Below the pieces are notes generated by a model that saw only the letters and a program-made list of their open reading frames with translations, was not told where the DNA came from and did no database searches. From an uncultured Chloroflexia bacterium (lineage in GTDB: Bacteria > Chloroflexota > Limnocylindria > Limnocylindrales > CSP1-4): a DNA stretch of 64,000 nucleotides. Shown in pieces: positions 1 to 64,000 of this stretch. The position numbers were made by a program, and so were the translations under genes. The stretch covers positions 1,888-65,887 of the forward strand of contig CAWDHT010000010.1 in assembly GCA_963802165.1 (NCBI GenBank), written 5' to 3'. Each line of letters opens with the position of its first letter. Positions within the stretch are counted from its first letter, which is position 1.

Positions 1-246
1 CGGGGCGCCCGTGTCACGGACCTCGGTGCCGCGGGCCAGGCCGTCGGTCGTGGTCATGGCCACGGCGCGGACCCAGTTGTTGCCCAGGTGCTGCTGCACC
101 TCGCAGGTCAGCGGCTCGAGGCCCTCGCGGAGGATCTCGACGGCGTTGTAGATGGTCGGCAGGTGGCCGGCCGGGAACTCGATGTCGACGACGGGTCCGG
201 TGATCTGGATGACCCGGCCGTTCGCGGAAGGGGCGGCGGTCGCCAT
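1..246 (-). CDS. atpD: F1 ATP synthase beta subunit, N-terminal 82 aa; the gene continues past the left edge of the window
   Basis: Reverse-strand translation from the ATG at 246 gives [38 protein letters not shown]..., a typical AtpD N-terminus. It follows atpG in the operon. Confidence 0.9.
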
Positions 247-276
247 GGGTGGGAGTGCCTCCTCGTCTGCGCCGGC

Positions 277-1137
277 CTAGCGAGCCTGGGCGCCGCTCGC
301 GATTTCGACCATCTCGCGAGTGATGTTGGCCTGACGGACCTTGTTGTAGGACAGGGTGAGGTCGTCGATGAGCTCCTCGGCGTTCTCCGTGGCGTTCTTC
401 ATCGCGACCATCTGGCTGGAGAAGAAGCTGGCCGTCGTCTCGAGGACGGCCGCGTACAGGCGCGTGGCCACATACCGCGGGAGCAGCGCATCGAGGAACG
501 CGCCGGGGTTCGGCTCGAACAGGAACTGGTGACCCGGGATGCCCTCCACGTCATCGGTCGGCACGATCGGGAGCAGCTGCTCCATGACCGGGCGCTGGAC
601 GAGGGTGGACACGAACCGGGGGTAGATGACGTCCACGCGGTCGTAGACGCCGGCCACGAAGTCGTCCGCGACGAGCCGCGCGATCGGCAGGGTGTCGGCG
701 AACGAGGGACGCTCCCCGAAGCCCTCGAAGTAGGCGGCGATCGGGACCCGGGCGCGACGCATGGCGTCGCGGCCCTTGCGGCCGACGGGGACCACCTTGA
801 GGTCGCCCGGGTGCTCGGTGATCTCGCGAGCCACGAACCGGACGGTGTTCGTGTTGAGGGCGCCGGCGAGGCCCCGGTCCGACGTCATGATGACGATCAG
901 CCGGCTGTGCTCGGCACCGAGGTCCCGGCCCGCGAGGAGCGGGTGCTCGTCGTTCCCCAGCACGCCGGCGAGGTCCGCGATGACCTCGTCCAGCTTCTCG
1001 CGGTAGGGACGCGCGGCCAGCGTGGACTCCTGGGCCCGGCGCAGCTTGGAAGCCGCGACGAACTGCATCGCCCGGGTGATCTGCTTGATGTTCTTCGCCG
1101 ACCCGATCCGGCGGCGAATCTCACGCTGGCTCGGCAT
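277..1137 (-). CDS. atpG: F1 ATP synthase gamma subunit
   Basis: 286-aa ORF with an AtpG-like sequence (…IKQITRAMQFVAASKLRRAQ…). It lies between atpA and atpD. Confidence 0.93.
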   Translation of the reverse strand: MPSQREIRRRIGSAKNIKQITRAMQFVAASKLRRAQESTLAARPYREKLDEVIADLAGVLGNDEHPLLAGRDLGAEHSRLIVIMTSDRGLAGALNTNTVRFVAREITEHPGDLKVVPVGRKGRDAMRRARVPIAAYFEGFGERPSFADTLPIARLVADDFVAGVYDRVDVIYPRFVSTLVQRPVMEQLLPIVPTDDVEGIPGHQFLFEPNPGAFLDALLPRYVATRLYAAVLETTASFFSSQMVAMKNATENAEELIDDLTLSYNKVRQANITREMVEIASGAQAR

Positions 1138-1140
1138 CGA

Positions 1141-2673
1141 TCAGGCCATGAAACCCTGGCGGAAGGCATCGATCGCCTCGTCGAGCGCCGAGGCGATCTC
1201 GTCCGTCAGCGCCCGCGACGCGGCGAGGTCCGTGAGGATGGCCGGCCGCTCGGTCTCCAGGAACCGGTAGAGCTGGGTCTCGAACTCCTTGACCCGGGGG
1301 GTGGGGACGTCGTCCAGCTTGCCCGTCGTGGCGGCCACGAGGATCGCGACCTGCTTCTCCACCGGGAGCGGCTGGTACTGCGGCTGCTTGACGATCTCGG
1401 ACAGCTTCTCGCCCCGGTTCAGCTGGTCGCGGGTGGCCTTGTCCAGGTCCCCGGCGAACTGCGCGAACGCCGCCAGGGCGCGGTACTGCGCGAGGTCCAG
1501 CTTGAGCGGGCCGGCCACCTTCTTCATCGCCTTGGTCTGGGCCGCCGAACCCACCCGCGAGACGGAGATGCCGATGTTCATGGCGGGCCGCTGGCCGGCG
1601 TTGAACAGGTCGGTCTCGAGGAAGATCTGGCCGTCCGTGATCGAGATCACGTTGGTCGGGATGTAGGCCGAGACATCGTTGGCCTGGGTCTCGATGATCG
1701 GCAGGGCCGTCAGCGAGCCGCCGCCGTTGGCATCGCTCATGCGCGCGGCACGCTCGAGCAGACGGCTGTGGAGGTAGAAGACGTCCCCGGGGTACGCCTC
1801 CCGGCCGGGCGGCCGGCGGAGCAGCAGCGCCATCTCGCGGTAGGCCCAGGCGTGCTTGGACAGGTCGTCGTAGACGCACAGGGCGTCCTTGACGAGCCGC
1901 CCTCCGACCTCGACCCCGGCCTCCATGACCTCCTCGCCCATCGCCACGCCGCTGTACGGAGCGAGGTACTGGAGCGGGGCGGGGTCCTCGGCGCCGGCCA
2001 CCACGACGATCGTGTGCTCCATCGCGCCGTACTTCTCGAGCGTCGCGACGGTCTGGGCCACGGTGGACAGCTTCTGCCCGATCGCGACGTAGATGCAGAC
2101 CAGGTCGCCGCCCTTCTGGTTGATGATCGTGTCGATGGCGATGGCCGTCTTGCCGGTCTGGCGGTCGCCGATGATGAGCTCGCGCTGGCCGCGGCCGATC
2201 GGGATCAGCGCGTCCACGGCCTTGATGCCGGTCTGGACCGGCGTGTCGACCCCCTGGCGCGCGATGACGCCGGGGGCGATGCGCTCGACCGGACGGGTCC
2301 GGGTGGCGGCGATCTCGCCCTTGCCGTCCAGCGGGCGGCCCAGCGGGTCCACGACGCGCCCGAGCAGGGCCTCGCCGACCGGGACCTCGACGACACGGCC
2401 GGTCGTCCGGACCCGGTCGCCCTCCTTGATGGCGTTGGCGTTGCCCAGGATGACCGCGCCGACGGTCTCCTCCTCGAGGTTGAGGGCCATGCCCATCACC
2501 CCGTTGGGGAACTCGAGGAGCTCGGACATCAGGGCGGCGTCGAGGCCGTAGACCTGGGCGATGCCGTCACCCACCTCGACGACGGTCCCGACGCTGCGGG
2601 TCTCCGTGCTGCCGTCGAAGCCGGCGATCTGGCTCTTGATGATGCTGATGATCTCGTCTGACCGGATGGCCAT
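1141..2673 (-). CDS. atpA: F1 ATP synthase alpha subunit
   Basis: 510-aa ORF with a Walker A (GDRQTGKTA) and conserved AtpA sequence throughout. Intact. Confidence 0.95.
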
Positions 2674-2693
2674 CGCGTCTCCGTTCGGGCGGT

Positions 2694-3245
2694 CTAGCGG
2701 GAGCGGGTGCCCGCGTGGAGCTGGTCGCGCAACCGCTCGAGGCGGCCGCGAATCGAGGCGTCGAGAAGCCGGTCGCGGACCTGGATCGTCAGGCCGCCGA
2801 TGAGGTCCGGGTCCACCTCCGCACGGAGGTCGATCCGGGAACCGGCCATCGCCTCGACCCGGGTGCGGATCGCGGCGGTCTCGTCTGCGGTGAGCGGCAC
2901 GGCGCTGGTGACCGTGGCCATGACCACACCGCGGTGGGCGTTGAGCAGGCGGGTGTACTCGTCGCTGATGCGGGGCAGGGCGTGCACCTTGCCGCGCTGG
3001 ACGACGAGCGTGACCAGCCGAAAGGGGCCACCGGCGATCCGGGGCTCCAGCATCTGGCGCACGATCTCGACGCGCTCGTCGAGCGGTACCGCCGGGCTGT
3101 GCACCGTCGGCTCCACGTCGGGCCTGGCGAGGATCTCCGCCGCGAGGGCGAGATCCTCCTGCCAGCCGTCCAGCCGGTCCTCCGCGAGGGCCACCTGGAA
3201 GGCGGCCTCCGCGTAGCGCCGGGCGGCGGCGACGGGTCTGCTCAT
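2694..3245 (-). CDS. atpH: ATP synthase delta (OSCP) subunit
   Basis: 183-aa ORF sitting between atpF and atpA with an OSCP-like sequence. Confidence 0.85.
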
Positions 3246-3823
3246 CAGTTGTTCGTCCCGCCCGCGGCGGGATCGGCCAGGAAGTCGGCGACCAGCTTGC
3301 GCTGGCGGTCGGAGGTCATCGAGTCGCCGACCACGCGCCCGGCGGCGGCGAGGGCGAGGTCCGTGACCTCGCCACGCAGCTCGGCGATGGCCCGCTGCTT
3401 CTCCCCCTCGATCTCGGCCGCGGCGCGCTCCTTCAGGCGGGTGAGCTCGTCGCGGGTGGCCGCGATGTCCTGCTCGCGCGACTCGGCCGCGACCTTCTGG
3501 GCGCGGTTGATGATCTCGTTGGCCTCGCGGCGGGCCTCCTGGATGGCGGCCAGGCGCTCCTGCTCGGCGGACTCCCGGTCGCGCCGGGCCTGCTCGGCGT
3601 CCTGGAGCCCCTGTTCGATGCGCTCGCGGCGCTCGGCCAGCGTCTTCTGCAGCCCCGCGAGCGCGAACTCGCGGACCAGGAAGAAGAACAGGACGAAGGT
3701 GCTCCCCGCGACGATGATCCAGAACAGGTTGATCTGGAACGGCTCCGAGGCCCCCTCACCGCCCCCAGCGGACAGTGCGGCGACCTGTTGGGCGCCATCA
3801 CGGACGAGGGCGAGGATGTTCAC
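3245..3823 (-). CDS. atpF: ATP synthase F0 subunit b
   Basis: 192 aa with an N-terminal TM helix followed by a long charged coiled coil ([19 protein letters not shown]…). Its position in the operon fits. Confidence 0.85.
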
Positions 3824-3832
3824 GGCCGGCGA

Positions 3833-4045
3833 CTACGCGGCGAAGATCGCGAGGAGACCGACGACGATCGCGAGCACGCCAAGGCCCTCGGCGAAGGCCG
3901 CGAGGATGATGGCGAGACCGCGGATCTGACCTGCGGCATCCGGGTTGCGGCCAATCGCGCTGCTCGACATGCCGGCCAGGATGCCGATGCCGATGCCGGG
4001 GCCAAGGACGCCCAGAGCGGCGATGCCGGCGCCAATCGCTTCCAT
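3833..4045 (-). CDS. atpE: ATP synthase F0 subunit c
   Basis: 70-aa two-helix hairpin proteolipid with a central loop motif (…GRNPDAAGQIRGLAIILAAFAEGLG…). Confidence 0.9.
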   Translation of the reverse strand: MEAIGAGIAALGVLGPGIGIGILAGMSSSAIGRNPDAAGQIRGLAIILAAFAEGLGVLAIVVGLLAIFAA

Positions 4046-4099
4046 CGAGTGAAACCCTCCATTCGACCCGGGGTTGGCCGGGTTCAGGTGCCTAGGTGA

Positions 4100-5059
4100 T
4101 CAGTGGGCCCCGGCTGTCGCCAGCTCGGGATCCGCGGGGGTGGGCTGCGGCTCGTGCTTCGCATCGTGCTCGTCGCCGTGATGCTCGATCGCCGCCAGGG
4201 TGAACATGAGTGTCAGCGTGCTGAAGATGAGCGCCTGGACGAGGTTCAGCATGACTTCGAGGGCGTACATGGCGAGGGGGATGAGCGCCACGGTCAGGGC
4301 CGTGAGGACGCCGAGGGCAACCTCGCCACCGTAGACGTTGCCGAAGAGTCGCATCGACAGCGTGATGGGCTTGACGAACTCCAGGAGGAGCTCCACCAGG
4401 CCCACGAACATCGCGATGATCCCCGCCCCGATCCCCTTCTTGAACTCGCGCACGGGAAAGAACTTGCTCAGGTAGCCCAGGCCCAGGTGTTTGAAGCCCT
4501 GGTACTGGAAGAAGAAGAACGCAACCAGCGCGAGCCCGATCGTGACGTTCACGTCGCTCGTGGGAGCGCGGAACCAGATGACCCTGCCGACGCCAGGGAT
4601 GAGCCCCGACCAGTTGCTGAACAGGATCAGGAGGAAGAAGGCGGCGAACAGCGGGATGTAGGGCTTCGCCCCCGCGCCACCCAGCGACATGGCGAAGTTC
4701 TCGAGGGTCTCGAAGATCCACTCGGCCACGTTCTGGCGGCCGGTGGGGATCATCTTCGCGCCCCTGGTCATGAGCCAGAACGAGAGGATCACGACGACGG
4801 CCACGATCCACAGCGTCAGGAGCGTGGACGAGATGCTCACGTCGAAGACCACGAGGCCGGGCGGCGTCTGATGGCCGGGCGGGTACACCACGTGGGGCGC
4901 AGGAAGCTCCAGGTTCCCGTTGATGAAGCAGACCGGGTAGACGCACTCCGCCGGCGTTCCGCCCTCGATCGGGTCGAACGGGGGCACCACGAAGAACGCG
5001 ATGACGTCGATGACGATGACGGCCGCGAGCATCAACAGGATGCGGTTGCGACGGCTCAT
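4100..5059 (-). CDS. atpB: ATP synthase F0 subunit a
   Basis: Polytopic membrane protein with AtpB motifs (…LSMRLFGNVYGGE…). The ORF track begins at 5128, but the internal Met at 5059 is preceded by GGAGGGAG 7 nt upstream, so the start is set there. Confidence 0.88.
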   Translation of the reverse strand: MSRRNRILLMLAAVIVIDVIAFFVVPPFDPIEGGTPAECVYPVCFINGNLELPAPHVVYPPGHQTPPGLVVFDVSISSTLLTLWIVAVVVILSFWLMTRGAKMIPTGRQNVAEWIFETLENFAMSLGGAGAKPYIPLFAAFFLLILFSNWSGLIPGVGRVIWFRAPTSDVNVTIGLALVAFFFFQYQGFKHLGLGYLSKFFPVREFKKGIGAGIIAMFVGLVELLLEFVKPITLSMRLFGNVYGGEVALGVLTALTVALIPLAMYALEVMLNLVQALIFSTLTLMFTLAAIEHHGDEHDAKHEPQPTPADPELATAGAH

Positions 5060-5156
5060 CGGCCCGCTCCCTCCACCCAGCTCTCGCGCGTCACGTGTCC
5101 TCCAAGCAGCGGCGCGGCCATCGGCCACGCATCATCCGTGCCCGTTCCGTGGCCGG

Positions 5157-5369
5157 TCAATCCAACCGCTTCAGGAACCGCGTTACCAGGCGGTGGATCG
5201 CCACCGCTCCGAGCCCCGCGCCGGCGAGAAAGCCGACGAGAACGAACAGCGGTTGCGTATCGAGCCGCTGGTCCAGCCAGAGGCCCGCCGCCACGCCGGC
5301 GAGAGTCGTCACAAGAAGGACCAGGCCGATCTCGGAGAACAGCGCGAGGTATCCGAAACCGGCGTTCAT
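5157..5369 (-). CDS. Small 2-TM protein at the head of the atp operon, AtpI/AtpZ-like
   Basis: 70-aa hydrophobic ORF immediately upstream of atpB on the same strand. Confidence 0.5.
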   Translation of the reverse strand: MNAGFGYLALFSEIGLVLLVTTLAGVAAGLWLDQRLDTQPLFVLVGFLAGAGLGAVAIHRLVTRFLKRLD

Positions 5370-5430
5370 GGACGACCGTTCACCGCGCGGGTGACTATAC
5401 CAGAGGGCACAGGAGGTCCGGAACGGGAGA

Positions 5431-8400
5431 TCAGAAGAGGGCCAGGATGGCGTCGAGATCCACCTGGCCGTTGCCGACGGCCCTGATCTGAACCGTGTGC
5501 TTCACGTTGGTGCCCGCCGTCAGCGAACGGACGTAGAGGACCCGCCGGTAGACGGTGCTGGTGGCCTTCTCGCTCACCGTTGCGACACGCACCCCGTCCA
5601 CGTAGACCTCGAAGCTCCCTCGTCCCGATGACCGCGGTCCGACGATGGCGAACTGGCGCGCGTTGGTGAGGGTGATGCTGGCGGTGGCGCCCGCGGTCTT
5701 CGTCCAGCGCCTCGCGCCACCCGAGTAGGAGGTGCTCTTCGACGTCGTCCAGGTGCCTGTGTAGGTAATCGCGGTGCTGCTCTCCTGGTACAGGGCGACG
5801 CGCGAGGTGAGGGAGTAGCGGTACGAGCCGGTCCTGCCGGCCCTGTCCACCGTTCGGACTCGCCAGCGGTACTGGGTGTTGACCGTCAGCTTGCGGGTCG
5901 AGCTGGTGCCGGTGGTGGAGCTGAATAGCGTCGTGGGGTACGTCGAGCCGCCGTTGGTGCTCTGGGCCACCTTGTAGCTCCGCACGGAGGTGCTGGCGAT
6001 CGTGACGCCGCACCAGGAGACCCTGAGGGGCACGGTGCTACCGATGGTGCTGTTGCTCACGAGGCCGGTGGCGGGCGTGTCGGTGATCGGGTTGGCCGAA
6101 AGGCCGTTGGTGCCCGGTCGGGCGATGGTGACGAACGCGGTCGCCGTGGCGGTGAGACCACGGCTGTCCGTGATGGTGTAGGAGAAGGAGTCCCCGCCCG
6201 TGCTGCAGCCGACCGGGTCGTAGATCACGGCCGAGCCACCTGCCGCAATGGAGACGGTGCCCCGAGTGGCGGTGCCGACCGTCTTGACAGTGATCGTGTC
6301 GGTCGGTTCGGAGGTGACGTCCTTCACGGCCGGTCCGCTGTAGTCGTTGGCCAGGACCGCCAGCGTGGTCGTGGTCGTGGCATTGACCGTGAACCCATCC
6401 GTTCTTGCGACCGGCGCGTCATTGACCGGTGCGACGGTGATCGAGACGGTGGCGGTGGCCGAGTTCAGCAGGCCGTCGTTGACCCGGAAGGTGAACGAGT
6501 CGGCACCGAAGTAGTTGGCCGCCGGCGTGTAGGTCCGCGTGGCGCCGGTCCCGCTGAGCGTCCCGTGGGCGGGGTTGGTGACGACCGCGAACGTCACGGC
6601 CGACTTCTCGACGACGTCGCTCCCGGCCAGGGTGATCGCCTTGGCCGTGTCCTCGTTCGTGGTCACTGACTGGGCCGTGGCGACCGGCGCGTCATTGACC
6701 GGTGCGACGGTGATCGAGACGGTGGCGGTGGCCGAGTTCAGCAGGCCGTCGTTGACCCGGAAGGTGAACGAGTCGGCACCGAAGTAGTTGGCCGCCGGCG
6801 TGTAGGTCCGCGTGGCGCCGGTCCCGCTGAGCGTCCCGTGGGCGGGGTTGGTGACGGTGTAGGTCAGCGGGTTGCCGTCGGGGTCGGTGCCGGCCAGGGT
6901 GATGGCCCTCGCGGCGTCCTCGTTCGTGGTCACGGCCTGGGCGGTGGCGACCGGTGCCCGGTTCGTGTTGCTGACCGTCCAGGTGAACGTGTCGGTCGCG
7001 TCGACGGTGGGCCCGTCGCGGACGGTGATGCTCACGCTGTACGGGCTCGAGGCGGCCGCGGCGTAGCCGATCGTGCCGCTGATGAGCCCGGTGGCCGGGT
7101 TGATCGAGAGGCCGGCCGGGAGGTCCGTGGCCTCGTAGGTCAGGGCGTCGCCGTCGGGGTCGGTCGCCCCCGCGTCGAGGCTGATGACGGCGCCCTCGGC
7201 GCTGGTCCGGTCGCCCAGGTTCTGGTCGAAGGCCGGTGCCCGGTTCGTGTTGCGTGACCGTCCAGGTGAACGTGTCGGTCGCGTCGACGGTGGGCCCGTC
7301 GCGGACGGTGATGCTCACGCTGTACGGGCTCGAGGCGGCCGCGGCGTAGCCGATCGTGCCGCTGATGAGCCCGGTGGCCGGGTTGATCGAGAGGCCGGCC
7401 GGGAGGTCCGTGGCCTCGTAGGTCAGGGCGTCGCCGTCGGGGTCGGTCGCCCCGGCGTCGAGGCTGATGACGGCGCCCTCGGCGCTGGTCCGGTCGCCCA
7501 GGTTCTGGTCGAAGGCCGGTGCCCGGTTCGTGTTGCTGACCGTCCAGGTGAACGTGTCGGTCGCGTCGACGGTGGGCCCGTCGCGGACGGTGATCGCTCA
7601 CGCTGTACGGGCTCGAGGCGGCCGCGGCGTAGCCGATCGTGCCGCTGATGAGCCCGGTGGCCGGGTTGATCGAGAGGCCGGCCGGGAGGTCCGTGGCCTC
7701 GTAGGTCAGGGCGTCGCCGTCGGGGTCGGTCGCCCCGGCGTCGAGGCTGATGACGGCGCCCTCGGCGCTGGTCCGGTCGCCCAGGTTCTGGTCGAAGGCC
7801 GGTGCCCGGTTCGTGTTGCTGACCGTCCAGGTGAACGTGTCGGTCGCGTCGACGGTGGGGCCGTCGCGGACGGTGACGCTCACGCTGTACGGGCTCGAGG
7901 CGGCCGCGGCGTAGCCGATCGTGCCGCTGATGAGCCCGGTGGCCGGGTTGATCGAGAGGCCGGCCGGGAGGTCCGTGGCCTCGTAGGTCAGGGCGTCGCC
8001 GTCGGGGTCGGTCGCCCCGCGTCGAGGCTGATGACGGCGCCCTCGGCGCTGGTCCGGTCGCCCAGGTTCTGGTCGAAGGCCGGTGCCCGGTTCGTGTTGC
8101 GTGACCGTCCAGGTGAACGTGTCGGTCGCGTCGACGGTGGGCGCCGTCGCGGACGGTGATGCTCACGCTGTACGGGCTCGAGGCGGCCGCGGCGTAGCCG
8201 ATCGTGCCGCTGATGAGCCCGGTGGCCGGGTTGATCGAGAGGCCGGCCGGGAGGTCCGTGGCCTCGTAGGTCAGGGCGTCGCCGTCGGGGTCGGTCGCCC
8301 CGGCGTCGAGGCTGATGACGGCGCCCTCGGCGCTGGTCCGGTCGCCCAGGTTCTGGTCGAAGGCCGGTGCCCGGTTCGTGTTGCTGACCGTCCAGGTGAA

Positions 8401-9593
8401 CGTGTCGGTCGCGTCGACGGTGGGCGCCGTCGCGGACGGTGATGCTCACGCTGTACGGGCTCGAGGCGGCCGCGGCGTAGCCGATCGTGCCGCTGATGAG
8501 CCCGGTGGCCGGGTTGATCGAGAGGCCGGCCGGGAGGTCCGTGGCCTCGTAGGTCAGGGCGTCGCCGTCGGGGTCGGTCGCCCCGGCGTCGAGGCTGATG
8601 ACGGCGCCCTCGGCGCTGGTCCGGTCGCCCAGGTTCTGGTCGAAGGCCGGTGCCCGGTTCGTGTTGCGTGACCGTCCAGGTGAACGTGTCGGTCGCGTCG
8701 ACGGTGGGCCCGTCGCGGACGGTGATGCTCACGCTGTACGGGCTCGAGGCGGCCGCGGCGTAGCCGATCGTGCCGCTGATGAGCCCGGTGGCCGGGTTGA
8801 TCGAGAGGCCGGCCGGGAGGTCCGTGGCCTCGTAGGTCAGGGCGTCGCCGTCGGGGTCGGTCGCCCCGGCGTCGAGGCTGATGACGGCGCCCTCGGCGCT
8901 GGTCCGGTCGCCCAGGTTCTGGTCGAAGGCCGGTGCCCGGTTCGTGTTGCTGACCGTGACCGTGACCGTCTCGCAGTCGTCGAGCGTGCCGTCGCTGACG
9001 CACACCGTGACGTCCGCGGAGGCATCCTCGAAGGCCGGGGCAAGGTGCAGCGTGCTGCCGGCGAGGGAGATCCAGGCGGGCGTCCCCACGCCAAGGCTGA
9101 AGGTGAGGGGCTGGGCGGGGATATCGGCGTCGGTCGCAGCTAGGGCGATGTCGTCGGTCGCGCCCTCGGCGACGGCAAGGGGGCCGACCGGGACGAGGAC
9201 CGGGGCAGTGTTCACCTCGGCGACCGTGACCGTGACGGTCTCGGCATCGGCGAGGTCGCCGTCGGACACGGTGATGTCGAAGGTGTAGACACCCGGACCC
9301 TGGCTCTCGGTCGGGGTCCAGGTGAAGGCGCCGGTGACGGGATCGATCGAGGCGCCCGGGGGAACGGGGCCCATGGTGCCGGCGGCGAGGTCGAACGTGA
9401 GCGGGTCGCCCTCCAGGTCCGTCGCGGTGGCAGTGAAGGTGAGCGGGACGAGCTCATCGACCGGACTGGGGATGGCCGGGAGCGTCAGGACCGGCGCGGC
9501 CGCCAGGACCTGAAGCGGCAGGAGGCCGGCGAGAAGCGTGGCGCTCAGGAGGGATGAGACAAGGCGGCGCATGGTCGGCAATCCTAGGGGCAC
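5431..9593 (-). pseudogene. Large secreted Ig-like/cadherin-like tandem-repeat surface protein (~1380 aa if contiguous), fragmented into at least six frames
   Basis: An N-terminal signal peptide (MRRLVSSLLSATLLAGLLPLQVLAAAP) starts at 9593. It is followed by repeated ~94-aa 'TVRDGPTVDATDTFTWTV…DPDGDALTY…' Ig-like (He_PIG/cadherin-like) units, then two ~91-aa 'NEDTAKAITLAGSD…TYTPAANYFGADSFTFRVNDG' units, then an FN3-like C-terminus. ORF fragments 8271..9593, 7988..8449, 7423..8166, 7140..7883, 6692..7318 and 5431..7035 overlap in shifted frames because of 1-nt indels. Confidence 0.7.
7141..8950. repeat. Tandem array of ~6.4 near-identical copies of a 282-bp (94-codon) unit, most copies 283 bp
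   Basis: Copies start at 7141, 7424, 7707, 7989, 8272, 8555 and 8838 (the last partial). They are identical except for a few substitutions and single-base insertions at three recurrent positions (gttgc[g]tgacc, gggc[g]ccgtc, gat[c]gct) plus one deletion (ccccg-cg). A second duplication of ~273 bp lies at ~6409-6585 and ~6682-6858. Confidence 0.9.
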
Positions 9594-10612
9594 GGGACGG
9601 TGATGTTGACGAAGGTTGAGTCACTCCCGCCCGGTCCGGCGACCGTGAGCCCCACGGTATAGGCGCCGCCTGCGGCCCCGAAGTCGTGGGTCACGCTGGA
9701 CTTCGTCGAGCTGATCCCGTCCCCGGCCCACCGGTAGGTCTTCTCGCCGGTTGAGCTCGACCCGTTGAAGGTGACGGTAGACGAACCCGAGGCACACGAG
9801 GTCACGATCTTGGCGACGACCGGCACGGGCGTCGGCTTGGGCGTGGGCTTGGGCGTGGGCTTGGGCTTCGGCTTGGGGGTGGGCCTGGGGGTGGGCCGTG
9901 GCGTCCGGCGCGGCGTCGGCTTGGGCTTGGGCTTGGCCGTCGGCTTGGGGGTCGGCTTGACCGTGGGCGATGGCGTCGGCGACGGGCTGGGGCTCGACGT
10001 CGGGCTGGGCGTTGGGCCGGAACTCGGCGACGGGCTGGGCGTTGGGCCGGAACTCGGCGACGGGCTGGGCGAGGGCCTGGTGGACGGCGTCACGGTCGGC
10101 GTCGGCGTGCTCACGACCGAGATGCCGGCCGGGGACTCTGTGGGGCCTGTCGTCGCCGTCATCGCTGGCAGCACCATCGTGAGCCCGAGGGCGGCCAACG
10201 AGATGCACAGCAGGGCGGCCGCAGAGTCGCGCCACAGCCGGCGACGGTTGGACACCAGAGGCGGTGGTGCCTCGGCGTGGTGATCCGCCGTGCGGACGCC
10301 ACCGGCGACGACGGGCGCGGTCGCCGCGGCGAGCCCTGCCTGGTTCGCGGCCTTCCGGGCGGCCGCGGCGCTGGCGAACGCCTCTGCGGCAGCGGCCGCT
10401 TCAACTGCCTCTGCGTCTGCCTCGGGACGCTCGCCGATCCCGATGCGGTAGGCGATGTCGGCCTGGGTCAGCTGCGGGATCGGGACGGACGCGGCGGCCG
10501 CGGCGGCCTCGGCGGCCCGACGTCGCCTGCGGGTACGTCGCAGCATCAAGAGGATCGCGATCGCGAGCAGAACCGCGATGACGACAACGATCCCGATCTC
10601 GGACGGCGACAT
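9584..10612 (-). CDS. Membrane-anchored protein with a Pro/Thr/Ser-rich linker and a C-terminal PKD domain
   Basis: N-terminal TM plus an Arg stretch, a second TM, a long [13 protein letters not shown] low-complexity linker, then a PKD-like motif (…[32 protein letters not shown]…). The nucleotide sequence contains ggcttgggc-type short repeats that encode the linker. Confidence 0.75.
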
Positions 10613-10700
10613 GGCCCCTCTGCACGTCGGCGTCCCGGAGCCGACGGCCCGATGCTAACACCGGTCGCATCAGGGCTCCCCGAGGCGAACGGACCAGGGG

Positions 10701-11816
10701 TCAGGGGCCGGCTGGCGGCTCCTCGTCGTAGGTATCGGCTTCGAGGGCATCGCTGGTCTCGTACCGGGTCACGAGGAACAGGATCAGGCCGAAGATCACG
10801 GCCAGACCCATGAAGGCATACAGCTGCCCCGTGCCGGACAGGACGAAGCTGAGCACGGCGAGCAGGATGCACAACCCGTAGATGACGAGGACCGTCTGGC
10901 TGTGCGACAGGCCTAGGTCCAGCATCCGGTGATGGATGTGCCCGCGGTCGGGCGTGAACGGCGAGCTCCCGGCCCGCATGCGACGGACGATGATCCAGAA
11001 GGTGTCGATGATCGGCACGCCCAGCACCAGCAGCGCCACAGCCACCTTCGCCGTCCCCAGGATCGACAGGACCGCAAGGGTGTAGCCCACGAACATCACG
11101 CCGCTGGTTCCGATGAAGATCGACGCCGGGTGGAAGTTCCAGCGCAGGAACCCCAGCAGCGCCCCGGCCAGACCGAAGCATAGGATGCCGATGAACGGCT
11201 GCCTGATGTCCGTCGTCAGCGAGATGAGCCCCAGGGTCGCGGCCGCGATCAGTGCGATGCCGGAGGAGAGGCCGTCGAGGCCGTCGATGAAGTTGATGCT
11301 GTTGATCATCCCCAGGATCCAGAGCACCGTGAACCCGATCGCGAACGGTCCGGTGAGGACGATGTTCCCCGGCCCGAACGGGTTCGCGATGAAGGTGACG
11401 ATGATCCCGGCCAGGACCGCGACCAGGGCGAGGACAAGTTGGCCGAGGAGCTGCCATCGAGCACGGAGCTGGAAGGTGTCGTCGAGGACACCGAGCAGCG
11501 TGGCGAAGGCGCCGCCGGCCAGGAGCCCGACCATCTCCGCGGGCTCGATGCTGCGCGGCACCGGCACCGTGCCCGTCTGGCCGTTGAGCCAGATGCCGCC
11601 GAGGGCGACCACCAGGAACGAGATCGCTACCGCCACGCCTCCGCCCCGCGGCACGGGCGCCTCGTTCACGCGCCGCCCTCCCGGGTGGTCGACGTTGCCG
11701 AGGCGAATCGCGATGCGGCGCACCAGGGGCGTGATGACGAGCGCCAGCAGGGCGGCGACGACGAAGGCGGCGGCCAGCAGCGGCAGGTAGTCCCCGACCG
11801 TCGGGATCAGCCGCAT
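10701..11816 (-). CDS. wecA: UDP-GlcNAc:undecaprenyl-phosphate GlcNAc-1-phosphate transferase (MraY/WecA family)
   Basis: 371-aa polytopic protein with GT4-family sequence (…INSINFIDGLDGLSSG…). Its position before the atp operon matches the actinobacterial rfe-atp synteny. Confidence 0.85.
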   Translation of the reverse strand: MRLIPTVGDYLPLLAAAFVVAALLALVITPLVRRIAIRLGNVDHPGGRRVNEAPVPRGGGVAVAISFLVVALGGIWLNGQTGTVPVPRSIEPAEMVGLLAGGAFATLLGVLDDTFQLRARWQLLGQLVLALVAVLAGIIVTFIANPFGPGNIVLTGPFAIGFTVLWILGMINSINFIDGLDGLSSGIALIAAATLGLISLTTDIRQPFIGILCFGLAGALLGFLRWNFHPASIFIGTSGVMFVGYTLAVLSILGTAKVAVALLVLGVPIIDTFWIIVRRMRAGSSPFTPDRGHIHHRMLDLGLSHSQTVLVIYGLCILLAVLSFVLSGTGQLYAFMGLAVIFGLILFLVTRYETSDALEADTYDEEPPAGP

Positions 11817-11831
11817 CGGCCCGTCCGGAGC

Positions 11832-13214
11832 CTAGGCGCGATCGCGCGGGAGGCCGGGGACCGGGAACCGGGTGACGAGCGCGCGGACGTCCTCCCGGAT
11901 CCGCGCGTGGACCGCCGCATCGTCACGACCCGTGATCGCCTCGACGACCAGGTGGCCGATCGTGCGCATCTCGTCGACGCCCATCCCCCGCGTCGTCGTC
12001 GCCGGCGTGCCGATCCGGATCCCGGACGCGACGTTGGGCGGGTTCGCGTCGAACGGGATGGCGTTCTTGTTGACCGTGATGCCGACGTCGTCGAGGAGGG
12101 TCTCCGCATCGCGTCCGGTCACGCCCATCGGGGTCACGTCCACGAGCGCGAGGTGATTGTCGGTCCCGCCGCTCACGAGGCGCGCACCCGCCCCGGCGAT
12201 GGTCTCGGCGAGGACGCGGGAGTTCTCGACCGTGCGGACCTGGTCCCGGCGGAACTCGTCCGTGGCGGCCAGGAGGAGCGCCACGGCCTTGGCGGCAACG
12301 ACCTGCATCAGCGGACCGCCCTGGACACCCGGGAAGACGCTCTTGTCGACCGCCTGGGCGAGCGTGTTCCTGCCCAGCGCCGGGAAGCTGGCCCGGTCCA
12401 CGCCCTCCGGCAGGTCCGACCTCGCGAACACGAGGCCGCCGCGGGGCCCGCGCAGGGTCTTGTGGGTCGTGGTGGTCACGAGGTCCGCGTGGGGGAACGG
12501 GCTGGGGTGCAGGCCTGCCGCGACGAGCCCCGCGATGTGCGCCATATCCACGAACAGCAGCGCCCCGATGCCGTGGGCGATGGCCGCCATCCGCTCGAAG
12601 TCCCAGATGCGCGAGTACGCCGACGCGCCCGCGACGATCACCTTCGGCCGCACCTGCGTCGCCTGCGCCTCGAGGACGTCGTAGTCGATGCGCTCCGTCT
12701 CGTGGTCCACGCCGTACGCGTGCACCTCGTACAGCCGGCCTGAGAAGTTGACCGGTGATCCGTGGGTGAGGTGACCGCCGTGGGCCAGGCTCATGCCCAG
12801 GATCCGGTCGCCCGGCCGCAGCACGGAGAAGTAGGCGGCCATGTTCGCCTGGGCGCCGGAGTGGGGCTGGACGTTGACGTGGTCCGAGCCCGGAAACAGG
12901 GCGAGGGCCCGGGCCTTGGCAAGGTTCTCGGCCACGTCCACGTGCTCGCAGCCGCCGTAGTACCGCCTTCCCGGCAGGCCCTCGGCGTACTTGTTGGTGA
13001 GCCAGGAGCCCTGCGCCTCGTTCACCGCCTGGAAGACGTAGTTCTCGCTGGCGATCAACTCGATCTTGTCGGTCTGCCTGCGGCGCTCCGCCTCCATCGC
13101 GGCCCACAGCTCGGGATCCACCTCGGCGATGGACGCCCATGCTGCGGACGACACGCTGGCCTGGGACACGGCGGAGACCTCCTCGGGCTCGGGGCGCTGC
13201 AACGGAGTGGCCAT
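11832..13214 (-). CDS. glyA: Serine hydroxymethyltransferase
   Basis: Conserved SHMT sequence including the PLP lysine region (…[15 protein letters not shown]…). The start is set at the ATG at 13214 (MATPLQ…); the ORF track extends it to a GTG at 13376. Confidence 0.92.
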
Positions 13215-13276
13215 TGTCCCACGGGTCGCGGGGGCAGGGTTCGGGCGCCGGGAAGACGCCCCATGCGAACGCGGCC

Positions 13277-13936
13277 CTAGGGCTCGATGGCGTGGAGCAG
13301 CCCCGCACGCTCGAGCGTCTCCACGATCAACTCCGCGGGGATCGCCCCCTCGCGCCTGATCACCGGCAGGTCCCACGTGCAGTCCACGACCGTGGAGGCC
13401 TGGCCGCCGTGGATCGGACCGCCGTCGATGACCAGGGCAAGGGCGTCGCCGAGGCGCGCAGCGATCTCCTGCGCGTCGCGTGCGTCCGGCTCGCCTGACA
13501 CGTTCGCCGACGTCGTGGGCAGTGGGCCGAGCGCGCGGGCGATCGCCCGGGGAGCGTCGTGGTCCGGCACACGCACGCCGATGGTCGGCGATCCGGCGGC
13601 GAGCACCCGTGGCAGGACCGCGCCGGGACGGACCGGCAGGACCAGCGTGAGGCCGCCCGGCCAGAACCGCTCCGCCAGCACTCTGGCGTGCGGCGTGAGC
13701 TCGCCCAGCGTCGCCGCCTGCTCCATGTCGGCAAGGAGGACCGCGACGGCCTTCTCGGGCGGGCGGCGCTTCGCGGCGAAGAGCCGCTCGATGGCATCGG
13801 GGAGCGCGAGGTCTGCCGCGATCCCGTAGACCGTATCGGTGGGCACCGCGACGATCAGCCCGGCCCGCAGGAGGTCCACGGCCTCGCCGCGGGCGACGTC
13901 ACCGTCCGGGAGGATCCGGGGGAGGGCGGGCGTCAC
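13277..13936 (-). CDS. tsaC: L-threonylcarbamoyladenylate synthase (YrdC/Sua5 family)
   Basis: 219 aa with YrdC-domain motifs (…[12 protein letters not shown]…, …[11 protein letters not shown]…). It sits in the conserved prfA-prmC-sua5 position. Confidence 0.85.
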
Positions 13937-14904
13937 GCCGCGGTCCCGGCGGCGATGGCTGCCTGGATCGCGCGGGCCTCCTCGGCCAGGCGAGCCGCGT
14001 GCCGCGCGGCCGTCTCGGGCGAGGCCAGCACCAGCGCCTCAACGAGCGCTGCTGCTCCGTCGGAATCGACCGGCGCGGCGACGTAGCGGGCGGCGAGCTG
14101 CACCTCCGCGGGCGCAGTCGCCATCGCGGCCCCGTGACCCGCGTCGACGATCATCTCTAGGTCGTTGAGCGCGTCGCCCATCGCCAGGACCTGGCCCATC
14201 GGGATGCCGGCGCGGTGCGCGAGCCAGGCGACGGCACGGCCCTTGGACACGCCGGGCGCCACGAACTCGAGGAAGCGCGGGTGCGAGACCGTCGGGCTCG
14301 CCCGTCCGGCGAACAGCTGCCGGGCCTCCTCGATCAGCGCCATCGGCCGCCCGGGCTCCCCCACCGCGATGACCTTGCTCATCGGCGTCCGGATGTCGGT
14401 CGTGAGATCCCTGACCGTCTCGGCCTCGCGCCCGAGGTACGCGGAGTAGTCGGCGAAGTTGGGGTCGCCCGCCTGCACGATCATCCGCTCGACGGTGTTG
14501 ATGTGCGGGTTGAGGCCGTTCGCGAAGCACCACCGCACCGCGTCGGCGATGACGTCCGGCGCCATGGGCTGGTGCGACAGGATCCGCCCGATGCGGCCCC
14601 GGCGCGGGAGCGGGCCAGCCTCGGTCCGCGCGGATCGGGCCGGCATCGCGCGGACGATGGCGCCCTGGTGTCCGATGATCGGCTCCTCGAGCCCGAGGCG
14701 GTTCGCGAACACGACCGCGGACGTGGGCATCCGCCCCGTCGCGAGCGACACCTTCACGCCGCGCCGCACCGCCTCGCCGATCGCCGCCACCAGCCGCTCC
14801 GAGAGCTCCATGTCCTGGCCCACCAGCGTCCCGTCGATGTCAAGGGCCAGCATCCGGATCGGGAACACGGGGTCGGGCCGGGTCCGCGGGCGATGGTCCC
14901 TCAT
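13933..14904 (-). CDS. HAD-superfamily hydrolase, Cof-type (IIB)
   Basis: An LALDIDGTLV motif I and a later GDALNDLEM motif. Its ATG at 14904 overlaps the prmC stop (ATGA). Confidence 0.75.
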   Translation of the reverse strand: MRDHRPRTRPDPVFPIRMLALDIDGTLVGQDMELSERLVAAIGEAVRRGVKVSLATGRMPTSAVVFANRLGLEEPIIGHQGAIVRAMPARSARTEAGPLPRRGRIGRILSHQPMAPDVIADAVRWCFANGLNPHINTVERMIVQAGDPNFADYSAYLGREAETVRDLTTDIRTPMSKVIAVGEPGRPMALIEEARQLFAGRASPTVSHPRFLEFVAPGVSKGRAVAWLAHRAGIPMGQVLAMGDALNDLEMIVDAGHGAAMATAPAEVQLAARYVAAPVDSDGAAALVEALVLASPETAARHAARLAEEARAIQAAIAAGTAA

Positions 14905-15830
14905 GGCCGTGCCGCCCCACCGCTGCGCGGCGGCTCGATCCGGGCGAGCCGCGGCAGGCCGGCCAGGTCAGCCTGCACCTGACAGTGCCAGCCCGGCAGC
15001 AGCTCCGCGACGGCGGCGGGGAGGACATCCCCCTGGTCGAAGCCGATCTCCAGCAGGGCGATCCCGTCATGCTCGAGCACCTTCGGCAGCCGGTCCAGCA
15101 GGCGGCGGATCTCGTCCAGCCCATCCGCGCCGCCGTCGAGCGCCAGGCGCGGCTCGAACTCGAGGTCCCTCGCCAGCCCGTCCAGCGCTCCCGTCGCCAC
15201 GTACGGGAGGTTCGCGCAGATCACCGCGTAGGGCGTGTCGCCGATGGTCAGCAGGTCGCCCTCGCGGAAGCGCATCCGGTCGGCGACCCCGTGACCCGCG
15301 GCGTTCTCGCGCGCCAGGTCCAGTGCCTCGGGGCTGATGTCCACCGCGGTGACCAGCACGTGCTCGTCCATGCGCCGCCTGCGCAGGGCCGCGATGAGCG
15401 CCACGGCGATCGCACCCGTCCCCGTCCCGACGTCGGCCACGCGCAGCGGCGGGGTGCCCGCGGGGCGGGGCGCGGCCGAGAGCCGGTGGACCACGGCGGC
15501 GATCGCCTCGTCCACGAGGAGCTCCGTCTCGGGTCGTGGGATGAGCGCGCGCGGGTCGGTGGCGATGGCCTGGCCGTGGAACTCCCGGAAGCCGCGGATG
15601 TAGGCCACGGGCTCGCCGGCTTCCCGGCGGGCGACATACCCCTCGAACACCGCGACCGCCGTTCCCGGGACCGGCGCGTCCGGGTGGGCCAGGACGCCAG
15701 TCCTGTCAACGCCCAGGGCGAACCCCATCAGCAGCTCGGCGTCGAGCCTGGCGGAGTCGATGCCCGCAGCCGCAAGGCGCTCGGTGGCGCGTCGGACCAG
15801 GTTGGAGACGGAGGGGGCTGCGTCGGACAT
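14901..15830 (-). CDS. prmC: Release-factor glutamine N5-methyltransferase
   Basis: MSDAAPSVSNL… with a VADVGTGTGAIA SAM motif and NLPY (NPPY-type) motif. It lies directly downstream of prfA. The ORF track fuses it into a longer ORF; the start is set at the ATG at 15830. Confidence 0.85.
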   Translation of the reverse strand: MSDAAPSVSNLVRRATERLAAAGIDSARLDAELLMGFALGVDRTGVLAHPDAPVPGTAVAVFEGYVARREAGEPVAYIRGFREFHGQAIATDPRALIPRPETELLVDEAIAAVVHRLSAAPRPAGTPPLRVADVGTGTGAIAVALIAALRRRRMDEHVLVTAVDISPEALDLARENAAGHGVADRMRFREGDLLTIGDTPYAVICANLPYVATGALDGLARDLEFEPRLALDGGADGLDEIRRLLDRLPKVLEHDGIALLEIGFDQGDVLPAAVAELLPGWHCQVQADLAGLPRLARIEPPRSGGAARP

Positions 15831-15856
15831 GCCGCTACGGCCTGGCTTGCGTCTGC

Positions 15857-16984
15857 TCAGGATCGGGCGGGGGCGCCGGCGTCCGGCCCATCGTCTGACT
15901 CCGTGAGATCCCTGAGGCGGTCCGCCTGGTCCGCCATGACGAGCGCGTCGATCAGCGGGTCCAGCTGGCCCTCGAGGACGCCCGGGACGTTGTGGATCGT
16001 CGTGCCGATCCGGTGGTCGGTCACCCGGTTGTCGGGGAAGTTGTAGGTCCTGATCTTCTCCGATCGGTCGCCCGCCTGGACCATCGTCCGTCGCTCGGCG
16101 CTCTGCTCCTCGCGCTGCTTCGCCAGCTGCAGGTCGTACAGGCGGGAGCGGAGGACCGCCAGCGCCTTGGCCTTGTTCTTGTGCTGGCTCTTCTCGTCCT
16201 GGATCTCGACCACCAGCCCCGTGGGCAGGTGCGTGATCCGCACGGCCGAGTCGGTGGTGTTGACGGACTGGCCGCCCGGGCCCGAGGCGCGCTTGACGTC
16301 GATCCGGAGGTCCCGGGCCTCGTCGATCTCGACTTCGACCTCGTCCACCTCGGGCAGGACGATGACGGTCGCCGTGCTGGTGTGGATACGGCCGCTGGAC
16401 TCGGTCGACGGGACGCGCTGCACCCGATGAACGCCGCCCTCGAACTTGAGCCGGCTGTAGGCGCCGTCGCCGGCCACCTCGAGGATCGCCTCCTTGATGC
16501 CGCCGATCCCGGTCTCGTTGAGGCTCATGAGGTCCGTGTGGAAGCGGTGCTCCAGCGCATACCGCGAGTACATCCGCAGGAGCTCGGCCGCGAACAGCGC
16601 CGCCTCCTCGCCCCCGGCGCCCGCCCGGATCTCGACGATGACGTTGCGATCGTCGTTGGGATCGCGCGGGATGAGGGAGACCTTGAGGTCCTCGATGAGC
16701 CGCGTCTCCCGTGCCTCCAGCTCCGCGACCTCGTCGCGGGCCATCGCCTTCATCTCCTCGTCCGTCTCGGCGTGGAGCATGTCGAGGGCGCCGGCCAGCT
16801 GCTCGCGCACGTCGCCCAGCTCCCGGTACGCGGCGACGACGGGTTCCAGCCGGGAGAGCTCCCTGCCCAGCCTCCGCAGCTGGTTGGGATCGGAGAGCAC
16901 CTCGGGCGTCCCCAGCTGCCGGCCGACCTCGTCGTACTGGCGCGCGAGGCCCGCGAGCTTGGTGTCGAGGCTGGTGTCCGCCAT
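15857..16984 (-). CDS. prfA: Peptide chain release factor 1
   Basis: 375 aa with a GGQ motif (…[21 protein letters not shown]…) and a PxT-containing RF1 domain. Intact. Confidence 0.95.
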
Positions 16985-17001
16985 GGTGGTCCGGGCCGCC
17001 G

Positions 17002-18042
17002 TCAGCCGGCGACGGGAGGGTCGATCGCGGCGGGTACGGTGGCCTCGCCCTCGGCTGCCTTCGCAGAGATCCCGGCGTCTGCCTGCTCCTGCGCGGCGCG
17101 GACGCCCGCCGCGGTCTCGCCGGGCCTGGGCATCGGCTCGCGGGCCAGGTCCAGGCCGCCCTCGGGAATGGCGTCACCGTCGGCCCTGATCGCCTCCTCG
17201 AGGGACACGATCGCGATCTCGATCATGTCGTCGGTCGGCTGCTTGGTCGTGATCTTCTGGACCAGGATCCCGGGCCACATGACCACCTTGACCACCGGGT
17301 TCGAGCGGTGGCGCGCGCCGAGGCGCAGGAGCTCGTAGCCGATCGCCGCGATGACCGGGATCAGCAGGATCCGGCTGGCGATCATGACCAGCGGCGTCTG
17401 CCGGCCGACCAGGCTGAAGGCCAGGATCGACAGCATGATCACCACGACCAGGAACTCGGTGCCGCAGCGCTGGTGCGCGGTCGGGTACTTGCGGACGTAC
17501 TCGGGGCGGAGCGGGTCGCCGGCCTCGAGCGCGTGGATCGTCATGTGCTCCGCGCCGTGGTACTGGAAGACGCGGTGGATGTCCGGCGTCCGGCTGATCA
17601 CCACGAGGTAGCCGATGAAGATCGCGATCCGGGTCAGCCCCTCGACGAAGTGCTGGACGAGGTCGTTCTCGATGTTGCCGGCCGTGACGCTCGCCACCAG
17701 CAGCGGCAGGATGAAGAACAGGCCGATGCCCAGGACGGCGGTGATGCCCAGCATCAGGGCGACGCTGCCCTTGCCGATCTCGACGCCCTCCTCCTCGGCC
17801 TGGAGGCCGGCGGAGCGGATCAGCCAGCGCGTGCCCACGACGAGCGTCTCGTACAGGACGACGAGGCCGCGCACGAACGGCCACTTGGCCGCGCGGTGCC
17901 CGTGCACGGTGCCCGAGTCGAGGCGCTCGTGCTCGTAGACGATCCGGCCGTCGGGATGGCGCAGGGCAACCGCGATGGCGTCGCGGCCGCGCATCATGAC
18001 GCCTTCGATCAGCGCCTGACCGCCGTAGTTGAAGCGGGGCAT
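17002..18042 (-). CDS. DUF1385 (YqhQ-like) membrane-associated protein
   Basis: …[18 protein letters not shown]… and surrounding sequence are typical of the DUF1385 proteins that commonly precede prfA. Confidence 0.8.
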
Positions 18043-18075
18043 CCGCGAAGTCTACCGGGTGAGCGTCCTTCGACC

Positions 18076-18087
18076 GTCCTGCAGGAC
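18076..18087. promoter_or_regulatory. Perfect 12-bp palindrome GTCCTGCAGGAC in the divergent promoter between the DUF1385 gene and the Rrf2 gene; candidate Rrf2 operator
   Basis: Seen directly in the sequence, 46 nt upstream of the Rrf2 ATG at 18133. Rrf2-family repressors bind palindromes and often autoregulate. Confidence 0.35.
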
Positions 18088-18132
18088 TGTCGCGCCTCGG
18101 CGCGCTGCGCCGTTCGGACGCATACTCCGGCG

Positions 18133-18576
18133 ATGCGTCTCGAACTGACCAAGCGCGGCGACTACGCCGTGCGCGCGATGCTCGCCCTGACACGCGGGTC
18201 CGGGAACGGGTTGCTGTCCGCGCGGCGGATCTCCGACGCGATGGGCATCCCCGTCCGCTTCCTGCCCCAGGTGCTCGCCGACCTCCAGCGCGGTGGGCTG
18301 GTGGAGGCCGCCCCCGGCCGCTCCGGCGGCTACCGGCTGGCGCGGGATGCGTCGGCGATCAGCCTCCTGGACGTGATCGAGGCCGTGGAGGGCGACTCCC
18401 GCCGGCAGTCGTGCGTGCTCCGCGGCGGTCCGTGCGGCGCTGACGGCTTCTGCGACGTCCACGAGGTGTTCTTCGAGGGGCAGGAGGCACTGCGCGGCTA
18501 TTTCGCACGGTCGATGCTCTCCGATCTCGCCGCCCCCGCCACCGGCGAGGCCCTGCTGGCCGCACCCGAGGCCTGA
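18133..18576 (+). CDS. Rrf2-family transcriptional regulator (IscR/NsrR-like; three C-terminal Cys)
   Basis: MRLELTKRGDYAVRAMLALTR… winged-helix followed by C-x7-C-x5-C (SCVLRGGPCGADGFCDV), a typical Fe-S ligand arrangement. Confidence 0.85.
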   Translation: MRLELTKRGDYAVRAMLALTRGSGNGLLSARRISDAMGIPVRFLPQVLADLQRGGLVEAAPGRSGGYRLARDASAISLLDVIEAVEGDSRRQSCVLRGGPCGADGFCDVHEVFFEGQEALRGYFARSMLSDLAAPATGEALLAAPEA

Positions 18577-18609
18577 CGACGCGGATCGTCCGCGTCGTCG
18601 CCCCGCGCC

Positions 18610-19739
18610 TCAGCGGCCGGCCTGTAGCGCCTCCGCGGCCAGCGCCACCGTCGCGACGACGGCCACCGCCACGAGCGCCCCGCCGCCCGCCGCAGCCCAC
18701 GCAAGCCCCAGCGGCCACCCGATCGCCAGGAGTGCCACGCCTCCGTTGAGCGCGAGCAGGCGGGGCGTCGCGAACCTGCCCAGGATCGTGCGCTGGAGCC
18801 CGTGCTGCACCGGGGTGCCGGGGCCGATCGATGGCAGCAGGTGGGTCCACGACGCCAGCAGCACCTGCACGATCCAGCCGATGGTGAGCGGCGCCCCCAC
18901 GACCGCCGTCGACCACGCCTCGGGCGCGCGTGCCGTACCGGATCAGCAGCCCGGAGGCCAACGAGACGCCGACGACGAACCACGCCACCCCGGCCAGCAG
19001 TCCGACGGACGCGAACCGGTGCCAGCCGGGATCGGACGTCCAGCGGCCCCGCGCGCGCACGACCTGCGCCGCCTCCAGTGCCGTCGCCAGGGCTCCGACC
19101 ATCACGAGCGCCGCTCCCCCACCGGCAACCAGCCCGGAACCCAGGAGCAGGCCCAGGACGACGATCGGCGTCCCGATCGCGATCCCCAGCACGGCCAGCG
19201 CGGCGCTCCGGCGCGGGACGATCCGCCCGCCCAGGACGGTCGGCAGGAAGTGGAGCAGCGTCGCGACGATGACCAGCGACACGAACCCGATGACGTTCGT
19301 CCAGGCGTGCGCGGGCCGCAGCTGCCCCCACCGCTCGAGGATCGGTGCCCAGCCCGCGACGAAGAGCATGCCGAGCACGCCGCCCACGGCCACGTTGACC
19401 AGCGCCAGCGTGTAGCCGAGCGAGACGAGCGGGCGCCGGACCATGAGTCCCTGTCCGGCCGGACGCCCGGACCGCGAGCGCGAGCCAGAGGATCCCGGTC
19501 AGGTAGATCCAACCGCCGGCGACAGGCGCCCACGCCCAGGCCTCGCCGGGCGCGATGCCCCGCACCGCGACGAGCGCCGCGCCCGCGGCCACGAACCCGA
19601 CCGCCGCCTTGCGCAGGCGCGACGGCGCCGGCGCGCCCGCCGCGAGCGCCGCGACGAAGAACGGCATGACGCCGGCGATCGCCGTGGACGCGCCTCCGGC
19701 GAGCGCCAGGTGGAGCGGCAGCCACGGCGACAGGACGGC
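18610..19739 (-). CDS. Polytopic membrane protein (~375 aa) split over three reading frames; possibly NnrS-like
   Basis: Hydrophobic segments continue from frame C (19739-19457) to frame A (19444-~18920) to frame B (18900-18610), which implies two 1-nt indels. The family assignment is tentative and rests only on genomic context (between Rrf2 and nirK). Confidence 0.4.
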
Positions 19740-20018
19740 GCGCCCCGAGGCCGCCCGCGAGGGCGGCCAGCAGCGCCGCGACCAGGAAGCCCGCGGCCAC
19801 GGTGACCGACGACCATCGCGATCCGGCGGTCGTCGGCGCGTCGGGGCCCGGGCTGGAACGGGCCGCCCGCCGGGCGCGGAGCCGTGGGCGCCAGCGGGAC
19901 GGCGAGCGGCGGCCGGGAGGGCGGCTCCCGCGGTGGGATCGCGGTCGGCCTCCCGGCGCCTCGGCATCGGTCGCGGCGATACGGGCCGGGTGGCCCCCGG
20001 GCAACGGGTCGCTTGTCA

Positions 20019-20060
20019 TCTGCTCAAATACATACTAAGTTAGTGATAGTTAGACCCGCA
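20019..20060. promoter_or_regulatory. AT-rich island upstream of nirK carrying an 11-bp inverted repeat ACTAAGTTAGT (20034-20044)
   Basis: A sharp AT-rich stretch (…ctgctcaaatacatactaagttagtgatagttag…) in an otherwise ~70% GC context. Candidate promoter/operator. Confidence 0.25.
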
Positions 20061-20159
20061 CACCGCCCCGGGCGCGGACCCCGGCATCGGGATGCCGGAC
20101 CGCCGGCAGCGGGACCCGGACGGGGAACGACCGGGTCATAGCGAAAGGACCCAGAGGAC

Positions 20160-21571
20160 ATGCGTCTCCATCGCCTCGCAGTCACCCTTGTCGCTGGTCG
20201 CCCTCACCGCCACGGCCTGCACGTCGGCCAAGGCCCCGGGCTGGACGTTCCCAGCGGCCACCCCTGCGGGTGCCCCCGCCTCGCGGCCCCGGCGCCGGCG
20301 TCGACAAGCCCGCCGGCACCCCGGGCGCCGCCCAGGCCGCGACGACGGGCACGATCGAGATCGAGAGCTTCGACCTGGGCTTCAAGCCGGCGGCGATCAC
20401 CGTCCCGGCGGCGGGCACGTACGAGGTCAGGTTCGTCAACACGGGCTCGATCATGCATGACGTCACCTTCGCCGATGGCACCGTGATCGCAGCCGAGGCC
20501 GGGCAGACCGCGACCGGCAGCGTGGCGATCCCCGCGGACGGCCTCGGGTTCATCTGCGCCGTCCCGGGCCACAAGGACGCTGGCATGGCCGGCGCGGTCG
20601 GCGTCGCAGGCGGATCGATGGCCGGGATGGGCGAGCAGCCCGCCGCATCGTCGGCACCGGGCGCCGCTGCAGCTTCGACCCCGGTCGAGGACCCGAATGC
20701 GCCGCCCTATGCGTTGCGCGACCCGAAGGCCCCCGCGCTGGCGGAGGGCACCGTGCATGACTTCGACTTCCCGATCATCGAGAAGGACATCACCGTCGCC
20801 ACGGGGTTCGTGGTCCACGCGTGGACGTTCGGCGGCACCGTGCCCGGCCCCGTGATCCGCGTGAAGGTGGGTGACACGGTCAACGTGAACCTCACCAACA
20901 CGGGCGAGATGAGCCACTCGATCGACTTCCACGCGTCCGAGACTGCCATGAACCACCAGATGGTGGAGATCAAGCCGGGCGGGACGTTCACCTACACCTA
21001 CAAGGCCAACTATGCCGGCGTCTGGATGTACCACTGCGGCACCGCGCCGACGCTCCACCACATCGCGAACGGCATGTACGGCATGGTCATCGTGGAGCCC
21101 AAGGAGGGCCTGCCCAAGGTCGACCAGGAGTTCGCCTTCGTCCAGGGCGAGTGGTACCTGGGTGCACAGGGCGAGCCGTCCGACTACGCCAAGGCGAACC
21201 AGACCGCCGCCGCCCCCGACTTCGTGGTCTTCAACGGCATCGCCAACCAGTACAAGGACAACCCCGTCGCCATCGAGCCGGGCAAGCCCGTCCGGGTCTT
21301 CGTCCTCAACGCGGGGCCCAGCATGGACAACTCCTACCACGTGGTGGGTACGATCTTCGACCAGGTCGTGAAGGAGGGTGTCTGGCTCAAGCGCGGCAAC
21401 GACGGAAACTGGGGCTCGCAGGCCGTCGACCTGGCGCCGGCGCAGGGGGCGATCATCGAGTTCACCGCGGCCGAAGACGGCATGTACCCGTTCGTCACCC
21501 ACGCCTTCAACCTCGTGACCCACGGCGCCATCGGGATCTTCTCCGCAGGCGACGGGGACCCACTCAACTAG
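20160..21571 (+). CDS. nirK: Copper-containing nitrite reductase NirK with an N-terminal cupredoxin (plastocyanin/azurin-like) domain and a lipoprotein-type signal peptide; N-terminus frameshifted
   Basis: NirK ligand motifs (HSIDFHA, MYHCGTAPTLHHIANGMYG) plus an extra type-1 Cu site (FICAVPGHKDAGMAG) in the N-terminal domain. A lipobox peptide (PLSLVALTATAC) is encoded in a different frame at 20170-20240, which implies an indel near 20240-20290. Confidence 0.85.
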
Positions 21572-21643
21572 CGTTCCCCTCCCGTGCACTCACCGGCGGT
21601 CGCCTTCCCCGGGCGGCCGCCGGTGAACCCGTGCCCTGCAGGG

Positions 21644-22084
21644 TCAGCGCCGGAGCGGGTCCGGGATGTCGACCTCCTCGCCGCGCCACATCGAGACCTC
21701 CTCCGTGGACAGGCGGCCGAAGTAGTTGAGGAAGTGGGCGCCGTGCCGCTCCAGGACCGCGGCGGCCTCGAGCATCCGGTCGCGGTCCGCGACGTGGACG
21801 GCAATCACCGCGCGCCCGTCCAGGAGCGCGTGCTCGTACACGAGGAAGTCCGGCGTCTGGTCCATCAGCGTGAACTGGAGCGCTCGGACGAGGCGCGAGA
21901 AGGCGTTCGGATGCTGCCCGAGACGGCCGAGTCGGTCGCGTCCCTCGTCCCCCACCAGCATGACCACCTCGGACGGTTCGAACGCCGCCCCCGTCAGGGC
22001 ATCGACGGCCCCGGCGGCATCCGTCGGGACGTCGATGACGCCGAGGAGACGGTTCGTGGGGTAGGTGATCATGCGACGGGTCAC
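21644..22084 (-). CDS. Hypothetical protein (146 aa)
   Basis: ORF convergent with nirK. No recognisable motif. Confidence 0.45.
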   Translation of the reverse strand: MTRRMITYPTNRLLGVIDVPTDAAGAVDALTGAAFEPSEVVMLVGDEGRDRLGRLGQHPNAFSRLVRALQFTLMDQTPDFLVYEHALLDGRAVIAVHVADRDRMLEAAAVLERHGAHFLNYFGRLSTEEVSMWRGEEVDIPDPLRR

Positions 22085-22096
22085 GTGACGCCCTCG

Positions 22097-23335
22097 TCAG
22101 CCATGGCGTCGGACGGCAGCGGCGCCATAGCCCAGCTCCGCGAGGATCTCGGCGGTGTGCTCGCCGAGCAGGGGCGGGGCGGTGCGGATCGACGCCGGCG
22201 TGGCGGAGAACGAGAACGGCAGCCCGACCTGGCGCACGGCACCCAGCACGGGATGGTCCACGTCTACCGTCATCTCGCGCGCTTGTGCCTGCGCTGACGC
22301 GAACGCGGCGGCGATGTCGTTGATCGGGCCACACGGGATCTCGGCGGCGTCGAGGGCGGCCAGCCAGTCGGCGGTGGGTCGCTCGGCGAAGCGGGCCGCG
22401 AGGATCGGGCGGAGGTCCGCGCGGTTGTCGACGCGGTCGCCATTGGTCGCGAAGCGGATGTCGGCGGCCAGGGCGGGCAGGCCGAGTGCCTCGCACAGGC
22501 GCGGCCACTGGCGCTCGCTGCCAACCGCGACCGCGAGATCGCCGTCGGCCGTGGCGAAGGTCTCGTACGGGACGAGGTTCGGATGAGCGTTGCCGAGGCG
22601 CCCGGGCGCCCGGCCGGTGACGAACGCGTTCTGGGCCTGGTTGACGAGGACGGCGAGGGTCGACTCGAGGAGGCTGACGTCGATGCGCTGGCCGCGGGGT
22701 CCATCGGCCGTGGCCGTCCGCCCGCGGCCCACCAGGCCCGCGAGGATCGAGACCGCGCCGAACAGCCCGGTGACCACGTCGGTGATCGCGACGCCCACCT
22801 TCGTCGGCCGGCCGCCGTCGGCGTCGGCGTCGCCCGTGATCGACATCAGGCCGCCAACGGCCTGGACCACGAAGTCATAGCCCGGCTTCCGGGCGTCCGG
22901 CCCGTCCGGCCCGAACCCGCTGATGGCGAGGTGGACGAGGTCCGGGTTGAGGACATCGAGCGCGTCATCGCCAAAGCCGAGGCGCTCGAGGCCGCCGGCG
23001 CGGAAGTTCTCGACGAAGACGTCGCTGGTCACCAGGAGGCGGCGGAGGACCTCGCGACCCTCCTCGCGCTTGAGATCCACCCGGATGGAGCGCTTGTTGC
23101 GGTTGACCGAGAGGAAGTAGGCCGCGGTCCGGGTGCCGGTCGCCTGGTCACCCACCCACGGCGGGCCCCAGGTCCGGGTCGCGTCACCCTCGGGCGGCTC
23201 CACCTTGATGACGTCGGCGCCCAGGTCCGCGAGGAGCATCGTGCAGTACGGACCGGCGAGGACCGTGGAGCAGTCGGCGACGCGGATCCCGGCGAGGGGG
23301 CCGGGCGCGGCTGCGGGATCGGCGGCGGGAGGCAT
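22097..23335 (-). CDS. Family III CoA-transferase (CaiB/BaiF)
   Basis: 412 aa. The N-terminus (…LAGIRVADCSTVLAGPYCTMLLADLGADVIKVE…) and overall length are typical of the family. Confidence 0.88.
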   Translation of the reverse strand: MPPAADPAAAPGPLAGIRVADCSTVLAGPYCTMLLADLGADVIKVEPPEGDATRTWGPPWVGDQATGTRTAAYFLSVNRNKRSIRVDLKREEGREVLRRLLVTSDVFVENFRAGGLERLGFGDDALDVLNPDLVHLAISGFGPDGPDARKPGYDFVVQAVGGLMSITGDADADGGRPTKVGVAITDVVTGLFGAVSILAGLVGRGRTATADGPRGQRIDVSLLESTLAVLVNQAQNAFVTGRAPGRLGNAHPNLVPYETFATADGDLAVAVGSERQWPRLCEALGLPALAADIRFATNGDRVDNRADLRPILAARFAERPTADWLAALDAAEIPCGPINDIAAAFASAQAQAREMTVDVDHPVLGAVRQVGLPFSFSATPASIRTAPPLLGEHTAEILAELGYGAAAVRRHG

Positions 23336-23358
23336 CGCGTTCGATGGTAGGGGGCGCG

Positions 23359-23889
23359 TCAGCCCCCTGGGGCCGGTTCCGGGGCGGGTTCGGGGTCAGG
23401 AGCGGGTTCCGGCACCGTGATGTCCACGACCTGCGCGCCCGCCGCGCGGACCAGGTCCGCCGGCGCCAGGTGCACGTTCAGGCCCCGCGCCCCGCCGCCG
23501 ATCGCCACGACCTCCAGCCCTTCGATCGAGGCGTCCGCGATCACCGGCCACGGTCGTCGGGCACCGAACGGGGTGATCGCGCCGCGGACGTAGCCCGTCT
23601 CGGCCTTGGCCTCCTCCTCGGTGGGCAGCGTGAGCCGGTTCGTGCCCAGCAGCGTGCGCAGGGCCGGCCAGTTGAACCGGCGCCCCCCGGGGACGAGGAC
23701 GAAGAAGAAGTCGTCGGCCGCGCGACGGACGAGGATCGAGCGCAGCAGGCTGCCGACCGGGATCCCCTGGAACGCGGCGCTCTCCTCGGCGCTGCGGGCG
23801 ATCTCGGTCCGGACGACACGAAACGGGACGCCGGCGGCCTCGAGAGCGGCGATGGCCGGGGTGCTGGGGAGCGCGGGCTGGTCGGTCAT
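23359..23889 (-). CDS. ybaK: YbaK/ProX-type aminoacyl-tRNA deacylase domain protein
   Basis: MTDQPALPSTPAIAALEAAGVPFRVV… The start is set at the ATG at 23889; the ORF track extends it to 24789. Confidence 0.78.
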   Translation of the reverse strand: MTDQPALPSTPAIAALEAAGVPFRVVRTEIARSAEESAAFQGIPVGSLLRSILVRRAADDFFFVLVPGGRRFNWPALRTLLGTNRLTLPTEEEAKAETGYVRGAITPFGARRPWPVIADASIEGLEVVAIGGGARGLNVHLAPADLVRAAGAQVVDITVPEPAPDPEPAPEPAPGG

Positions 23890-23994
23890 CGGCGCAGGGT
23901 AACGCGGCCGGCCGTGCGGGGCTCGCGGCTGTCGCCTGAGCGGACATGCTGATCCATGGGTGCGCCCGGGAGATGAGGACGTCACCATTGCGGC

Positions 23995-24875
23995 ATGAGG
24001 CTGCTTGTTCGAGGGATGATCGTCGCCGCGCTCGTGGCGGGGACGGCGGTGGCGGCACGGACCGTGGCGCGAACCCTGGCCCCCTGGCGCGTACCCGCGG
24101 ACAGCCCCGCAGCCTTCCTGCGACGCGGCCGCGCGCCGGCCACCCGCACCCTCGTGGTGTGTGCAGGTGACAGCTTCACCCACGGCGTCATGAGCGCGGA
24201 CTACCTGGAGCTGCTTCGCGCCCGCCCCGGAAGCGACGGCTTCGAGTTCGTGAACGCCGGGATCAACGGCAACCTTGCGTGGAACGTCCTGCAGCGCCTG
24301 GACGACGTGGTCGCGTCCCGCCCGGATGCCGTGACGCTCCTGGTCGGGACCAACGACGTCCTCGCCACGCTTGGCCCGCCGTGGGAGCCGATGTACCGGC
24401 GCCAGCAGCACATCCCGGTGACGCCGACCCTGGCCTGGTACGTCGAGAACGTCCGCGGGATCATCGATCGCCTGCGAGCCGAGACCGGGGCCCGGCTGGC
24501 GATCCTGGACCTGCCGCCGCTCGGGAGAGGACCTCGACAGCGCGCTCAATGACACGGTCCGCGAGTACAACACGGCCCTGCGGGACGAGGCTGTCGGCGG
24601 CCAGGCGTCCCGGTCCTGCCGCTCCACGACCGCCTCGTCGCGCTGCTCCCGGAGGACCACACGCCACCACCCTTCGAGGGACGCCGGGACCTCATGGGCT
24701 CGGCGATCGCACGGCACCTGGTGCTGCGAACGTCGTGGAACGAGATCTCCGATGCCCACGGCCTGGCGCTGCTGACCGACCACGTCCACCTCAGCGACCG
24801 GGCCGCGGCCGTGGTCGCGGAGCTGATCGCGGACTGGCTGGCGCCCGAGAGGACCCGCTCACAACCCCAGCGTGA
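23995..24875 (+). CDS. SGNH/GDSL hydrolase, broken by two apparent frameshifts
   Basis: GDS block (VVCAGDSFTHG) in frame 1, GEDLDSALNDTVREYNTALRDEAV in frame 2 (~24527-24600) and the DHVHLS (DxxH) block in frame 3. The position of the stop is uncertain. Confidence 0.65.
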
Positions 24876-25533
24876 ACAGGATCCCGTCCCAGTTCTCGCG
24901 CAGGTCCCAGAGCGCGACGGCGATCAGCAGCAGGCCGGATCCGATCTCGATCGCCCGGTGGTGCGACGTCACGAAGCGCACGACCGACCGCTGCCGCGCC
25001 CCGGCCAGCAGCGAGAGCACCACCAGGGGCAGTCCGAACCCCAGCCCGAAGACGATGAACGTCACCAGCCCCAGCACGGCGTCGCCGAAGCCCACGGACA
25101 CGGCGATCAGCGCCGCGAGGAACGGCCCGGCGCAGGGCAGGGCGATGGGGCCCAGCATCATCCCGTAGACATACGCCTGGCCGTAGGGGTTGCGGACCAC
25201 CGGCACGGCCATGCCCGGCAGCCGGTTGAACGGGTTGCGCCCGGCGAGCAGCAGCAGGCCAAGGACGATCAGGAACCCGTCCACGAGCGGCACGAGGAAC
25301 GACGCGATGCGCCCGATCGGTGCGGACACCGCGACCAGCACCACCCCGATGAGCACCATCGTGGTCAGCAGCCCCATCAGGACCAGGAGGCCCAGGAATC
25401 CCGTGGCCCGCCGCCCGGACAGCGACTCCGCGTTCGCGGCGAGGTACGCGAGGAAGCTTGGGTAGAGCGGCAGGAGGCAGGGGCTCGCGGCGCTCGCGAG
25501 GCCCGCCGCGAAGACCGCGACGAGCTCACCCAT
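24859..25533 (-). CDS. ccdA: Cytochrome c-type biogenesis protein CcdA (DsbD-like thiol-disulfide transporter)
   Basis: 224 aa starting at MGELVAV…; 6 TMs with conserved Cys in TM1 and TM4. Its start overlaps the stop of the upstream thioredoxin-like gene (TGATG). The ORF track extends it to 25854. Confidence 0.85.
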   Translation of the reverse strand: MGELVAVFAAGLASAASPCLLPLYPSFLAYLAANAESLSGRRATGFLGLLVLMGLLTTMVLIGVVLVAVSAPIGRIASFLVPLVDGFLIVLGLLLLAGRNPFNRLPGMAVPVVRNPYGQAYVYGMMLGPIALPCAGPFLAALIAVSVGFGDAVLGLVTFIVFGLGFGLPLVVLSLLAGARQRSVVRFVTSHHRAIEIGSGLLLIAVALWDLRENWDGILFTLGL

Positions 25534-26225
25534 CAGGCGCCGGCCTTCTCCACGATCTGCTCGACGGACTCCGGGCCGGTTGAGAACTCGACCTCGCCGG
25601 TGGGCGAGACGAAGATGACGGGCACGCTGGGCGGGTTGATGGCGTTCGGGCCGAACTCCGCATCCAACGCCTTGGCCAGCTCCTTGCCGGCGACGGCATA
25701 GCGGCCCGTGAACCCGCGCTCGGACTTGTAGCGCGCGAGGTCCTCGGCAGTCTCGGACGGGTCCACGGTGAGCACGATGTACTCGGCTGTGCCCGGTTCC
25801 AGCTGGCCGAACGCCTCGGTGAAGCGGCCCTGCTGCGCGCGGCAGTTGCTGCACCAGATGGCCATGCTCTCGATGAACAGCGGCTTGCCGGCGAGCTCCG
25901 CGATCGTGAACGTCTCGCCGGTCTCGACATCCGTGAGCGGGGCAGTTGCCCAGGGCTTCGAGGCCAGCGCGGCGCAGCGGCTGGGTTGGCCGTCGGGCTC
26001 GATCGAGGCGGCCGCCGCATCCGACGGGACGGGGACCATCGATTCGGGCGCCATCGACGCCGCATCCGAGGGAACCGGGGCCATCGATTCGGGAGCCATC
26101 GACGCCGTGCCGGGCTCGGTGGCGGCGGGAACCGTCGCCGGGGCGGTCGAGCCGCCACAGGCCGCGAGGGCCAGCGCCCCGAGCAGCGCCAGTGCTCCCA
26201 GGCGCATCGTGATCGTGCGTGTCAT
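25533..26225 (-). CDS. Thioredoxin-fold thiol:disulfide oxidoreductase lipoprotein (TlpA/ResA-like)
   Basis: Lipoprotein signal (MRLGALALLGALALAAC) and a WCSNC CxxC motif. The start is set at the ATG at 26225 preceded by GAGGAC. Coupled to ccdA. Confidence 0.8.
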   Translation of the reverse strand: MTRTITMRLGALALLGALALAACGGSTAPATVPAATEPGTASMAPESMAPVPSDAASMAPESMVPVPSDAAAASIEPDGQPSRCAALASKPWATAPLTDVETGETFTIAELAGKPLFIESMAIWCSNCRAQQGRFTEAFGQLEPGTAEYIVLTVDPSETAEDLARYKSERGFTGRYAVAGKELAKALDAEFGPNAINPPSVPVIFVSPTGEVEFSTGPESVEQIVEKAGA

Positions 26226-26332
26226 CAGGTGCAGGTCCTCGTGATCTTGGTTGCCGGGGTCACTGTGCCGTCCGTTCGTGACGCGCCCGTGACGGGTCGC
26301 TTCTCCATGGCTCGAGGGCGGGCGGCAGTAGG

Positions 26333-27334
26333 ATGCACCCCATGACCGACGAGACGTCACAGCCCGCCCCCCACGTCCCCACCCTGATGACGGTGCACGC
26401 CCACCCCGACGACGAGGTCATCGGCACTGGCGGCACCATGGCGAAAGCCGTGATCGAGGGCCGCCGGGTGGTGCTCATCACCTGCACCCGCGGCGAGATG
26501 GGCGACATCGTGGTCCCCGAGCTGGACACCCCGGACAACCATCGCCGCCTGGGCGAGATCCGCGCCGCCGAGCTGGAGCAGGCGATGGCCGCCCTTGGCG
26601 TCACCGAGTGGGAGAACCTGGGCTACCACGACTCGGACATGATGGGCCGCCCGGGAAACCGCGACCCGCGGACCTTCTGGCAGGCGAACCTCGACGAGGC
26701 GATCGGGCGCCTGGTCTGGATGGTGCGGCGATACCGGCCGGACGTCATGACCACCTACAACGACTTCGGCGGGTACGGGCACCCGGACCATATCCGGACG
26801 CATCTCGTGGCCGTCGGCGCGTTCGCCCGCGCGGGCGACCCGGCCTGGTACCCGGAGCAGCTGGCGCCCGAGCACGGCGGGACGGGCGCGGCCGAGGACG
26901 AGGGGGGCCTCGCCCCGTGGGCACCGGCCAAGCTCTACGAGCAGGCGATCCCGGCCTCGGTCCGCACGGCGCTCCAGGAGCGGATGGAGGCCATCGGCGA
27001 GCGCTCCTTCTGGAGCCCGCCGGAGGACGCCACCCCGGAGCAGCTCGCCGAGTTCGAGGCGTTCGCCGCCCGGATGCTCGTCCCGGACGAGACGGTCACG
27101 GCCTGGGTGGACGTGTCGGCGCAGCTCGACCAGCGCTGGGAGGCATTCCGCGCCCACGTCACCCAGATCAGCGGCGAGAACCCGTTCGTGCGCTTCGGCC
27201 GCGATGCATGGGCGGAGTTCTGGTCCCGGGAGGCGTTCGTGCGCCGCGAGACGCGTGTCCCGGCCCCCGACCACGAGGACGACCTGTTCGCGGGACTGGA
27301 CGACGCGGTGCCCGGTCCGTACGGCTGGGGCTGA
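26333..27334 (+). CDS. PIG-L/LmbE-family N-acetylglucosaminyl deacetylase (MshB/Mca-like)
   Basis: VHAHPDDE zinc-binding motif and …GGYGHPDHIRTH…. Confidence 0.85.
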   Translation: MHPMTDETSQPAPHVPTLMTVHAHPDDEVIGTGGTMAKAVIEGRRVVLITCTRGEMGDIVVPELDTPDNHRRLGEIRAAELEQAMAALGVTEWENLGYHDSDMMGRPGNRDPRTFWQANLDEAIGRLVWMVRRYRPDVMTTYNDFGGYGHPDHIRTHLVAVGAFARAGDPAWYPEQLAPEHGGTGAAEDEGGLAPWAPAKLYEQAIPASVRTALQERMEAIGERSFWSPPEDATPEQLAEFEAFAARMLVPDETVTAWVDVSAQLDQRWEAFRAHVTQISGENPFVRFGRDAWAEFWSREAFVRRETRVPAPDHEDDLFAGLDDAVPGPYGWG

Positions 27335-27698
27335 GCCGCTGCGGCCTGGAGCCGACGCCCCTTCGGCTGAGCGTCGGTGTTCCCTGGGGGGTCGGTGTCC
27401 CTGGAGCCGATCCCCTTCGGCTGAGCTGAACCCGCTGGACCCCGCGTGACGGCGGTCCCGGCTCGGACCGCGTCGCTCACCTGGGCGCCCGGCGCACCAA
27501 CGGGCGCATGGCGCGACGGGATGTGCGCCCCGCCACCCGTTTCGCGCACCCGACTCCCGTGCGTCGCGACGTTCGGAGCGTCCAGCGCACCGTCTGTCCC
27601 GCCGCGCGCTGGTTAGGGCGTCCGGCGCACCGACGACACCCGGCGCACCGACGACACCCAGCGGCCGCGACACCCAGCGGCGCGACGCCGCCCGGCCC

Positions 27699-29515
27699 CT
27701 ACCAGTCCAGCAGGCCCTTCGACGCCTTCCAGACCTGGTCCATCACGAACTTGCCGGATCCCGCCGGGTCCATGAAGTTCGGCTGGGCCTTGCCCAGGAT
27801 CAGGTGCGGTCGCATCCGGGCCTGGGCCAGCTCCTTGCCGCGGAACGTGAGCTCCAGGGTCAGGCCCTCCATCGTGTACTCGGACCACGTCTGGTCGAAC
27901 ACGAAGTTGCCCAGCGCGTACCAGATGGGCTTGCCCTTGTAGACCTCCATGCCCTCGGCCCAGTGGGGGTGGTTGCCGATGACGAGGTCAGCGCCCGCGT
28001 CGATGGCCGCCTGGCCCAGCCGCCGCTGCGCCGCCGACGGGGCCGCCCGGTACTCCACGCCCCAGTGCGGGAACACGACGACGACGTCGGCGCCCGCCTT
28101 GCGTGCGGCCTTGATGTCGGCCTTGAGCCCCTTGACGGTCATCCGGGCGCTGCCCGGGGTATCCGCGTCCGCGTTGTAGACACGCGCGATCTGGTCATAG
28201 CCAAGGAGCCCGACGGTCACGTCCCCGGCCTTGAGCAGGGTCGCCTTGTGAGCCGCGGTCGCGTTCTTGCCCAGGCCGCCGTGTGCCAGGCCGTAGCGGT
28301 CCAGGTTCTTCATCGTCTGGAGCATGCCCTTGCGCCCGGCGTCACCGATGTGGTTGTTGGCGAGGGACACCCAGTCCAGGCCGGCATCCACCAGGCCCTT
28401 GATGTGCTTGGGGTTGGCCGAGAACACCGTGCCCTTGCCGTGCCAGCGGAACGCGTCGGGAGCGGGGTTCTCGAAGTTGGCGATGGCGATGTCGGCGCTC
28501 GAGATGAGCTCGCGGACGATGCCCGCGTTCCCGGTCCGCTTCGTGTAGGGCAGGTCCCAGCCCATGGGCGAGCAGTCCTTGCAGCGTCCGGTGATCTCCA
28601 CGGTTCCGCCGTCGAACGGGAAGTCGCGCCGCGCTTGCTGCCCTGGATCGCGAGCGAGACGCCCCGGTCCAGCAGGATGTCGCCACCGGCAACCATGGTC
28701 CACGCATCGCCCGGGTCATACGCAGGTGTCTCCGGTCCGGGGAGGCGGGCCGTCAGCGGCCACTTGGCGAGGCTCTTGACCCGACTCGTGCCGAACAGGC
28801 TCTTGCCACCCCACGCGAGCGCCCGCACGGACGGTCCGACCTGGTCCGCGCGCAGGAACGCGACGCGGCCACGGTTGGCGGCGAGGTTCTCCGCAAGCGC
28901 CTCCGCGGACGCGACGGTGACCAGGCGCTTGCCCAGGTCGTCGCGCGTCAGGCCGAGGGACGCAAGGATGGCGTCCGCGTCGTCCTCGACCAGGACCAGG
29001 GCCTTGAACGGCGAGCCGCCGGTCGCAAGCTCCTCGATGTCGGTGGCGCGGACTCCGGACCGGGCGGATCGGAAGTGGGTGACCGGAACGATCGCGACGT
29101 CGGCCTCGGCGAGGAGGGGCGCGGACTCCTCGGGTTCGGGCTCCTCGGGCGCGGGCGCCTCGCCTTCATCGTCCGGAGGCGGCTCCGTGGGGCTCGCGGC
29201 ACCGGGATCAGTGCGATCGGCTGGAGCGGTCCGCTCGGCAGCGGCGACGTCGGACACTCCCGGAGCGTCCGCGGCAGCAGACCCGGTGGGGCCCGGCCCG
29301 CCGCCGGACACGCCGGACAGGATCCCGCCGCCGAACCCCAGGCCGATCACCAGCACCAGCGCGACAACGCCGAGCGCCACCAGGACCGCGGAGCTGCGCG
29401 AGCCACCCGGCCCGGATCCCCCCGCGTCGCGGCGGGCCGGTCCTTGAGATACCGGGTGGGCGCCGCTCCGCGGGTTCGCCTGGCGCGGGTCGTACTGGGG
29501 GTCGCGGACGCTCAC
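27699..29515 (-). CDS. Membrane-anchored CapA-family (PGA_cap metallophosphatase-like) protein with one apparent frameshift
   Basis: An N-terminal TM and Pro/Glu linker then WTMVAGGDILLDRGVS in the upstream frame (28310..29515). The remainder of the CapA domain (…LANNHIGDAGRKG…VVFPHWGVEY…GNHPHWAEGME…) continues in the 27699..28703 frame. The junction lies at ~28620-28640. Confidence 0.7.
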
Positions 29516-29759
29516 GGTGCGTGATTGTAAGCGCAGGCAGCGATTCCCCTCACCGAGCGAGGGCAGATGCGCCCCGGACGGCCACCTGTGGGCTTAAGGG
29601 CGGCGCCCCGTCCGGGCGGGCGGACGGGGCGCGGGAGGAATCATCTCGAGGGCCCGTGGCGGGCCGGCGGGATGATACACGGGGTCCCCCGTTTCGCGCG
29701 ACCGAACGGTCCCGCGGGCGGTCGCCAGCGGGACCTTGGTTGCGCCGATGTCGCGGGGA

Positions 29760-30024
29760 TCAGTCGCCGCTGAAGTTGAAGGCGCCGATCACCATGCGGA
29801 CGACGATGGCGATGGCCGTCGCGAACAGGGCCGAGACCCAGATGCTCGTGATGCCATCCGTCCCGATGACGGTGTCCAGGAGCCAGCCGAGGATGACCGC
29901 GGCGATGAGGCCGATGGCGAGGCTGGGCATCCAGCCGCGCAGCGTGCGCCCTCCCGCGATGACACCCGGAGACGAGCCCGGCGATCAGGCCGACGACGAT
30001 CCAGCCGACAAACGTGAGGTCCAT
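29760..30024 (-). CDS. GlsB/YeaQ/YmgE-family small membrane protein, frameshifted after about codon 21
   Basis: MDLTFVGWIVVGLIAGLVSG…, then out of frame. The neighbouring frame continues IAGGRTLRGWMPSLAIGLIAAVILGWLLDTVIG…FNFSGD*, the canonical remainder of the family. Confidence 0.6.
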
Positions 30025-30142
30025 GGGCGGACTATGGCATATCGCACGACGCGCGCATCACAGATTCGGGTGAGGCGGCAGCGATGCGGTCGCTCGACAT
30101 CCCGCGTGCGGTGGTGGCGCTCGCACGGGACGGAGGAGTGGA

Positions 30143-30219
30143 TGGCGGACCCGACCGGATTCGAACCGGCGATCTCCAGCGTGACAGGCTGGCATGTTGG
30201 GCCGCTACACCACGGGTCC
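30143..30219 (-). tRNA. tRNA-Asp (anticodon GTC)
   Basis: Manual cloverleaf: acceptor GGACCCG/CGGGTCC, D-arm with GG, anticodon stem CCAGC/GCTGG with loop CTGTCAC, T-arm GCCGG-TTCGAAT-CCGGT, and an encoded CCA. Confidence 0.88.
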
Positions 30220-30445
30220 GCGACCGGTGGCGGATGATAGCAGGGACCCCCCGATGCCGCCACCTGCGCGGAGCGTACACGATCGTGGCGGGCCGACCCT
30301 CGCCGTATACTCCGCGTGCCTGCCGCACCCGTCCCCGGGCCGCCGCCGTGAGGCGGCACGCGACCGGCGCCTCGAACCGGATCCACGCTCCGACGTCGTC
30401 GCCTCGTCCGCGCCGCCGCCGACCCCAGGACGGAGGACATCCATG

Positions 30446-31650
30446 ACGCTCAGCGCTTCCCCGGCGGCGAGGTCGCACGCCCGCGAGCGCTGGCACGTCC
30501 TCGCGGACCGCCTGAGGACGATCCGTCCTGAGGCCCTGGCCAAGGGCGCCATCGGGATCACCCTCATCGCGGTGTCGGTGCAGCTGGTCGTGGCCTCGTG
30601 GCCGGCGCTGTTGCCGTTCGTCGTCGGCGCGGTGCTGGCCTACGCCGTCCTGCCCCTCGCGAACCGTCTCGACAGGTTCATGCCGCGCGTCCTGGCCGCG
30701 CTCCTCGCGGAGCTCGTGGCGGTGGCGCTGCTGGTGGGCGTGGTGGCGGTCGTCGTGCCCCCGCTCATCGGTGGCATCGGCACCGTGGCGGACAAGCTTC
30801 CGAACCCCGAGGCGATCCGCGCCGCGGTCGCCGACCTGCAGGCCCAGATCGGCAGCCATCCCCGAGCCAATGCGGACGATCGTCCTTGCCCTCATGTCGG
30901 AGGTCACGACCAATCTGCAGGGCGCCCTCAGCGGGGTGTCGGCAAAGGCCGGCGAGTTGATCACGAGCCAGCTGCTGGGCATCTTCGGGACGCTGAGCAC
31001 GGTGCTGGGGCTGCTCGTGATCCCGACCTGGATCCTCACGCTCGTCGCCGACGAGCGTGCCGTCAAGCAGCGCGGCGCCCGCCTGTTCCCCGAGGCGATC
31101 CGGGCCGATGTGGCCGCACTGTTCCGGATCGCGGACCGGGTGGCGTCGACGTACCTCCGTGTCCGGGTGCTGCTCGCCGTCGCCACCGGCCTGTTCGTCT
31201 ACGCGGGCATCTCGATCGCGAATCAGCTGGGTATCGGCGATGGCCGGTACGCGGTTGCCGCGGCCGTGCTGCTCGGCGCCCTGCAGCTCATCCCGGAGCT
31301 CGGTTTCCTGCTCGGCTTCGTGGCGCTCCTGATCCCGCTCGCCATCGGCGGGCCGGAGGCCGCCATCGCGTTCGCGCTGATCTACATCGGTTCCGTGAAG
31401 GCGGCGTCGACGCTGCTCGAAGGCAGGCTGAGCCGCGGCGTCCTCGATGTCCATCCCGGCGTGCTCATCCCCGGCATCGTGGTCCTCAGCCAGTTCGGAG
31501 CAATCTGGCTCTTCGCGGCCGCCCCGATCATGGCGATCGTCCGGGATCTCGTGCGCTACGCCAACGCCCGGCTTGCCGATCCCCCCGGTGCCGCAGGCGT
31601 CCTGCCCGGCGAGAAGGTGCGGAGCGCCAGGACCAGCAACCGCGCGGGCA
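30446..31650 (+). CDS. AI-2E family (PerM/YhhT) transporter, copy 1, with one apparent frameshift near 30855; 3' end uncertain
   Basis: The N-terminal 140 aa are in the frame starting at 30446. The remainder (…LSGVSAKAGELITSQLLGIFGTLSTVLGLLVIPTWI…IYIGSVKAASTLLEG…) is in the 30771 frame. No stop separates it from the downstream SPFH gene in that frame. Confidence 0.62.
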
Positions 31651-31955
31651 ACCCGGTTCCCTCCGTGTACCGGGCTCCCGCGCCACCTGCCCCGGCCGCA
31701 CGACCGGCATCTGCGAGCGCGAGCAGCCCGACGGCGGCACTCGCCGCGATGTCGGCGGCCACCGTAGCCGCCGTCGCATCCACCGTGTCAGGCGGCCCGC
31801 GTTCCCCGGCCGGCCCGCCAGCACGCGTCGCCCGCCCGGTCCTTGGCCCAGGCCCCCGTCCCGGCCGTCTATGCCGCCGTCCTGCGCAGGACCGCGGCCC
31901 GCCCGCCCAGCGTCAGCCCGAGGAGCACCCAGCCGTGACCGACGATCCCGCCCGC

Positions 31956-33131
31956 ATGACGGACATGTCGTCCGAGTCCGCGCCAACGGACGGCTCATCG
32001 GTGCTGGCCCAGGCGTACATCCAGCTCACGGAGGCCGAGGCCACCCCGCTCGACGCCGCGGATGCCCTCGAGCGACGCGACCAGTACGGTCGCGTGCCGA
32101 TCGTGGTGCGAGTCCGCCGCCAGCCGCCGATCAACCCGATCTGGATCCTGCTCGCGATCGGCCTGGCCGCCTCCGGGCTGTTCCTGCCGCTGGCCGCGGC
32201 CCTGCGGGCGATGATCATCGTGGCGGCGGTCGTCGCCGTGATCGTCGGGATCATCTCGCGGCTGTTCATCCGCGTTCCGCCCGGTTCCGTCGGCCTCGTC
32301 GTCAAGTCCGGCCGGCACGACCGCGTCCTCACGTCCGGAAACCGGCGCGTCAGCCCCATCGTCGCCCTGTCCCACCTGGTGACGACGCGCGAGATCGCCT
32401 TCGACGTCCCGGTCAGCGAGGTTCGCTCGGCGGACGGCGTCGGCGTGGCGGTGGACGTGCTCCTCACGCTGCGGATCGCGGACCCGGTCAAGTTCGCCTA
32501 CGCGATCACGCCCGGCGACGCCGACCAGTTCGTGCAGGCGGCGTGCCAGGACGCGGTCCGGACGCTGGTTCGCGGCATCGAGGCCATGTCCACGCTCGAT
32601 CTCAACTCGACGCAGTCGGACTCGCTGCGGCAGGTCATCGACCCCAGGCTCGACGCCTACGGGATCGACGTCAGCAACGTCGCGTTCACGCGCGTCACCC
32701 TGCCGTTCGGCACTCACCGACTCGCTCGAGGCGCGTCGGCTGGCGTCGCTCCAGCTCGCCGAGCAGGCCGAGACCTCGCTCCTCGACAAGCGTCGCCTCG
32801 CCGACCAGGCCGCACTCGTCTCCCAGGAGGCCCAATCGCGGCGATCTGCCGTGGAGTACGAGGCCGCGGCCGAGGCCCTCCGGCTGGCGATGCTCGAGGA
32901 GCGGATCGCGGCCAACCCGAACGCCGCGCGTTACGACCTGGAGGTCTCCCGGATCCGCGTCGCCGAGCAGCTCGCCGGCAACAGCCGGGCCGTGGTGTCG
33001 CTGGGGGCGACGGACCTCATGTCCAGCCTGCTGACGGCGCGCGAGGCCGTGGTCGCGAACGCCGCTGCCGATGCAGCCGATGTGGCGGAATGGCCGCCAA
33101 GACGACCGGCGCCGAAGTCAGGCCGGCCTGA
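31956..33131 (+). CDS. SPFH/band-7 (stomatin/HflK-like) membrane protein with at least two apparent frameshifts
   Basis: TM segment then an SPFH core (…VKSGRHDRVLTSGNRRVSPIVALSHLVTTREIAFDVPVSEV…VLLTLRIADPVKFAY…). The coiled-coil tail continues in a second frame from ~32705 (…EARRLASLQLAEQAE…) and probably returns to the first frame near 33090 to stop at 33131. Confidence 0.6.
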   Translation: MTDMSSESAPTDGSSVLAQAYIQLTEAEATPLDAADALERRDQYGRVPIVVRVRRQPPINPIWILLAIGLAASGLFLPLAAALRAMIIVAAVVAVIVGIISRLFIRVPPGSVGLVVKSGRHDRVLTSGNRRVSPIVALSHLVTTREIAFDVPVSEVRSADGVGVAVDVLLTLRIADPVKFAYAITPGDADQFVQAACQDAVRTLVRGIEAMSTLDLNSTQSDSLRQVIDPRLDAYGIDVSNVAFTRVTLPFGTHRLARGASAGVAPARRAGRDLAPRQASPRRPGRTRLPGGPIAAICRGVRGRGRGPPAGDARGADRGQPERRALRPGGLPDPRRRAARRQQPGRGVAGGDGPHVQPADGARGRGRERRCRCSRCGGMAAKTTGAEVRPA

Positions 33132-33139
33132 GCGATCCG

Positions 33140-34365
33140 ATGACCGACGGGCCGAAGCCGGGCGAGTCGAGCGCGATGCCCGAGTCCCGGCGCGCCTCCG
33201 ACCCGGGCACCCCTGGGGCAGGCCCAGCGCCCGTTGTCGTCCCGGGCGCCGGCGACTCGGGCGGAGGCTCGGGTTCGCGGGACCCGCATCCGGGCTCGCC
33301 CCTGTTCGGGCCGCTGGTCCCGCTCGCCGCCATCGTCCTCGTGCTCGTCGGTGCGCTCGCGCTGCGCGAGGTCGCGACCATCCTCGTGCCTGTGGTGTTC
33401 GGCCTGTTCCTCGCGCTCGTCGCCTGGCCCATCGTCGGCATCCTGGAGCGGCGCGGTGCCCGCCACGCCATCGCCCTCACCGCCGCGCTGATGGTCGTCC
33501 TCGCGATCGTGCTGGTCGCGGCGGGATCCTCGCGCTGTCCGTCGCGGAGCTCGTGCTCCAGGTGCCCAAGTACGAGGGACGCCTGCGCGAGCAGATCCAG
33601 CTGCTGCAGGACCTCCTCGCGCAGTTCGGCGTCACGACAGACCCGGGTGCCCTCCTGGCGCTCATCAAGCCGGAGCAGATCGTGTCGATCGTCCGGCCGG
33701 TGGCGTCTGCCCTGTCGGGGGTCGGTCTCACGGTCTTCGTGCTCACGTTCACGATGATCTACGCCCTGTTCGGGGCCTCGTCGCTCCAGGCGCGCGCCCA
33801 GCAGGCGTTTGGCGAGCGGCACGCACTGCTCGTGGGCATCGAGCAGTTCGGCGTGGATCTCCGCCGTTACCTGCTGGTGCGGGCGCAGCTCGGCGTCTTC
33901 GCGGCGGTCCTCGCGTTCGTCCTGCTCCTGGTCCTCGGTGTGCCGTTCGCGGCGCTGTGGGCGTTCCTGGTGTTCGCGGCCAGCTTCATCCCCAACATCG
34001 GCACCTTCATCGCCGTCATCCCGCCGACGGTCATGGCGTTCCTGTCCGGCGGCCTCGCCCCGGCGGTGGCGGTGATCGTGGGCTATACGCTCATCAACTT
34101 CGCCCAGGATCACTTCCTGCAGCCGGTGATGATGGGCTCTGAGCTCAACCTCAGCCCGCTGGTCGTGTTCATCTCCGTCCTGGTGTGGGCATGGATCCTC
34201 GGGGCCGCGGGCGCGCTGCTCGCCGTCCCGCTTACCGTCGGGCTTGTGGCGATCCTGGAGGCCTACCCGGCGTCGCGCGACATGGCGGCGCTTCTGCGCA
34301 ACACGATCGAACCGCCACCCGGCAGCACGCCGGACGACGACGCCTTCACCGCGCCGCCCGACTGA
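33140..34365 (+). CDS. AI-2E family transporter, copy 2, with one apparent frameshift near 33525
   Basis: The N-terminus (…LVPLAAIVLVLVGALALREVATILVPVVFGLFLALVAWPIVG…) is in the 33071 frame. The C-terminal two thirds (…FIPNIGTFIAVIPPTV…LSPLVVFISVLVWAWILGAAGALLAVPLT…) are in the 32851 frame, ending at 34365. Confidence 0.65.
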
Positions 34366-34409
34366 CCCGCGCATTCGCCGCAGGGCCGGGGGACGCGTGG
34401 TGCGGCGGT

Positions 34410-34925
34410 TCAGGCCTCCGCCGCGGCCTCGGTCTCGATCTCGTCAGCGGCAGCCGCGACCTCGGCCTCGACCTCCTCCGGAACCTCGTGCGTCTCGGGG
34501 GTCCCGCCCAGCTCGGCAAGCTTGGCCGCGACGTTGGCCGCCCGGTCGTCGGCGACGAGCACGCCCACGGCGGCCTTGCCACCGGTCAGCTCGGCGGCGA
34601 TTCGGTCGCTGTCAGCGGACTTGAGGCCAAGGCCCTTGCGGTGGATCGCACCGGCGATGCCGCCCAGGACCGGCAGGCCGATCACTCCGATCGGGCCGGT
34701 GGCAAACAGGATCGCCATCGCGGCGCCGACCCCGATGCCCTTGGGGATCGTGCGGCGGCCGAGCTTGCGCGTCTTGACCTGGCCGTCCTCGTCGAGCACG
34801 AGCACGCCGATCGCGTTGAGCTTGATGTCGTAGTACAGCTCGTCCCAGGCCTTGAGCTCCTCGACGGCAGCGTCGGCGGCGGCCTCGTCGGCGAAGAACG
34901 CGAGAACGACATGCTTCCTGGCCAT
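34410..34925 (-). CDS. Membrane-associated hypothetical protein (DUF1269-like glycine-zipper protein)
   Basis: 171 aa. MARKHVVLAFFADEAAADAAVEEL… followed by Gly-rich TM segments and an acidic tail. Confidence 0.45.
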   Translation of the reverse strand: MARKHVVLAFFADEAAADAAVEELKAWDELYYDIKLNAIGVLVLDEDGQVKTRKLGRRTIPKGIGVGAAMAILFATGPIGVIGLPVLGGIAGAIHRKGLGLKSADSDRIAAELTGGKAAVGVLVADDRAANVAAKLAELGGTPETHEVPEEVEAEVAAAADEIETEAAAEA

Positions 34926-35068
34926 GAAGGGAACCTCGGTAGGGGTTGGGAGTCACCGGACGTGCGCGAGGCGCACCGACGGCGAGTATCGCCCACCGGC
35001 GATCCGGGAGCATCATGGAGCCGAATGGTCGCCAGGAGGGCGCCCGCCCCCGACACCCAGGAGGTCCC

Positions 35069-35263
35069 ATGCGCCCGACCCGACTCGTCCTCGCCGCCGT
35101 GCTCGCCCTGGTGGGGATCATCTGGCTCGGCCAGGGTCTCGGGTTCATCGGCGGCAGCTTCATGACCGGCAGCCTCTTCTGGGCAGCGGTCGGTGCGGCC
35201 CTGCTGGCCCTGGCCGCGCTGGTCGTGGGCATCGAGCGCCGTCGCGCGAACCGGCCCCGCTGA
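35069..35263 (+). CDS. Small 2-TM membrane protein (64 aa)
   Basis: The ATG at 35069 is preceded by AGGAGG. Hydrophobic throughout. Confidence 0.5.
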   Translation: MRPTRLVLAAVLALVGIIWLGQGLGFIGGSFMTGSLFWAAVGAALLALAALVVGIERRRANRPR

Positions 35264-35308
35264 CCCAACCGCGCCGCACCCGACCAGTAGGCCCGACGGA
35301 GACTCGCC

Positions 35309-36544
35309 ATGGAACACGGCGCCCCTCTCATCGAGACCATCGCGATCGGCCTCGTCGCCGCGTTCATCGGCGGGCTCGTGGCAACGCGGCTGCGGCTCCC
35401 GACCATCGTGGGCTACCTCCTGGCCGGAGTCGCCGTGGGCCCGTTCACCCCGGGCCTGGTCGCCGACACGGAGACCGCCAAGCAGCTCGCCGAGCTGGGC
35501 GTGATCCTGCTCATGTTCGGAGTCGGCATCCACTTCTCGATCCCGGACCTGCTCGCGGTCCGGGGCACGGCAATCCCTGGGGCCATCGGTCAGATTCTCG
35601 TTGCGACGCTGCTCGGGGTGGGGCTGGGCGTCCTGCTGGGGTGGGGATTGGCCGGCGGCCTTGTGCTGGGCCTCTCCGTATCCGTGGCGAGCACCGTCGT
35701 CCTGCTGCGCGCGCTCGGCGAGCGGGGCGAGCTGGACACGCCACAGGGGCGCATCGCAGTGGGCTGGTTGATCCTGGAGGACCTGTTCACGGTCCTGGTG
35801 CTCGTCCTGCTGCCCACGCTCGCGCCGGTCCTCCTCGGCACCGGGGGCAGCCTGGCCGACATCGCGCTGGACCTGGGGCTCGCGGCCACGAAGCTCGCGC
35901 TGTTCGCCGGGCTGATGCTCGTCGGCGGGGTCCGGGTGGTGCCGCGGATCCTGGCGCATGTCGAGCGGACGGGCTCCCGCGAGCTGTTCACCCTCGCGGT
36001 GCTGGCCATCGCCATCGGCATCGCGGTCACCGCCTACGCCGTGTTCGGTGTCTCATTCGCCCTGGGTGCCTTCCTCGCCGGCGTGGTCCTCAACGAGTCC
36101 GAGACCAGCCACCGGGCCGCGGAGGACGCGCTCCCTCTGCGGGACGCGTTCGCCGTCCTGTTCTTCGTCTCGGTGGGCATGCTGTTCGACCCGGCGTTCC
36201 TCCTGGAACAGCCGCTCGCGGTGGTGCTGGTCGTGGTGCTGGTCATCGGGGCCAAGGCCGCGGCGGCGTTCCTGATCGTCGCTCTGCTGCGGCGGCCGGT
36301 CCGCGTTTCGCTGACCGTGGCGGCCGCGCTCTCCCAGGTGGGCGAGTTCTCGTTCATCCTCGCGACCCTCGGGCTGACGCTGGGCCTGATCCCGTCGGAC
36401 GCGTTCCAGCTGGTCGTGGCGGCTGCCATCGTGTCGATCACGCTCAACCCGTTCCTGTTCCGGCTGGTCGAGCCCCTGGAGAGCCGGATCCGGGCGCGTC
36501 CCGCGCTGCTGCGGCTGGTCCAGGGCGCCGCGGCCGAGGGTTGA
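35309..36544 (+). CDS. Cation:proton antiporter (CPA2 family, KefB/YbaL-like membrane domain)
   Basis: 411 aa, 12-13 TMs, with a typical N-terminus (…IAIGLVAAFIGGLVATRLRLPTIVGYLLAGVAVGP…). Intact. Confidence 0.85.
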   Translation: MEHGAPLIETIAIGLVAAFIGGLVATRLRLPTIVGYLLAGVAVGPFTPGLVADTETAKQLAELGVILLMFGVGIHFSIPDLLAVRGTAIPGAIGQILVATLLGVGLGVLLGWGLAGGLVLGLSVSVASTVVLLRALGERGELDTPQGRIAVGWLILEDLFTVLVLVLLPTLAPVLLGTGGSLADIALDLGLAATKLALFAGLMLVGGVRVVPRILAHVERTGSRELFTLAVLAIAIGIAVTAYAVFGVSFALGAFLAGVVLNESETSHRAAEDALPLRDAFAVLFFVSVGMLFDPAFLLEQPLAVVLVVVLVIGAKAAAAFLIVALLRRPVRVSLTVAAALSQVGEFSFILATLGLTLGLIPSDAFQLVVAAAIVSITLNPFLFRLVEPLESRIRARPALLRLVQGAAAEG

Positions 36545-36617
36545 AGGCAGCGCACCGAGGTCGCGTCCCTGGAGGCCTCGCGCCCTCGCACGCGACCCGC
36601 GCTATGCTCGCCCGGCG

Positions 36618-37742
36618 ATGCCTCCCGTGATCGATCTCCGCTCCGACACCGTCACGCACCCCACCGAGGCCATGCGCCGCGCGATGGCCTCCGCCCGCGT
36701 CGGGGACGACGTCTTCGGCGACGACCCCACGGTCAACGAGCTGGAGGCCCGCGCCGCCGCGCTGCTGGGCAAGGAGGCCGGCCTGTTCGTGGCCAGCGGG
36801 ACGATGGGCAACCTCGTCTCGCTGATGGCCCACCTGCCGCGCGGCTACGAGGCCATCGCCGGCGAGATGACCCACACGGTGATGGACGAGGCGGGCGGCC
36901 ATGCCGTCGTCGTCGGCGCGACGATCCGCGCGCTCCGCGAGCGTGCCGACGGGACCCTCGACCCGGGCGAGATCGAGGGAGCGTTCCGGGACTCGACCGA
37001 CGTCCACGAGCCCATCACCGGCCTGGTCATCCTCGAGAACACGCACGCGCACTCGGGTGGTCAGCCGCTGCCGATCGCGTACCTGGAACGCGTCGCGGTC
37101 ATCGCGCACGATCGCGGTGTGCCCCTCCACGTCGACGGCGCCCGCTTCTTCAACGCGGCCATCGCGCTGGGCGTCGCCCCCGCCGCGCTCGCCGCACCCG
37201 CCGATACCGTGACCTTCTGCCTCTCGAAGGGACTGTCGGCGCCCATCGGCTCCGTCGTGGTCGGGCCAGCGCCGTTCATCGCCCGCGCCCGCCGCGCCCG
37301 CAAGCTCCTCGGCGGCGGCATGCGCCAGGTGGGCGTGCTGGCTGCCGCCGGTCTCGTGGCGCTGGACGACGGCCCGGACGGGACCGTCGCCCGCCTCGCC
37401 GAGGACCACGCCAACGCGCGCCGTCTCGCCGAGGGCCTGGCGGAGCTCACCGGCATCCGCTCCCCCGGCGGCATCGCCCAGCCGGGCGAGGACGGGCCGC
37501 TGGACCCGGCGCGCGCCGCGACCAACTTCGTCCTGTTCCGGGTCGCCCGCGACCGCACGGCCTTCCTCGCCGCCCTCGAGGCGAGAGGCGTGCTGATGGT
37601 GTCCTATCCCCACGGCCAGATCCGCGCCGTCACGCACCTCGGGGTGACGGCCGACGACGTCGACAGGGTGGTGGCCGCGGCCGCCGAGGCCCTGCGCGCA
37701 ACCGACCCGAGCCCAGCGGCGATGGTGGCCGGCACCGCCTGA
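36618..37742 (+). CDS. ltaE: Low-specificity L-threonine aldolase
   Basis: 374 aa. [12 protein letters not shown]…, a GTMGN motif and a PLP-lysine region (…[15 protein letters not shown]…). Confidence 0.85.
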
Positions 37743-37797
37743 GGCGCCCAACGACCACACCGGGGCGCCGCCCAGACCCCGCGGCGCCGGAGGAACC

Positions 37798-39479
37798 ATG
37801 ACGACACTCCTCGGCGGCCAGGCATTCCCTCGACCGGCGGCAGCGCCCGACGCTGGACCGCTCGACGACTCGCCTCTACGACCTCGTCGAGACCCGCGTC
37901 CGACGCCTGTTCACCGACAACCCGATCATGGCCACCTACTTCGGGATCCACAGCGAGGACCACCGCCTGGGCGACGCCGGCCGGGATGCCGTCGAGCACG
38001 AGATCGTCTCGGACAAGGCCCACCTCGCCGCCGTCGAGGCGCTCGACCCGGCCGGGCTGTCCGCCGGCGCGCGGTTCGAACGCGACCTGGAGCTCCACAA
38101 CGTCCGCCTCGCGCTGTTCGACGCTGACGCGGTCCGCCGCTGGGAGCGACGCTCGCAGGCCGCCGGTGACATCGGTGACGCCGTGTTCGCGCTGTTCGCC
38201 CGTGGAGCCGCGCCCCTGGAGGAGCGGATCGAGCGCATCGCGGACCGACTCGAGGGCGTGCCGGCGTTCCTCGCGGGGGCTCACAGCCGGGCGGTCGGAC
38301 CCCAGGTGGGCCTGTGGCAGAAGGTGGAGCTGCGGTACGCCAAGGACCTGCCGGGCCTCTTCGCCGAGGTGCGGGAGGCCGCGGAGGAGGTCCTGGAACC
38401 CCGAGAGCTGACGCGGCTGGACCAGGCGATCCACGTCGCCCGAACGGCCCTCGACGGACCACATCGCGTGGGTGGACGGGACGCTGGCGACCGCGACCGA
38501 GGATTGGCCGCTGGGCCGCGAGCGCTACGACGAGCTGGTCCGGCTGCGCGCCTTCGGGGACCTGGACGCGGACACGATCCTGGAGATCGGCTGGGACCAG
38601 CTCCGTACGAACACCGAGGCGCGCCGTGCCGCCGCCCGCGAGCTGGACCCCGACGCGGACCTGCCGTCCGTCATCGAGCGCCTCAAGGCGGACCATCCGG
38701 CCACCTTCGAGGACGCCCTCGAGGGCTACAAGGACGCGATGCGCCGCTCGCGCGCCTACCTCATCGAGCACGACATCGTCACGATCCCGGACGACGAGGT
38801 CATCGACGTGATCGCCACGCCGGAGTACCTGCGCAGCGTCATGCCGTTCGCGGCCTACTTCTCGCCGGCCCGCTTCGACGCCGACCAGCGGGGCATCTAC
38901 GTCGTCACGCCGGCCGTCGACAACGACCCCAACGCGATGCTCGAGCACTACTACGCCTCGATCTCGAACACCAGCATCCACGAGGCGTACCCGGGCCACC
39001 ACCTCCAGCTCGCGGTGGCCGACAAGCACCCGAGCCTGACCCGGATGCTCACCGACGCCCCCGAGTTCGTCGAGGGCTGGGGCATGTACTCCGAGCAGAT
39101 GATGCGCGAGGAGGGCTTCGACGCCGGGCCTGCCTTCCGCACGGCGATGTACACAGATGCGATCTGGCGCTCCTGCCGGATCATCCTGGACGTGCGCATG
39201 CACCGCGGCGAGCTGACGCCCGAGGAGGCGACCGACTTCCTCGTGGAGCACACCTCGTTCGAGACGGCCAACGCCCGCTCCGAGGTCCGGCGCTACACCT
39301 ACACGCCGGGCTACCAGCTGTCCTACCTGCTGGGCAAGGTGCTGATCCTGGGCATGCGTGAGGACGAGAGGCGCCGCCGCGGCGCCGACTTCAGCCTCAA
39401 GGCCTTCCACGACACGCTGCTGCGCAACGGCTCCCTGCCGATCAGCTTCCACCGCCGCATCCTCCAGGGCGAGGGCTGA
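37798..39479 (+). CDS. DUF885-family protein with two apparent frameshifts
   Basis: HEAYPGHHLQ motif and …YTYTPGYQLSYLLG… at the C-terminus (38472..39479 frame). The middle is in the 37928 frame. The N-terminus (…LYDLVETRVRRLFTDNPIMATYFG…) shares the 37928 frame but is separated from the ATG at 37798 by an indel near 37830. The second junction is near 38465. Confidence 0.7.
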
Positions 39480-39485
39480 GGGCAG

Positions 39486-40187
39486 GTGGACGTCATCCCG
39501 GCGATCGACCTGCGGGGTGGGCGATCCCGCGTCGTGTACTGGCCCGGCGCCGCGGCCGGCACGGGCACCCCGACCGATCGCCCGGAGCGGATCGCGGAGC
39601 AGTTCGTGGGCATGGGCGCCCGGATCCTGCACCTCGTGGACTTCGACGGCGCCCAGCAGGCGCGCCCGGTCAACCTCGAGGCCGTCGGCGCCGTGGCGGC
39701 GCGGGTCGCCGTCCCGCTCCAGCTCGCGGGTGGGCTCGAGGAGGCGGACCACGTGCGGCTCGCCTTCGCGGCGGGAGCCACGCGGGTGGTCCTGTCCGTC
39801 GCCATCGCCGAGCGCCCCGACGCGCTCCGCGCGTGCCTGTCCGTGGCGGGCGACTGGCTCGCCGTCGGGCTGGACCCGCGGCCCGAACGGCTGGCCGCCT
39901 TCCCCTGGCAACGCACGACCCCGCCAACCCTCGATACCCTTGTGGAGGAGCTGGTCGCCGGCGGCGTGCGCCGCCTCGTGCTGAGCCACGGCGGCTCATC
40001 GCCGGACACCGGGCTCCTCGCTGCGCTCCGGCGCCGCCACGAGGTGGAGGTGCTGGTGGCCGGCGGCGTGACCGATCTCGACGCCGTGCGCCGGCTGCGC
40101 GACGCCGGCGTGACCGGCCTCATCCTCGGAGAGGCGCTCCTCTCCGGGTCCATCGACTTCCCCCGTGCCCTGGAGACAGCCGCATGA
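39486..40187 (+). CDS. HisA/HisF-family (βα)8-barrel protein outside any his operon
   Basis: MDVIPAIDLRGGRSRVV… N-terminus and Gly-rich phosphate-binding ends. 233 aa. Its stop overlaps the next ATG (ATGA). Confidence 0.7.
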   Translation: MDVIPAIDLRGGRSRVVYWPGAAAGTGTPTDRPERIAEQFVGMGARILHLVDFDGAQQARPVNLEAVGAVAARVAVPLQLAGGLEEADHVRLAFAAGATRVVLSVAIAERPDALRACLSVAGDWLAVGLDPRPERLAAFPWQRTTPPTLDTLVEELVAGGVRRLVLSHGGSSPDTGLLAALRRRHEVEVLVAGGVTDLDAVRRLRDAGVTGLILGEALLSGSIDFPRALETAA

Positions 40188-40907
40188 TCCGCCACCGAAT
40201 CCTCAAGGGGCTCCTCGCCGCGCTGGCCGTGCCCGTCCTGCTCGCCGCCTGCTCGTCCGGCGGCAGCTCGGCCCCCCTACCCACGATCCCCTCCCAGGGC
40301 CCGGCCACCCCGACGGCTGCGGCCAGCCACCCAGGCCCGACGTACCCGCCCGGGTGCCCCACGGAGCAGCCGGACGCGCTGGCTGCCGGTGAGACGCGGA
40401 CGGTCACGATCACGACCGACAAGGGCGACATCGAGCTTGAAGATCGACGGCCGACCTGTCGCCGATCGCGACCGGCAACTTCGTGACCCTCGCCGAGTGC
40501 GGCTACTACGACGGCGTGGTGTTCCACCGCCTCGTGCCCGGATTCGTCATCCAGGGCGGCGACGGCCAGTTCGGCCGCGTGCCCAGACGTGATCCCGGAG
40601 CTCGTCGGCTCGGGCGGCCCGCCCTACAACATCCAGGACGAGCCCGTCACCGCGAAGTACGGGCGCGGCACCGTCGCCATGGCGCGCTCCTGCGCAACCG
40701 AACTCCGTCGGCTCCCAGTTCTTCATCGTCCTCGACGACGCAGCCGAGCCGGCGCTCGCGAGCGCCAACACCTACCAGATCATCGGCGAGGTCACCGCCG
40801 GCATGGACGTCGTGGACGCCATCGCCGCCATGCCCAACAGCGGCCCGCCGAACAACGCCGCCGTCGATCCGCTGCCCATGACCAAGGTCACTGTCAGCAA
40901 CCCATAG
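40184..40907 (+). pseudogene. Cyclophilin-type peptidyl-prolyl isomerase lipoprotein, broken by at least four frameshifts
   Basis: Lipoprotein signal (MIRHRILKGLLAALAVPVLLAAC) then cyclophilin blocks spread over four frames: …TITTDKGDIEL | …[35 protein letters not shown]… | …[34 protein letters not shown] | …[40 protein letters not shown]…, ending in a TAG at 40905. Confidence 0.65.
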
Positions 40908-40939
40908 CCCGTCCCGGACCAATCAACGAGGAGATGCCC

Positions 40940-41428
40940 ATGACCCGCGCCGTCATCGTCACGGAAGCCGGCACCATCGAGGCCGACCTGTTCACCGAGG
41001 GCGCGCCGCTCGCGGCCGCCAACTTCATCAAGCTCGCGAACGCGGGCTTCTACGACGACGTGATCTTCCACCGCGTCATCCCCGGCTTCATGATCCAGGG
41101 CGGCGACGGCGAGTACGGCAAGAAGTCGTCGCTCAACGCGGGCCGCGTCGGGACCGGCGGGCCGGGCTACAAGTTCGCCGACGAGCCGTTCACCGGCACC
41201 TACCAGCGCGGCACACTGGCGATGGCGAATGCGGGCCCGAACACCAACGGCTCGCAGTTCTTCATCTGCCACGCGGCAGTCGGGCTGCCCAAGAGCTACA
41301 CGATCTTCGGCCAGGTCACCAAGGGCCTCGAGGTGGTCGACGCCATCGCGACGGCGCCGCGCAACTCGCGCGACCTGCCGGACGCGCCGGTTGCGATGAC
41401 GAGCGTCACGATCCTCGAGGACGCATAA
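40940..41428 (+). CDS. ppiB: Cyclophilin-type peptidyl-prolyl cis-trans isomerase (cytoplasmic)
   Basis: Intact 162 aa (…HRVIPGFMIQGGDGEYG…GTLAMANAGPNTNGSQFFI…). GAGGAG lies 7 nt upstream of the ATG. Confidence 0.9.
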   Translation: MTRAVIVTEAGTIEADLFTEGAPLAAANFIKLANAGFYDDVIFHRVIPGFMIQGGDGEYGKKSSLNAGRVGTGGPGYKFADEPFTGTYQRGTLAMANAGPNTNGSQFFICHAAVGLPKSYTIFGQVTKGLEVVDAIATAPRNSRDLPDAPVAMTSVTILEDA

Positions 41429-41654
41429 CCCGCTCGAACGTTAAGACATTTTCACCGAAGGGACGGATAAACCCCTTCCCTAATCCGCACTACGGCGCTA
41501 GGATATCGGTGCTGCCAGTCAGCCAAGGCTGCCCCAGCATCAGGATCATGGGTAGGTTGGGTTAGGGTAGTCGGTTCAGCCGACGAGATAGATGATCCTG
41601 GCGCGTGGCAGAAGGTCCGCCCGAAATGGTGGACACCTTCACCGGGACAGCAAC

Positions 41655-41680
41655 GAGGCGGTTCCTCCGGGAACCGCCTC
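41655..41680. terminator. 11-bp perfect stem hairpin (GAGGCGGTTCC-tccg-GGAACCGCCTC) in a 300-bp AT-richer convergent intergenic region
   Basis: Seen in the sequence between ppiB (+, ends 41428) and modB (-, ends 41738). Probably a bidirectional terminator. No U-tract is evident on the modB side. Confidence 0.4.
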
Positions 41681-41737
41681 GTACGTTTAAGGCGCGGCGA
41701 GCGAGGCGCGAGCGCCGCAACGCCCGTCGGATCCCCC

Positions 41738-42560
41738 TCAGGCAGGCGCCCGCACGTCCAGCACCCGGCCCCAGTGCAGGACCCGGACCGCCACCAGGAC
41801 GCCGAGCGCCGCCAGCACGAGGATCGCCGCCGCCGCGATCGAGGTCTCCAGGTTCCCCGCCTCGAACTCGGAGTAGACGACGAGCGGCATGGTCTGGGTC
41901 CGGCCGGCCACGTTGCCGGCGAACAGGATCGTGGCGCCGAACTCGCCCATCGCCCGCGCCCAGCTCATCACCAGCCCGGCAGCGAGCGCCCCACCGGCCA
42001 GCGGCACCGTGACCCGCCGGAACAGCTGCGGCTCGGAGGCGCCGTCCACGCGCGCGGCGTCCTCGAGGTCGTGGTCGACCCCCGCGATCCCGGCCCGCGC
42101 GGACCGGACGAAGAACGGCGCCGAGACGAAGACCTGGGCGAGGATGACGGCGAGAGCTGTGAACGCGATGTCCAGCCCGGCCGCGTCGAGCGCTCCGCCC
42201 AGCCAGCCGCGGCGCCCGAACACCAGCAGGAGCGCCAGGCCGGCGACGGACGGAGGCAGCACGATCGGCAGGTCCACGAGGGTCTCGACCAGCCACTTGC
42301 CGCGGAATTGGCGGCGCGCGAGCACGATCGCCAGCGGCAAGCCGAACACGACCGTGACCACGAGGCTGACCGACGTGGTGGCCAGGCTGAGCACCAGGGC
42401 GGGCAGCACCACCGACGAGCCGGCCACCGTCGGCAGCAGGCCACCGAGGATCGCCCGCGCGATGATCGCGAGGACCGGCAGGCCCAGGAACAGGGCGAAC
42501 AGGGTCGCCAGGGCGACAACCGAACGGGCCCCCCAGCGGCCGCCCCGCGTTGCGCCCAGG
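41738..42560 (-). CDS. modB: Molybdate ABC transporter permease; N-terminus ambiguous (possible frameshift)
   Basis: …FGATILFAGNVAGRTQTMPLVVY… is the ModB/CysT signature. The in-frame N-terminal extension (…LATLFALFLGLPVLAIIARAILGG…) reaches ~42560 with no clean start codon. Confidence 0.78.
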
Positions 42561-42580
42561 GCGGGTGAGCACGATGTCGC

Positions 42581-43417
42581 TCACGGTGCCGGCCCGAAGC
42601 CCATCGGCCCGAGGATCTCGCGCCCGCCCGGGCCGGCCATCCATGCGAGGAACGCCGCGGCCGCCTCCGGGTGCCGCGACTCCCGCAGCACCACCCCCGC
42701 ATAGGTGGCGCTGACGTTCGCGCCCTCGGGCACCTCGAGCGGCGTGACCCCGCTCGAGGCTCTCGCATCGGTCAGGTACACGATCCCGGCGTCCCCCTCG
42801 CCCAGCTCCAGCTTGGCGATGACGGCCTTCACGTTGGGTTCGCGTGACACCACGTTAGCTGCATAGGCGTCCGCGAAGTCCGCGGGGTAGCCCGGTTGCA
42901 GGGCGAGATTCGCCACGAGCCGCGAGGCATAGCCCGTGATGGGAACTCCCTCGCCGGCGGCGATGACGAGAACGCCCGGCCGGGCGAGGTCTGCGGGCGA
43001 CGCGAGCTGCGCCGGATCGCCGGCCGGGACGACGACCGCGAGCGAGTTGGTCGCGAATGCCACCGGCTCACCATCGGCGAACCCGCCGGCCACGAGCCGC
43101 TCGGGGTTCCGGGTATCGGCGGACAGGAAGACGTCGCCCGGCGCCCCCTGCTCGACCCTCGTGGCCAGCGCTGCCGACGAGCCCGTGGCCACGGTGATCG
43201 TGACTCCGGGCGTCGCGCCCTCGTAGGCCTTCGCCGCCTGCTCGAGCGCGCCCTGCAGCGACGCGGCGCCCAGGACGAGCACCTCCGTGGGCTCGCGTGA
43301 CGGGCTGGCCGATGCCGAGACAGGCGCTGTGGTCCCGGTGGTGGCCAGCGGGGAGCAGGCCGCGACACCGATGGCGAGGAGCGCGATGATCGGCATTGCG
43401 GCTGCGCGGACCCGCAC
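42581..43417 (-). CDS. modA: Molybdate ABC transporter substrate-binding lipoprotein
   Basis: Lipobox (IALLAIGVAAC) and ModA-like fold sequence (…VLVLGAASLQGALEQ…DVFLSAD…). Confidence 0.85.
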   Translation of the reverse strand: MRVRAAAMPIIALLAIGVAACSPLATTGTTAPVSASASPSREPTEVLVLGAASLQGALEQAAKAYEGATPGVTITVATGSSAALATRVEQGAPGDVFLSADTRNPERLVAGGFADGEPVAFATNSLAVVVPAGDPAQLASPADLARPGVLVIAAGEGVPITGYASRLVANLALQPGYPADFADAYAANVVSREPNVKAVIAKLELGEGDAGIVYLTDARASSGVTPLEVPEGANVSATYAGVVLRESRHPEAAAAFLAWMAGPGGREILGPMGFGPAP

Positions 43418-43852
43418 TCAGCGCGCCTCGCGCCGCGCCGGGATCTCGACGATCACGTTCGTGGCCTTGACCACCGCCACCGCCTCGTCGCCGACCCGCA
43501 GGCCCATGTCGTCCACGGCTTCCGCGGTCATCAGGCTGACCATCCGGTGGGGGCCTGCCATGATCTCCACGACCGCCGCGACGCGGTCCTTCTCGATCCG
43601 GGTGACGATCCCCGCCAGCCGGTTCCGCGCGGACCCGCCGATGATCGGGCGGTCGGATGCCTGGGCGCGGCGCTCGGCGAGGAGGCGTGTGACCTCGGCG
43701 ATCGGCACCATCCGCTGGCCGCCGGCGGAGCGCTCCGTTCGAAGGCGACCCTCCGTTTCCCAGCGACGAATCGTGTCTACCGACACCTGGAGCATCTCGG
43801 CCGCCTGGCCCACGCGGAGGAGGGCGTCGCGGCCAGTCGTGTTGGCACTCAT
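43418..43852 (-). CDS. MerR-type HTH + TOBE (molybdopterin-binding) domain regulator, ModE-like
   Basis: N-terminal HTH (LLRVGQAAEMLQVSVDTIRRWETEGRL) and a C-terminal mop/TOBE domain (…RNRLAGIVTRIEKDRVAAVVEIMAGPHRMVSLMTAEAVDDMGLRVGDEAVAVVKATNV…). It is the first gene of the mod cluster. Confidence 0.75.
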   Translation of the reverse strand: MSANTTGRDALLRVGQAAEMLQVSVDTIRRWETEGRLRTERSAGGQRMVPIAEVTRLLAERRAQASDRPIIGGSARNRLAGIVTRIEKDRVAAVVEIMAGPHRMVSLMTAEAVDDMGLRVGDEAVAVVKATNVIVEIPARREAR

Positions 43853-43986
43853 TCCTAGATAATAGGACGCGCTGCACATCTCTTCCATATGTATGTGCGT
43901 GCCATCGTCGGCTCACGGCCCCCGTCGCCCGGACGGCTGGCGGGGGGCTGGTATCCTTGCTCCCCGCGACGCCCCCGTCGCCACGC

Positions 43987-44062
43987 GCGCCTGTAGCTCA
44001 GTGGATAGAGCGTCGGCCTCCGGAGCCGAAGGTCGCAGGTTCGAATCCTGTCGGGCGCGCCA
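43987..44062 (+). tRNA. tRNA-Arg (anticodon CCG)
   Basis: Manual fold: acceptor GCGCCTG/CGGGCGC (one G·U), anticodon arm TCGGC-CTCCGGA-GCCGA and T-arm GCAGG-TTCGAAT-CCTGT, with an encoded CCA. Very similar to E. coli tRNA-Arg(CCG). Confidence 0.88.
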
Positions 44063-45524
44063 TTGCAACCTTTTCGGGCAGCGCCAGCGCCAAACCGTGC
44101 GCGTAGGCCGCCGAGGTGAGGCGAACCCCGACGATCTCGGGTCCCGCGATCACGATCCGCTCGTAGATGGCGTGCATCAGGTCTGCCCTCTCCTTCGGTA
44201 CGTCTGCCTGCTGGACTGACTCGGCGATGGCCTGCAGCCATTCGATCGCGCGCTGTGCCGGGACTCCGACCCCCGACCCCTCGACGAGCACGTCCCGTGC
44301 CTCCCGGAGCGCCTTCAGCCGGGCAAGGTAGGCGTCGTCCGCGAGGTCGCCAGCCGCGTGCTCCAGGGCGAGCTCGCGGATCCGCCGGTCGATCCGGGCC
44401 CGGTCCATCTCGACCGGCCGCCTCGTCGAGCCGAGGACCGCCACCACCGACGCGATCGTGTCGTCGTCGACGGTGATGCCCGCGACCTGCGCCAGCATCG
44501 GTCCCTCCCAGATCGCGTCGGCCAGACGGGCCTTGCGGCCCCAGGCTTCGCACGGGTTGACGTGGAGCTTGCGGTGGCGACCGTCGCCGAACGTCCCGTC
44601 GTTGCGGATGCGGAGGCCGCACACGCACTCGAGGAGGCCGCCCAGGAGGTCGACGCGGTCGTGGCGCTTCGCTCCCCCGCCCCGGGTCTTGCCTCGCCGG
44701 ACGTCTTCGACCCGCGCCCAGAGCTCGTCCGACACGGGCGGGTGCGTGCGCCACGGTGCCGGCTTTCGCGACTCTCGGTCGCTCCGCCGGTGGCGGACGG
44801 ATCCAGCCGTTGTAGAGCGGGTTCATGAGGATCATCCGGATCCGGCTCGCCGCGAGCCCCGTCTCGGCCTCGAGCTGGGTCGGCACTCACGTTGCCCAGC
44901 GCATAGCGCTCGAACAGGCCGACCGCGACCCCGATCGGTCTCCGGGTCGACCTCGAGTGTGTGCGGCGGCTCGGGCAGGCGGCGGAAGCCGAGGCCGGCG
45001 TGCCCGCCCGGGTCGTCGCGGTGGTCGAACTTGGCGGCGTAGCCGTCCGTGATCCGCTCCGACAGACGACGGCTGTACTTCTCCGCGCCGGCGGCCTCGC
45101 TGATCAGCTCGTCCCAGTCGTGCGGGTCGGACGACAGGATCCGACGGTCGCACATGACGAGGGCCACGCCGGCCGGGTGGAGGCCGTCCTCCAGCAGCTC
45201 GAGCGTCCGGCGGAGGTTGCGCTGCCAGCGGTCGGAGTAGCCGGCGAGGAGGAGGTCGAACGCACCCGCCTGCGCCTCGACGAGCATCTCGGTCATCGTC
45301 GCCGAGCGCCAGACCGTGGTGCCGCTGTGGGCGACCTGGAACACCAGCCCCGTGTCGACGAGGCCGTGGCGCTCGATGAACCGGTCCTGCTGCTCGCGCT
45401 GGCTGGCCGGTCCGAAGCGGTCGTACTGGCCGGCGGTCGACTCGCGGATCCAGCGGGCGACCCGCAGGCCACGCACGTCGTCGAGCGAGCGGGGCAGGCG
45501 ACGGAGCGTGCGCGGTTCCCTCAT
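43998..45524 (-). CDS. Large serine recombinase (integrase), broken by at least one frameshift
   Basis: Resolvase catalytic domain in 44832..45524 (…RVARWIRESTAGQYDR…). The recombinase zinc-ribbon and coiled-coil domains are in 43998..44735 (…CVCGLRIRNDGTFGDGRHRKLHVNPC…). The 3' end reads through the antisense of tRNA-Arg (…RPTGFEPATFGSGG…). Confidence 0.75.
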
Positions 45525-45708
45525 GCGGCCCCGGCCTCGCGCGTCGTGTCCATGACGACCACATTCGCTCTGTTTCGCGCAGCAGCCAAGCGTTCCCGGC
45601 GCATCTGGTCGGGACCGTCCGGATACCGGCCGTGGAGGGCTTCGACGTACCGAGCCAAGGCGGCGACGAGCGGATCACGCTCCACCGGCCGCCGCACCTG
45701 CTCAGCCA
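45521..45708 (-). CDS. Small protein (62 aa) translationally coupled to the integrase (ATGA overlap); possible recombination directionality factor
   Basis: MAEQVRRPVERDPLVAALARYVEALHGRYPDGPDQMRRERLAAARN… Its stop overlaps the integrase ATG. Confidence 0.4.
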
Positions 45709-45714
45709 TCAGCG

Positions 45715-45742
45715 CGAACAACCGTGAGAACCGCGAGAACCA
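45715..45742. repeat. Iteron-like direct repeats GAACAACC-GT-GAGAACC-GC-GAGAACC between the primase stop and the int operon
   Basis: Seen in the sequence. Candidate origin or regulator-binding repeats. Confidence 0.3.
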
Positions 45743-45819
45743 CACAGGGGTCCCGCACGGCCCCCTACGCGGCTGCGCCAAGCCAATAACCACGTAAACC
45801 GCACAGCTTCCATGCAGCC

Positions 45820-47949
45820 CTAGACCCCCTTCGCCTGCGCGGGCGCCAGCGCGGTTGTCGTGGTTGTTGTGGTTGTTCGGGTCAGCCGGAGCACCGTGGC
45901 CGGCCGCTTCGCCCCGGCGAGCCGAGTCTTGGCCCGCTCGGCGATGCCAAGCGACTCGAGGAGCACGACGGCGGCCTCGAGCTCGGCCGCGCTCCGGACG
46001 CCGAGCGCCCGCTTCGCGTCCTCCCACTTGAGCGGCCCGTCGGCGAGCTGCGCCCGCAGCGCATCGGCGTGGCGGTCCCCGGTCGAGCTGCCGAAGACGT
46101 AGGCGACGGATCGGACTGCGTACTCCCACAGGGCGCGGGCGGCCCGGAGGTGCGGGACGTCGATGACGGACGAGCGGTCGAGTAGCGCGTACACGAGCGC
46201 CAGGCGCACGATCTGCGCCTCGGTCCGCGCGGTCATGGCGGCCAGCAGGCCCCAAGGTCGGTACAGCGTCAGCTCGAGATACAGCTCCTCCCAGGCGTCG
46301 CGCGCCTCAGTCGACCAGGGCACCTCGCCCGGTGTCTGGCCCTCGGTGATAGCAGCGCCGACCGCGGCGAACAGGGCGGGGTCGACGTGCTCGACGGGCG
46401 AGGTTGGGAAGGGCACGAGGCGCGTGCGCCGGACCGCCAGCCAGATGAAGCGGTTGCCGAAGCCGTTGGCGGCGTCGGTGCCGCTGAGCCTCGCTCGGAG
46501 TTCGACTGGCGTGACGTGGGCCACGATGCCGACGTGGTGGCTGTGGACGATCGACTGCTCGCGCGCGAGGATCCGGCCCATCGGGACGCCGTCCCAGGCG
46601 TCGCGGACCATCGGGGAGAGGGTCGAGCCCTCGCGGGCCATGACTGTCAGCAGCCGGCCGAACTCGCTCTCCATGACGAGGGCCCGGGGTTCGCCCTGCT
46701 TCTCGTTTGCCTTGAGGTAGCCGACGAGCCCCTCGCCTGAGCCCAGGCCCGCGACGATCAGCTGACTCCACTCGGGGTACGCCCGGTTCATCACCTCGCG
46801 CGCGATCGAGCCCGCGGTGCCCTTGCGGCCGGTGCTGCTGTCGCCGACGAGGACGACGAACAGGTTCGGCGCCTGGGCGCTCCCCTGGTAGATGAAGCGC
46901 AGATTGCGCATGGCGGCGCCCACCGACGCGAGGAGCGTTCCGAGGATGCCGACCGGGTCGGCCTCGGTGTGCGGGGCGACGGCGCGCACGATCTCGCCGA
47001 GCGGGCCGTGGTAGACCGCGGCGTCGGGCGGCGCGGGCCAGCCGGTGGCCGCGGGCTCGGCTGGCGCCACGGCGGCCGCGGCCATAATCGCGGCCTCGGC
47101 CGCCGGGTCGGGAAGCGGCGCACCGAGGCGCGCAGGCGTGTCGTCCCAGGCCCGCTCGAAGCGCTCCCGGAGCTCGGGCTCCGACAGTGGCACCAAGAAC
47201 CGGGGTGCCAGGACGGCGAGGACCCCCGCCCATATCTCGTCGGTTGAGATGCCGCGCCGGTAGCGGCTCGCGATGTAGTCCCGGATCGCCTCGTAGCGGG
47301 CGCCCGCGTAGCCCGGCGCGGGCAGGTCGTACCCGCCCCGCCCGACCTCGAGCGCGTCGTCGTCCGCCGCCGCGGGCGCGACGACCGCCTGCGCCCAAGC
47401 GTCGGGCAGCGTGGCGATCTCGAGGCACGAGCTCGCGGGCTCGTACACGGCGCCCGAGGCGTGGACGCTGCGGGGTCCGATCACGTAGCCGGCACCCGCA
47501 CCCGAGCCCCAGCGTGTGACGTAGCCGAATAGCTGGCCGACGGGTCTCGGCAGCTCCGTCGGCCAGCGCAGGAACACGTGCTGGCCGTGGGCGGTGTTCG
47601 TCCGCAGCGTCGGCGGCAACGCCCCGAGTCGGCCCTCGAGCTCGGCGAGCCGCGCCACCCCGTCGCCGTCGACGTCGAGCACGAACACGCCGTCGGGGCA
47701 CACCAGCCCGTAGTTGGGCTCCGACCCGGCCGTGAGCAGCCTCCGGATGCGGTCACGGTCCCGTGTGTACTCGAGGAACCCCTGCCGCCCGATCGGGTGC
47801 TTGCCGGGGCTCCCGCACGCCGCCCGCTTCGGGCACCGGCAGGTGCCGTCGGAGTCTGCGCTCCACACGCTGAAGACCCCGAAGCCGCGGTCGGCGAACC
47901 AGGTCGCGGCGCGAATGCGGTCCTCGGCGGTCGGGCGCGAGCCTGTCAC
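45820..47949 (-). CDS. Bifunctional primase-polymerase (Prim-Pol) with a C-terminal DUF3987-like NTPase region; plasmid/AICE RepSA-type replication protein
   Basis: Prim-Pol N-domain (…AATWFADRGFGVFSVW…GKHPIGRQGF…YGLVCPDGVFVLDVDGDG…NTAHGQHVFLRWP…) and a C-terminal P-loop-like VLVGDSSTGRKGTAGS. It ends in a poly-Thr tail. The GTG start at 47949 overlaps the RHH gene stop (GTGA). Confidence 0.8.
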   Translation of the reverse strand: MTGSRPTAEDRIRAATWFADRGFGVFSVWSADSDGTCRCPKRAACGSPGKHPIGRQGFLEYTRDRDRIRRLLTAGSEPNYGLVCPDGVFVLDVDGDGVARLAELEGRLGALPPTLRTNTAHGQHVFLRWPTELPRPVGQLFGYVTRWGSGAGAGYVIGPRSVHASGAVYEPASSCLEIATLPDAWAQAVVAPAAADDDALEVGRGGYDLPAPGYAGARYEAIRDYIASRYRRGISTDEIWAGVLAVLAPRFLVPLSEPELRERFERAWDDTPARLGAPLPDPAAEAAIMAAAAVAPAEPAATGWPAPPDAAVYHGPLGEIVRAVAPHTEADPVGILGTLLASVGAAMRNLRFIYQGSAQAPNLFVVLVGDSSTGRKGTAGSIAREVMNRAYPEWSQLIVAGLGSGEGLVGYLKANEKQGEPRALVMESEFGRLLTVMAREGSTLSPMVRDAWDGVPMGRILAREQSIVHSHHVGIVAHVTPVELRARLSGTDAANGFGNRFIWLAVRRTRLVPFPTSPVEHVDPALFAAVGAAITEGQTPGEVPWSTEARDAWEELYLELTLYRPWGLLAAMTARTEAQIVRLALVYALLDRSSVIDVPHLRAARALWEYAVRSVAYVFGSSTGDRHADALRAQLADGPLKWEDAKRALGVRSAAELEAAVVLLESLGIAERAKTRLAGAKRPATVLRLTRTTTTTTTTALAPAQAKGV

Positions 47950-48170
47950 GGCACGGGATCCGCGGGAGCGCCCGGCCGCGACGTGGACGCGCTGCCGCGG
48001 CGCCCAGCAGCCGCGCGGACGCGGGCGCGGAGGCCCTGGACGACCAGGAACGAGGCCTGGTCGCGCGGCGTGCGGCACTCGGCACGGGCGAGGTCGCGCA
48101 AGGCCGCCTCTGCGTCCTCGGGGATGCGGATGGTGATCGTGGGCATGCCCCGATTGAACGTCCGCTCCAC
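47946..48170 (-). CDS. Ribbon-helix-helix (CopG/Arc-like) DNA-binding protein
   Basis: MPTITIRIPEDAEAALRDLARAECRTPRDQASFLVVQGL. It is coupled to the primase gene. Confidence 0.7.
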   Translation of the reverse strand: MERTFNRGMPTITIRIPEDAEAALRDLARAECRTPRDQASFLVVQGLRARVRAAAGRRGSASTSRPGAPADPVP

Positions 48171-48251
48171 ACGCCAGGTAAACGAGGCGAACGCGACAAC
48201 AACACGCCATCAATGCGCCAGGAATGCGCCATCCGCTCCGCGGCGAGGCGG

Positions 48252-48713
48252 CTACCCCTCGAGCGGCCAGCCCAGGCAGTGGTCGTGCAGGAAGCGCTGG
48301 AGGGAACGTGTCGCCACGTCCAGCCGCGACGCGAGCTCGGCCTGGGTCGGCCGGCGTCCGCGCTCGACTCGGAACGCCTCGTGCGCCGCCCGGACCGCGC
48401 TGGCCGTCAGCTGGCCCGTGCCCCTCGGGCGCCCGCGCCCGGGCTCTGGGGAGTTGCCGCCCGGCCGCTCGGCTGCCCGCCGCCGGCGCGGAGCGTCGGG
48501 CGCCAGCCCGAGGAGCTCGCGCAGCCCGCCCTCGCCGAGCCAGGGCTCGACGCGGTCCAGGTACTCGAGCAGGCCCTCGAACGTCGGCTGGGGGCCCTCC
48601 AGCCCGCTGAGGTGGTGGTAGAGGGCGACGACCAGGTCCAGGTCGAGCACGGGCCGCTCAGCTTCCACGCGCGTGATGACCGCGTGCATGAGCAGCGGGT
48701 CGAACCGGCTCAC
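48252..48713 (-). CDS. Hypothetical element protein with a C-terminal HTH-like segment
   Basis: 153-aa ORF; …PTQAELASRLDVATRSLQRFL…. Confidence 0.45.
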   Translation of the reverse strand: MSRFDPLLMHAVITRVEAERPVLDLDLVVALYHHLSGLEGPQPTFEGLLEYLDRVEPWLGEGGLRELLGLAPDAPRRRRAAERPGGNSPEPGRGRPRGTGQLTASAVRAAHEAFRVERGRRPTQAELASRLDVATRSLQRFLHDHCLGWPLEG

Positions 48714-48860
48714 GTGCCGGCCCGCCGTCCCTGCGATGGGCAGCCGCGGGCGGCGCTGGGCGCGGCTGCGCCGCTGGCGGGTTCGGACACGGGGAGCGGC
48801 CCTCCGGGGTGACGTTTCAGCCGAGAGGCTGGCCGGCGAGCGGGAGTTGCTTCGAGCAGC

Positions 48861-49706
48861 TCAGTCTAGGCCGCCGCCGCTAGTGTGAACAGGTGTTCTA
48901 TCCACGAGATTCGGCCGGATGGTGGGGCGTTGTCCACATGTTGGGCGGCCATGGGGGATGGGCGGTGGATGCTGCGGGGGCGACTCTGCGCGTAGCGGAG
49001 CCTCCAGCACATCGAGGTACTCGTCGGCGATCTCGAACTGGATCGTCACCACCGTGAGGGATGGCGTGACGTTCTCGAGCCAACCCCTCGCCCGCTTGAT
49101 GCACGCTGGCAGCTCGACGTCGGCCGCATCGGGCCCGCCGCCCTGGCCCCTCCGTACGAAGCCTCCAAGGTTGAGGCTCGCTCCACCGGCCGGGCTGCTC
49201 CGGTAGCGTCGCACGTGATCGGCGGCTCGCCTGCGACCCGATCCCTGCCCCACGCCCAGCGCCTCGAGACCCGTGACCAAATCCGTTAACTTGGACGGCG
49301 GATACGCCTCGCTGACCCAGATGGCGCGCAGGCGAATTGACTCGTCGTCAGGCATCCGCCCAGCTTGGTTCCGCTCAGGATCGAGGCTTCGCCAGCCCAC
49401 CAGCCCGGCTCGCCCCATGGCCGCCTTGCGGACGGGCTCGGGCACAAGCCGCTTGCCCCACCGCGACCATGCGAACCGGTCAAGGGGGATCCATACAAGC
49501 CGTTCGATCCTGGTCGCTTGGACCTCTTCCTTGCCTGGTTCGACCGTCACCGCGCTGCCTCGATCGAGTGGGCCCGCCTCCCCGACGACGCAATGACGGC
49601 TTGGCGACACAGAGGTGTTGGGGCCAGCTGCAGTTGCGCCCAGGGCGACGCAACGATGGCTCCGCGGCCAGTCTAGTGCGACGCGGTCAGCGTCGATCGG
49701 CCTCAC
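48861..49706 (-). CDS. Hypothetical protein (uncertain; may be frameshifted)
   Basis: Long ORF in a lower-GC stretch. Parts look protein-like (…DESIRLRAIWVSEAYPPSKLTDLVTGLEALG…, …TPSLTVVTIQFEIADEYLDVLEAP…). The C-terminus is low complexity. Confidence 0.3.
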   Translation of the reverse strand: MRPIDADRVALDWPRSHRCVALGATAAGPNTSVSPSRHCVVGEAGPLDRGSAVTVEPGKEEVQATRIERLVWIPLDRFAWSRWGKRLVPEPVRKAAMGRAGLVGWRSLDPERNQAGRMPDDESIRLRAIWVSEAYPPSKLTDLVTGLEALGVGQGSGRRRAADHVRRYRSSPAGGASLNLGGFVRRGQGGGPDAADVELPACIKRARGWLENVTPSLTVVTIQFEIADEYLDVLEAPLRAESPPQHPPPIPHGRPTCGQRPTIRPNLVDRTPVHTSGGGLD

Positions 49707-49817
49707 GATGGAGGTGTGCGAGGCGCACGGGATCGCTGTCCCTACGGCATGCTTCGAATGGAGCGCCGCGTGACGGGGAAGGTGGTCGCAGCGGCGCGCG
49801 TTTGAACGGAGGGGACG

Positions 49818-50039
49818 ATGGGTATTCCCAGTGATCTAGTGAGGACGTTGCGCGATGCGTATCAGCAAGCGCCCCATGGTGACGTCGCGGTCCGGATCCA
49901 CCTCTTCGGAATCGCGCACGCGGAACGCCTCGCCGGCGTGAACCGAAAGGAGCTATGCGCCGCGGCGGGGATCTCCGAGAACTGGGCCACGGAGATCCAC
50001 AAGGGCATGCGGTTGTCGGAGTACGTGACGCTCCGTTGA
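49818..50039 (+). CDS. Small HTH-like protein (73 aa) immediately upstream of the giant GHKL-DUF3883 gene
   Basis: …GVNRKELCAAAGISENWATEIHKGMRL… resembles a helix-turn-helix. There is a 7-nt gap to the next ORF. Confidence 0.45.
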   Translation: MGIPSDLVRTLRDAYQQAPHGDVAVRIHLFGIAHAERLAGVNRKELCAAAGISENWATEIHKGMRLSEYVTLR

Positions 50040-50046
50040 TCTGGGG

Positions 50047-53000
50047 GTGCCGACGGTTGGCTGGCCGATATCGGGTTCCGCGGTCGTCGTCTTGGCAGGT
50101 TGCCGCGTTTTCCTTCCATCGTGCCCAGACTGCGGCCAACGGTCTGGACCTAGCGAGGACGGCGAGCACGGCGAAGTCCTCGCGCGCCGGCGAGGGCAAG
50201 CGTTGACTGACCTGCTTGAGAGCATCCGCCGTCAGAATCTGGGGGCATACGAGTCGATGCCGTCACGCGTCGACGAGGACGCGAACCAGGAATCACAGAT
50301 CTCCCAGGACTACCGTGGCCGCCTGACCTTCGAACTTCTGCAGAACGCGGACGACGCGATGGCTGGAGGCGGCTTCACGGAGCGAATTGTCTTCCGGCTC
50401 ACAGACGACGCTCTCGAGGTCGGCAACACCGGTCGTCCGCTCTCGGACGACGACGTCCGTGGGCTCTGCGGGACGGGAGCGAGCAGCAAGACGGCGATCG
50501 CGGGCCGCCGCAGGGCATCAATCGGCCACAAGGGCATGGGCTTCAAGTCCGTCCTGGAAATCACCGACGAGCCGGAAGTCATCTCCACCACGATCGGCCT
50601 CAAGCTGGATGCGGCCGAGAGCCTCCCTGAGATCAACGCGGCGCTCGGTCGCCATGGGATGCCGCCAAGGAGACGGGTGCCGACCATGCGCCTGCCATGG
50701 CCTCTGGATCGCGAGCCCGCCAGTTGGGCCGCGGCGCAGAGGGACGGCCTGCAGGTGTTGTTCCGGTTCCCTCTTCGGCCGAGCCTGTCCAAGAGCCAGC
50801 GAACCCTCCTCGCCCGGCGGATCCTTGACCTGCCGGTCACGGCCGCGTTGTTCCTGAAGCACCTCGACGACGTCGAGGTGGATGTCAGTACGAGCGACGT
50901 AAGGGGTCGCTTCCGGTGGCGTCTCAAGCGAGAACGCTTGGCGCACGGACAGTGGATCCATACGCCCGGCTTCGGCGACTCCGGCGTCTACCGCATTCGT
51001 GTGTCCGGTGCAGATGGCGTCGATCTGGCATTCCTGGTCGCACACGACGCCGACGTGGAAATCGGCTCGAACCGCAACGGGCTGGATGTCGCGTCATGGG
51101 ACGATGTCGATCTGACCGAGGTCTCGATCGCAGTGCCATGGTCACTGGCTGAGAAACGTCCATCCAGCGCGGGCCTCCCGGCGAACTGGGCGAAGTTCCA
51201 CGTGTTCCTGCCGACGGCCGAGGCGGCGCCCTACCCGCTCCTCATCAATGGCGCATTCAGGACGGACCTCTCTCGCCAGGAGGTGCGCGTTGGCGAGGAT
51301 GACCTCGACTACAACCGGCACCTGCTCCGGGCGACGGCCCGCGCCTTCGCTCAACGGCTGATCCCGGCGCTCACGGACGAGGGTGTGGCGGTCCCTGACG
51401 TCCTCGCTCTCGTCGACCGGTCGGCCGCGGCCGGCTCACGCTCCACGGGGAGTGCCGCCGCGGTGCTGCACGAAGCGATGCGCCGGGAGCTTCGGGACGT
51501 TGAGTTCATCCCGGGCGAGGACGGGCTCAGGCTCCGCATCTCGGAACTCGTGGTCCCGCCGCCCACATCGTCCGCGGGGCTCGGGGCCGCGTTCCGAGCC
51601 ACCCTGCCTTCGGATGCGACGTTCGGCGACCAATGGTTCCCGACCGGCGACATGTGCGACGCACGGATGGCGTCGATCCTTGTCGACTTTGGTGCGCGGC
51701 CACTCAGCATCCGCGAGACGGCCTCGGTCCTGGCCGGAGCTGACCCGATCCGCTCGAGGCTCCAGGCTCATCCGACACTCGGTGAGCGCCTGCAGGTGGA
51801 TCCGGTGCTGGATGTCCTCGGGCGCCTCTGGGCGGAGCTGCGTGGCCGCGAACGCACGGAGTTGGAGCAAGCGGCCCGTGAGTCGCCGCTGTTTCCGGTC
51901 GGGCTTGAGGCCGGCGTCACGCGTCGCGCTCGGTCCGACTCGATCCAATGCTTCTACCCGCCGCGGACGCTGGTCGGAGAGATCCCCCTCACCGGACTGC
52001 AGTTCATGCTCCAGCAGGTGTGCTGGGGCGACCTGACAGCCCGCGAGCGCACCGAGCGCCTCCATGACGAAATGGCCGCCTGGCAGGCGCTGTTTGGGAT
52101 CCGTGAGTTCAAGTTCCCGGACGTGATGCGGGCCAGCGTCTTCCCGGCCCTGGAACTCGAGCCGGGCGACGAAGGCAAGGCGCTCCGCGTCCGGTTGCAG
52201 GATGCGAATGTCATCGCCGCGATCTGTCGGCTCGCTGGCCGGACGGCCAACGCCAGTAGCCCGCTGCCATACGAGCGCCTCGGCACGAACCGAGCCCTGT
52301 TCAATCTCTCGCGGCTGCGCGTTCAGTGCCGCAACCGTGCCAACGACATCGAGCGGTGGGAGCCGGCGTACCGCGTCTACTTTGGCTCGGACTGGGTGGG
52401 GGAGGATTCTGTCGAGCACGTCCTCGACGCGATGCGTGAGCGCGGTCTCCCGACCCCCGACATTGCATTCCTCGCGCCACCCAATGAGTTCGTTCAACGG
52501 CTGGCCGAGGCGCGCCACATCCGGCCGGTTGCGGCTGATGACCAGATTGCTGACAACATTGAAGTAGGTGAGCAGGAGGACGAGGACGCCGCCCTAGAGT
52601 CGAACGACCGAGAGCGAGCGCTGAACTTCTTCACCTGGCTGGGCGTGAACCGTGTAATGCGGCCGGTCTCATTCCACGACGTGATGGACGCGGGCTCGGG
52701 ATGGCTCAGCACGGCTGGCCTCTCGAGACCCAAGGGCTGGGCATTCGCCGACCTCGGTGGTATCTGGGACGAATACGCCCGCTATGTCGCGGATGCCCCT
52801 GACGACGACGGCGCGGCCGCCACACGCTACTACTACGGACTCCACGACCTCGAGCACGTGTCCCCTCTGCTGTCGGCGGCGAGCCGCGACGAGACGGGGG
52901 TTATCGCCAGGGCCCTGTACGCCCACCTTGCGCGGGGATGGCCGCAGCTGAGTGCCTTCGCAAAGCTCGTGGTCGCCGTCAGCAGTGACAAGGGCATCAG

Positions 53001-55056
53001 CAAGCGCACGCCGCCCAAGCCGAACGACGAGGAGCTGCGGCTCAGGACAGACAACTTCTGGCTCTACCGGTTGCGGAGTGCACCCTGGGTCCCCTCGACC
53101 CAGGGCCCGCGCGCTCCGGGTCGGGTGTGGATGCCTTCGGCCGAGATCGATCGCCGGTTCGGTCGTCGTGGAGCCATCGCGGGCGAGCTCATCCCGCTCC
53201 TGGAGGTGGACCACGGCGTGCCCTCGGGCCGCGTGGAGACCCTCTCGCAACGGCTGGGCATTCGAGGTGACCTCAGCCCAGCGACATTCCTCGAAGCCGA
53301 TGCCCGAGACCTACTTCGACGGCTCAAGTTCCGATTCGAGGGACCCGCTGCGGACGGCAGCCTTGATGAACGACAGCTCCGTGAGGTCGTGCGGCCTGCC
53401 TATCGAAACCTGCTCGAGTTGCTGGCCGGTCCGTCGGGCGACGACGAAGACATGGATGCCAGTGGGCAGGACGCATCGCTGGGGGATGAGCCTGTCCTCG
53501 TCCGCGACGGCCGCGACGGTCTCCGGTTCGTGTCCGGGCACGCGAGCTACTACGTGGCTCGGAGCGGCACCCTGATCCGGATCGGCCAGCCGCCGATCAA
53601 CACCTTCATCCTTGAAACGTCAGTGACGGCTCGACGTGCGTTGCGGCAGTTGGGGATCCGGACGCTCGAGGACGTCCTCACGTGGTCGCCGGAGCCCGGC
53701 GCGATCGCGCTCGACGAAGCTGAGCTCAACGCGTTCCACACCGGCCTGGCCGAGCTCGCGCCGTACATCCTTGCGCGTCTCCGGGTCGACCGAAGTGACG
53801 ATCGGACCGCGTCGCGCGACGCCACGCGGCTGCGGGAGCTCCTAGGGGCGATTACGCCGGTCGAGTCGCTTGCACTACGGTGCGACCTGGATGGTCAGAC
53901 ACTGGTCGACAGCGGGAGTCGGGACTCCCATGTCGCTGAGCGCGAAGACGGTTCTCTGGAAGCGTACGTTCGGTGGGGCTTGTCCGGCTGGCCGCCGTCC
54001 CGCGCTGACGCGAACGCCCTGGCAAGCGTCTTCGTGGATGCGATGGGTGCCGGTGCGTTCGAGGCTTATCTGGCGCTGATCACGGCCGATGACCCGGGCG
54101 CCCGCCAGCGCCTGTTGACATATGCCGGCGCGACGACGAATCTCCGCGAGTTCCGGGACCTGCTGTACGGCCCGATGCCAGTCGAGACTCCGACGTCCAC
54201 CGTGGCCGCCTGGGACGGCGGACGCACCATCGTCATTGACGATGTCGAGTGGCTCGGCGGGCCGACAGCACCCCCGGACGACGGCGGCGGTTCCAGGACG
54301 GGAAAGATCCCCCTGTACCGCCCTGAGCAGCTGCAGTTCGCCGGAGGGCCGACGATCGTAGCCGGGATCACCCCCGTCGACGCGAGCGCCGCCAAGGACA
54401 AGGGTGACGGGACAGCCAGTGGTCGGGGCGCATCCTGGAGTCGAACCGGCACCGACCTGGATGAGCTCAATGCCGTGGGGATGTCCGTGGCCCTCACCTT
54501 CGAGCGCCATCGCCTCCAGCTCGCGGGTACGGCGGATGCGGCGATCTTCGTGTCGGGAGCGCCAGTCGACGATGCGTTCGTGTTCGACGTGTCGACGCCC
54601 ACGGCCATCAAGGCGGCGCTTCGCGAGTCAGGGCGCTTCCGACAGGCGCATGCACAGCTCGTCTCGCTCGGGCTATCTGCTGACTACCCGGGCTTCGACA
54701 TCCTCACCCTTGATCCGGTTGATGCGAGCAACGATCGGTTCATCGAGCTGAAGTCCTCTGGTGTCGACGCGCAGGTGCAGGCGATGACCTGGAACGAGTG
54801 GAAGACGTCACGCGACAGCACCCTGCGAGAGCACTTCTATCTCTATCTGGTGTCGAACCTGCGCTCGGACCTTGGTAATCGCTCGCCGTACCTCCGGGCG
54901 GTCCGGGATCCGTTCGGGTCACTGCTCAGCCGAGAGCTGGTGGAGGACGACCCGCGACGCGTGATCCAACTCCGGGTCCAGGAGTTCGAACGGGCAGAGC
55001 ATCAGGCCATCAACGTGTTGCCCGTGGGATCCACGGGACTCGGGGCAGGGTCGTGA
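50047..55056 (+). CDS. Giant (1669 aa) sacsin/NOV-type protein: N-terminal GHKL (HATPase_c_3-like) ATPase motif plus C-terminal DUF3883 (restriction-endonuclease-like PD-(D/E)xK) domain
   Basis: Bergerat-fold signature GRLTFELLQNADDA near the N-terminus. The C-terminus (GFDILTLDPVDASNDRFIELKSSGVDAQVQAMTWNEWKTSRDSTLREHFYLYLV) matches the DUF3883 pattern (D…fIEvK…ltwNE…Y.LYvV). The true start may be the TTG at 50203, which has a GAGGG 6 nt upstream. The ORF is intact over 5 kb. Confidence 0.85.
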   Translation: MPTVGWPISGSAVVVLAGCRVFLPSCPDCGQRSGPSEDGEHGEVLARRRGQALTDLLESIRRQNLGAYESMPSRVDEDANQESQISQDYRGRLTFELLQNADDAMAGGGFTERIVFRLTDDALEVGNTGRPLSDDDVRGLCGTGASSKTAIAGRRRASIGHKGMGFKSVLEITDEPEVISTTIGLKLDAAESLPEINAALGRHGMPPRRRVPTMRLPWPLDREPASWAAAQRDGLQVLFRFPLRPSLSKSQRTLLARRILDLPVTAALFLKHLDDVEVDVSTSDVRGRFRWRLKRERLAHGQWIHTPGFGDSGVYRIRVSGADGVDLAFLVAHDADVEIGSNRNGLDVASWDDVDLTEVSIAVPWSLAEKRPSSAGLPANWAKFHVFLPTAEAAPYPLLINGAFRTDLSRQEVRVGEDDLDYNRHLLRATARAFAQRLIPALTDEGVAVPDVLALVDRSAAAGSRSTGSAAAVLHEAMRRELRDVEFIPGEDGLRLRISELVVPPPTSSAGLGAAFRATLPSDATFGDQWFPTGDMCDARMASILVDFGARPLSIRETASVLAGADPIRSRLQAHPTLGERLQVDPVLDVLGRLWAELRGRERTELEQAARESPLFPVGLEAGVTRRARSDSIQCFYPPRTLVGEIPLTGLQFMLQQVCWGDLTARERTERLHDEMAAWQALFGIREFKFPDVMRASVFPALELEPGDEGKALRVRLQDANVIAAICRLAGRTANASSPLPYERLGTNRALFNLSRLRVQCRNRANDIERWEPAYRVYFGSDWVGEDSVEHVLDAMRERGLPTPDIAFLAPPNEFVQRLAEARHIRPVAADDQIADNIEVGEQEDEDAALESNDRERALNFFTWLGVNRVMRPVSFHDVMDAGSGWLSTAGLSRPKGWAFADLGGIWDEYARYVADAPDDDGAAATRYYYGLHDLEHVSPLLSAASRDETGVIARALYAHLARGWPQLSAFAKLVVAVSSDKGISKRTPPKPNDEELRLRTDNFWLYRLRSAPWVPSTQGPRAPGRVWMPSAEIDRRFGRRGAIAGELIPLLEVDHGVPSGRVETLSQRLGIRGDLSPATFLEADARDLLRRLKFRFEGPAADGSLDERQLREVVRPAYRNLLELLAGPSGDDEDMDASGQDASLGDEPVLVRDGRDGLRFVSGHASYYVARSGTLIRIGQPPINTFILETSVTARRALRQLGIRTLEDVLTWSPEPGAIALDEAELNAFHTGLAELAPYILARLRVDRSDDRTASRDATRLRELLGAITPVESLALRCDLDGQTLVDSGSRDSHVAEREDGSLEAYVRWGLSGWPPSRADANALASVFVDAMGAGAFEAYLALITADDPGARQRLLTYAGATTNLREFRDLLYGPMPVETPTSTVAAWDGGRTIVIDDVEWLGGPTAPPDDGGGSRTGKIPLYRPEQLQFAGGPTIVAGITPVDASAAKDKGDGTASGRGASWSRTGTDLDELNAVGMSVALTFERHRLQLAGTADAAIFVSGAPVDDAFVFDVSTPTAIKAALRESGRFRQAHAQLVSLGLSADYPGFDILTLDPVDASNDRFIELKSSGVDAQVQAMTWNEWKTSRDSTLREHFYLYLVSNLRSDLGNRSPYLRAVRDPFGSLLSRELVEDDPRRVIQLRVQEFERAEHQAINVLPVGSTGLGAGS

Positions 55057-55117
55057 TCGACGGTTCGGGCGTGCTCGACCGCAAGCTTCTCCGGTTCGAT
55101 GTCAGCGAGGGGCGCGC

Positions 55118-56323
55118 GTGCGACCGGCCGCCCGCCGCGCGGCCCGGTGGCTCGTCATGACCGCCGGCTCCGAGAGCGCGCCCGCCTGCACGGTCTGCAC
55201 GCGCCTGCCGATGGAGGAGCCCGTCGCGATCCGCTGGCCTGCCCCGGTGGAGGCCGACGAGTGGGCGCATGACGACCGCATCCGAGGCGCACTCCTCGGA
55301 CTCGCCCTCGGCGACGCACTCGGTTCGCTGGCCCACGCCGGCAAGGCTGAGGCGGTCGACCCGACCCCGGGCTCCCTCCGCACGGGCGGCGCCACGCAGC
55401 TGGCGCTCTTCACGGCCGAGGGCGTGCTGCGGATGCAAGTCCGCTTTGCCGCCAAAGGGATCGGCCCGGCCTGGGGCGTCATCCGCCACGCGCTCGACCG
55501 CTGGATGGTGACCCAGGGCCGGGAGCCGAACACCACGTTCGCGTGGCAGCCCGAGGCCTGGCCGGACGGATGGCTTGTCCGGCAGCACCGCCTGCACCGC
55601 CGCGTGGATGGCTTCGGGGCGACGGTCGAGGCGCTGGGCGTCCAGGCCGACACGTGGGAGGGCATGCCCGAGCGCCACGTGGCGACCTCGCTCCCGAACA
55701 CCAGCAGCGGAGCAGGGGCGCTGGTGCGCGTGCTCGGCGCCGGGCTGGCCGTACTGCCGAAGGACGCCACGCTTGTCGGCTCGATCGCCGCTGCCATCAC
55801 GCACGGTGGCGCCGACGGGTATCTCTCGGGCGGGGCCCTCGCTCGGCTGGTGGCCGGTCTCGTGGCCGGCGAGCAGATGGACGACGCCATTGCGGCGACT
55901 TCCGCAGACCTGGCGGGCTGGGCTGGCAGCGGGCCCGTGCGCACCGCGCTCTCGGGCGGCGCCACGACCGGCCCATCGAGCGCCACCCGGGCCCTCGCCG
56001 CCGCCATGAGCTACGCGACCTTCGGGGTTCCCGATGACCCGGTCGTGATCATCGGGCGGGCGATCGCCGCCGGGGGGACGGCGGCTGGGGTGGTCGCCGG
56101 CGCCGTGGCGGGCGCGCGACTCGGCGCCTCCGCGTTCCCGGCTGGCTGGCTCATGGCCCCGGACGTCGCCGACTTGCTCGAGGAGATGACCCGCGCCTGC
56201 TCGGCCGCCCACCGCACGTGGGTCATGGGGCGCGACCTGCCGGGCTACGACCAGCCGCCCGATATGCCGTTCGACGACGATCCGGCGGTCGCGCTGCTCT
56301 GGCCGCGCTTCCCGGGCTGGTAG
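55118..56323 (+). CDS. ADP-ribosylglycohydrolase (ARH/DraG family)
   Basis: DDRIRGALLGLALGDALGS N-terminal motif and a later …ITHGGADGYLSGGALA… block typical of ARH enzymes. Co-oriented 60 nt downstream of the giant gene. Confidence 0.85.
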   Translation: MRPAARRAARWLVMTAGSESAPACTVCTRLPMEEPVAIRWPAPVEADEWAHDDRIRGALLGLALGDALGSLAHAGKAEAVDPTPGSLRTGGATQLALFTAEGVLRMQVRFAAKGIGPAWGVIRHALDRWMVTQGREPNTTFAWQPEAWPDGWLVRQHRLHRRVDGFGATVEALGVQADTWEGMPERHVATSLPNTSSGAGALVRVLGAGLAVLPKDATLVGSIAAAITHGGADGYLSGGALARLVAGLVAGEQMDDAIAATSADLAGWAGSGPVRTALSGGATTGPSSATRALAAAMSYATFGVPDDPVVIIGRAIAAGGTAAGVVAGAVAGARLGASAFPAGWLMAPDVADLLEEMTRACSAAHRTWVMGRDLPGYDQPPDMPFDDDPAVALLWPRFPGW

Positions 56324-56654
56324 AGGGGGTTGGGGCTAGACGACCGGACCCGCGCAGCTGGCAATGCCGATGCAGACCGCGCTACGCGTGCCAACGTGGG
56401 CGCCCACCGGCCGTCCCGGGCGGGGTCGTGGGCGGGCCCTCAAGGCACGCCACCTGGTACTCAGGCGCCATGTGGCACCCGCGGACGAAGACGTACGGGA
56501 CGCGGGTGGTGGGCGTCGCACCACCGGCGCGGCCTGCCCCGCCCGCCGAGGTACGGGAGCTCGACGCCGCAGGCCGCACAGTGGCGCGGCGGCGCGAGGC
56601 TCGCACGGAGGGCCATCGTCGCGGACGCGGCCATCTCCTCGAGCGCGTCAGCGC

Positions 56655-57128
56655 TCACGGATCGGCCACTGGCGAAAATGCGCCAAGAATCCGCGAAACC
56701 CGGCCGAGGAAACACAGTCGCGCGGCGCAGTCAGCACGGACGTGCGTCTCCACATGGGCTACCCCACCCCGGTCGGTCGACGCACCCTTCGTCGAGTTGC
56801 ACGATCGACAGAGCACCGCGGTGTTGCCGATGTCGAACGGCGCACCGCCAGCGGCGAGCGGGACGACGTGGTCGACGGTCAGGTCGGCGGCAGGGTGAGC
56901 GGGGCGCTGGTAGCCAGGGCACCAGTTGCCGTGCTCGCCACGCCAGGCACGCAGCACGCGGGCGCTGAGCCGTTGCCAGGCCCGCGTGCTGTAGAGGGCG
57001 TTGTGCCGGCTGCGGTTGGACTGGCGGGCGTGCTCGGTGCAGCGACTACCAGCGCGGCTGGTAACGACACCGCAGACCGTGCACAGCTTCACCCGCGAAT
57101 CGTCGGCGGGCTGGCTGGCGCGGTCCAT
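56655..57128 (-). CDS. HNH endonuclease
   Basis: CTVCG…C…H…, LTVDHVVPLAAGG, NTAVLCRSCNSTK: a classic ββα-Me HNH motif set. Confidence 0.85.
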   Translation of the reverse strand: MDRASQPADDSRVKLCTVCGVVTSRAGSRCTEHARQSNRSRHNALYSTRAWQRLSARVLRAWRGEHGNWCPGYQRPAHPAADLTVDHVVPLAAGGAPFDIGNTAVLCRSCNSTKGASTDRGGVAHVETHVRADCAARLCFLGRVSRILGAFSPVADP

Positions 57129-57276
57129 ACGCTCGCAGTGCTAGGCCTGCCGGGCCGCCCTTGGGAGGCCAGCAGGTGCGTCGCCGCTCGAAGGCGATCG
57201 TCACCTACTCTCGTCGCAGCACGTCTCGTACGCCGGCGGGAGCTTTCCGCAGACGACACCAGCGCGGAGGAAGGCG

Positions 57277-57891
57277 ATGCGAGGGATCACAGCTCTGGCC
57301 AGTGCGGGTACGCTCGCGGCGATCCTCGTCTGCGCGACCCCCTCCCCCGCCAGCGCCTGCACGTCTAGCCAGCCCTCATTCGCCGAGGCTGTCCGCGGCG
57401 CCCGAGCCATCGCGCGAGTCACTGTCGTCGAGGGCTGGGACGGTTACCAGGACGATCCGACCCACAGCGAGACCTATCGCGTCGATCGGGTCCTGAAGGG
57501 TTCGCTCCCGAAGTCAATCACCGTGGCGCCCGCGTGGACCACGCTCTGTCACGACAGCGTCGTCGGCTACTTCGGCGACGACGAGGGAGCGGTGATCATC
57601 GTCGCCTTCGATGTGCCCTACTACGACGAGACCATTCACCCCGTGTGGACCTTCGACAGCAAGCAAGGCCTGTCGGGCAGCGCTGGCGTGCCATCGGGTG
57701 TATCGACCTTGTCCGATCTCGAGGCGGCCATCCGGGCCGAGCTCGACATGCCGGACACGGCGACGGCCGAGTCGACGACGCCCGACACGTCGCCTTTCCT
57801 GCCTTACATCCTGGCGGCTGGCGGCCTGCTGCTGGCCGCGCGGCGGCTCTCGCGTAGATCAACTCGACGCGCCGGCTCCGGGCATCTGTAG
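57277..57891 (+). CDS. Secreted protein with an N-terminal signal peptide and a C-terminal TM/Arg-rich anchor
   Basis: MRGITALASAGTLAAILVCATPSPASAC… then …SPFLPYILAAGGLLLAARRLSRRSTRR at the C-terminus. Confidence 0.55.
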   Translation: MRGITALASAGTLAAILVCATPSPASACTSSQPSFAEAVRGARAIARVTVVEGWDGYQDDPTHSETYRVDRVLKGSLPKSITVAPAWTTLCHDSVVGYFGDDEGAVIIVAFDVPYYDETIHPVWTFDSKQGLSGSAGVPSGVSTLSDLEAAIRAELDMPDTATAESTTPDTSPFLPYILAAGGLLLAARRLSRRSTRRAGSGHL

Positions 57892-57967
57892 CCGATTGAC
57901 GAGAGGCCGCCCCTCGCTTCACGTGCGTGCTGCGCGTCGCTGGCAATCGCAACATGAGGGGAAGATC

Positions 57968-58354
57968 ATGGGCAGCCGTGCTCGCCGGCGGACGATCCTC
58001 GTAGCAATCGTCGTTGTCATGATCGTTGCCGCGGCCACCTGGCTGGTTGTGGTGCCTCGCGTCGGCAACGTGCTCGCTGGTGCCGATGGTATTCACGACG
58101 CGGGTGCACTCCCCGGACGCATCCAGTTGTGCGGGCGCTCCTGGCGGAAGGACGAGCTTGCTCGCACCTTCACCGCCGCCGGCATCCGCGAGGAGTTCGG
58201 AGTCGAACCGATGATCGTGGATCCGGGTCCATTTGCCTCCTGTCCTCCTGGACCTTGCACCGATGTCGCGCAGGCGGAGGCGTGTCACGTTGTGATCTGG
58301 GTGCGGGTGCGCGAGGACGGCTACATGGGCTACTCGCTCCAGGGCGGCCCGTAG
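57968..58354 (+). CDS. Small membrane-anchored protein (128 aa)
   Basis: ATG with GAGGGGAAG upstream, an N-terminal TM (ILVAIVVVMIVAAATWLVVV) and a Cys-containing ectodomain. Confidence 0.5.
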   Translation: MGSRARRRTILVAIVVVMIVAAATWLVVVPRVGNVLAGADGIHDAGALPGRIQLCGRSWRKDELARTFTAAGIREEFGVEPMIVDPGPFASCPPGPCTDVAQAEACHVVIWVRVREDGYMGYSLQGGP

Positions 58355-58417
58355 GAGCTTGGGTCAGGGCCGGCACAATCTGACCTCACGTAGCGTCTGT
58401 TGGGGCGGAGGACACCG

Positions 58418-59667
58418 ATGAAGGTCCTGGCACTCGCTGTTGCGCTGATCCTGGCGGCCTGCTCTGGCAGCGTGCCTACCGCGACGAATAGCCCTGGCAC
58501 ACCCAGCCCAGTTGTGTCGCCGTCGCCTGCGACCGAAACGGTGCCGCCGGCATCCACGACGCCGACTCCGATCGCCGAGGAGCCGTCCTGGCCGCCCCAG
58601 CCGGAGCGCGACTTCCGATATCTCTCGATCGAGCAGCTGACGCTGAGCAGGGACGGACAACACCTGTCGCTGGACTTCGTGGGCTGGCGAGAGTACGCGG
58701 CTGACGATCCGTGCTCGGCGGAGTACAAGGCGACCGCCACGGTGGTCGACGGCGTGCTCGAGGTCGGCGTCGAGGAGTCGCGTCGACCGACCCCGACCGA
58801 AGGAACCGGGTGTGACGCGCTGGGCCATGCCCGAAGCCTCGAGGTAGACCTTGACGAGCCTTTCACAGGCTCCGTCTGGCGCGATCTGAACGGATACGTG
58901 CACTTCCTGGCCCCACCGGACGGGCTCGTCGAGCTTGCGGGTCTGCCCGAAGGCTGGGAGTTGCGAGCCCAGCGAGATGTTGAGCAAAGCCCGACGGGTC
59001 GTTGGGAGCGGACCTACTCGCCCGATCCCTCGCTCGCCGACGCGACCCAGAGCGTCGTCCTGTACCAGGCCTTCGACGGTCCGGTGAACGTCACCGGTGG
59101 CTCCGAGGAGAGCCAGGTCGTCGTCAACGGCCGGCCGGCGACCTGTATCGCCACGCACCCAACGGCGAACTCGTCCTCGTCTGGCGCCTTGGCAACGACG
59201 GCCTCGCGCTCGTGGCCTACGAGCAGCAGTTCTCGATCGACGAGCTCATCGCGCTCGCCGAGTCGGCGACTCCAGCGACGCCCTCAAATGGATCTGATGG
59301 CAAGTGGGGACCACTGGCTGTCGTTCCGCCTCAGGAGGGAGCTGACACCGCTCGCACCGAGGGCACGCTCCGCATCACCGACGCATGCGTCTTCCTCGAC
59401 ACACCCGGTGAGAGCAGCCTGCTGGTCTGGCCCGCGGACCGGACGACCTGGGACGCACAGACGGGCACGATCACCTTCACGAACTTCGACGGGAGCACGG
59501 TGAGCGCTGGCGACGGGACGGCCGTCGTTCTGGGTGGCAGCGGCGACAGCAGCGAAGAGAGCGGCACGACTTCGCAGGAATGGCAGGCGCGGACGCCCTG
59601 GGTCGCTCCGCCCGCCGCTTCGTGCCCGGTCGAGTCGTGGTGGTGGGTCGGCGCACTGACGCGCTGA
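58418..59667 (+). CDS. Lipoprotein (~415 aa) with one apparent frameshift near 59145
   Basis: Lipobox (MKVLALAVALILAAC) and GGAGGA RBS. The ordinary sequence runs to …VVVNGRPATC, then continues in the 59002 frame as LYRHAPNGELVLVWRLGNDGLALVAYEQ…. Confidence 0.6.
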
Positions 59668-59681
59668 CGCGGTCAGTTAGG

Positions 59682-59930
59682 TCAGCCGGGCTCGAGGGTC
59701 GGCACGACGAGCCACCCCTCCGCCCGCCCCCGGTAGATCAGCTGCTCGGTCGTGAGGCCCGACCGCGCCCGCAGGTCGGCCAGGTGCCGCTTCGCGGTGC
59801 TCGGCCGGACGCCGACGCGCGCCGCCGCGTCCGCCACGGATCCTCCGGCAGCGACGAACGCGGCGAGGACGTCGACCTGGCGGGCGGTCGGCGTCCGCGG
59901 GAGCGAGCCGCGCAGGTACCCGTCTCTCAC
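59682..59930 (-). CDS. Small LuxR/GerE-type HTH-only regulator (~82 aa)
   Basis: …TARQVDVLAAFVAAGGSVADAAARVGVRPSTAKRHLADLRARSGLTTEQLIY… The GTG start at 59930 overlaps the stop of a 47-aa TM ORF (GTGA). Confidence 0.6.
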   Translation of the reverse strand: MRDGYLRGSLPRTPTARQVDVLAAFVAAGGSVADAAARVGVRPSTAKRHLADLRARSGLTTEQLIYRGRAEGWLVVPTLEPG

Positions 59931-60073
59931 GACGCCGGGCTCACCCGGCTCCGGGTGATGAGCCCCAGGACCACCGCCGTGACCGCGAGGATCGCGCCGA
60001 TCTGGTCGGGCGCGAGGTTGAGGCCGAACGCCACGACCAGGGCGATGACCGCCTGGACGAGGGCGAGCACCAT
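59929..60073 (-). CDS. Micro membrane ORF (47 aa)
   Basis: MVLALVQAVIALVVAFGLNLAPDQIGAILAVTAVVLGLITRSRVSPAS. Coupled to the LuxR-HTH gene. Confidence 0.3.
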
Positions 60074-60122
60074 CGCCGGCTCGCGGCCGCACAGAGGTGC
60101 CGGGCTGGCTATCCATCACGTG

Positions 60123-61130
60123 TCACGCTCCGTACGCGGCGGCCGCGCGGTCGGCGGCCGCCTTGACCGCCGCGGCCGCGGTCTTCTCGGCAGCGTCGAG
60201 CTGCGCCTGGCTGAACGGCGTGGGGTCGGGCGCCGGGCGGATGGTGGTGACCTCGGACGCCTTCGCGAACATCGAGCGACCCTGATGGACGCCCTTCGCA
60301 TCGACGTACTCGACGATGCGAACCGTGCTCGCCGGCTGGCCGAGGTAGGGCATGTCGCGCCCCGGGTCGACCGGATGTTGTCGGGCGAGGGTTCGAGCGC
60401 GGAGGTCGCGTACAGCCAGGTGCCCGCGGGCACGGTGGCGATGCTCGGGACCTTGGGCACGGGGTAGCTGTTCACGGTCTCCTCGGTAGCGGGCGGCGCT
60501 GGCGCGAGGGCGGCGAGGTAGCGGGCCTGCGGGAAGCCCACGGGGTCGTCCGCCCAGGGCCGCCAGCAGGAGGGCTTGAGGCGCCCGGCGATGTAGTGGT
60601 GGTCGATGAGGTGGTGGCGGTCGATCGGGATCGCCCGGAGCTCGCGGGTGATCGCGGCTTCGGTGCCGGCGCGGAACCGGATCCCGGCGGCCTTGAGCTC
60701 GGCGAGGTCGCCGCGCAGCAGCAGGGCATCGAGCGCGATCGAGGCCGCGATGACGGCCTCGGGCACGACGCCCTTGCCGGAGCCTGCCGTGCGGCCGCCG
60801 TTGTCGTGGTGCTCGATGCTGACCGTGCGGCTGTTGACGAGGCGTCGTCGGGTAGCGGTCGTCCCAGGCGCCCGAGGGGTCCCAGTTGCCGTTGCCCCAG
60901 GCCTGGTCGCCGAGCCGCACGTACTGGTGGACGTGGGCCGACGTCGGGTGGCCGGCGCGGCCGCAGCCGTAGCCGACGCCGAAGTGGGTCGAGGCCTCGC
61001 GTCCGTCGGTCGAGGTGAACGCGGCGTCGGTCGAGCGGAGCGTGCCGACCATGCGGTGATGGACGAGCGCGATGAGCGGTGCCGGGTGGCCGGCCGTGAA
61101 CTTGGGTGAGCCGACCCAGTAGATCGTCAC
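60123..61130 (-). CDS. N-acetylmuramoyl-L-alanine amidase (amidase_2/PGRP-type endolysin) with two apparent frameshifts
   Basis: The N-terminal catalytic domain (MTIYWVGSPKFTAGHPAPLIALVHHRMVGT…THFGVGYGCG…) is in the 60123..61130 frame. The middle part is in the 60116..60766 frame. The C-terminus (…VRIVEYVDAKGVHQGRSMF…AQLDAAEKTAAAAVKAAAD…) returns to the first frame. Confidence 0.72.
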   Translation of the reverse strand: MTIYWVGSPKFTAGHPAPLIALVHHRMVGTLRSTDAAFTSTDGREASTHFGVGYGCGRAGHPTSAHVHQYVRLGDQAWGNGNWDPSGAWDDRYPTTPRQQPHGQHRAPRQRRPHGRLRQGRRARGRHRGLDRARCPAAARRPRRAQGRRDPVPRRHRSRDHPRAPGDPDRPPPPHRPPLHRRAPQALLLAALGGRPRGLPAGPLPRRPRASAARYRGDREQLPRAQGPEHRHRARGHLAVRDLRARTLARQHPVDPGRDMPYLGQPASTVRIVEYVDAKGVHQGRSMFAKASEVTTIRPAPDPTPFSQAQLDAAEKTAAAAVKAAADRAAAAYGA

Positions 61131-61357
61131 CTCACGCCCCGCCAGACCGCGGAGGCCTCGAGCCCCAGGAGCGCGAGGATCGCGCCGAGGAGCGGCAGGA
61201 GGATGCCGGGGCTGATGTCGTAGTCGGGGACGGCGACGTCGAGGACGAGGAGGACGACGAGGACGAGCGTGAGCGCGGCAGCCGCGCCGATCCGGGCCGA
61301 GCTGTAGACGTCGGCCCGGCGCTGGTCTGCCGCATCGTCACTGCGCTCATCGCCCAT
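61127..61357 (-). CDS. Holin-like 2-TM protein immediately upstream of the amidase (overlapping start/stop)
   Basis: …IGAAAALTLVLVVLLVLDVAVPDYDISPGILLPLLGAILALLGLEA… Its stop overlaps the amidase start. Confidence 0.45.
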   Translation of the reverse strand: MGDERSDDAADQRRADVYSSARIGAAAALTLVLVVLLVLDVAVPDYDISPGILLPLLGAILALLGLEASAVWRGVR

Positions 61358-61472
61358 GCCGGCGCAGTCGGTCGATCCACGCATCGACGAGGAGCGGGAG
61401 CACGAAGCGGTCGAGGGCGCCGCCCATGACCACGCCGGCGAGGAACGCCAGGACGAGCTCGAGCCCGCTCAT
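61347..61472 (-). CDS. Small 1-TM protein (41 aa), possible holin/antiholin partner
   Basis: MSGLELVLAFLAGVVMGGALDRFVLPLLVDAWIDRLRRHGR. Its stop overlaps the next ATG (ATGGGCGATGA). Confidence 0.3.
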   Translation of the reverse strand: MSGLELVLAFLAGVVMGGALDRFVLPLLVDAWIDRLRRHGR

Positions 61473-61667
61473 CGGGCCGCCGCGGGGTTGACGGCGCGGA
61501 CGTACCCGGTGGGGGGAACCGGGAGTCGGTGTGGATCGGACCAGCGCGCCGTCATGCCCTCAAGGGTGGCGGCGGCGGGCCGCGGTTTCTAGTTGGCCGA
61601 TTGGGCCATGCCGGCCATCAGAGTGCCACCTCGCAGGGCGCGCGGCTGCGTCTCGCGCGAGACGGCG

Positions 61668-62267
61668 CTACTCGGTCGACGGGGACAAGTCCAGCCGACG
61701 CGGAACCACCAGGTAGGCGGTCACGCCGACGACGAGCACGATCCCCATGAGCAGCCACGAAGCCGAGTCGTCCCCGCGCGCCGCGATGAACGCCCAGCGG
61801 GCCGGGTGCTCGATGTCCTCGCCGCGACCGAAGACGGCGACGGCGAGCAGGAACAGGGCGGGGGCCACGGGCGCGAGCCGCCAGCCCGCGAAGGCGGCGG
61901 CGAGCAGCAGGAACCCGAGGTAGGTCAGGACCGCACGTGCAGCCACGAGGCCCGCGTCGGCCATGCCGACGGCATGGAGCAGGACGGCCACGAGTGCGAC
62001 GACGCCCGTAGCGAGCAGGGCGATCGCGAGGTCTGCCCACTCAATGGGCCGAACACCTGTCGACTCCAGCCGATCGTCACCACGGGCACAGCCCCACCCG
62101 ACCACCGCAGGCACGGCAATCGCGAGGAATGCCCCCGCCATCATGGTCGCCCCGGTCGGGCTCGGAGTCGCCCCTATGGACGAGCCGGGCCACGCGAGGA
62201 GCAAGACGACGACGGCGACGACGACGACGATAACGCGGAGGCCTCGGACCCGCAGGTAGAGGCTCAT
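61668..62267 (-). CDS. Membrane protein (199 aa) coupled to the ABC permease (ATGA overlap)
   Basis: MSLYLRVRGLRVIVVVVAVVVLLLAWPG… with multiple TMs. Confidence 0.55.
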   Translation of the reverse strand: MSLYLRVRGLRVIVVVVAVVVLLLAWPGSSIGATPSPTGATMMAGAFLAIAVPAVVGWGCARGDDRLESTGVRPIEWADLAIALLATGVVALVAVLLHAVGMADAGLVAARAVLTYLGFLLLAAAFAGWRLAPVAPALFLLAVAVFGRGEDIEHPARWAFIAARGDDSASWLLMGIVLVVGVTAYLVVPRRLDLSPSTE

Positions 62268-63556
62268 GGCCGCACGGTGAGGTCGACCTCGACCTCCTCG
62301 CAGGTCGCGACGAGCTCGGCGGCATGGGCCGTCCAGGCCCGCCGCGCCTCGGGCGACACCTTCCAGAGGGCGTCGACGGTGGGCAGCGGATCGAGCGTGG
62401 TGGCGGGCATGCCCCACTCGGATCCGAACTCCACGTCGAGGCGGTCCTGCGCCAAGCCGCCGGCCGCGGCATACCAGGCCCCCAGCCACGTGGACGCGAC
62501 CGCGCCGGTCGTGCCCATCTCGTCGCCGGTCGTGGGATCGATGCATACGGGGTTGGGCGGGGTCATGGCGACGGCGAGGTCCATGATCACGTCGTCGGGC
62601 GCGGTGGAGGTGACGTCCCCGATGGCGAGGGACCCGGCTGGCGCAACGCTCCGGTCGGCCTCCGTGAAGACGGAGGGCACCTCGATGCCCGCGGCGAGCC
62701 AGCGCGTGCGAACCCCTGCTGCGATCGCGGCGATCTCGTCGGCCTTCGCCGTGTGCTCGGGCCACAGGCAGATCGTCAGGTCGTCGCGCTGCCGGCACGT
62801 GAGCAGGGAGGGGTCCCGTGGCACGACGGGCGACACGGTCATCCCGGACACGAGGACCACCCCGACAGCCAGGGGGAGGGCCAGCGAAGTGACCGACGCC
62901 CCGATCCGTCGGATCGAGCGGTGTCCGCCGATGAGCACAGCCGCCGCGACGATGAGCCCGACGTTGACCAGCGACGACGCCACGACCGCCGCCGTGGCCA
63001 GGTCCTGGGCGAGACCACAGCAGTCCCTGAACATCCCAGTGAGATGACGGAGCCATAGCGGGTAGACGGCTGGTGTGAAGGCGAGCCAGACGAAGGGCAG
63101 CAGGATCCCGACCGGAACGGCGACCGGGACGGGCAGCATGATGCCGGCCGCGAACCCCACGGCGGCCCAAGCGATGAGATCCAGGACAGCGACGCCGATG
63201 ACCACCACGTCGGGCACCATCGCCCCCGATCGCACGAGGAGAACGGCGACGCCGGCGAGCACCGCGGCCGCCCCGGCCAGCACGGACGGCAGGACGGCCC
63301 AGGCGGCGATCGCGAATCGCGATCGGACGTTGGGCGCCCACCAGACCGTGCGCCGGAGCCGGGCGCCCTCCCAGGCAGCGGTCGCGGCCGTGAAGCCAGC
63401 GACGAAGGGGAGGGCACCCGTCCCCAGCGCCGTCGCGGCGAGGCCGTAGCCCCAGGACGGGTAGAGGGCCATGCCGTAGGCACCCGCGAGCAGGATGATC
63501 GGCAGCGCGAACCAGACGGCCGGCATCACCCGCAGCGACGTGCGCCGGCTGATCAT
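62264..63556 (-). CDS. ABC-transporter-associated polytopic permease (430 aa) with a C-terminal soluble domain
   Basis: MISRRTSLRVMPAVWFALPIILLAGAYG… and many TMs. It is coupled to the upstream ATPase gene (TGATG). Confidence 0.6.
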   Translation of the reverse strand: MISRRTSLRVMPAVWFALPIILLAGAYGMALYPSWGYGLAATALGTGALPFVAGFTAATAAWEGARLRRTVWWAPNVRSRFAIAAWAVLPSVLAGAAAVLAGVAVLLVRSGAMVPDVVVIGVAVLDLIAWAAVGFAAGIMLPVPVAVPVGILLPFVWLAFTPAVYPLWLRHLTGMFRDCCGLAQDLATAAVVASSLVNVGLIVAAAVLIGGHRSIRRIGASVTSLALPLAVGVVLVSGMTVSPVVPRDPSLLTCRQRDDLTICLWPEHTAKADEIAAIAAGVRTRWLAAGIEVPSVFTEADRSVAPAGSLAIGDVTSTAPDDVIMDLAVAMTPPNPVCIDPTTGDEMGTTGAVASTWLGAWYAAAGGLAQDRLDVEFGSEWGMPATTLDPLPTVDALWKVSPEARRAWTAHAAELVATCEEVEVDLTVRP

Positions 63557-64000
63557 CAGTCGCCCGCGACCAGCGTCCCGTAGGCGGCCTCGGCTGGGAA
63601 CGCGCTGCCCGCGGGCGCCAGCGCCATGAACGCCGCGGGCGTCCCCGAGAACGGCAGGCGGCCGCGGTCCATCACAACGACCGTGTCGAACAGGTCGGTC
63701 AGGTCGTCCACCTGGTGGGTGGAGACCACGACCGGAATGCGGTGCGCGATCTCCCGCAGCACGTCCCGGAACCGGGCACGTTGGTTTGGGTCCAGGCCGG
63801 CGGTCGGCTCGTCGAGGAGCAGGACCTCGGCGCGGTGCACAAGCGCCTGGGCGAGGCCGATCCGCCGCTGCTGGCCGCCCGAGAGCTGCGACGTGCGACG
63901 GCCCGCCTCGGCTACGAGGTCCACGCGCTCGAGCGCCTCCCCGGCCGCCTCCCAGGCCGCCCGGCGGTCGAGGCCCTTGAGCCACCCGGCGTAGGCGACC
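63553..64000 (-). CDS. ABC transporter ATP-binding protein, C-terminal part (the gene continues past the window end)
   Basis: LSGGQQRR signature, LLLDEPTAGLD Walker B and H-loop (…VSTHQ…). The reading frame stays open to position 64000. Confidence 0.85.

Follow-up and report, generated by a model that had tools for sequence, protein, structure and literature searches.

Genes split between reading frames may record the decay of a genome or errors in its assembly, and the 64-kb stretch of DNA analyzed here (the window), which comes from a population of soil bacteria (Limnocylindria, Chloroflexota), raises the question of which of the two is being read. A sequence-only reading had reported a cluster of genes with apparent 1-nt frameshifts at 18610-40907 beside intact long neighbors, and had weighed motif-specific long-read consensus errors against ongoing pseudogenisation. 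We placed the breaks by a GC3-based frame path, translations, tblastn and blastn against 80 related loci, and frameshift-aware protein-to-DNA alignment. The cluster proved to be present and understated: about 31 frame-breaking 1-nt indels were counted, ~19 between 18.6 and 41 kb, 7 at 7.2-8.7 kb in a surface-protein gene with a tandem repeat, 3 in a serine recombinase gene and 2-3 at the phage-like end. This amounts to ~0.5 per kb for the window as a whole and 0.85 per kb for the interval 18.6-41 kb, where the following genes are broken.

18598..19914, minus strand: conserved polytopic membrane protein; four +1 (~18930, 19448-19452, 19740-19741, 19810-19813), from homologue alignments
20160..21571, plus strand: nirK-like multicopper oxidase with N-terminal cupredoxin domain and lipoprotein signal; +1 at 20191 and 20283-20284, both in the N-terminal 45 codons
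23995..24859, plus strand: SGNH/GDSL hydrolase; +1 at 24522-24526 and -1 at 24597-24603, in a gene covered by only two reference loci
27699..29500, minus strand: CapA / PGA_cap protein; -1 at 28623-28635 (~28627), frame change in 65 of 66 loci
29763..30050, minus strand: YeaQ/GlsB-like small membrane protein; frame switch fitting a +1 near 29975-29985, from its own translations only
30440..31700, plus strand: AI-2E family transporter #1; +1 at 30855, A[G]CC versus ACC or GCC in relatives
31950..33131, plus strand: SPFH/Band 7 protein; +1 at 32705-32707, 12 of 12 loci
33100..34365, plus strand: AI-2E family transporter #2; -1 at 33522-33528
37790..39479, plus strand: DUF885 protein, 559 aa when repaired; +1 at 37867-37873 (45 of 49 loci) and 38455-38459 (49 of 52 loci)
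40280..40907, plus strand: lipoprotein cyclophilin 1 (Pro_isomerase); four +1 (40433-40439, 40443-40455, 40579-40603, 40691-40697)

Alignment placed all the breaks that had been proposed for SGNH (two), CapA, both AI-2E transporters and DUF885 (two), and the nirK N-terminus is split as described, by two +1 events (20191, 20284). The membrane protein, credited with two breaks, is indeed broken, but by four +1 events; the repaired protein gave no match in a Pfam search. For SPFH, where at least two breaks had been claimed, the one at 32706 stood, and the second, near 33092 in the low-complexity tail, is a possible but weak candidate. The YeaQ split was recovered near 29978 from the gene's own translations; its Pfam search returned nothing significant, and the gene is absent from the relatives compared. 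In SGNH, the shifted stretch runs into a stop at 24550. Cyclophilin 1, said to carry at least four breaks against none in its tandem paralogue, has up to four shifts in one 210-aa protein. Further broken genes lie beyond 41 kb.

44001..45524, minus strand: serine recombinase (Resolvase domain); three +1 (44795-44797, 44877-44879, 44936-44938), from a single reference locus
58400..59667, plus strand: lipoprotein; probable single frame switch at ~59110-59200, from two overlapping ORFs and a GC3 phase switch only
60126..61132, minus strand: N-acetylmuramoyl-L-alanine amidase (endolysin-like); frame switches at ~60842 (+1) and ~60372 (-1 or +2), from the frame path

The anticipated recombinase split resolves into events at 44796, 44878 and 44936, placed against its sole reference (L014), which is ~80% identical and whose name suggests a short-read MAG. 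The two switches expected in the amidase were likewise found, and joining its pieces yields an Amidase_2 match that spans the first junction at 29.2 bits (cut-off 26), whereas the separate pieces give no match. For the lipoprotein, the split reported at 58418-59667 is retained as probable on weak evidence, a GC3 phase switch at ~59.1-59.2 kb. Against these broken genes stand intact controls.

40940..41428, plus strand: cyclophilin 2; intact, directly downstream of the four-times-broken cyclophilin 1
45820..48213, minus strand: Prim-Pol primase, 797 aa; intact, identified by Pfam
50047..55056, plus strand: Sacsin-like / NOV_C (DUF3883) protein, 1669 aa; intact, identified by Pfam

Mca, prfA, glyA and the ATP synthase genes are also unbroken, so that the earlier description of intact long neighbors holds, and Prim-Pol, the 1669-aa ORF, cyclophilin 2, Mca, prfA and glyA serve as controls. 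At the event rate of 18.6-41 kb, the 1669-aa ORF would escape any hit with P=0.014. The patchiness that had been remarked upon is statistically real: ten inter-event gaps are shorter than 150 nt versus 2.1 expected (P<5e-5), indicating clustering at the 100-nt scale, and events counted per 2-kb bin have a variance/mean ratio of 2.0 (P=0.001). As many as four indels fall in one short gene, three or four of them within 60-270 nt, and none in the 5-kb ORF. The events are also strongly directional, with +1 insertions making up 26 of the 31 and -1 deletions the other five (binomial P=2e-4).

Comparison with related genomes, which had been recommended as a check, found the indels in no relative whose alignment covers the sites. 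Over each compared site, these alignments agree on the same frame change among 80 GTDB loci (up to 85% nucleotide identity), a set comprising Nanopore-only MAGs and MAGs with contig names indicating short-read assembly. The repaired DUF885 protein also aligns with a further 80 contigs from JGI metagenomes, and the rows reaching both junction residues continue across them. On these alignments, the indels are private to the window sequence and common to none of ~160 related contigs; the collections searched contained no same-species sequence, the best being 95% identical in amino acids and 85% in nucleotides. After repair, single collinear and full-length Pfam matches run through the junctions (DUF885 1-527/532, Pro_isomerase 2-158/159, PGA_cap 1-255/255), as do those of both AI-2E copies, Band_7 and Lipase_GDSL. 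Lineage-invariant residues, defined by columns in which at least 90% of relatives agree, are kept at 97.6% (1030/1055) in broken genes versus 98.5% (1448/1470) in intact genes, and amino-acid disagreement with relatives shows no excess near the breaks. The repaired coding parts that were examined contain no internal stop codon: where inspected, for nirK and DUF885, the few stops counted in the alignments lie upstream of the start codons. No large deletion is evident against relatives.

The fraction of invariant columns within 7-12 nt of the indel sites is 0.22-0.23 versus 0.41 at random positions (P about 0.005-0.008), i.e., the indels favor segments in which the protein varies locally. Homopolymers at the sites match the background, the longest run within 4 nt having a mean length of 2.27 both there and at random positions, and a run of at least 4 lies near only one of the 22 sites examined. 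Break contexts are heterogeneous, and inspection by eye revealed no motif shared by a majority of them. Strings resembling CGAC or GATC are present in several of them. In unique, non-array regions it is often ambiguous which base was inserted, and at some clear sites (19448, 20191 and 37870) no relative has an allele corresponding to the extra base.

A more direct view of how such indels could arise comes from the surface-protein gene, whose seven indels fall outside 18610-40907 and thus extend the cluster beyond the limits first drawn for it. The sites below were defined by copy-by-copy comparison.

5431..9593, minus strand: large He_PIG / Big_9 / cadherin-like surface-protein gene; ~1,380 aa after repair, 7 frame segments, from frame path, translations and Pfam
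6951-8957, minus strand: array of 7 near-identical 283-nt units (TRF; ~99% identical copies)
8666..8668, minus strand: array site D, +1; TCA[C]GC versus TCAGC in other copies; again at 8099-8101 and 7252-7254
8424..8426, minus strand: array site C, +1; CGC versus GC elsewhere and CC in copy 8100-7820; again at 8141-8143
8016..8020, minus strand: array site A, -1; GCGGG versus GCCGGG or GCGGGG in other copies, a copy-variable column
7593..7595, minus strand: array site B, +1; GAT versus AT elsewhere and GT in the adjoining divergent copy

Copies are spaced by 283, 283, 284, 281, 283 and 283 nt, and the true unit would measure 282 nt (94 aa). Of the four distinct indel sites in the array, three coincide with the only three columns that vary by substitution (about 1e-4 by chance). 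Moreover, two insertion alleles consist of both variants concatenated, AT and GT becoming GAT (site B) and GC and CC becoming CGC (site C), and they occur in copies adjoining, or one copy away from, the single divergent copy. Alleles with both variants side by side are the expected product of a consensus drawn from a mixed read pile-up.

Taken together, the frame breaks very probably arose as errors in the consensus of a metagenome assembled from long reads, most likely Nanopore reads only, and not by mutation in the organism, as judged from sequence comparison. The long-read artefact, one of the two readings left open earlier, is thereby supported by indels that are private, +1-biased, clustered, similar to those of Nanopore-only MAG relatives and located on copy-variable array columns, and by broken genes that show no decay. 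Since the indels look like assembly errors, pseudogene calls in the window are not trustworthy. As to how the errors arise, we consider it somewhat probable that a polisher meeting a mixed pile-up at a column would write both bases (+1) or neither (-1). Such pile-ups could stem from co-assembled strains differing at the site or from mis-registered reads of neighboring tandem-repeat copies. Errors would then form short patches wherever the population or repeat varies, and stretches that are strongly conserved or carried by a single haplotype would remain free of them, a possible reason why the long mobile-element genes, the ATP synthase genes, prfA and glyA are intact. This retention of both alleles is demonstrated in the tandem array only; in unique regions, we infer strain heterogeneity as the cause. 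Consensus errors in strain-oblivious long-read assembly, where strains collapse or tandem-repeat copies are mis-registered, share with the window indels exactly on copy-differing columns, both variants in tandem, a patchy distribution and sites in locally variable segments. Strain collapse by long-read metagenome assemblers is documented (PMC13087279; PMC8302730), and the literature searched contained no description of a signature in which both alleles are emitted.

The link to sequencing technology is visible among the relatives themselves. MFD MAGs are Nanopore-only, assembled with Flye and given one round of Medaka polishing (PMC12313526). Across 696 kb of their loci, 115 frameshifts are private (86 are +1 and 29 are of the -1 type, the latter scored FS+2 by the aligner), versus 10 in 327 kb for loci labelled short-read by contig naming only (k141_, NODE_, scaffold), a rate ratio of 5.4 (P=2e-10). 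Textbook Nanopore errors are tied to homopolymers; the window and its MFD relatives differ from these in that most of their frameshifts are +1 and most lie away from long homopolymers, and those of loci L074, L073 and L067 are patchy. The window density is several times the MFD mean of 0.17 per kb, a figure from an insensitive scan, which picked up just 6 of the window events. Short-read assembly would not resolve a 2-kb array of near-identical 283-nt units within a 64-kb contig, and we infer that the window itself is a long-read assembly. ONT metagenome assemblies keep residual frameshift errors, notably in soil samples and at low coverage (PMC9262707; PMC13087279; PMC8302730). Like the residual errors of Nanopore-only (Flye and Medaka) metagenome assemblies, as measured by IDEEL-type truncated-protein tests, the breaks in the window split genes into adjacent ORFs in different frames and are private to one assembly. 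Such errors depend on technology and coverage, with soil datasets worst (PMC9262707; PMC13087279), and the MFD relatives share the private +1-biased frameshifts of the window.

Coverage could also act without any contribution from strains or copies, a few noisy reads leaving random residual indels that outlast polishing. We regard this as a doubtful explanation, albeit one with some substance: the window density of ~0.5-0.9 per kb exceeds the MFD average, ONT consensus quality is reported to depend on coverage, at ~40x or higher (PMC9262707), and the unmatched extra bases at several unique sites fit random noise. Local dips in depth could still give kb-scale patchiness, but random noise does not predict the tight 100-nt clustering, the coincidence with variable array columns, the preference for segments in which the protein varies locally or the lack of extra amino-acid changes near breaks. 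Systematic base-calling errors tied to homopolymers or a methylation motif, the specific mechanism first suggested, are very unlikely, with homopolymer lengths at background and, to the eye, no motif common to a majority of contexts. Recurrence of the TCA[C]GC insertion in three array copies and of another in two could suggest context dependence, as could the CGAC/GATC-like strings, yet mixed pile-ups common to near-identical copies explain the recurrence equally well. Methylation-linked Nanopore errors are mainly substitutions, unlike the +1 insertions seen here.

Genuine, ongoing loss of ~15 genes, with essential genes held by selection, is similarly improbable. The intact set includes the essential ATP synthase, prfA and glyA and the broken genes look accessory, which speaks against an artefact, as selection against real lesions in essential genes would give the same pattern; a very recent burst of real indels would also escape comparison with relatives this distant. 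Pseudogene-rich genomes such as those of Mycobacterium leprae and Sodalis glossinidius resemble the window in combining many frameshifted genes with intact essential ones. Real decay brings nonsense mutations, deletions and IS insertions beside frameshifts, relaxed amino-acid constraint and lesions common to related strains, and none of these other hallmarks was seen in the window: at least 24 frameshifts in unique genes come with no nonsense lesion in the inspected alignments and no large deletion versus relatives, and constraint is not relaxed. Single short genes struck independently three or four times within 60-270 nt, the presence and synteny of the affected genes in nearly all relatives, a signature ~5 times commoner in Nanopore-only than in short-read-named MAGs, and array alleles built from concatenated copy variants likewise argue against decay. 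Bacterial indels usually show deletion bias and repeat slippage, a pattern to which the +1 bias outside repeats runs counter. Restoration of the proteins by programmed ribosomal frameshifting or transcriptional slippage is effectively refuted: its sole favorable point is that downstream frames remain coding-like, against which stand contexts with no homopolymer tracts or obvious slippery sequence on inspection, the absence of a shift at any site from ~160 relatives, and cyclophilin 1 with its repeated shifts. We know of no precedent for so many recoding shifts. Separately, the 3' end of the serine recombinase gene overlaps tRNA-Arg at 43987-44062.

The Mca/LmbE-type deacetylase of the window (26333-27334) served as query and returned 80 syntenic loci among GTDB species representatives, all of them MAGs from the Chloroflexota class Limnocylindria. 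The closest, L001, is 95% identical at the amino acid level over the Mca/LmbE-type protein and 85% identical at the nucleotide level over 19 kb. Half of the loci stem from MFD-named MAGs, which are Nanopore-only, with Flye as the assembler and a single round of Medaka polishing (PMC12313526). The remaining loci carry contig names of the k141_, NODE_ or scaffold type, from which we take them to be short-read assemblies. Best identities to the window were 95% (amino acid) and 85% (nucleotide) in the GTDB scan and 86% in the JGI metagenome scan; a search of the protein database with Mca listed no match above 88% identity, and no same-species sequence was found among the protein collection, GTDB representatives and JGI metagenomes. 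Look-ups of the exact sequences of two intact proteins of the window, prfA and Mca, likewise gave no match.

Frame breaks were mapped by four methods: a Viterbi frame path that scores GC by codon position and penalises stops, tblastn searches of the window with ORFs from relatives, gapped blastn against every locus with retention of non-multiple-of-3 gaps common to all alignments, and a frameshift-aware protein-to-DNA dynamic programme. Since the window has a G+C content of 72% and long ORFs in all six frames, ORF lists were not used as a basis for breaks. Stop-to-stop ORFs of relatives were rejected as references because they include antisense and upstream stretches that create spurious frameshift calls at gene ends. 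Events were retained if their flanks aligned well and at least two loci supported them, the exception being three recombinase events with a single reference, the syntenic locus L014. All four methods agreed. The total is about 31 events, comprising 26 +1 insertions and 5 -1 deletions. Every gene that the sequence-only reading had named as broken was found to be so where testable by these methods, and the neighbours it had called intact are intact. The membrane protein is indeed broken, at four positions instead of the two proposed, and the limits drawn around the affected cluster (18610-40907) proved too narrow, as seven further indels lie outside them in a surface-protein gene. The affected genes are:

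5431-9593, minus strand, He_PIG/Big_9/cadherin-like surface-protein gene of 4.1 kb: seven frame segments, seven indels
Membrane protein: four breaks
nirK: two breaks
SGNH: two breaks
CapA: one break
YeaQ: break, from translations of the window only
AI-2E #1: one break
SPFH: one break and a weak second
AI-2E #2: one break
DUF885: two breaks
Cyclophilin: four breaks
Serine recombinase: three breaks
Lipoprotein: break, from a GC3 phase switch only
Amidase: break, from a Pfam match that appears only with the pieces joined

Each repaired protein gave one collinear, essentially full-length Pfam match across its junctions. For YeaQ, the lipoprotein, the amidase and the recombinase, raw ORF fragments had almost no Pfam match, and only sequences that had been repaired or joined gave useful results. 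Upstream of a 180-aa gene (34410-34952), at 34950-35040 on the minus strand, L001 has a 291-aa ORF whose additional 110 N-terminal aa can be matched to the window only by allowing +1 shifts at 34950 and about 35030. These shifts, seen against one reference and counted outside the approximately 31 events, may represent a further pair of indels, located in an N-terminal extension.

The indels are, in our judgement from sequence comparison, very probably not real mutations and would instead reflect a long-read consensus artefact. Real gene decay is opposed by five independent lines of evidence: the privacy of the indels, the constraint on the affected proteins, the event spectrum, the clumping of events and the link to sequencing technology. 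A comparison with related genomes, which the sequence-only reading had proposed as a check, showed the indels to be absent from relatives (80 GTDB loci, up to 85% nucleotide identity). At each site essentially all covering alignments concurred that the indel is private to the window (e.g. 65/66, 45/49 and 12/12), and no lesion is common to any relative among the syntenic loci. In addition, the repaired DUF885 protein could be aligned with 80 JGI metagenome contigs, and rows that reach the residues of both junctions run across them. The coding signal, followed as the GC3 frame path, is unbroken across the breaks. At columns with at least 90% identity among relatives, broken genes agree with the relatives at 1030/1055 positions (97.6%) and intact genes at 1448/1470 (98.5%), with no rise in disagreement near breaks. 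In the inspected nirK and DUF885 alignments, the counted stop codons lie upstream of the start codons.

The event spectrum points the same way. Gene decay is expected to leave a mixture of nonsense mutations, deletions and IS insertions, yet only 1-nt indels were found; it is likewise expected to relax amino acid constraint, yet no relaxation was found and invariant residues are retained. The +1 bias is strong (26 versus 5, P=2e-4). In bacteria, indels generally favour deletions and gather in repeats; a +1 bias without homopolymer association is an odd spectrum for biology. The mean longest homopolymer within 4 nt was 2.27 at break sites versus 2.27 at random positions, and the homopolymer hypothesis was rejected. 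Events are also clumped: ten inter-event gaps fall below 150 nt where 2.1 are expected, the 210-aa cyclophilin takes four hits and the recombinase three within 140 nt, while a 5-kb ORF (P=0.014) and a 10.3-kb stretch at 8669-18930 (P=1.6e-4) have none. The fraction of invariant columns around the sites is 0.22-0.23 versus 0.41 for randomly chosen sites (P about 0.005-0.008), placing the breaks in locally variable protein segments.

We scanned every related locus for private frameshifts by one common method. The Nanopore-only MFD loci contain 115 private frameshifts in 696 kb (0.165 per kb), of which 86 are +1 and 29 are -1 (scored FS+2 by the aligner), and loci with short-read-style contig names contain 10 in 327 kb (0.031 per kb), a rate ratio of 5.4 (P=2e-10) in which the short-read label is drawn from contig names. 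The MFD events lie mostly outside long homopolymers and are patchy, with dense, mostly +1 private patches in conserved genes of L074 (14.2-16.7 kb), L073 (14.7-17.4 kb) and L067 (18.0-18.9 kb). Several of the 10 events in short-read-named loci recur at one homologous position, about 12.65-12.87 kb, in loci of both kinds (L011, L044, L048, L005, L012, L025, L042, L047, L067 and others); this junction is probably a real gene-structure difference, e.g. adjacent genes fused or overlapping, rather than an error. Similarly dense private patches occur in L078, L058 and L031; like L074, L073 and L067, these belong to public Nanopore-only MAGs that are GTDB species representatives, so reference databases share the quality problem. 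Frameshift errors in Nanopore-only metagenome assemblies are a familiar problem (PMC9262707, PMC13087279, PMC8302730). In contrast to the textbook homopolymer description of Nanopore errors, those in the window are +1 insertions that fall at variable positions outside homopolymers. On whether Medaka or Flye writes +1 insertions at heterogeneous columns, we found only general statements in the literature.

A tandem array of seven 283-nt units (6951-8957) within the surface-protein gene serves as an internal control for how such errors may arise. The units are about 99% identical, and copies are spaced 283, 283, 284, 281, 283 and 283 nt apart where 282 is expected. The resolution of near-identical 283-nt units in a 2-kb array inside a 64-kb contig points to a long-read assembly. 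Only three columns across the unit vary by substitution, and three of the four distinct indel sites fall on them (chance about 1e-4). The four indel sites, each with the coordinates of one indel, are:

8016..8020, site A: GCCGGG, GCGGGG and GCGGG
7593..7595, site B: AT in five copies, GT in the divergent copy (8100-7820), GAT in the copy adjacent to it
8424..8426, site C: GC in four copies, CC in the divergent copy, CGC in the adjacent copy on its other side and in the copy beyond
8666..8668, site D

In GAT and in CGC, the two variants stand side by side in a single allele. Read from their sequence, such combined alleles in copies close to the divergent one look like the product of a consensus caller on a mixed pile-up, not of mutation.

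Because the array alleles carry both variants side by side, we propose a like failure for the unique regions: at positions that differ between co-assembled strains, the polisher would emit both bases, and sometimes neither. In the unique regions the support for this putative strain-heterogeneity mechanism is indirect, namely the clustering of events, some doublets and the variable segments in which the sites fall. At 30855 the window reads A[G]CC, against ACC or GCC in relatives; comparable doublets of the relatives' alternative bases occur at 19810, 40444 and 40591. The extra T at 19448, 20191 and 37870 corresponds to no relative's allele. At many unique sites the inserted base is ambiguous, with several equally good deletion positions, and at the 8 unambiguous sites no transition/transversion signal was seen by eye. 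Errors of this kind would need a mixed pile-up, so that a one-haplotype or strongly conserved segment would stay clean; both the differing state of the paired cyclophilin genes and the absence of breaks in the long genes of a tRNA-Arg-associated element (Prim-Pol and a 1669-aa protein) fit this requirement. Thin local coverage is a viable alternative or contributing cause.

Of the two explanations raised by the sequence-only reading, consensus error is supported, by the five lines against decay. The homopolymer- or motif-specific form in which it was cast is not supported: in the homopolymer part of the suggested context check, break sites were not in homopolymer runs, run length equalled background, and contexts were heterogeneous by inspection. 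The pseudogenisation alternative is not supported, given the retained constraint, the exclusively 1-nt indels, the technology dependence and the array alleles; the pattern is unlike reductive gene decay and does not match that of genuinely pseudogene-rich genomes. That essential genes are intact would also be expected if selection had acted on real mutations and spared them, but selection leaves the technology dependence, the array alleles and the lack of decay unexplained. Nor do the data fit programmed frameshifting: neither homopolymer tracts nor an obvious slippery sequence were seen around the breaks, and every orthologue is in frame. Real indels would imply a very recent, insertion-biased +1 burst outside repeats, in patches of about 100 nt, that disabled about 15 core genes of a wild Limnocylindria population before decay set in, the patches being e.g. 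tracts of error-prone synthesis. We consider this highly improbable.

On the artefact reading, any pseudogene, split-gene or missing-function call in the window would be an annotation artefact, a warning that applies to nirK, CapA, both AI-2E genes, SPFH, DUF885, the cyclophilin, the recombinase, the endolysin and the large adhesin. With frameshift-aware repair, the full-length proteins are recovered. The same signature (+1, outside homopolymers, patchy, at variable positions) is present in public Nanopore-only MAGs of Limnocylindria and would be missed by homopolymer-focused error checks. Metabolic or pseudogene inference from similar MAGs needs frameshift-aware gene calling or short-read polishing, and pseudogene calls in the window itself should not be relied on before frameshift-aware repair or such polishing. 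The main value of these results is this quality warning, their biological novelty being nil.

Several neighbouring features were also observed. The surface protein (5431-9593, minus strand) is secreted and about 1,380 aa long, with seven near-identical 94-aa repeats encoded by the array, whose approximately 99% nucleotide identity suggests very recent expansion or homogenisation. Directly upstream (9584-10654, minus strand) is a gene for a Pro/Thr/Lys-rich low-complexity protein with 6-36-nt repeats (9827-10071). A tRNA-Arg(CCG) at 43987-44062 (plus strand) overlaps the 3' end of the serine recombinase gene (44001), whose C-terminal '...ARPTGFEPATFGSGG' is read through the tRNA; the syntenic recombinase of L014 is 80% identical and has the same tRNA-derived C-terminal peptide. 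This arrangement suggests an integrative element inserted at tRNA-Arg, from 44001 to about 61400, with the following cargo alongside an Amidase_2 endolysin and small holin-like ORFs:

45820-48213, Prim-Pol
50047-55056, 1669-aa Sacsin-like/NOV_C (DUF3883) protein
55118-56323, ADP-ribosylglycohydrolase

The codon-position GC signal is weaker at 56.3-59.7 kb. The nirK-like multicopper oxidase (20160-21571, plus strand) has a lipoprotein signal peptide (LTATAC) and, at its N-terminus, an additional cupredoxin/plastocyanin-like domain, and an Rrf2-type regulator (18094-18576) is located upstream of its gene. Between the YeaQ-like gene and AI-2E #1, a tRNA-Asp(GTC) at 30143-30219 (minus strand) was called intact; just outside its 3' end, at 30139-30141, most relatives show a 1-nt difference.

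Follow-up and report, generated by a model that had tools for sequence, protein, structure and literature searches.

The window, i.e. the whole stretch of 64,000 nucleotides that was analysed, contains at 43987-48170 every feature originally described there: a tRNA-Arg(CCG) gene on the plus strand and, all on the minus strand, a large serine recombinase gene, a small ORF, an iteron-like region and a replication module. These features, and those found further to the right, are listed in Table 1.

Table 1. Position of the integrative element features in the window
Feature	Position	Strand	Evidence or remark
tRNA-Arg(CCG), intact	43987..44062	+	ARAGORN
Large serine recombinase (integrase) gene	43998..45524	-	Pfam, frame translation, homologues
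Putative attL (B arm - CC - P' arm)	44024..44071	.	junction comparison with relatives
Putative attL B arm	roughly 44024-44046
Putative attL crossover dinucleotide CC	44047-44048		first two bases, T-stem 3' strand
Putative attL P' arm	44049-44071		TGTCGGGCGCGCCATTGCAACCT
62-aa ORF	45521..45709	-	translationally coupled to recombinase
Iteron-like region	45716..45877	.	repeat reading
Prim-Pol + DUF3987 replication protein, 709 aa, intact	45820..47949	-	Pfam, PHROG
74-aa RHH-like protein	47946..48170	-	weak RHH_5 match
153-aa protein, conserved left-arm gene	48252..48713	-
Conserved left arm end	48905..48990	.	similarity to relatives
Variable cargo slot	48861..56323	.
281-aa ORF in cargo slot	48861-49706	-
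Tiamat-like TmtA, 1669 aa, in cargo slot	50047-55056	+	sacsin-type ATPase and NOV_C domains
ADP-ribosylglycohydrolase in cargo slot	55118-56323	+
Conserved right-arm block with HNH endonuclease gene (56655-57128)	56474..57150	-
Conserved right-arm block	59681..60127	-
82-aa HTH protein, right-arm block	59682-59930	-
48-aa membrane peptide, right-arm block	59927-60073	-
Amidase-like (endolysin-type) gene, three frame segments	60116..61130	-	GC-frame plot, three-frame translation
Last block common to related elements	61124..61613	-	minimum right-hand element extent
Small membrane-protein genes, last block (their upstream region also belongs to this block)	61127-61357 and 61347-61472	-

The recombinase matches the Pfam Resolvase family (E 2.6e-9) and, weakly, the Recombinase domain (20.0-20.5 bits for a cut-off of 21.1, i.e. 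just below threshold), and its catalytic Ser29 lies within the motif RESTAGQ. Its stop codon (43998-44000) is located inside the D-arm of the tRNA, so that the recombinase frame covers 65 of the 76 tRNA bases on the antisense strand, which make up its last 21 codons. Accordingly, the C-terminus of intact homologues (500-507 aa) reads ...ARPTGFEPATFGSGGRRSIH, which is the tRNA translated in antisense. An AF2 model of one intact homologue (pLDDT 69, moderate confidence only) could be aligned end to end with serine integrase structures, among them those of Bxb1, PhiC31 and LI (Foldseek; E 2e-13 to 1e-6); its C-terminal tail is predicted to be disordered. We class the recombinase as a large serine integrase. 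Its frame had originally been read as split in at least two; it is split, more exactly by three +1 insertions near 44939, 44879 and 44797 (f0->f2->f1->f0).

The stop of the 62-aa ORF and the recombinase ATG share the sequence ATGA, and the ORF product is predicted to fold as a two-helix hairpin. Searches of this protein gave no match in Pfam, PHROG or PDB, and no detectable similarity to known directionality factors. Most related loci have a small ORF tied to the integrase. The 62-aa protein is a candidate integrase partner (the most likely assignment) and possibly a directionality factor. The iteron-like region comprises three AACC units with a 9-bp tandem spacing (45720-45741), two further units near 45788 and 45797, and an inverted GGTTGTTGT array (2.8 copies, 45853-45877) within the 3' end of the Prim-Pol gene, where it encodes a conserved poly-Thr tract. 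The 9-bp repeats were present only in loci with a Prim-Pol of the window type, and the region is a candidate replication origin. The Prim-Pol itself matches PF09250 (E 9.5e-26) and, in its C-terminal half, DUF3987 (E 3e-15; primase-polymerase/helicase-like), as well as PHROG primase/helicase families, and has 527 homologues. The stop of the RHH-like gene overlaps the Prim-Pol GTG as GTGA, and the two genes are kept together in a subset of loci. The coupled small ORF and the RHH-Prim-Pol/DUF3987 module of the original prediction are supported, the RHH assignment being weak (RHH_5, E 1e-3, under the Pfam cut-off). The C-terminus of the neighbouring 153-aa protein resembles a helix-turn-helix by eye.

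All 80 related genome loci belong to Candidatus Limnocylindria/Chloroflexota MAGs, and the window flank is syntenic with related Limnocylindria genomes. The 3' end of the integrase gene overlaps a convergent tRNA-Arg gene in 55 of these 80 loci (anticodon CCG in 45, TCG in 5 and TCT in 5), a recurrence which indicates that the antisense overlap, already recognised in the window, is not due to chance. In metagenome contigs with the same tRNA end, the integrase abuts it in 51 cases out of 104. The attP of relatives is about 48 bp long, with 23-bp imperfect inverted arms (19/23 matching) around a central GG that corresponds to the CC of the tRNA T-stem, and TGGCGCGCCCGACAGG is common to all attP-like (L007, L040, L049, L054, L057, L067) and attR (L040@3777, L057@4890, L067@695, L075@2365) junctions of relatives. 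The attL of the window was placed by comparison with these junctions, and the last 14 nt of the tRNA, together with the CC core, would then be element-derived after integration. No attR, P arm or att duplication was found within the window, where a direct repeat of the tRNA 3' end had been expected to the right, and no attR of this copy is visible within 20 kb. Serine integrases do not duplicate a long stretch of the tRNA end, the shared block being only 16-17 nt. With no attR found, only a minimum extent can be given for the element, 44047 to about 61.6 kb, with a cargo slot between conserved arms.

Several observations in relatives point to mobility. Elements are present in tandem arrays; a contig of about 12.4-12.5 kb (L016) has identical 141-nt ends, with the integrase followed by attP, and may be a circular form, on one assembly signature and with several host-like genes on the contig; another locus (L113), syntenic with the window flank, has host genes in place of the element and is a candidate empty site. 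Nucleotide identity reaches 93.6% for the integrase (with L065; flanks 76-78%) and 95% for the segment from the 153-aa gene to the RHH-like gene (with L056; flank 78%), which indicates horizontal movement of the element modules.

These data have to be weighed against the possibility that the region is not mobile in this genome, i.e. that it is a long-fixed, vertically inherited and effectively core region with a decaying relic integrase. Core-like conservation at the tRNA was indeed found in part, since the left arm is collinear with that of L003 at core-like divergence (86.5% for the arm vs 87.4% for core genes), and GC content over this arm (44-49 kb) does not differ from that of the host; this copy may thus have been vertically inherited for long. 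The missing attR and the frameshifts of both the integrase and the amidase-like gene would fit such a history, as would the concentration in the integrase of indels of a length not divisible by three (17 in 1462 nt vs 0 in 2130 nt of the Prim-Pol). However, integrase substitutions show a strong third-position bias, much as in the Prim-Pol (11/10/70 by codon position vs L065; 53/58/130 vs L003), so that any inactivation must be recent, and frameshifted copies are more frequent in long-read MAGs (about 20 of 36 loci vs 4 of 37 for short-read MAGs), a sign that consensus errors contribute. For the frameshifts two causes come into question, genuine decay and long-read consensus errors; unless they are assembly errors, this copy is probably immobilised. 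Long-term fixation deserves serious consideration but is not the reading we favour: taken alone, the L003 comparison agrees with it, and it is outweighed by the attL, attR and attP junctions of relatives, the tandem arrays, the putative circular contig, the candidate empty site and the identity of element modules to distant genomes, far higher than that of the flanks.

Similarity to L003, L056, L036, L053, L073 and L043 ends between 48907 and 48986, and the cargo interval had no similarity to other related loci. Its 1669-aa ORF corresponds to PADLOC TmtA (E 7e-59), in agreement with the proposal that the tRNA marks the left edge of an accessory island with a defence gene. The equivalent place is occupied by NERD and AAA ATPase genes in L003 and by DruA with a helicase-MZB protein in L002. 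In the right arm, the HTH gene is in several relatives the first gene beside the P arm of attP/attR, and the three frame segments of the amidase-like gene (weak Amidase_2 match) imply two frameshifts; L007 has an intact amidase+LysM gene at the equivalent position.

Part of this content is phage-like and could suggest a prophage, cryptic (as had been proposed) or defective, left by a temperate phage that integrated by means of its serine integrase: the amidase (with LysM in L007), the small, holin-like membrane peptides, the HNH endonuclease with its many PHROG matches, a sigma/HTH regulator, a beta-helix protein in L057, and a 68% relative of the Prim-Pol N-domain on an IMG/VR contig together with genes for a virion structural protein, a RecE-like exonuclease and a resolvase. 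This origin is nevertheless improbable, as neither the window ORFs nor four delimited relatives yielded a capsid, portal, terminase or tail gene, delimited elements among relatives measure only about 6.5-12.4 kb, and the integrase family had no match in IMG/VR and faint ones only in isolated phages. A phage satellite or mobilisable island (P4/PICI-like), ensuring its own integration, excision and replication, depending on a helper phage or conjugative element for transfer and serving as a hotspot for defence genes, would account for the small size, the integrase at one end, the primase-helicase replicon with repeats, the regulators, the HNH gene, the defence cargo between the arms and the failure to find autonomous transfer genes. 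It adds a hypothetical transfer route; neither a capsid-redirection gene nor a small terminase nor a packaging signal could be recognised, and the element has no known helper. We regard it as possible but rather unlikely, and as compatible with the integrative element proposed below, which it does not exclude.

The actinomycete AICE type had also been proposed. As in AICEs, integration is in the 3' part of a tRNA gene, attP adjoins int and a Prim-Pol replication gene is present; a DUF3631/RepAM-like fragment occurs in one relative, and about 14% of AICEs use serine recombinases, including eight Mycobacterium AICEs in tRNA-Leu (Ghinet et al. 2011, PMC3218068). The host is however a Chloroflexota, as are all 80 related loci, not an Actinomycetota, and FtsK/SpoIIIE-domain Tra, Spd, Nudix Pif and GntR Kor were absent from all ORFs scanned, which makes this affiliation very improbable. 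As no conjugation or virion genes were recognised, the element lacks the genes that would define it as an AICE or as a prophage.

The element in the window is thus probably a member of an undescribed family of Candidatus Limnocylindria (Chloroflexota) elements with site-specific integration, likely small mobile islands of soil Chloroflexota that combine tRNA-Arg insertion, a replication module and an anti-phage gene. The original view of an element integrated at tRNA-Arg by a large serine recombinase is retained, the integration part being drawn mostly from comparison and the other modules from deduction. In the proposed mechanism, the integrase would recombine the ~48-bp attP with the tRNA-Arg gene, with crossover at the CC opening the T-stem 3' strand. 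The P' arm would bring the last 14 nt of the tRNA, then the integrase's own 3' coding end, so that integration would restore the tRNA and let the integrase ORF read antisense into it. Because attL would retain an attB-like half-site, further elements could insert and form tandem arrays. The excised circle would probably be replicated by the RHH-Prim-Pol/DUF3987 module at the adjacent 9-bp repeats, and the slot between the two conserved arms would take variable cargo, here the Tiamat-like defence gene and the ADP-ribosylglycohydrolase.

Large serine integrases of temperate phages (Bxb1, PhiC31, Listeria A118/LI, TP901-1) share with this integrase the Resolvase-type domain and nucleophilic serine, a size near 500 aa that includes recombinase, zinc-ribbon and helical C-terminal regions, a full-length structural alignment with its predicted fold, and an attP in which two imperfect inverted arms enclose a non-palindromic central dinucleotide. 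They differ by sequence (only 12-19% identity, the Pfam Recombinase match being sub-threshold here), by their protein-coding or intergenic targets and by host phylum. Unlike in these phages, attP overlaps the integrase stop region here, so that the last ~21 residues would change between the integrated and excised states.

P4-like satellites and PICIs, which reportedly carry defence hotspots, are likewise small tRNA-linked islands: the integrase gene occupies one end, and they have a primase-helicase replicon, regulators and a variable anti-phage slot. Their integrases are of the tyrosine type, as opposed to the serine type found here, and their capsid-hijacking and packaging genes have no recognised counterpart in the element. 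SSV1-type archaeal integrases are tyrosine recombinases with attP inside the int gene, which integration splits in two. The overlap of attachment site and integrase coding sequence, by which integration alters the gene, is common to both systems; here only the extreme C-terminal tail, predicted to be disordered, would be exchanged.

Use of tRNA genes by serine integrases is rare (PMC7192596, PMC3218068), as the original prediction had remarked, and has computational precedent. The phiRSM-type recombinases, as they are cited in PMC3218068 and PMC7192596, are serine-family enzymes that target the 3' end of tRNA-Ser genes, and are there small resolvase-like proteins of filamentous phages without the large C-terminal domain of the ~500-aa recombinase described here. 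The Mycobacterium AICEs and the 14 S-Int islands detected at t(m)RNA genes by TIGER (Mageeney et al. 2020, PMC7192596) have a Recombinase-domain serine recombinase at the edge of a tRNA-inserted island, and are computational cases, as here. The present family is set apart from them by its phylum, its tRNA (Arg isoacceptors) and its lack of a conjugation module, and also by tandem arrays, a putative circular form, attP and attR sites and a crossover mapped to the dinucleotide.

All features that the original prediction had listed at this locus (the tRNA, the recombinase, the small ORF, the repeats, the Prim-Pol protein and the RHH protein) were recovered, and their positions are given in the table. 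Analysis of GC content by codon position placed all coding between 44.06 and 48.9 kb on the minus strand, and the recombinase stop codon (43998-44000) falls within the D-arm of the tRNA.

Positions of the features of the element in the window
Feature	Position	Strand	Remarks
tRNA-Arg(CCG)	43987-44062	+	ARAGORN
Recombinase	45524 to 43998	-	Pfam Resolvase E 2.6e-9; weak Recombinase match
62-aa ORF	45709 to 45521	-	ends ATGA, overlapping the recombinase start
9-bp AACC repeats	45720-45741		two more units near 45788 and 45797
Inverted GGTTGTTGT array	45853-45877
Prim-Pol + DUF3987, 709 aa	47949 to 45820	-
RHH-like ORF, 74 aa	48170 to 47946	-	weak Pfam match; stop overlaps the Prim-Pol GTG
153-aa ORF	48713 to 48252	-	without family match
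Right-arm block, HNH gene	56474-57150		common to the interiors of other elements
Right-arm block, 82-aa HTH protein and membrane peptide	59681-60127		common to the interiors of other elements
Right-arm block, small membrane proteins	61124-61613		common to the interiors of other elements

The recombinase was assigned to the large serine integrases on domain, residue and fold comparisons. The resolvase catalytic domain (PF00239) is also found in P0122, an intact homologue of the window protein (E 1.4e-10), and the Recombinase domain (PF07508) scores 20.0-20.5 bits, just below the Pfam cut-off of 21.1. Residues R27, E28 and S29 (the nucleophilic serine) are invariant among 62 homologues, as are C299, C301, H320 and C324, the residues of a zinc ribbon with a helical insert in the AF2 model. 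This model, built on P0122 with moderate confidence (pLDDT 69), shows a catalytic alpha/beta domain, a long helix, a helical domain, a beta ribbon and long helices, in which residues 297-334 form beta strands, 336-452 long helices and 453-468 a beta hairpin; the tail encoded by the tRNA (residues 483-507) is of low confidence. In a fold search the whole chain aligned to LSR structures including 4bqq (N-terminal and recombinase domains) and 4kis, and full-length Foldseek comparison retrieved the Bxb1, PhiC31 and other integrase complexes at E 2e-13 to 3e-10, the overall range extending to 1e-6 with LI integrase included. The protein database contains 727 homologues, of which the intact ones are 500-507 aa long, with an identity of 68-92% to the frame-repaired window protein; nearly all end in ...ALALPEKVxMARPTGFEPATFGSGGRRSIH, a sequence that results when the tRNA is translated in antisense. 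Searches of isolated phages and IMG/VR gave no close relative of the integrase.

Related loci and contigs compared with the window are designated by L-numbers; 80 of them were recovered from GTDB species genomes via recombinase alignment. The recombinase 3' end overlaps a convergent tRNA-Arg gene in 55 of these 80 loci (45 CCG, 5 TCG and 5 TCT), the TCG and TCT genes being used by more divergent recombinase clades. In a metagenome scan with the exact 41-nt tRNA 3' end as query, the recombinase abuts the tRNA in 51 of the 104 evaluable contigs.

Wherever the tRNA 3' end occurs in the loci, the site belongs to one of three classes. In the attL class, to which the window belongs, the C-terminal coding end of the recombinase is followed by TGGCGCGCCCGACAGG and by the remainder of the tRNA. 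In the attP-like class the same recombinase end and 16-mer are followed by TGTTGGGCGCGCGTTAGCAACCT, or variants of it, in place of the tRNA (L007 at 2768, L040 at 11445 and 14831, L049, L054, L057 at 11413 and L067 at 3124), and in the attR class an unrelated flank is followed by the 16-mer and then by the same P arm (L040 at 3777, L057 at 4890, L067 at 695 and L075 at 2365). Within attP-like sites, AGGTTGCAATGGCGCGCCCGACA and the reverse-complemented P arm agree at 19 of 23 positions, with GG at the centre; the junction has the form ...CCCGACA-GG-TGTTGGGCGCGCG..., and that of attR, on the plus strand, is P arm-CC-TGTCGGGCGCGCCA. Judged from these sequences, the arrangement corresponds to the classic attP layout of serine integrases: the relatives present imperfect inverted arms of 23 bp about a central dinucleotide as well as attL and attR hybrids, and the window presents attL only. 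Read in tRNA orientation, the GG of attP becomes the CC with which the 3' strand of the T-stem begins, and identity between the classes stops exactly there; symmetry and this end of identity would together place the crossover at window positions 44047-44048. The P' arm would then supply the last 14 nt of the tRNA and 9 nt of recombinase coding sequence, which would account for a tRNA that is intact and an ORF that runs into it. Within the typical length of an attB, the only differences between attL and attB lie past the end of the tRNA, which would permit re-use of the site, and tandem arrays with attP-like junctions between elements are found in L007, L040, L054, L057 and L067.

We consider it slightly more probable than an even chance that this is the first well-resolved family of LSR elements specialised on tRNA genes, in which attP lies inside the integrase 3' coding end, integration restores the tRNA and puts antisense-tRNA codons in place of the original C-terminal tail, and attL can be re-used as attB, leading to tandem islands at tRNA-Arg and to sub-clades retargeted among CCG, TCG and TCT. 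More speculatively, the direction of recombination might be set by the tail swap or by the coupled 62-aa protein; the latter, a candidate integrase partner only, was without match in Pfam, PHROGs or the PDB fold search.

Two further sequence features were observed around these sites. On the P side of attP and attR (e.g. L040 3835-3850 and L067 3180-3195), about 45-60 bp from the crossover, there is a conserved motif, CCCGATCGAGGGCCG, which is probably a DNA site because its reading frame is not constant (that of L016 is different). Several contigs have, immediately at the 3' end of tRNA-Arg, a repeat-rich insert (GAGTCGCGACATNNGTGACACATGAGTCGCG...) of about 1.3 kb or less, which may be a different small element at the same site; it was seen in L051 (4946-6354), where it stands between the tRNA and an integrase, and downstream of the tRNA in L098, L100, L150, L166, L170, L187 and L204.

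All 80 genome loci belong to MAGs of Candidatus Limnocylindria/Limnocylindrales or 'Chloroflexia', and in many of them the host flank on the far side of the tRNA is collinear, at 68-80% identity, with the left flank of the window (36.6-41.7 kb). The high-GC genome is accordingly assigned to Chloroflexota and not to an actinomycete. The locus is considered orthologous because a tRNA-Asp/tRNA-Arg pair, 4-9 kb apart, recurs in many related loci; in the window tRNA-Asp(GTC) is at 30143-30219 (minus strand), 13.8 kb to the left of tRNA-Arg. Between the conserved flank and tRNA-Arg, a ModB-ModA-MerR/TOBE block (41688-43987) that most of these genomes lack was seen only in the window and its close relative L003, and in other genomes the conserved flank extends to about 100 nt from the tRNA (e.g. 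L079).

Evidence bearing on mobility came from single contigs and from comparison of identities along the locus. L016, a MEGAHIT contig of 12,518 nt with identical 141-nt ends, has the recombinase followed by attP and thus bears the signature of a circular form of 12.4 kb, though host-like genes are aboard. It encodes the integrase with attP, the small ORF, a P4-type primase-like protein, an HNH and an HTH protein; the host-like genes are Ppx/GppA, a FAD oxidase, a large cyclase/ATPase/TPR regulator and a transposase fragment. In L113, whose flank is syntenic with that of the window, the tRNA is followed by genes for an MFS transporter and a sulfatase, which makes the locus a candidate empty site. 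Between the window and L065 the recombinase DNA is 93.6% identical and the flanks only 76-78%, and between the window and L056 the segment from the 153-aa ORF to the RHH gene is 95% identical and the flank 78%.

The modules are mosaic. The window-type Prim-Pol is found in only 7 of the 80 genome loci and in L003, with amino acid identity to the window protein above 80% in L003, L017, L045, L046, L053 and L056; the remaining loci have distant Prim-Pols or a RepAM-like gene, and L007 carries a DUF3631/RepAM-like fragment. In L002 the same Prim-Pol (86% amino acid identity) is linked to a different serine recombinase of 526 aa, away from any tRNA. This locus (9774-13997 of JAWVGZ010000049, GCA_040384205.1) also has the same repeats and a homologous small ORF, with no tRNA within 10 kb, and adjoins DruA, PDDEXK and DEAD-helicase/MZB protein genes, a Druantia-like cargo. 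The 9-bp AACC/GGTT repeats are confined to loci that carry the window-type Prim-Pol, among them L002 and its different recombinase, and we infer that they are the cognate origin. Eight consecutive threonines close to the Prim-Pol C-terminus, a poly-Thr tract retained by homologues down to about 67% identity, are specified by the inverted array, whose GGTTGT repeats mirror the AACC repeats of the intergenic region. This conservation may operate at the DNA level, as expected for an origin inside a rep gene. Among isolated phages, Prim-Pol/DUF3987 has distant actinophage relatives only. On a viral contig of 71% GC (L004, IMGVR_UViG_3300048839_001048), a Prim-Pol N-domain 68% identical to that of the window is fused to a different helicase half and neighbours genes for a virion structural protein, a RecE-like exonuclease and a Holliday-junction resolvase.

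Similarity to six loci stops at 48907-48986, where the conserved left arm ends. Since the right-arm blocks are shared and stand in an L007-like order, the element spans at least 44047-61613. Between the arms are a 281-aa ORF, a 1669-aa protein and an ADP-ribosylglycohydrolase, the last two genes directly adjoining at 50047-56323 (plus strand). The 1669-aa protein contains Sacsin (sacsin-type ATPase) and NOV_C domains (Pfam) and matches the TmtA profile of PADLOC at E 7.4e-59 and 9.9e-56, the latter over residues 53-1282; it is a Tiamat-like TmtA, predicted to be an anti-phage gene. The equivalent place is occupied by NERD and AAA ATPase genes in L003 and by those for DruA and the helicase-MZB protein in L002. 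Together with the small membrane-peptide genes on its flanks (59927-60073, 61127-61357 and 61347-61472), an amidase-like (endolysin-type) gene at 60116-61130 (minus strand) resembles a lysis cassette; in L007 an intact amidase + LysM gene occupies the place of this gene, which is split in the window.

Genes for an ABC ATPase and for two membrane proteins, one of which contains DUF7224, lie to the right of 61668. No usable matches came from comparing the window right end with the relatives' host flanks beyond attR, or from comparing the membrane proteins of 199 and 430 aa with all loci. A duplication of the tRNA 3' end had been proposed as the mark of the right boundary; no attR or P arm appeared up to position 64000. 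The search combined direct repeats, mismatch scans with 32-, 17-, 16- and 15-mers of the tRNA 3' end, the P-arm consensus and gapped local alignment, and within the 64-kb window returned chance-level matches only. Two candidates were rejected: 54548-54564, with 2 mismatches, is inside the TmtA ORF, and 61627-61643 scores 17, less than the random best of 23-32. L202 is a deletion derivative: downstream of its tRNA-Arg, about 50 nt left over from the integrase 3' end are joined to a segment with 87% identity to window 61544-61613, which suggests that this block is situated close to the right end of the element.

The copy in the window may be defective. Its recombinase gene contains three +1 insertions (near 44939, 44879 and 44797), and the three frame segments of the amidase-like gene imply two frameshifts. 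Uniform sequencing error was rejected as their cause because, relative to L003, indels other than multiples of three are concentrated in the recombinase (17 in 1462 nt, vs 0 in the 2130 nt of Prim-Pol). An ancient pseudogene was also rejected: recombinase substitutions are strongly biased to third codon positions (11/10/70 by position vs L065, 53/58/130 vs L003), a pattern much like that of Prim-Pol (80/60/193). Integrase intactness was scored by tblastn frame count, a rough classifier, the longest-open-frame test being misleading in GC-rich DNA; by this count, about 20 of 36 loci from long-read MAGs and 4 of 37 from short-read MAGs have frameshifted copies. The third-position bias and the long-read excess together argue against long-standing decay and leave two readings, a real inactivation in the recent past or consensus errors at a heterogeneous locus with several copies; we lean, by a little, to real inactivation. 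The collinearity of the left arm with L003 at core-like divergence fits long residence in the lineage.

The use of tRNA genes by serine integrases is regarded as rare and unproven (PMC7192596, PMC3218068). Serine-integrase islands were located at t(m)RNA genes in 14 of 297 cases by Mageeney et al. 2020, who had found no earlier report of such use and stated that 'experimental proof will be required' (PMC7192596), and eight Mycobacterium AICEs with serine recombinases in tRNA-Leu were called rare by Ghinet et al. 2011 (PMC3218068). No paper combining 'Limnocylindria' with 'integrative' was present in the literature collection searched. The present family offers hundreds of natural examples, in which the crossover is mapped by sequence comparison to a dinucleotide, three isoacceptors of tRNA-Arg are targeted and attP, attL and attR are available as natural sequences; this makes tRNA use by serine integrases directly testable. 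It also supplies candidate short-site integrases aimed at a conserved gene, and documents a type of mobile, defence-carrying island in Candidatus Limnocylindria, an abundant uncultured soil lineage. The window itself is more ordinary, being one possibly disabled copy with a Tiamat-like gene.

The element had been attributed to the AICEs or to cryptic prophages. The AICEs are defined by an FtsK/SpoIIIE Tra, among other features (te Poele et al. 2008, PMC2440964), and Pfam searches of the window ORFs and of four delimited relatives detected no FtsK/SpoIIIE Tra, relaxase, Nudix or GntR-Kor. Likewise, no capsid, portal, terminase or tail genes were present among the scanned ORFs of the window and the four relatives (Pfam and PHROGs profiles), and helper capsid or packaging hijack genes had no match in the Pfam or PHROG scans, whose profiles are general and not satellite-specific. 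Membership of the AICEs and of the tailed prophages fails because these defining genes were not found in the ORFs scanned; the core of the original interpretation, a serine-recombinase island at tRNA-Arg, is retained, and its class and actinomycete host are not. The family is one of serine-integrase genomic islands, with an unusually clear tRNA-targeting mechanism, and has features in common with three known systems: with AICEs, tRNA integration and a Prim-Pol or RepAM-type replicon (an integrase with adjacent attP at the tRNA 3' end and, in Prim-Pol, an autonomous replication gene); with phages, the amidase, holin-like peptides and HNH; and with satellites, the small size, the primase-helicase replicon and the defence slot.

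Follow-up and report, generated by a model that had tools for sequence, protein, structure and literature searches.

A giant ATPase-nuclease, most likely of the Tiamat defence family, next to seemingly swappable genes on a mobile-element-like stretch of Chloroflexota DNA

Genes and features of the locus

The window analysed here, a stretch of 64,000 nucleotides from an uncultured Chloroflexia bacterium, carries three consecutive genes on its forward strand. A small gene (49818..50039) encodes a 73-residue HTH_73 protein (Pfam PF24718, E 1.4e-24), the giant gene (50203..55056) a TmtA-like, putatively Tiamat-family protein of 1617 residues recognised by PADLOC TmtA and by Pfam SACS and NOV_C models, and the third gene (55157..56323) an ARH-fold protein of 388 residues (ADP_ribosyl_GH, PF03747, E 6e-16). 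A phage-type HNH endonuclease gene (56655..57140, reverse strand; PF01844/PF14279 (HNH/HNH_5), phrog_144 E 6e-18) is convergent with the ARH gene. The reverse strand also holds a small ORF of about 82-89 residues (56461..56730) in common with L001, one of the related loci used for comparison and numbered L001, L002 and so on; by tblastn the 82-residue L001 protein is 80% identical at 56479-56658, and no Pfam or PHROG match was found for the ORF. The ORFs named in an earlier note, made from the letters of the window, are all there, and HMM matches supported each of its domain guesses (HTH, sacsin ATPase, DUF3883, ARH and HNH).

The earlier note described the giant as a 1669-residue ORF that begins 7 nt after the HTH gene. 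A mechanical ORF of this length exists (50047-55056, from GTG 50047), but to judge from the alignments the protein almost certainly starts at TTG 50203, giving 1617 residues, because the N-terminus of all homologues, M[TNS][DE]LLESIR, falls there and homology to L002 begins exactly at this codon. Counted from TTG 50203 the gap to the HTH_73 gene is 163 nt (50040..50202, forward strand). It contains a weak hairpin with a T-run at 50093-50115, a terminator-like site no commoner than in shuffled sequence, and L001 has a spacer of nearly equal length (159 nt). For the ARH gene, whose mechanical ORF spans 55118-56323, the most likely start is ATG 55157, which gives the 388 residues seen in its homologues.

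Domain structure and family of the giant protein

The N-terminal part of the giant, residues about 1-570 (50203..51912), comprises Hsp90/sacsin-like GHKL ATPase and middle (transducer-like) domains, with the ELLQNADDA N-box of the Bergerat fold at 50332-50358. An AF2 model of these residues is mostly confident, with short low-confidence dips near 93-112. Foldseek matched the N-half to the N and middle domains of HtpG, Hsc82 and TRAP1 over about 555-600 columns (E 4e-6 to 1e-4), to sacsin SR1 (5v44, E 4.5e-6, 21% identity), and also to SMCHD1 and GyrB. A middle region of about 850 residues (51913..54450) matches no recognisable family and is conserved across homologues. The C-terminal NOV_C/DUF3883 domain (54451..55002) belongs to the PD-(D/E)xK nucleases, and its AlphaFold model resembles restriction endonucleases and Hjc.

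In an alignment of 34 homologues with 41-94% identity, the GHKL residues E44, N48, D50, D51, G77, G108, K110, G111 and G113 are invariant, so that the N-box (ExxxNAxD), G1 and G2 motifs are conserved together with the Hsp90-like fold. Equally invariant are the catalytic candidates of the nuclease, E1434 (54502-54504), D1499 (54697-54699), E1515 (54745-54747) and K1517 (54751-54753), all encoded on the forward strand, and the E...D...ExK site is intact. Matches to Pfam SACS (PF25794, E 4e-9), NOV_C/DUF3883 (PF13020, E 2e-6) and the NCBIfam sacsin ATP-binding domain P_loop_sacsin (E 6.5e-21) agree with these models. The fusion of a sacsin-type GHKL ATPase to a DUF3883 PD-(D/E)xK nuclease that the earlier note had read from motifs is thus supported.

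The giant is matched by the PADLOC models PDLC03971 (E 7e-59) and PDLC03964 (E 1e-55), values that stand for profile HMM matches apart from the official PADLOC/DefenseFinder coverage thresholds and system calls. They belong to the set PDLC03964-03972, the models of TmtA (Tiamat), a system reportedly described by Millman et al. 2022 and experimentally validated for TmtA of Bacillus cereus. Seven further TmtA models also match, nine in all; past the N-terminal ~450 residues one of the nine aligns, PDLC03964, in which residues 53-1282 of the 1669-aa ORF correspond to model positions 9-1046 of 1538, with a second stretch in addition. On this comparison with profile HMMs, the 1617-residue protein most likely belongs to the Tiamat (TmtA) family, a single-gene defence against phages or mobile genetic elements (MGEs). 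The matches to these models place the giant in an already described system, and the suggestion that the system was undescribed did not hold.

Defence and mobile-element context

A word-filtered search gave 395 homologues from many phyla, with lengths of ~1600 residues among the 120 listed. The C-half alone fell into 254 clusters at 50% identity among 1.84 billion representatives, patchily distributed across phyla. Genes next to the homologues include BREX, UvrD-PDDEXK/WYL/SLFN-helicase genes, GmrSD/ParE and TA modules, and the neighbourhoods are heterogeneous (48 upstream and 49 downstream comparisons). The family of the giant thus lives in defence islands, in keeping with the defence role that the earlier note had proposed for this locus, and it does so as a stand-alone single gene, which is the organisation of Tiamat.

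The left end of the surrounding MGE-like stretch is marked by a tRNA-Arg(CCG) gene (43987..44062, forward strand; ARAGORN, Rfam). A large serine recombinase gene (43998..45674, reverse strand; Pfam Resolvase E 9e-10) adjoins it, with a reading frame that extends, antisense, into the tRNA. The resolvase-type ORF covers 44832-45674 of the reverse strand. Across 45500-44529 the recombinase is 38% identical to a 493-residue recombinase of L091, and within this alignable span its frame is broken near 44823-44834, where an out-of-frame segment contains two stops. A replication gene follows, a 797-residue Prim-Pol/D5-like primase-helicase (45820..48213, reverse strand; Pfam Prim-Pol E 1.5e-25, PHROG DNA primase families). 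The same recombinase and Prim-Pol backbone carries McrBC/methyltransferase cargo in L091. GC content falls to 0.67 in the MGE-like stretch, versus 0.72-0.75 in the flanks.

The giant sits on this horizontally acquired, MGE-like stretch, and in that respect the proposal of a tRNA-integrated element stood, with its tRNA, recombinase, Prim-Pol gene and GC drop. The recombinase is disrupted, however, and the window yielded neither another copy of the tRNA 3' end nor any convincing direct repeat as an att site, which leaves the island without defined borders, including its far one. Since very short cores suffice for serine recombinases, the missing repeat is weak evidence. The integrative element carrying the giant, in a high-GC Chloroflexota-like genome, is most likely decaying, with the giant as its cargo. 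Many smaller neighbours had been thought frameshifted, and this was verified for the recombinase gene. The giant ORF, in contrast, is intact, as had been noticed, and under purifying selection (dN/dS 0.12-0.15 against L001 and L002).

The HTH_73 and ARH-like neighbours

A jackhmmer census of 88 related loci assessed the proposed HTH-giant-ARH module, and co-conservation of the trio was not found among them. The ARH gene follows the giant in one of the 88 (L002, an 85%-identical relative), and HTH_73 accompanies it in two independent loci, L001 and L039, in the latter downstream. Other genes occupy the flanking slots in the closest relatives, L001 and L002: an OGG-like gene takes the ARH slot in a 94%-identical relative, and a 397-residue gene the HTH_73 slot in a close relative. 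Homology breaks off at 50209, 55066-55070 and 56333-56464. From these comparisons the HTH and ARH-like neighbours appear to be swappable cassettes and not fixed partners, contrary to the module first put forward.

The HTH_73 protein, with dN/dS 0.12-0.17, adjoins the giant upstream in L001 and downstream in L089/L039, and is present in L091 and L092 without any giant. In L091 it stands beside DUF4062, methyltransferase and McrBC genes, and in L092, from a 3.1-Mb genome, the HNH gene directly abuts an HTH_73 remnant, a junction that looks like an 'empty' site. Its distribution suggests a neighbour of the giant, not a fixed partner.

The fold of the ARH protein is backed by matches to Pfam (PF03747, 59.3 bits versus a gathering cutoff of 26.2, model positions 1-286 of 287) and by profile-PDB matches. 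In ARH3 and DraG the di-metal centre of this family is bound by two Asp pairs in the motifs (S/T)DDT and GGDxDT. In all 40 of 40 homologues of the clade the latter is replaced by GGTAAx, and a HMMER profile-versus-PDB alignment places GGDADT of 2cwc and DraG opposite the family's GGTAAA; GGATQ stands in place of TDDT, likewise in 40 of 40, the N-terminal motif being assigned by position only. Judged from these alignments at least the C-terminal one of the canonical metal-binding Asp pairs is missing throughout the clade, the two pairs expected of an ARH enzyme were not found, and the protein is probably not an ADP-ribosylhydrolase. This weakens the argument, made in the earlier note, from an NAD/ADP-ribose-metabolising partner. 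Peculiar to the clade are an invariant Cys/His set and a PR[FY]PGW C-terminus, and the gene has dN/dS 0.17-0.22.

The gene lies in a mobile cassette (55066-56333, forward strand) that is 84% identical at the nucleotide level to L093/L095 and to L002. In L093 the cassette comes after another TmtA gene, of type B, whose stop codon overlaps the ARH start codon (ATGA). In the window the ARH gene is preceded by a relic of such a gene, comprising its last ~33 codons (55059..55160, forward strand), and the TGA stop of the relic overlaps the ARH ATG. Translated, the relic aligns with the C-terminal tail of the 1873-residue TmtA of L093, ending in LVRLDVRDWDARYRPPAARPAGS at the stop. The L093 subfamily matches PDLC03971 end to end, and the two TmtA subfamilies bearing the cassette are only ~30% identical in their terminal domains. 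For a random neighbour, a position behind TmtA-type giants of two subfamilies is more than one would expect. Because the cassette also follows this very divergent second subfamily, ARH and TmtA may have a functional link restricted to certain lineages, and such a link would be modestly interesting.

Comparison with known systems

Tiamat has been validated as a defence system of one gene, and it contains a PD-(D/E)xK domain (10.1101/2024.10.26.620412; PMC12926258). The giant resembles it as a very large single protein with TmtA HMM matches and a PD-(D/E)xK domain, located in defence islands or hotspots and detected as a one-gene system; it differs in coming from an uncultured Chloroflexota-like lineage and in the lineage-specific ARH-like cassette beside it. 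Its N-terminal ~570 residues share fold and ELLQNADDA-type Bergerat motif with sacsin SRR/SR1 and with the N and middle domains of Hsp90, whereas unlike sacsin it has a single SRR-like unit, no UBL, DnaJ or HEPN domain, and a restriction-fold nuclease instead. The pairing of a GHKL-type ATPase with NOV_C/DUF3883 as end domains recurs in plant NO VEIN (NOV) (PMC11232893), but NOV is a eukaryotic nuclear developmental factor from an unrelated context, and the likeness described here is that of the domain pair.

Among bacterial defence proteins, VcSduA and Shedu of the paraMORC3 type likewise combine a GHKL ATPase and a C-terminal PD-(D/E)xK nuclease in one protein, and in VcSduA both activities are needed for defence (PMC12137116). 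VcSduA is about a third of the size of the giant, its nuclease is DUF4263 and not NOV_C, and its ATPase is MORC/MutL-like and not sacsin/Hsp90-like. HmaA of the Hma system shares the NOV_C nuclease domain, which is its required defence effector, but has a Snf2 helicase as motor and is annotated alongside HmaB and HmaC (PMC11232893). The downstream protein has the fold of the ARH family (DraG, ARH1/3, Tri1, T. thermophilus 2cwc) and departs from it in the missing GGDxDT Asp pair, in the apparent replacement of the TDDT pair by motif position, and in the extra invariant Cys/His and C-terminal residues.

Proposed function and alternative explanations

We consider it probable that the giant is an autonomous TmtA, an ATPase-gated nuclease carried as cargo by a decaying integrative element among swappable neighbours. 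No mechanism of Tiamat is described in the literature searched, and for this reason the model of an ATP-gated nuclease was drawn by analogy. On the pattern of Hsp90, MutL, GyrB and MORC, ATP binding would drive N-terminal dimerisation and a clamp-like conformational cycle; this cycle would sense an invader-specific nucleic-acid or protein cue, and in response license the C-terminal nuclease to cut DNA. The giant would act on its own, the HTH_73 and ARH-like proteins not being obligate subunits, because their genes behave as interchangeable cassettes in a recombination hotspot. The ARH-like gene probably began as the translationally coupled downstream partner of another TmtA subfamily and stayed behind when the giant gene was swapped; its product may modulate TmtA, in a family that would not require it.

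An unlikely but not negligible alternative is a real multi-gene subtype that joins TmtA to the ARH-like protein and optionally to HTH_73. In it the ARH-fold protein, its ADP-ribosylhydrolase chemistry lost, would gate the giant nuclease-ATPase, either as a sensor of a ligand or modification or as its inhibitor or antidote. The 84%-identical cassette directly downstream of two subfamilies with ~30%-identical terminal domains, the ATGA overlap in L093 that is kept as a relic junction in the window, the purifying selection on the ARH gene and the invariant Cys/His set of its clade all speak for such a pairing. Yet the gene is present in only one of the 49 other loci with downstream sequence, the 94%-identical relative has the OGG-like gene in its place, homologues of 50-60% identity stand beside PIN toxins or unrelated genes with no recognisable giant, and one distant relative has a metabolic context. 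Moreover, since the same two flanks, PDDEXK_1 and ARH, occur in L093 and in L002, the gene may be a mere border gene of the hotspot. In its two-gene form, to which we give a similarly small chance, a catalytically rewired ARH-fold protein translationally coupled to TmtA would serve as the sensor or brake of the system; it might, for instance, bind ligands of the ADP-ribose type or targets ADP-ribosylated by a phage ART, or keep the nuclease inactive. In that case the ARH-TmtA pairing in the window would have outlasted an exchange of the TmtA gene, and the ARH module would work with divergent TmtA subfamilies.

Still less likely is a role in the service of the mobile element and not of the host, in which the giant would be a nuclease for addiction or exclusion, keeping the island stable or competing elements out, with HTH_73 as its repressor. 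The place of the giant inside an element with a recombinase/Prim-Pol backbone, the presence of HTH_73, next to different cargo, on an element of this family in L091 and the GC dip over the cargo fit such a role, whereas most homologues reside in chromosomal defence islands without this backbone, and purifying selection acts on the intact giant although the recombinase is disrupted. The other cargo beside HTH_73 in L091, with no giant, also argues against a dedicated TmtA repressor. Defence and exclusion at the level of the element are, however, not mutually exclusive. A housekeeping role as sacsin/Hsp90-like chaperone or DNA-repair factor outside genetic conflict is the least credible reading. 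Hsp90 N and middle domains and sacsin SR1, which the N-half resembles, are indeed both chaperone modules, but the patchy distribution over phyla (the 254 C-half clusters), the variable neighbours rich in defence genes, the fused restriction-type nuclease and the matches to TmtA models all point away from it.

With the autonomous TmtA as the preferred explanation, the locus shows that GHKL and PD-(D/E)xK residues are under strict conservation in the Tiamat family, offers precise mutational targets, and maps the layout of the family as an Hsp90/sacsin N and middle module, a middle region of ~850 residues and a restriction-fold nuclease. Should TmtA and the ARH-like protein prove to be functionally linked, this would offer a first handle on the regulation of Tiamat; if not, the locus amounts to an ordinary defence gene that had been flagged correctly. 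The breakpoints at gene boundaries and the relic of a TmtA tail illustrate the exchange of defence genes in a hotspot, one cassette at a time.

A giant gene of the Tiamat family

The window has a G+C content of about 72%, with a dip to 0.67 over 49-55 kb, where a very large gene (the giant) is situated between two smaller ones. The open reading frames proposed in an earlier, sequence-only note are present, and each of its domain guesses was confirmed by HMM searches. The small upstream gene (49818-50039) encodes a 73-residue HTH_73 protein (Pfam, E 1.4e-24), and the giant combines an N-terminal sacsin-type GHKL ATPase (SACS, E 4e-9; NCBIfam sacsin N-terminal ATP-binding domain, E 6.5e-21) with a C-terminal NOV_C/DUF3883 nuclease domain (E 2e-6). 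The downstream gene (55157-56323) belongs to the ADP-ribosylglycohydrolase family (ADP_ribosyl_GH, E 6e-16) and is referred to as ARH; a convergent phage-type HNH gene follows on its 3' side. A Prim-Pol gene, a resolvase-type serine recombinase and a tRNA-Arg(CCG) are all located upstream of these genes.

Since the N-termini of all giant homologues read M[TNS][DE]LLESIR, and since DNA homology to L002, a related locus with both a giant and an ARH gene, begins exactly at that position, the giant most likely starts at TTG 50203 and comprises 1617 residues. Given this start, the gap to the HTH_73 gene is 163 nt and not 7 nt as previously claimed. For the ARH gene, ATG 55157 is the probable start, giving a product of 388 residues, the same length as its homologues. 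A promoter and terminator scan of 48.8-57.4 kb gave nothing beyond shuffled expectation, and an Rfam scan of the whole window returned two tRNAs and no other match.

The giant was matched by the PADLOC TmtA models PDLC03971 (E 7e-59) and PDLC03964 (E 1e-55, from the N-terminus to residue ~1280), and by seven further TmtA models. TmtA on its own makes up the Tiamat defence system. The giant is thereby a member of an already described system, contrary to the earlier proposal that it had not been described. A search of 5.8 billion proteins gave 395 homologues; the 120 matches listed are about 1600 residues long, share 41-94% identity with the giant and derive from Chloroflexota, Deltaproteobacteria, Planctomycetes, Myxococcales, Armatimonadota and one Chitinilyticum isolate. 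The family formed by the C-terminal half is small: among 1.84 billion representatives it amounts to 254 clusters at the 50% identity level. Haloarchaeal megaplasmids (plasmid matches H1-H8, e.g. NC_018225.1 18532-23382) carry full-length relatives with 25-28% identity whose sole annotation is DUF3883, and the architecture of the giant therefore spans Bacteria and Archaea.

In an alignment of 34 sequences the GHKL residues E44, N48, D50, D51, G77 and G108-H-K-G-M-G113 were invariant, as was the complete PD-(D/E)xK set E1434, D1499, E1515 and K1517. The giant is under purifying selection, with dN/dS values of 0.12-0.15. AlphaFold models of its two halves, predicted from alignments of 18 and 14 rows, reached a mean pLDDT of ~72 each. 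Residues 1-570 were mostly confident, and this part of the model resembles the full N+M modules of Hsp90 proteins (HtpG, Hsc82, TRAP1), SMCHD1 and GyrB, as well as the crystal structure of sacsin SR1 (E 4.5e-6, 21% identity); a sequence search of the PDB with the giant gave 0 matches. The middle region of ~850 residues is conserved, and no match to it was found. That it might be a second sacsin repeat was rejected, as hhalign of the N-terminal against the C-terminal half matched only their deliberate overlap.

As in other GHKL ATPases, ATP would drive N-terminal dimerisation and a clamp cycle of the giant. The large middle region would recognise an invader cue, and the clamp cycle would couple this recognition to activation of the C-terminal nuclease. 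In VcSduA, a fusion of GHKL and DUF4263 nuclease domains, mutation of either activity abolishes defence (PMC12137116), and HmaA requires its NOV_C nuclease (PMC11232893). No paper describing a mechanism or domain map of TmtA was found, and the mechanism of Tiamat is still listed as unknown in the literature searched; the name Tiamat is absent from the text of the Millman preprint.

Genomic context of the giant

Homologues of the giant sit in classical defence islands. In Pfam-annotated contigs they adjoin BrxL, PglZ and methylase genes of BREX, form an operon with AddAB-like UvrD-PDDEXK proteins near WYL and SLFN-type helicases, or occur near GmrSD_N and a ParE/Phd module. The defence interpretation in the earlier note was right in kind.

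The three-gene module that it proposed, consisting of HTH_73, giant and ARH, fared differently. A scan of genome contigs with a single protein gave 4 loci only, and the partner census covered 88 loci, including 78 further metagenomic loci, searched iteratively with the HTH and ARH proteins of the window. HTH_73 was found only at L001/L003 (one contig) and L039, and ARH only at L002. By the very test that the note had named, co-conservation of the partners, the trio is no conserved module. When the nearest long reading frame on each side was scanned against Pfam without prior bias, no recurrent family emerged downstream (49 loci); upstream (48 loci), UvrD/PDDEXK and RNase_H_2-SF1 helicase proteins formed a recurring minority. 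With HTH_73 and ARH so rare and the neighbours so varied, the giant therefore stands on its own, which is what one would expect of a Tiamat gene.

An RNase_H_2 protein of ~1110 residues with an SF1 helicase (AAA_11/AAA_12/AAA_30) was observed near the giant in seven loci (L007, 2532-5864; L021, L036, L041, L042, L063, L076), on either side and in varying orientation; this protein may be a partner of the giant or a defence gene that merely co-localises with it. AddAB-like UvrD-helicase/PDDEXK_1 genes were observed directly 5' of the giant and co-directional with it in four loci (L008, 1-6011; L015, L022, L030), with coding regions that overlap the start of the giant in L008. This arrangement points to a variant of the family that is organised as an operon.

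Mosaic relatives of the locus

The closest relatives of the locus share different parts of it. L001, from a Chloroflexota MAG, is 92% identical over 48985-55070, covering part of the upstream gene, HTH_73 and the giant. The match stops 14 nt past the stop codon of the giant and resumes at 56464 with a small reading frame and the HNH gene, and the ARH slot is filled by an OGG-like glycosylase (PF21790, E 9e-47). The latter (L001 14918-15832), in this 94%-identical relative, is a putative 8-oxoguanine DNA glycosylase of 304 residues, and it shares with ARH a fold of glycohydrolase type. L002 is 84% identical over 50209-56360, comprising giant and ARH. In place of HTH_73 it encodes a 397-residue protein (8811-10004) that overlaps the start of the giant by 4 nt and matches the PADLOC candidate PDC-S11 (E 1e-9); it may be a further accessory or else an independent defence gene.

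HTH_73 also occurs in other settings. In the 3.1-Mb genome of L092 (8001-8620) a truncated copy directly abuts a phage-type HNH gene that is 90% identical to window 56689-57149, a junction that looks like the slot for giant and ARH in an unoccupied or deleted form. In the Limnocylindrales MAG L091 (1387-13416) it lies on an element that shares the backbone of serine recombinase and Prim-Pol, carries no giant, and holds DUF4062, an N6/N4 methyltransferase and AAA_5 + McrBC in the place of TmtA; defence cargo in this family of elements is therefore interchangeable. In L089/L090 a 45%-identical giant is followed, 165 nt further downstream, by HTH_73. The dN/dS of HTH_73 is 0.12-0.17. HTH_73 is thus a small selected gene of these islands rather than a dedicated partner, and a role as dedicated TmtA regulator was rejected because the gene occurs also without a giant.

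Relic of a second TmtA and origin of the ARH gene

The nearest ARH homologues (L093, L094 and L095; 83% amino acid identity) are located immediately 3' of a different giant of 1873 residues, with overlapping stop and start codons. This protein matches TmtA model PDLC03971 end to end (E 1e-73), and its identity to the giant of the window (~30%) is confined to the ATPase and DUF3883 ends; we denote the two subfamilies type B and type A, respectively. DNA shared with the L093-type loci spans window 55066-56333 (84% identity) and begins 91 nt 5' of the ARH start codon. The apparently intergenic segment 55059-55160, past the stop of the giant, encodes a peptide that matches the C-terminal tail of type-B TmtA (..LVRLDVRDWDARYRPPAARPAGS*), and its frame ends in ATGA, where the TGA overlaps the ARH ATG just as in type B. 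This segment is the relic of a type-B TmtA tail, marking a past swap of giants in front of a retained ARH cassette. L093 and L002 also share an upstream PDDEXK_1 gene (84% amino acid identity). Between this gene and ARH, L093 has a 137-residue gene and a type-B TmtA, and L002 the 397-residue gene and a type-A TmtA; with both flanks in common, the intervening segment has therefore been exchanged.

This can be understood in two ways. ARH may originally have been the partner of type-B TmtA, coupled to it in translation, and have outlasted the swap of the giant, or it may be a border gene of a hotspot. Homologues with 50-60% identity lie beside PIN toxins, GmrSD_N or unrelated genes with no recognisable giant, nor was one recognisable in the gene context of homologue P0134; a more distant relative on a Streptomyces plasmid has a metabolic context. 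What remains novel is the lineage-restricted coupling of an ARH-fold protein lacking canonical Asp residues to two TmtA subfamilies, and we consider it unlikely that this coupling reflects a real two-gene subtype.

Properties of the ARH-like protein

ARH enzymes such as ARH3 and DraG carry the motifs (S/T)DDT and GGDxDT. All 40 homologues of the clade have GGATQ at the expected (S/T)DDT position, the N-terminal motif being placed by position only, and GGTAAx at that of GGDxDT; in a profile search of the PDB, GGDADT of 2cwc and DraG aligned with GGTAAA of the family. As the clade lacks at least the C-terminal Asp pair that binds metal, an active NAD/ADP-ribose enzyme was rejected, and the protein is probably no ADP-ribosylhydrolase. 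With a dN/dS of 0.17-0.22, indicating purifying selection, and conserved residues of its own, it is therefore a functional protein, perhaps a binding module. In the clade alignment (A8) C11 is nearly invariant, and C14, H111, H144, H147, H216, WPDGW and the C-terminal PR[FY]PGW are invariant; an alternative site, for metal or for catalysis, could be built from these residues.

The mobile element

An integrated element beside the tRNA, as previously proposed, is plausible but only half demonstrated: a disrupted recombinase and a Prim-Pol gene are present, and a search of 43.9-64 kb for a repeated tRNA-Arg 3' end (att) or any long direct repeat gave chance-level matches only. The recombinase (43998-45674, minus strand) is homologous to the intact 493-residue recombinase of L091, is broken at 44823-44834, where a stretch out of frame holds two stop codons, and has a frame running antisense through the tRNA-Arg gene. 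Either the gene is a pseudogene or the assembly is in error here; the element has probably lost its mobility. By its appearance the Prim-Pol/D5-like gene is intact and of phage type. Annotation of 57-64 kb with Pfam yielded little and gave no right border for the island, and there are hints that this right-hand part has prophage or satellite ancestry.

Short blocks at window 59682-60127 and 61124-61612 are common to L001 and L002. In L002 (16918-17409 and 20526-21923) they flank small reading frames and an Amidase_2/LysM endolysin-like gene, with a Terminase_4 gene nearby.
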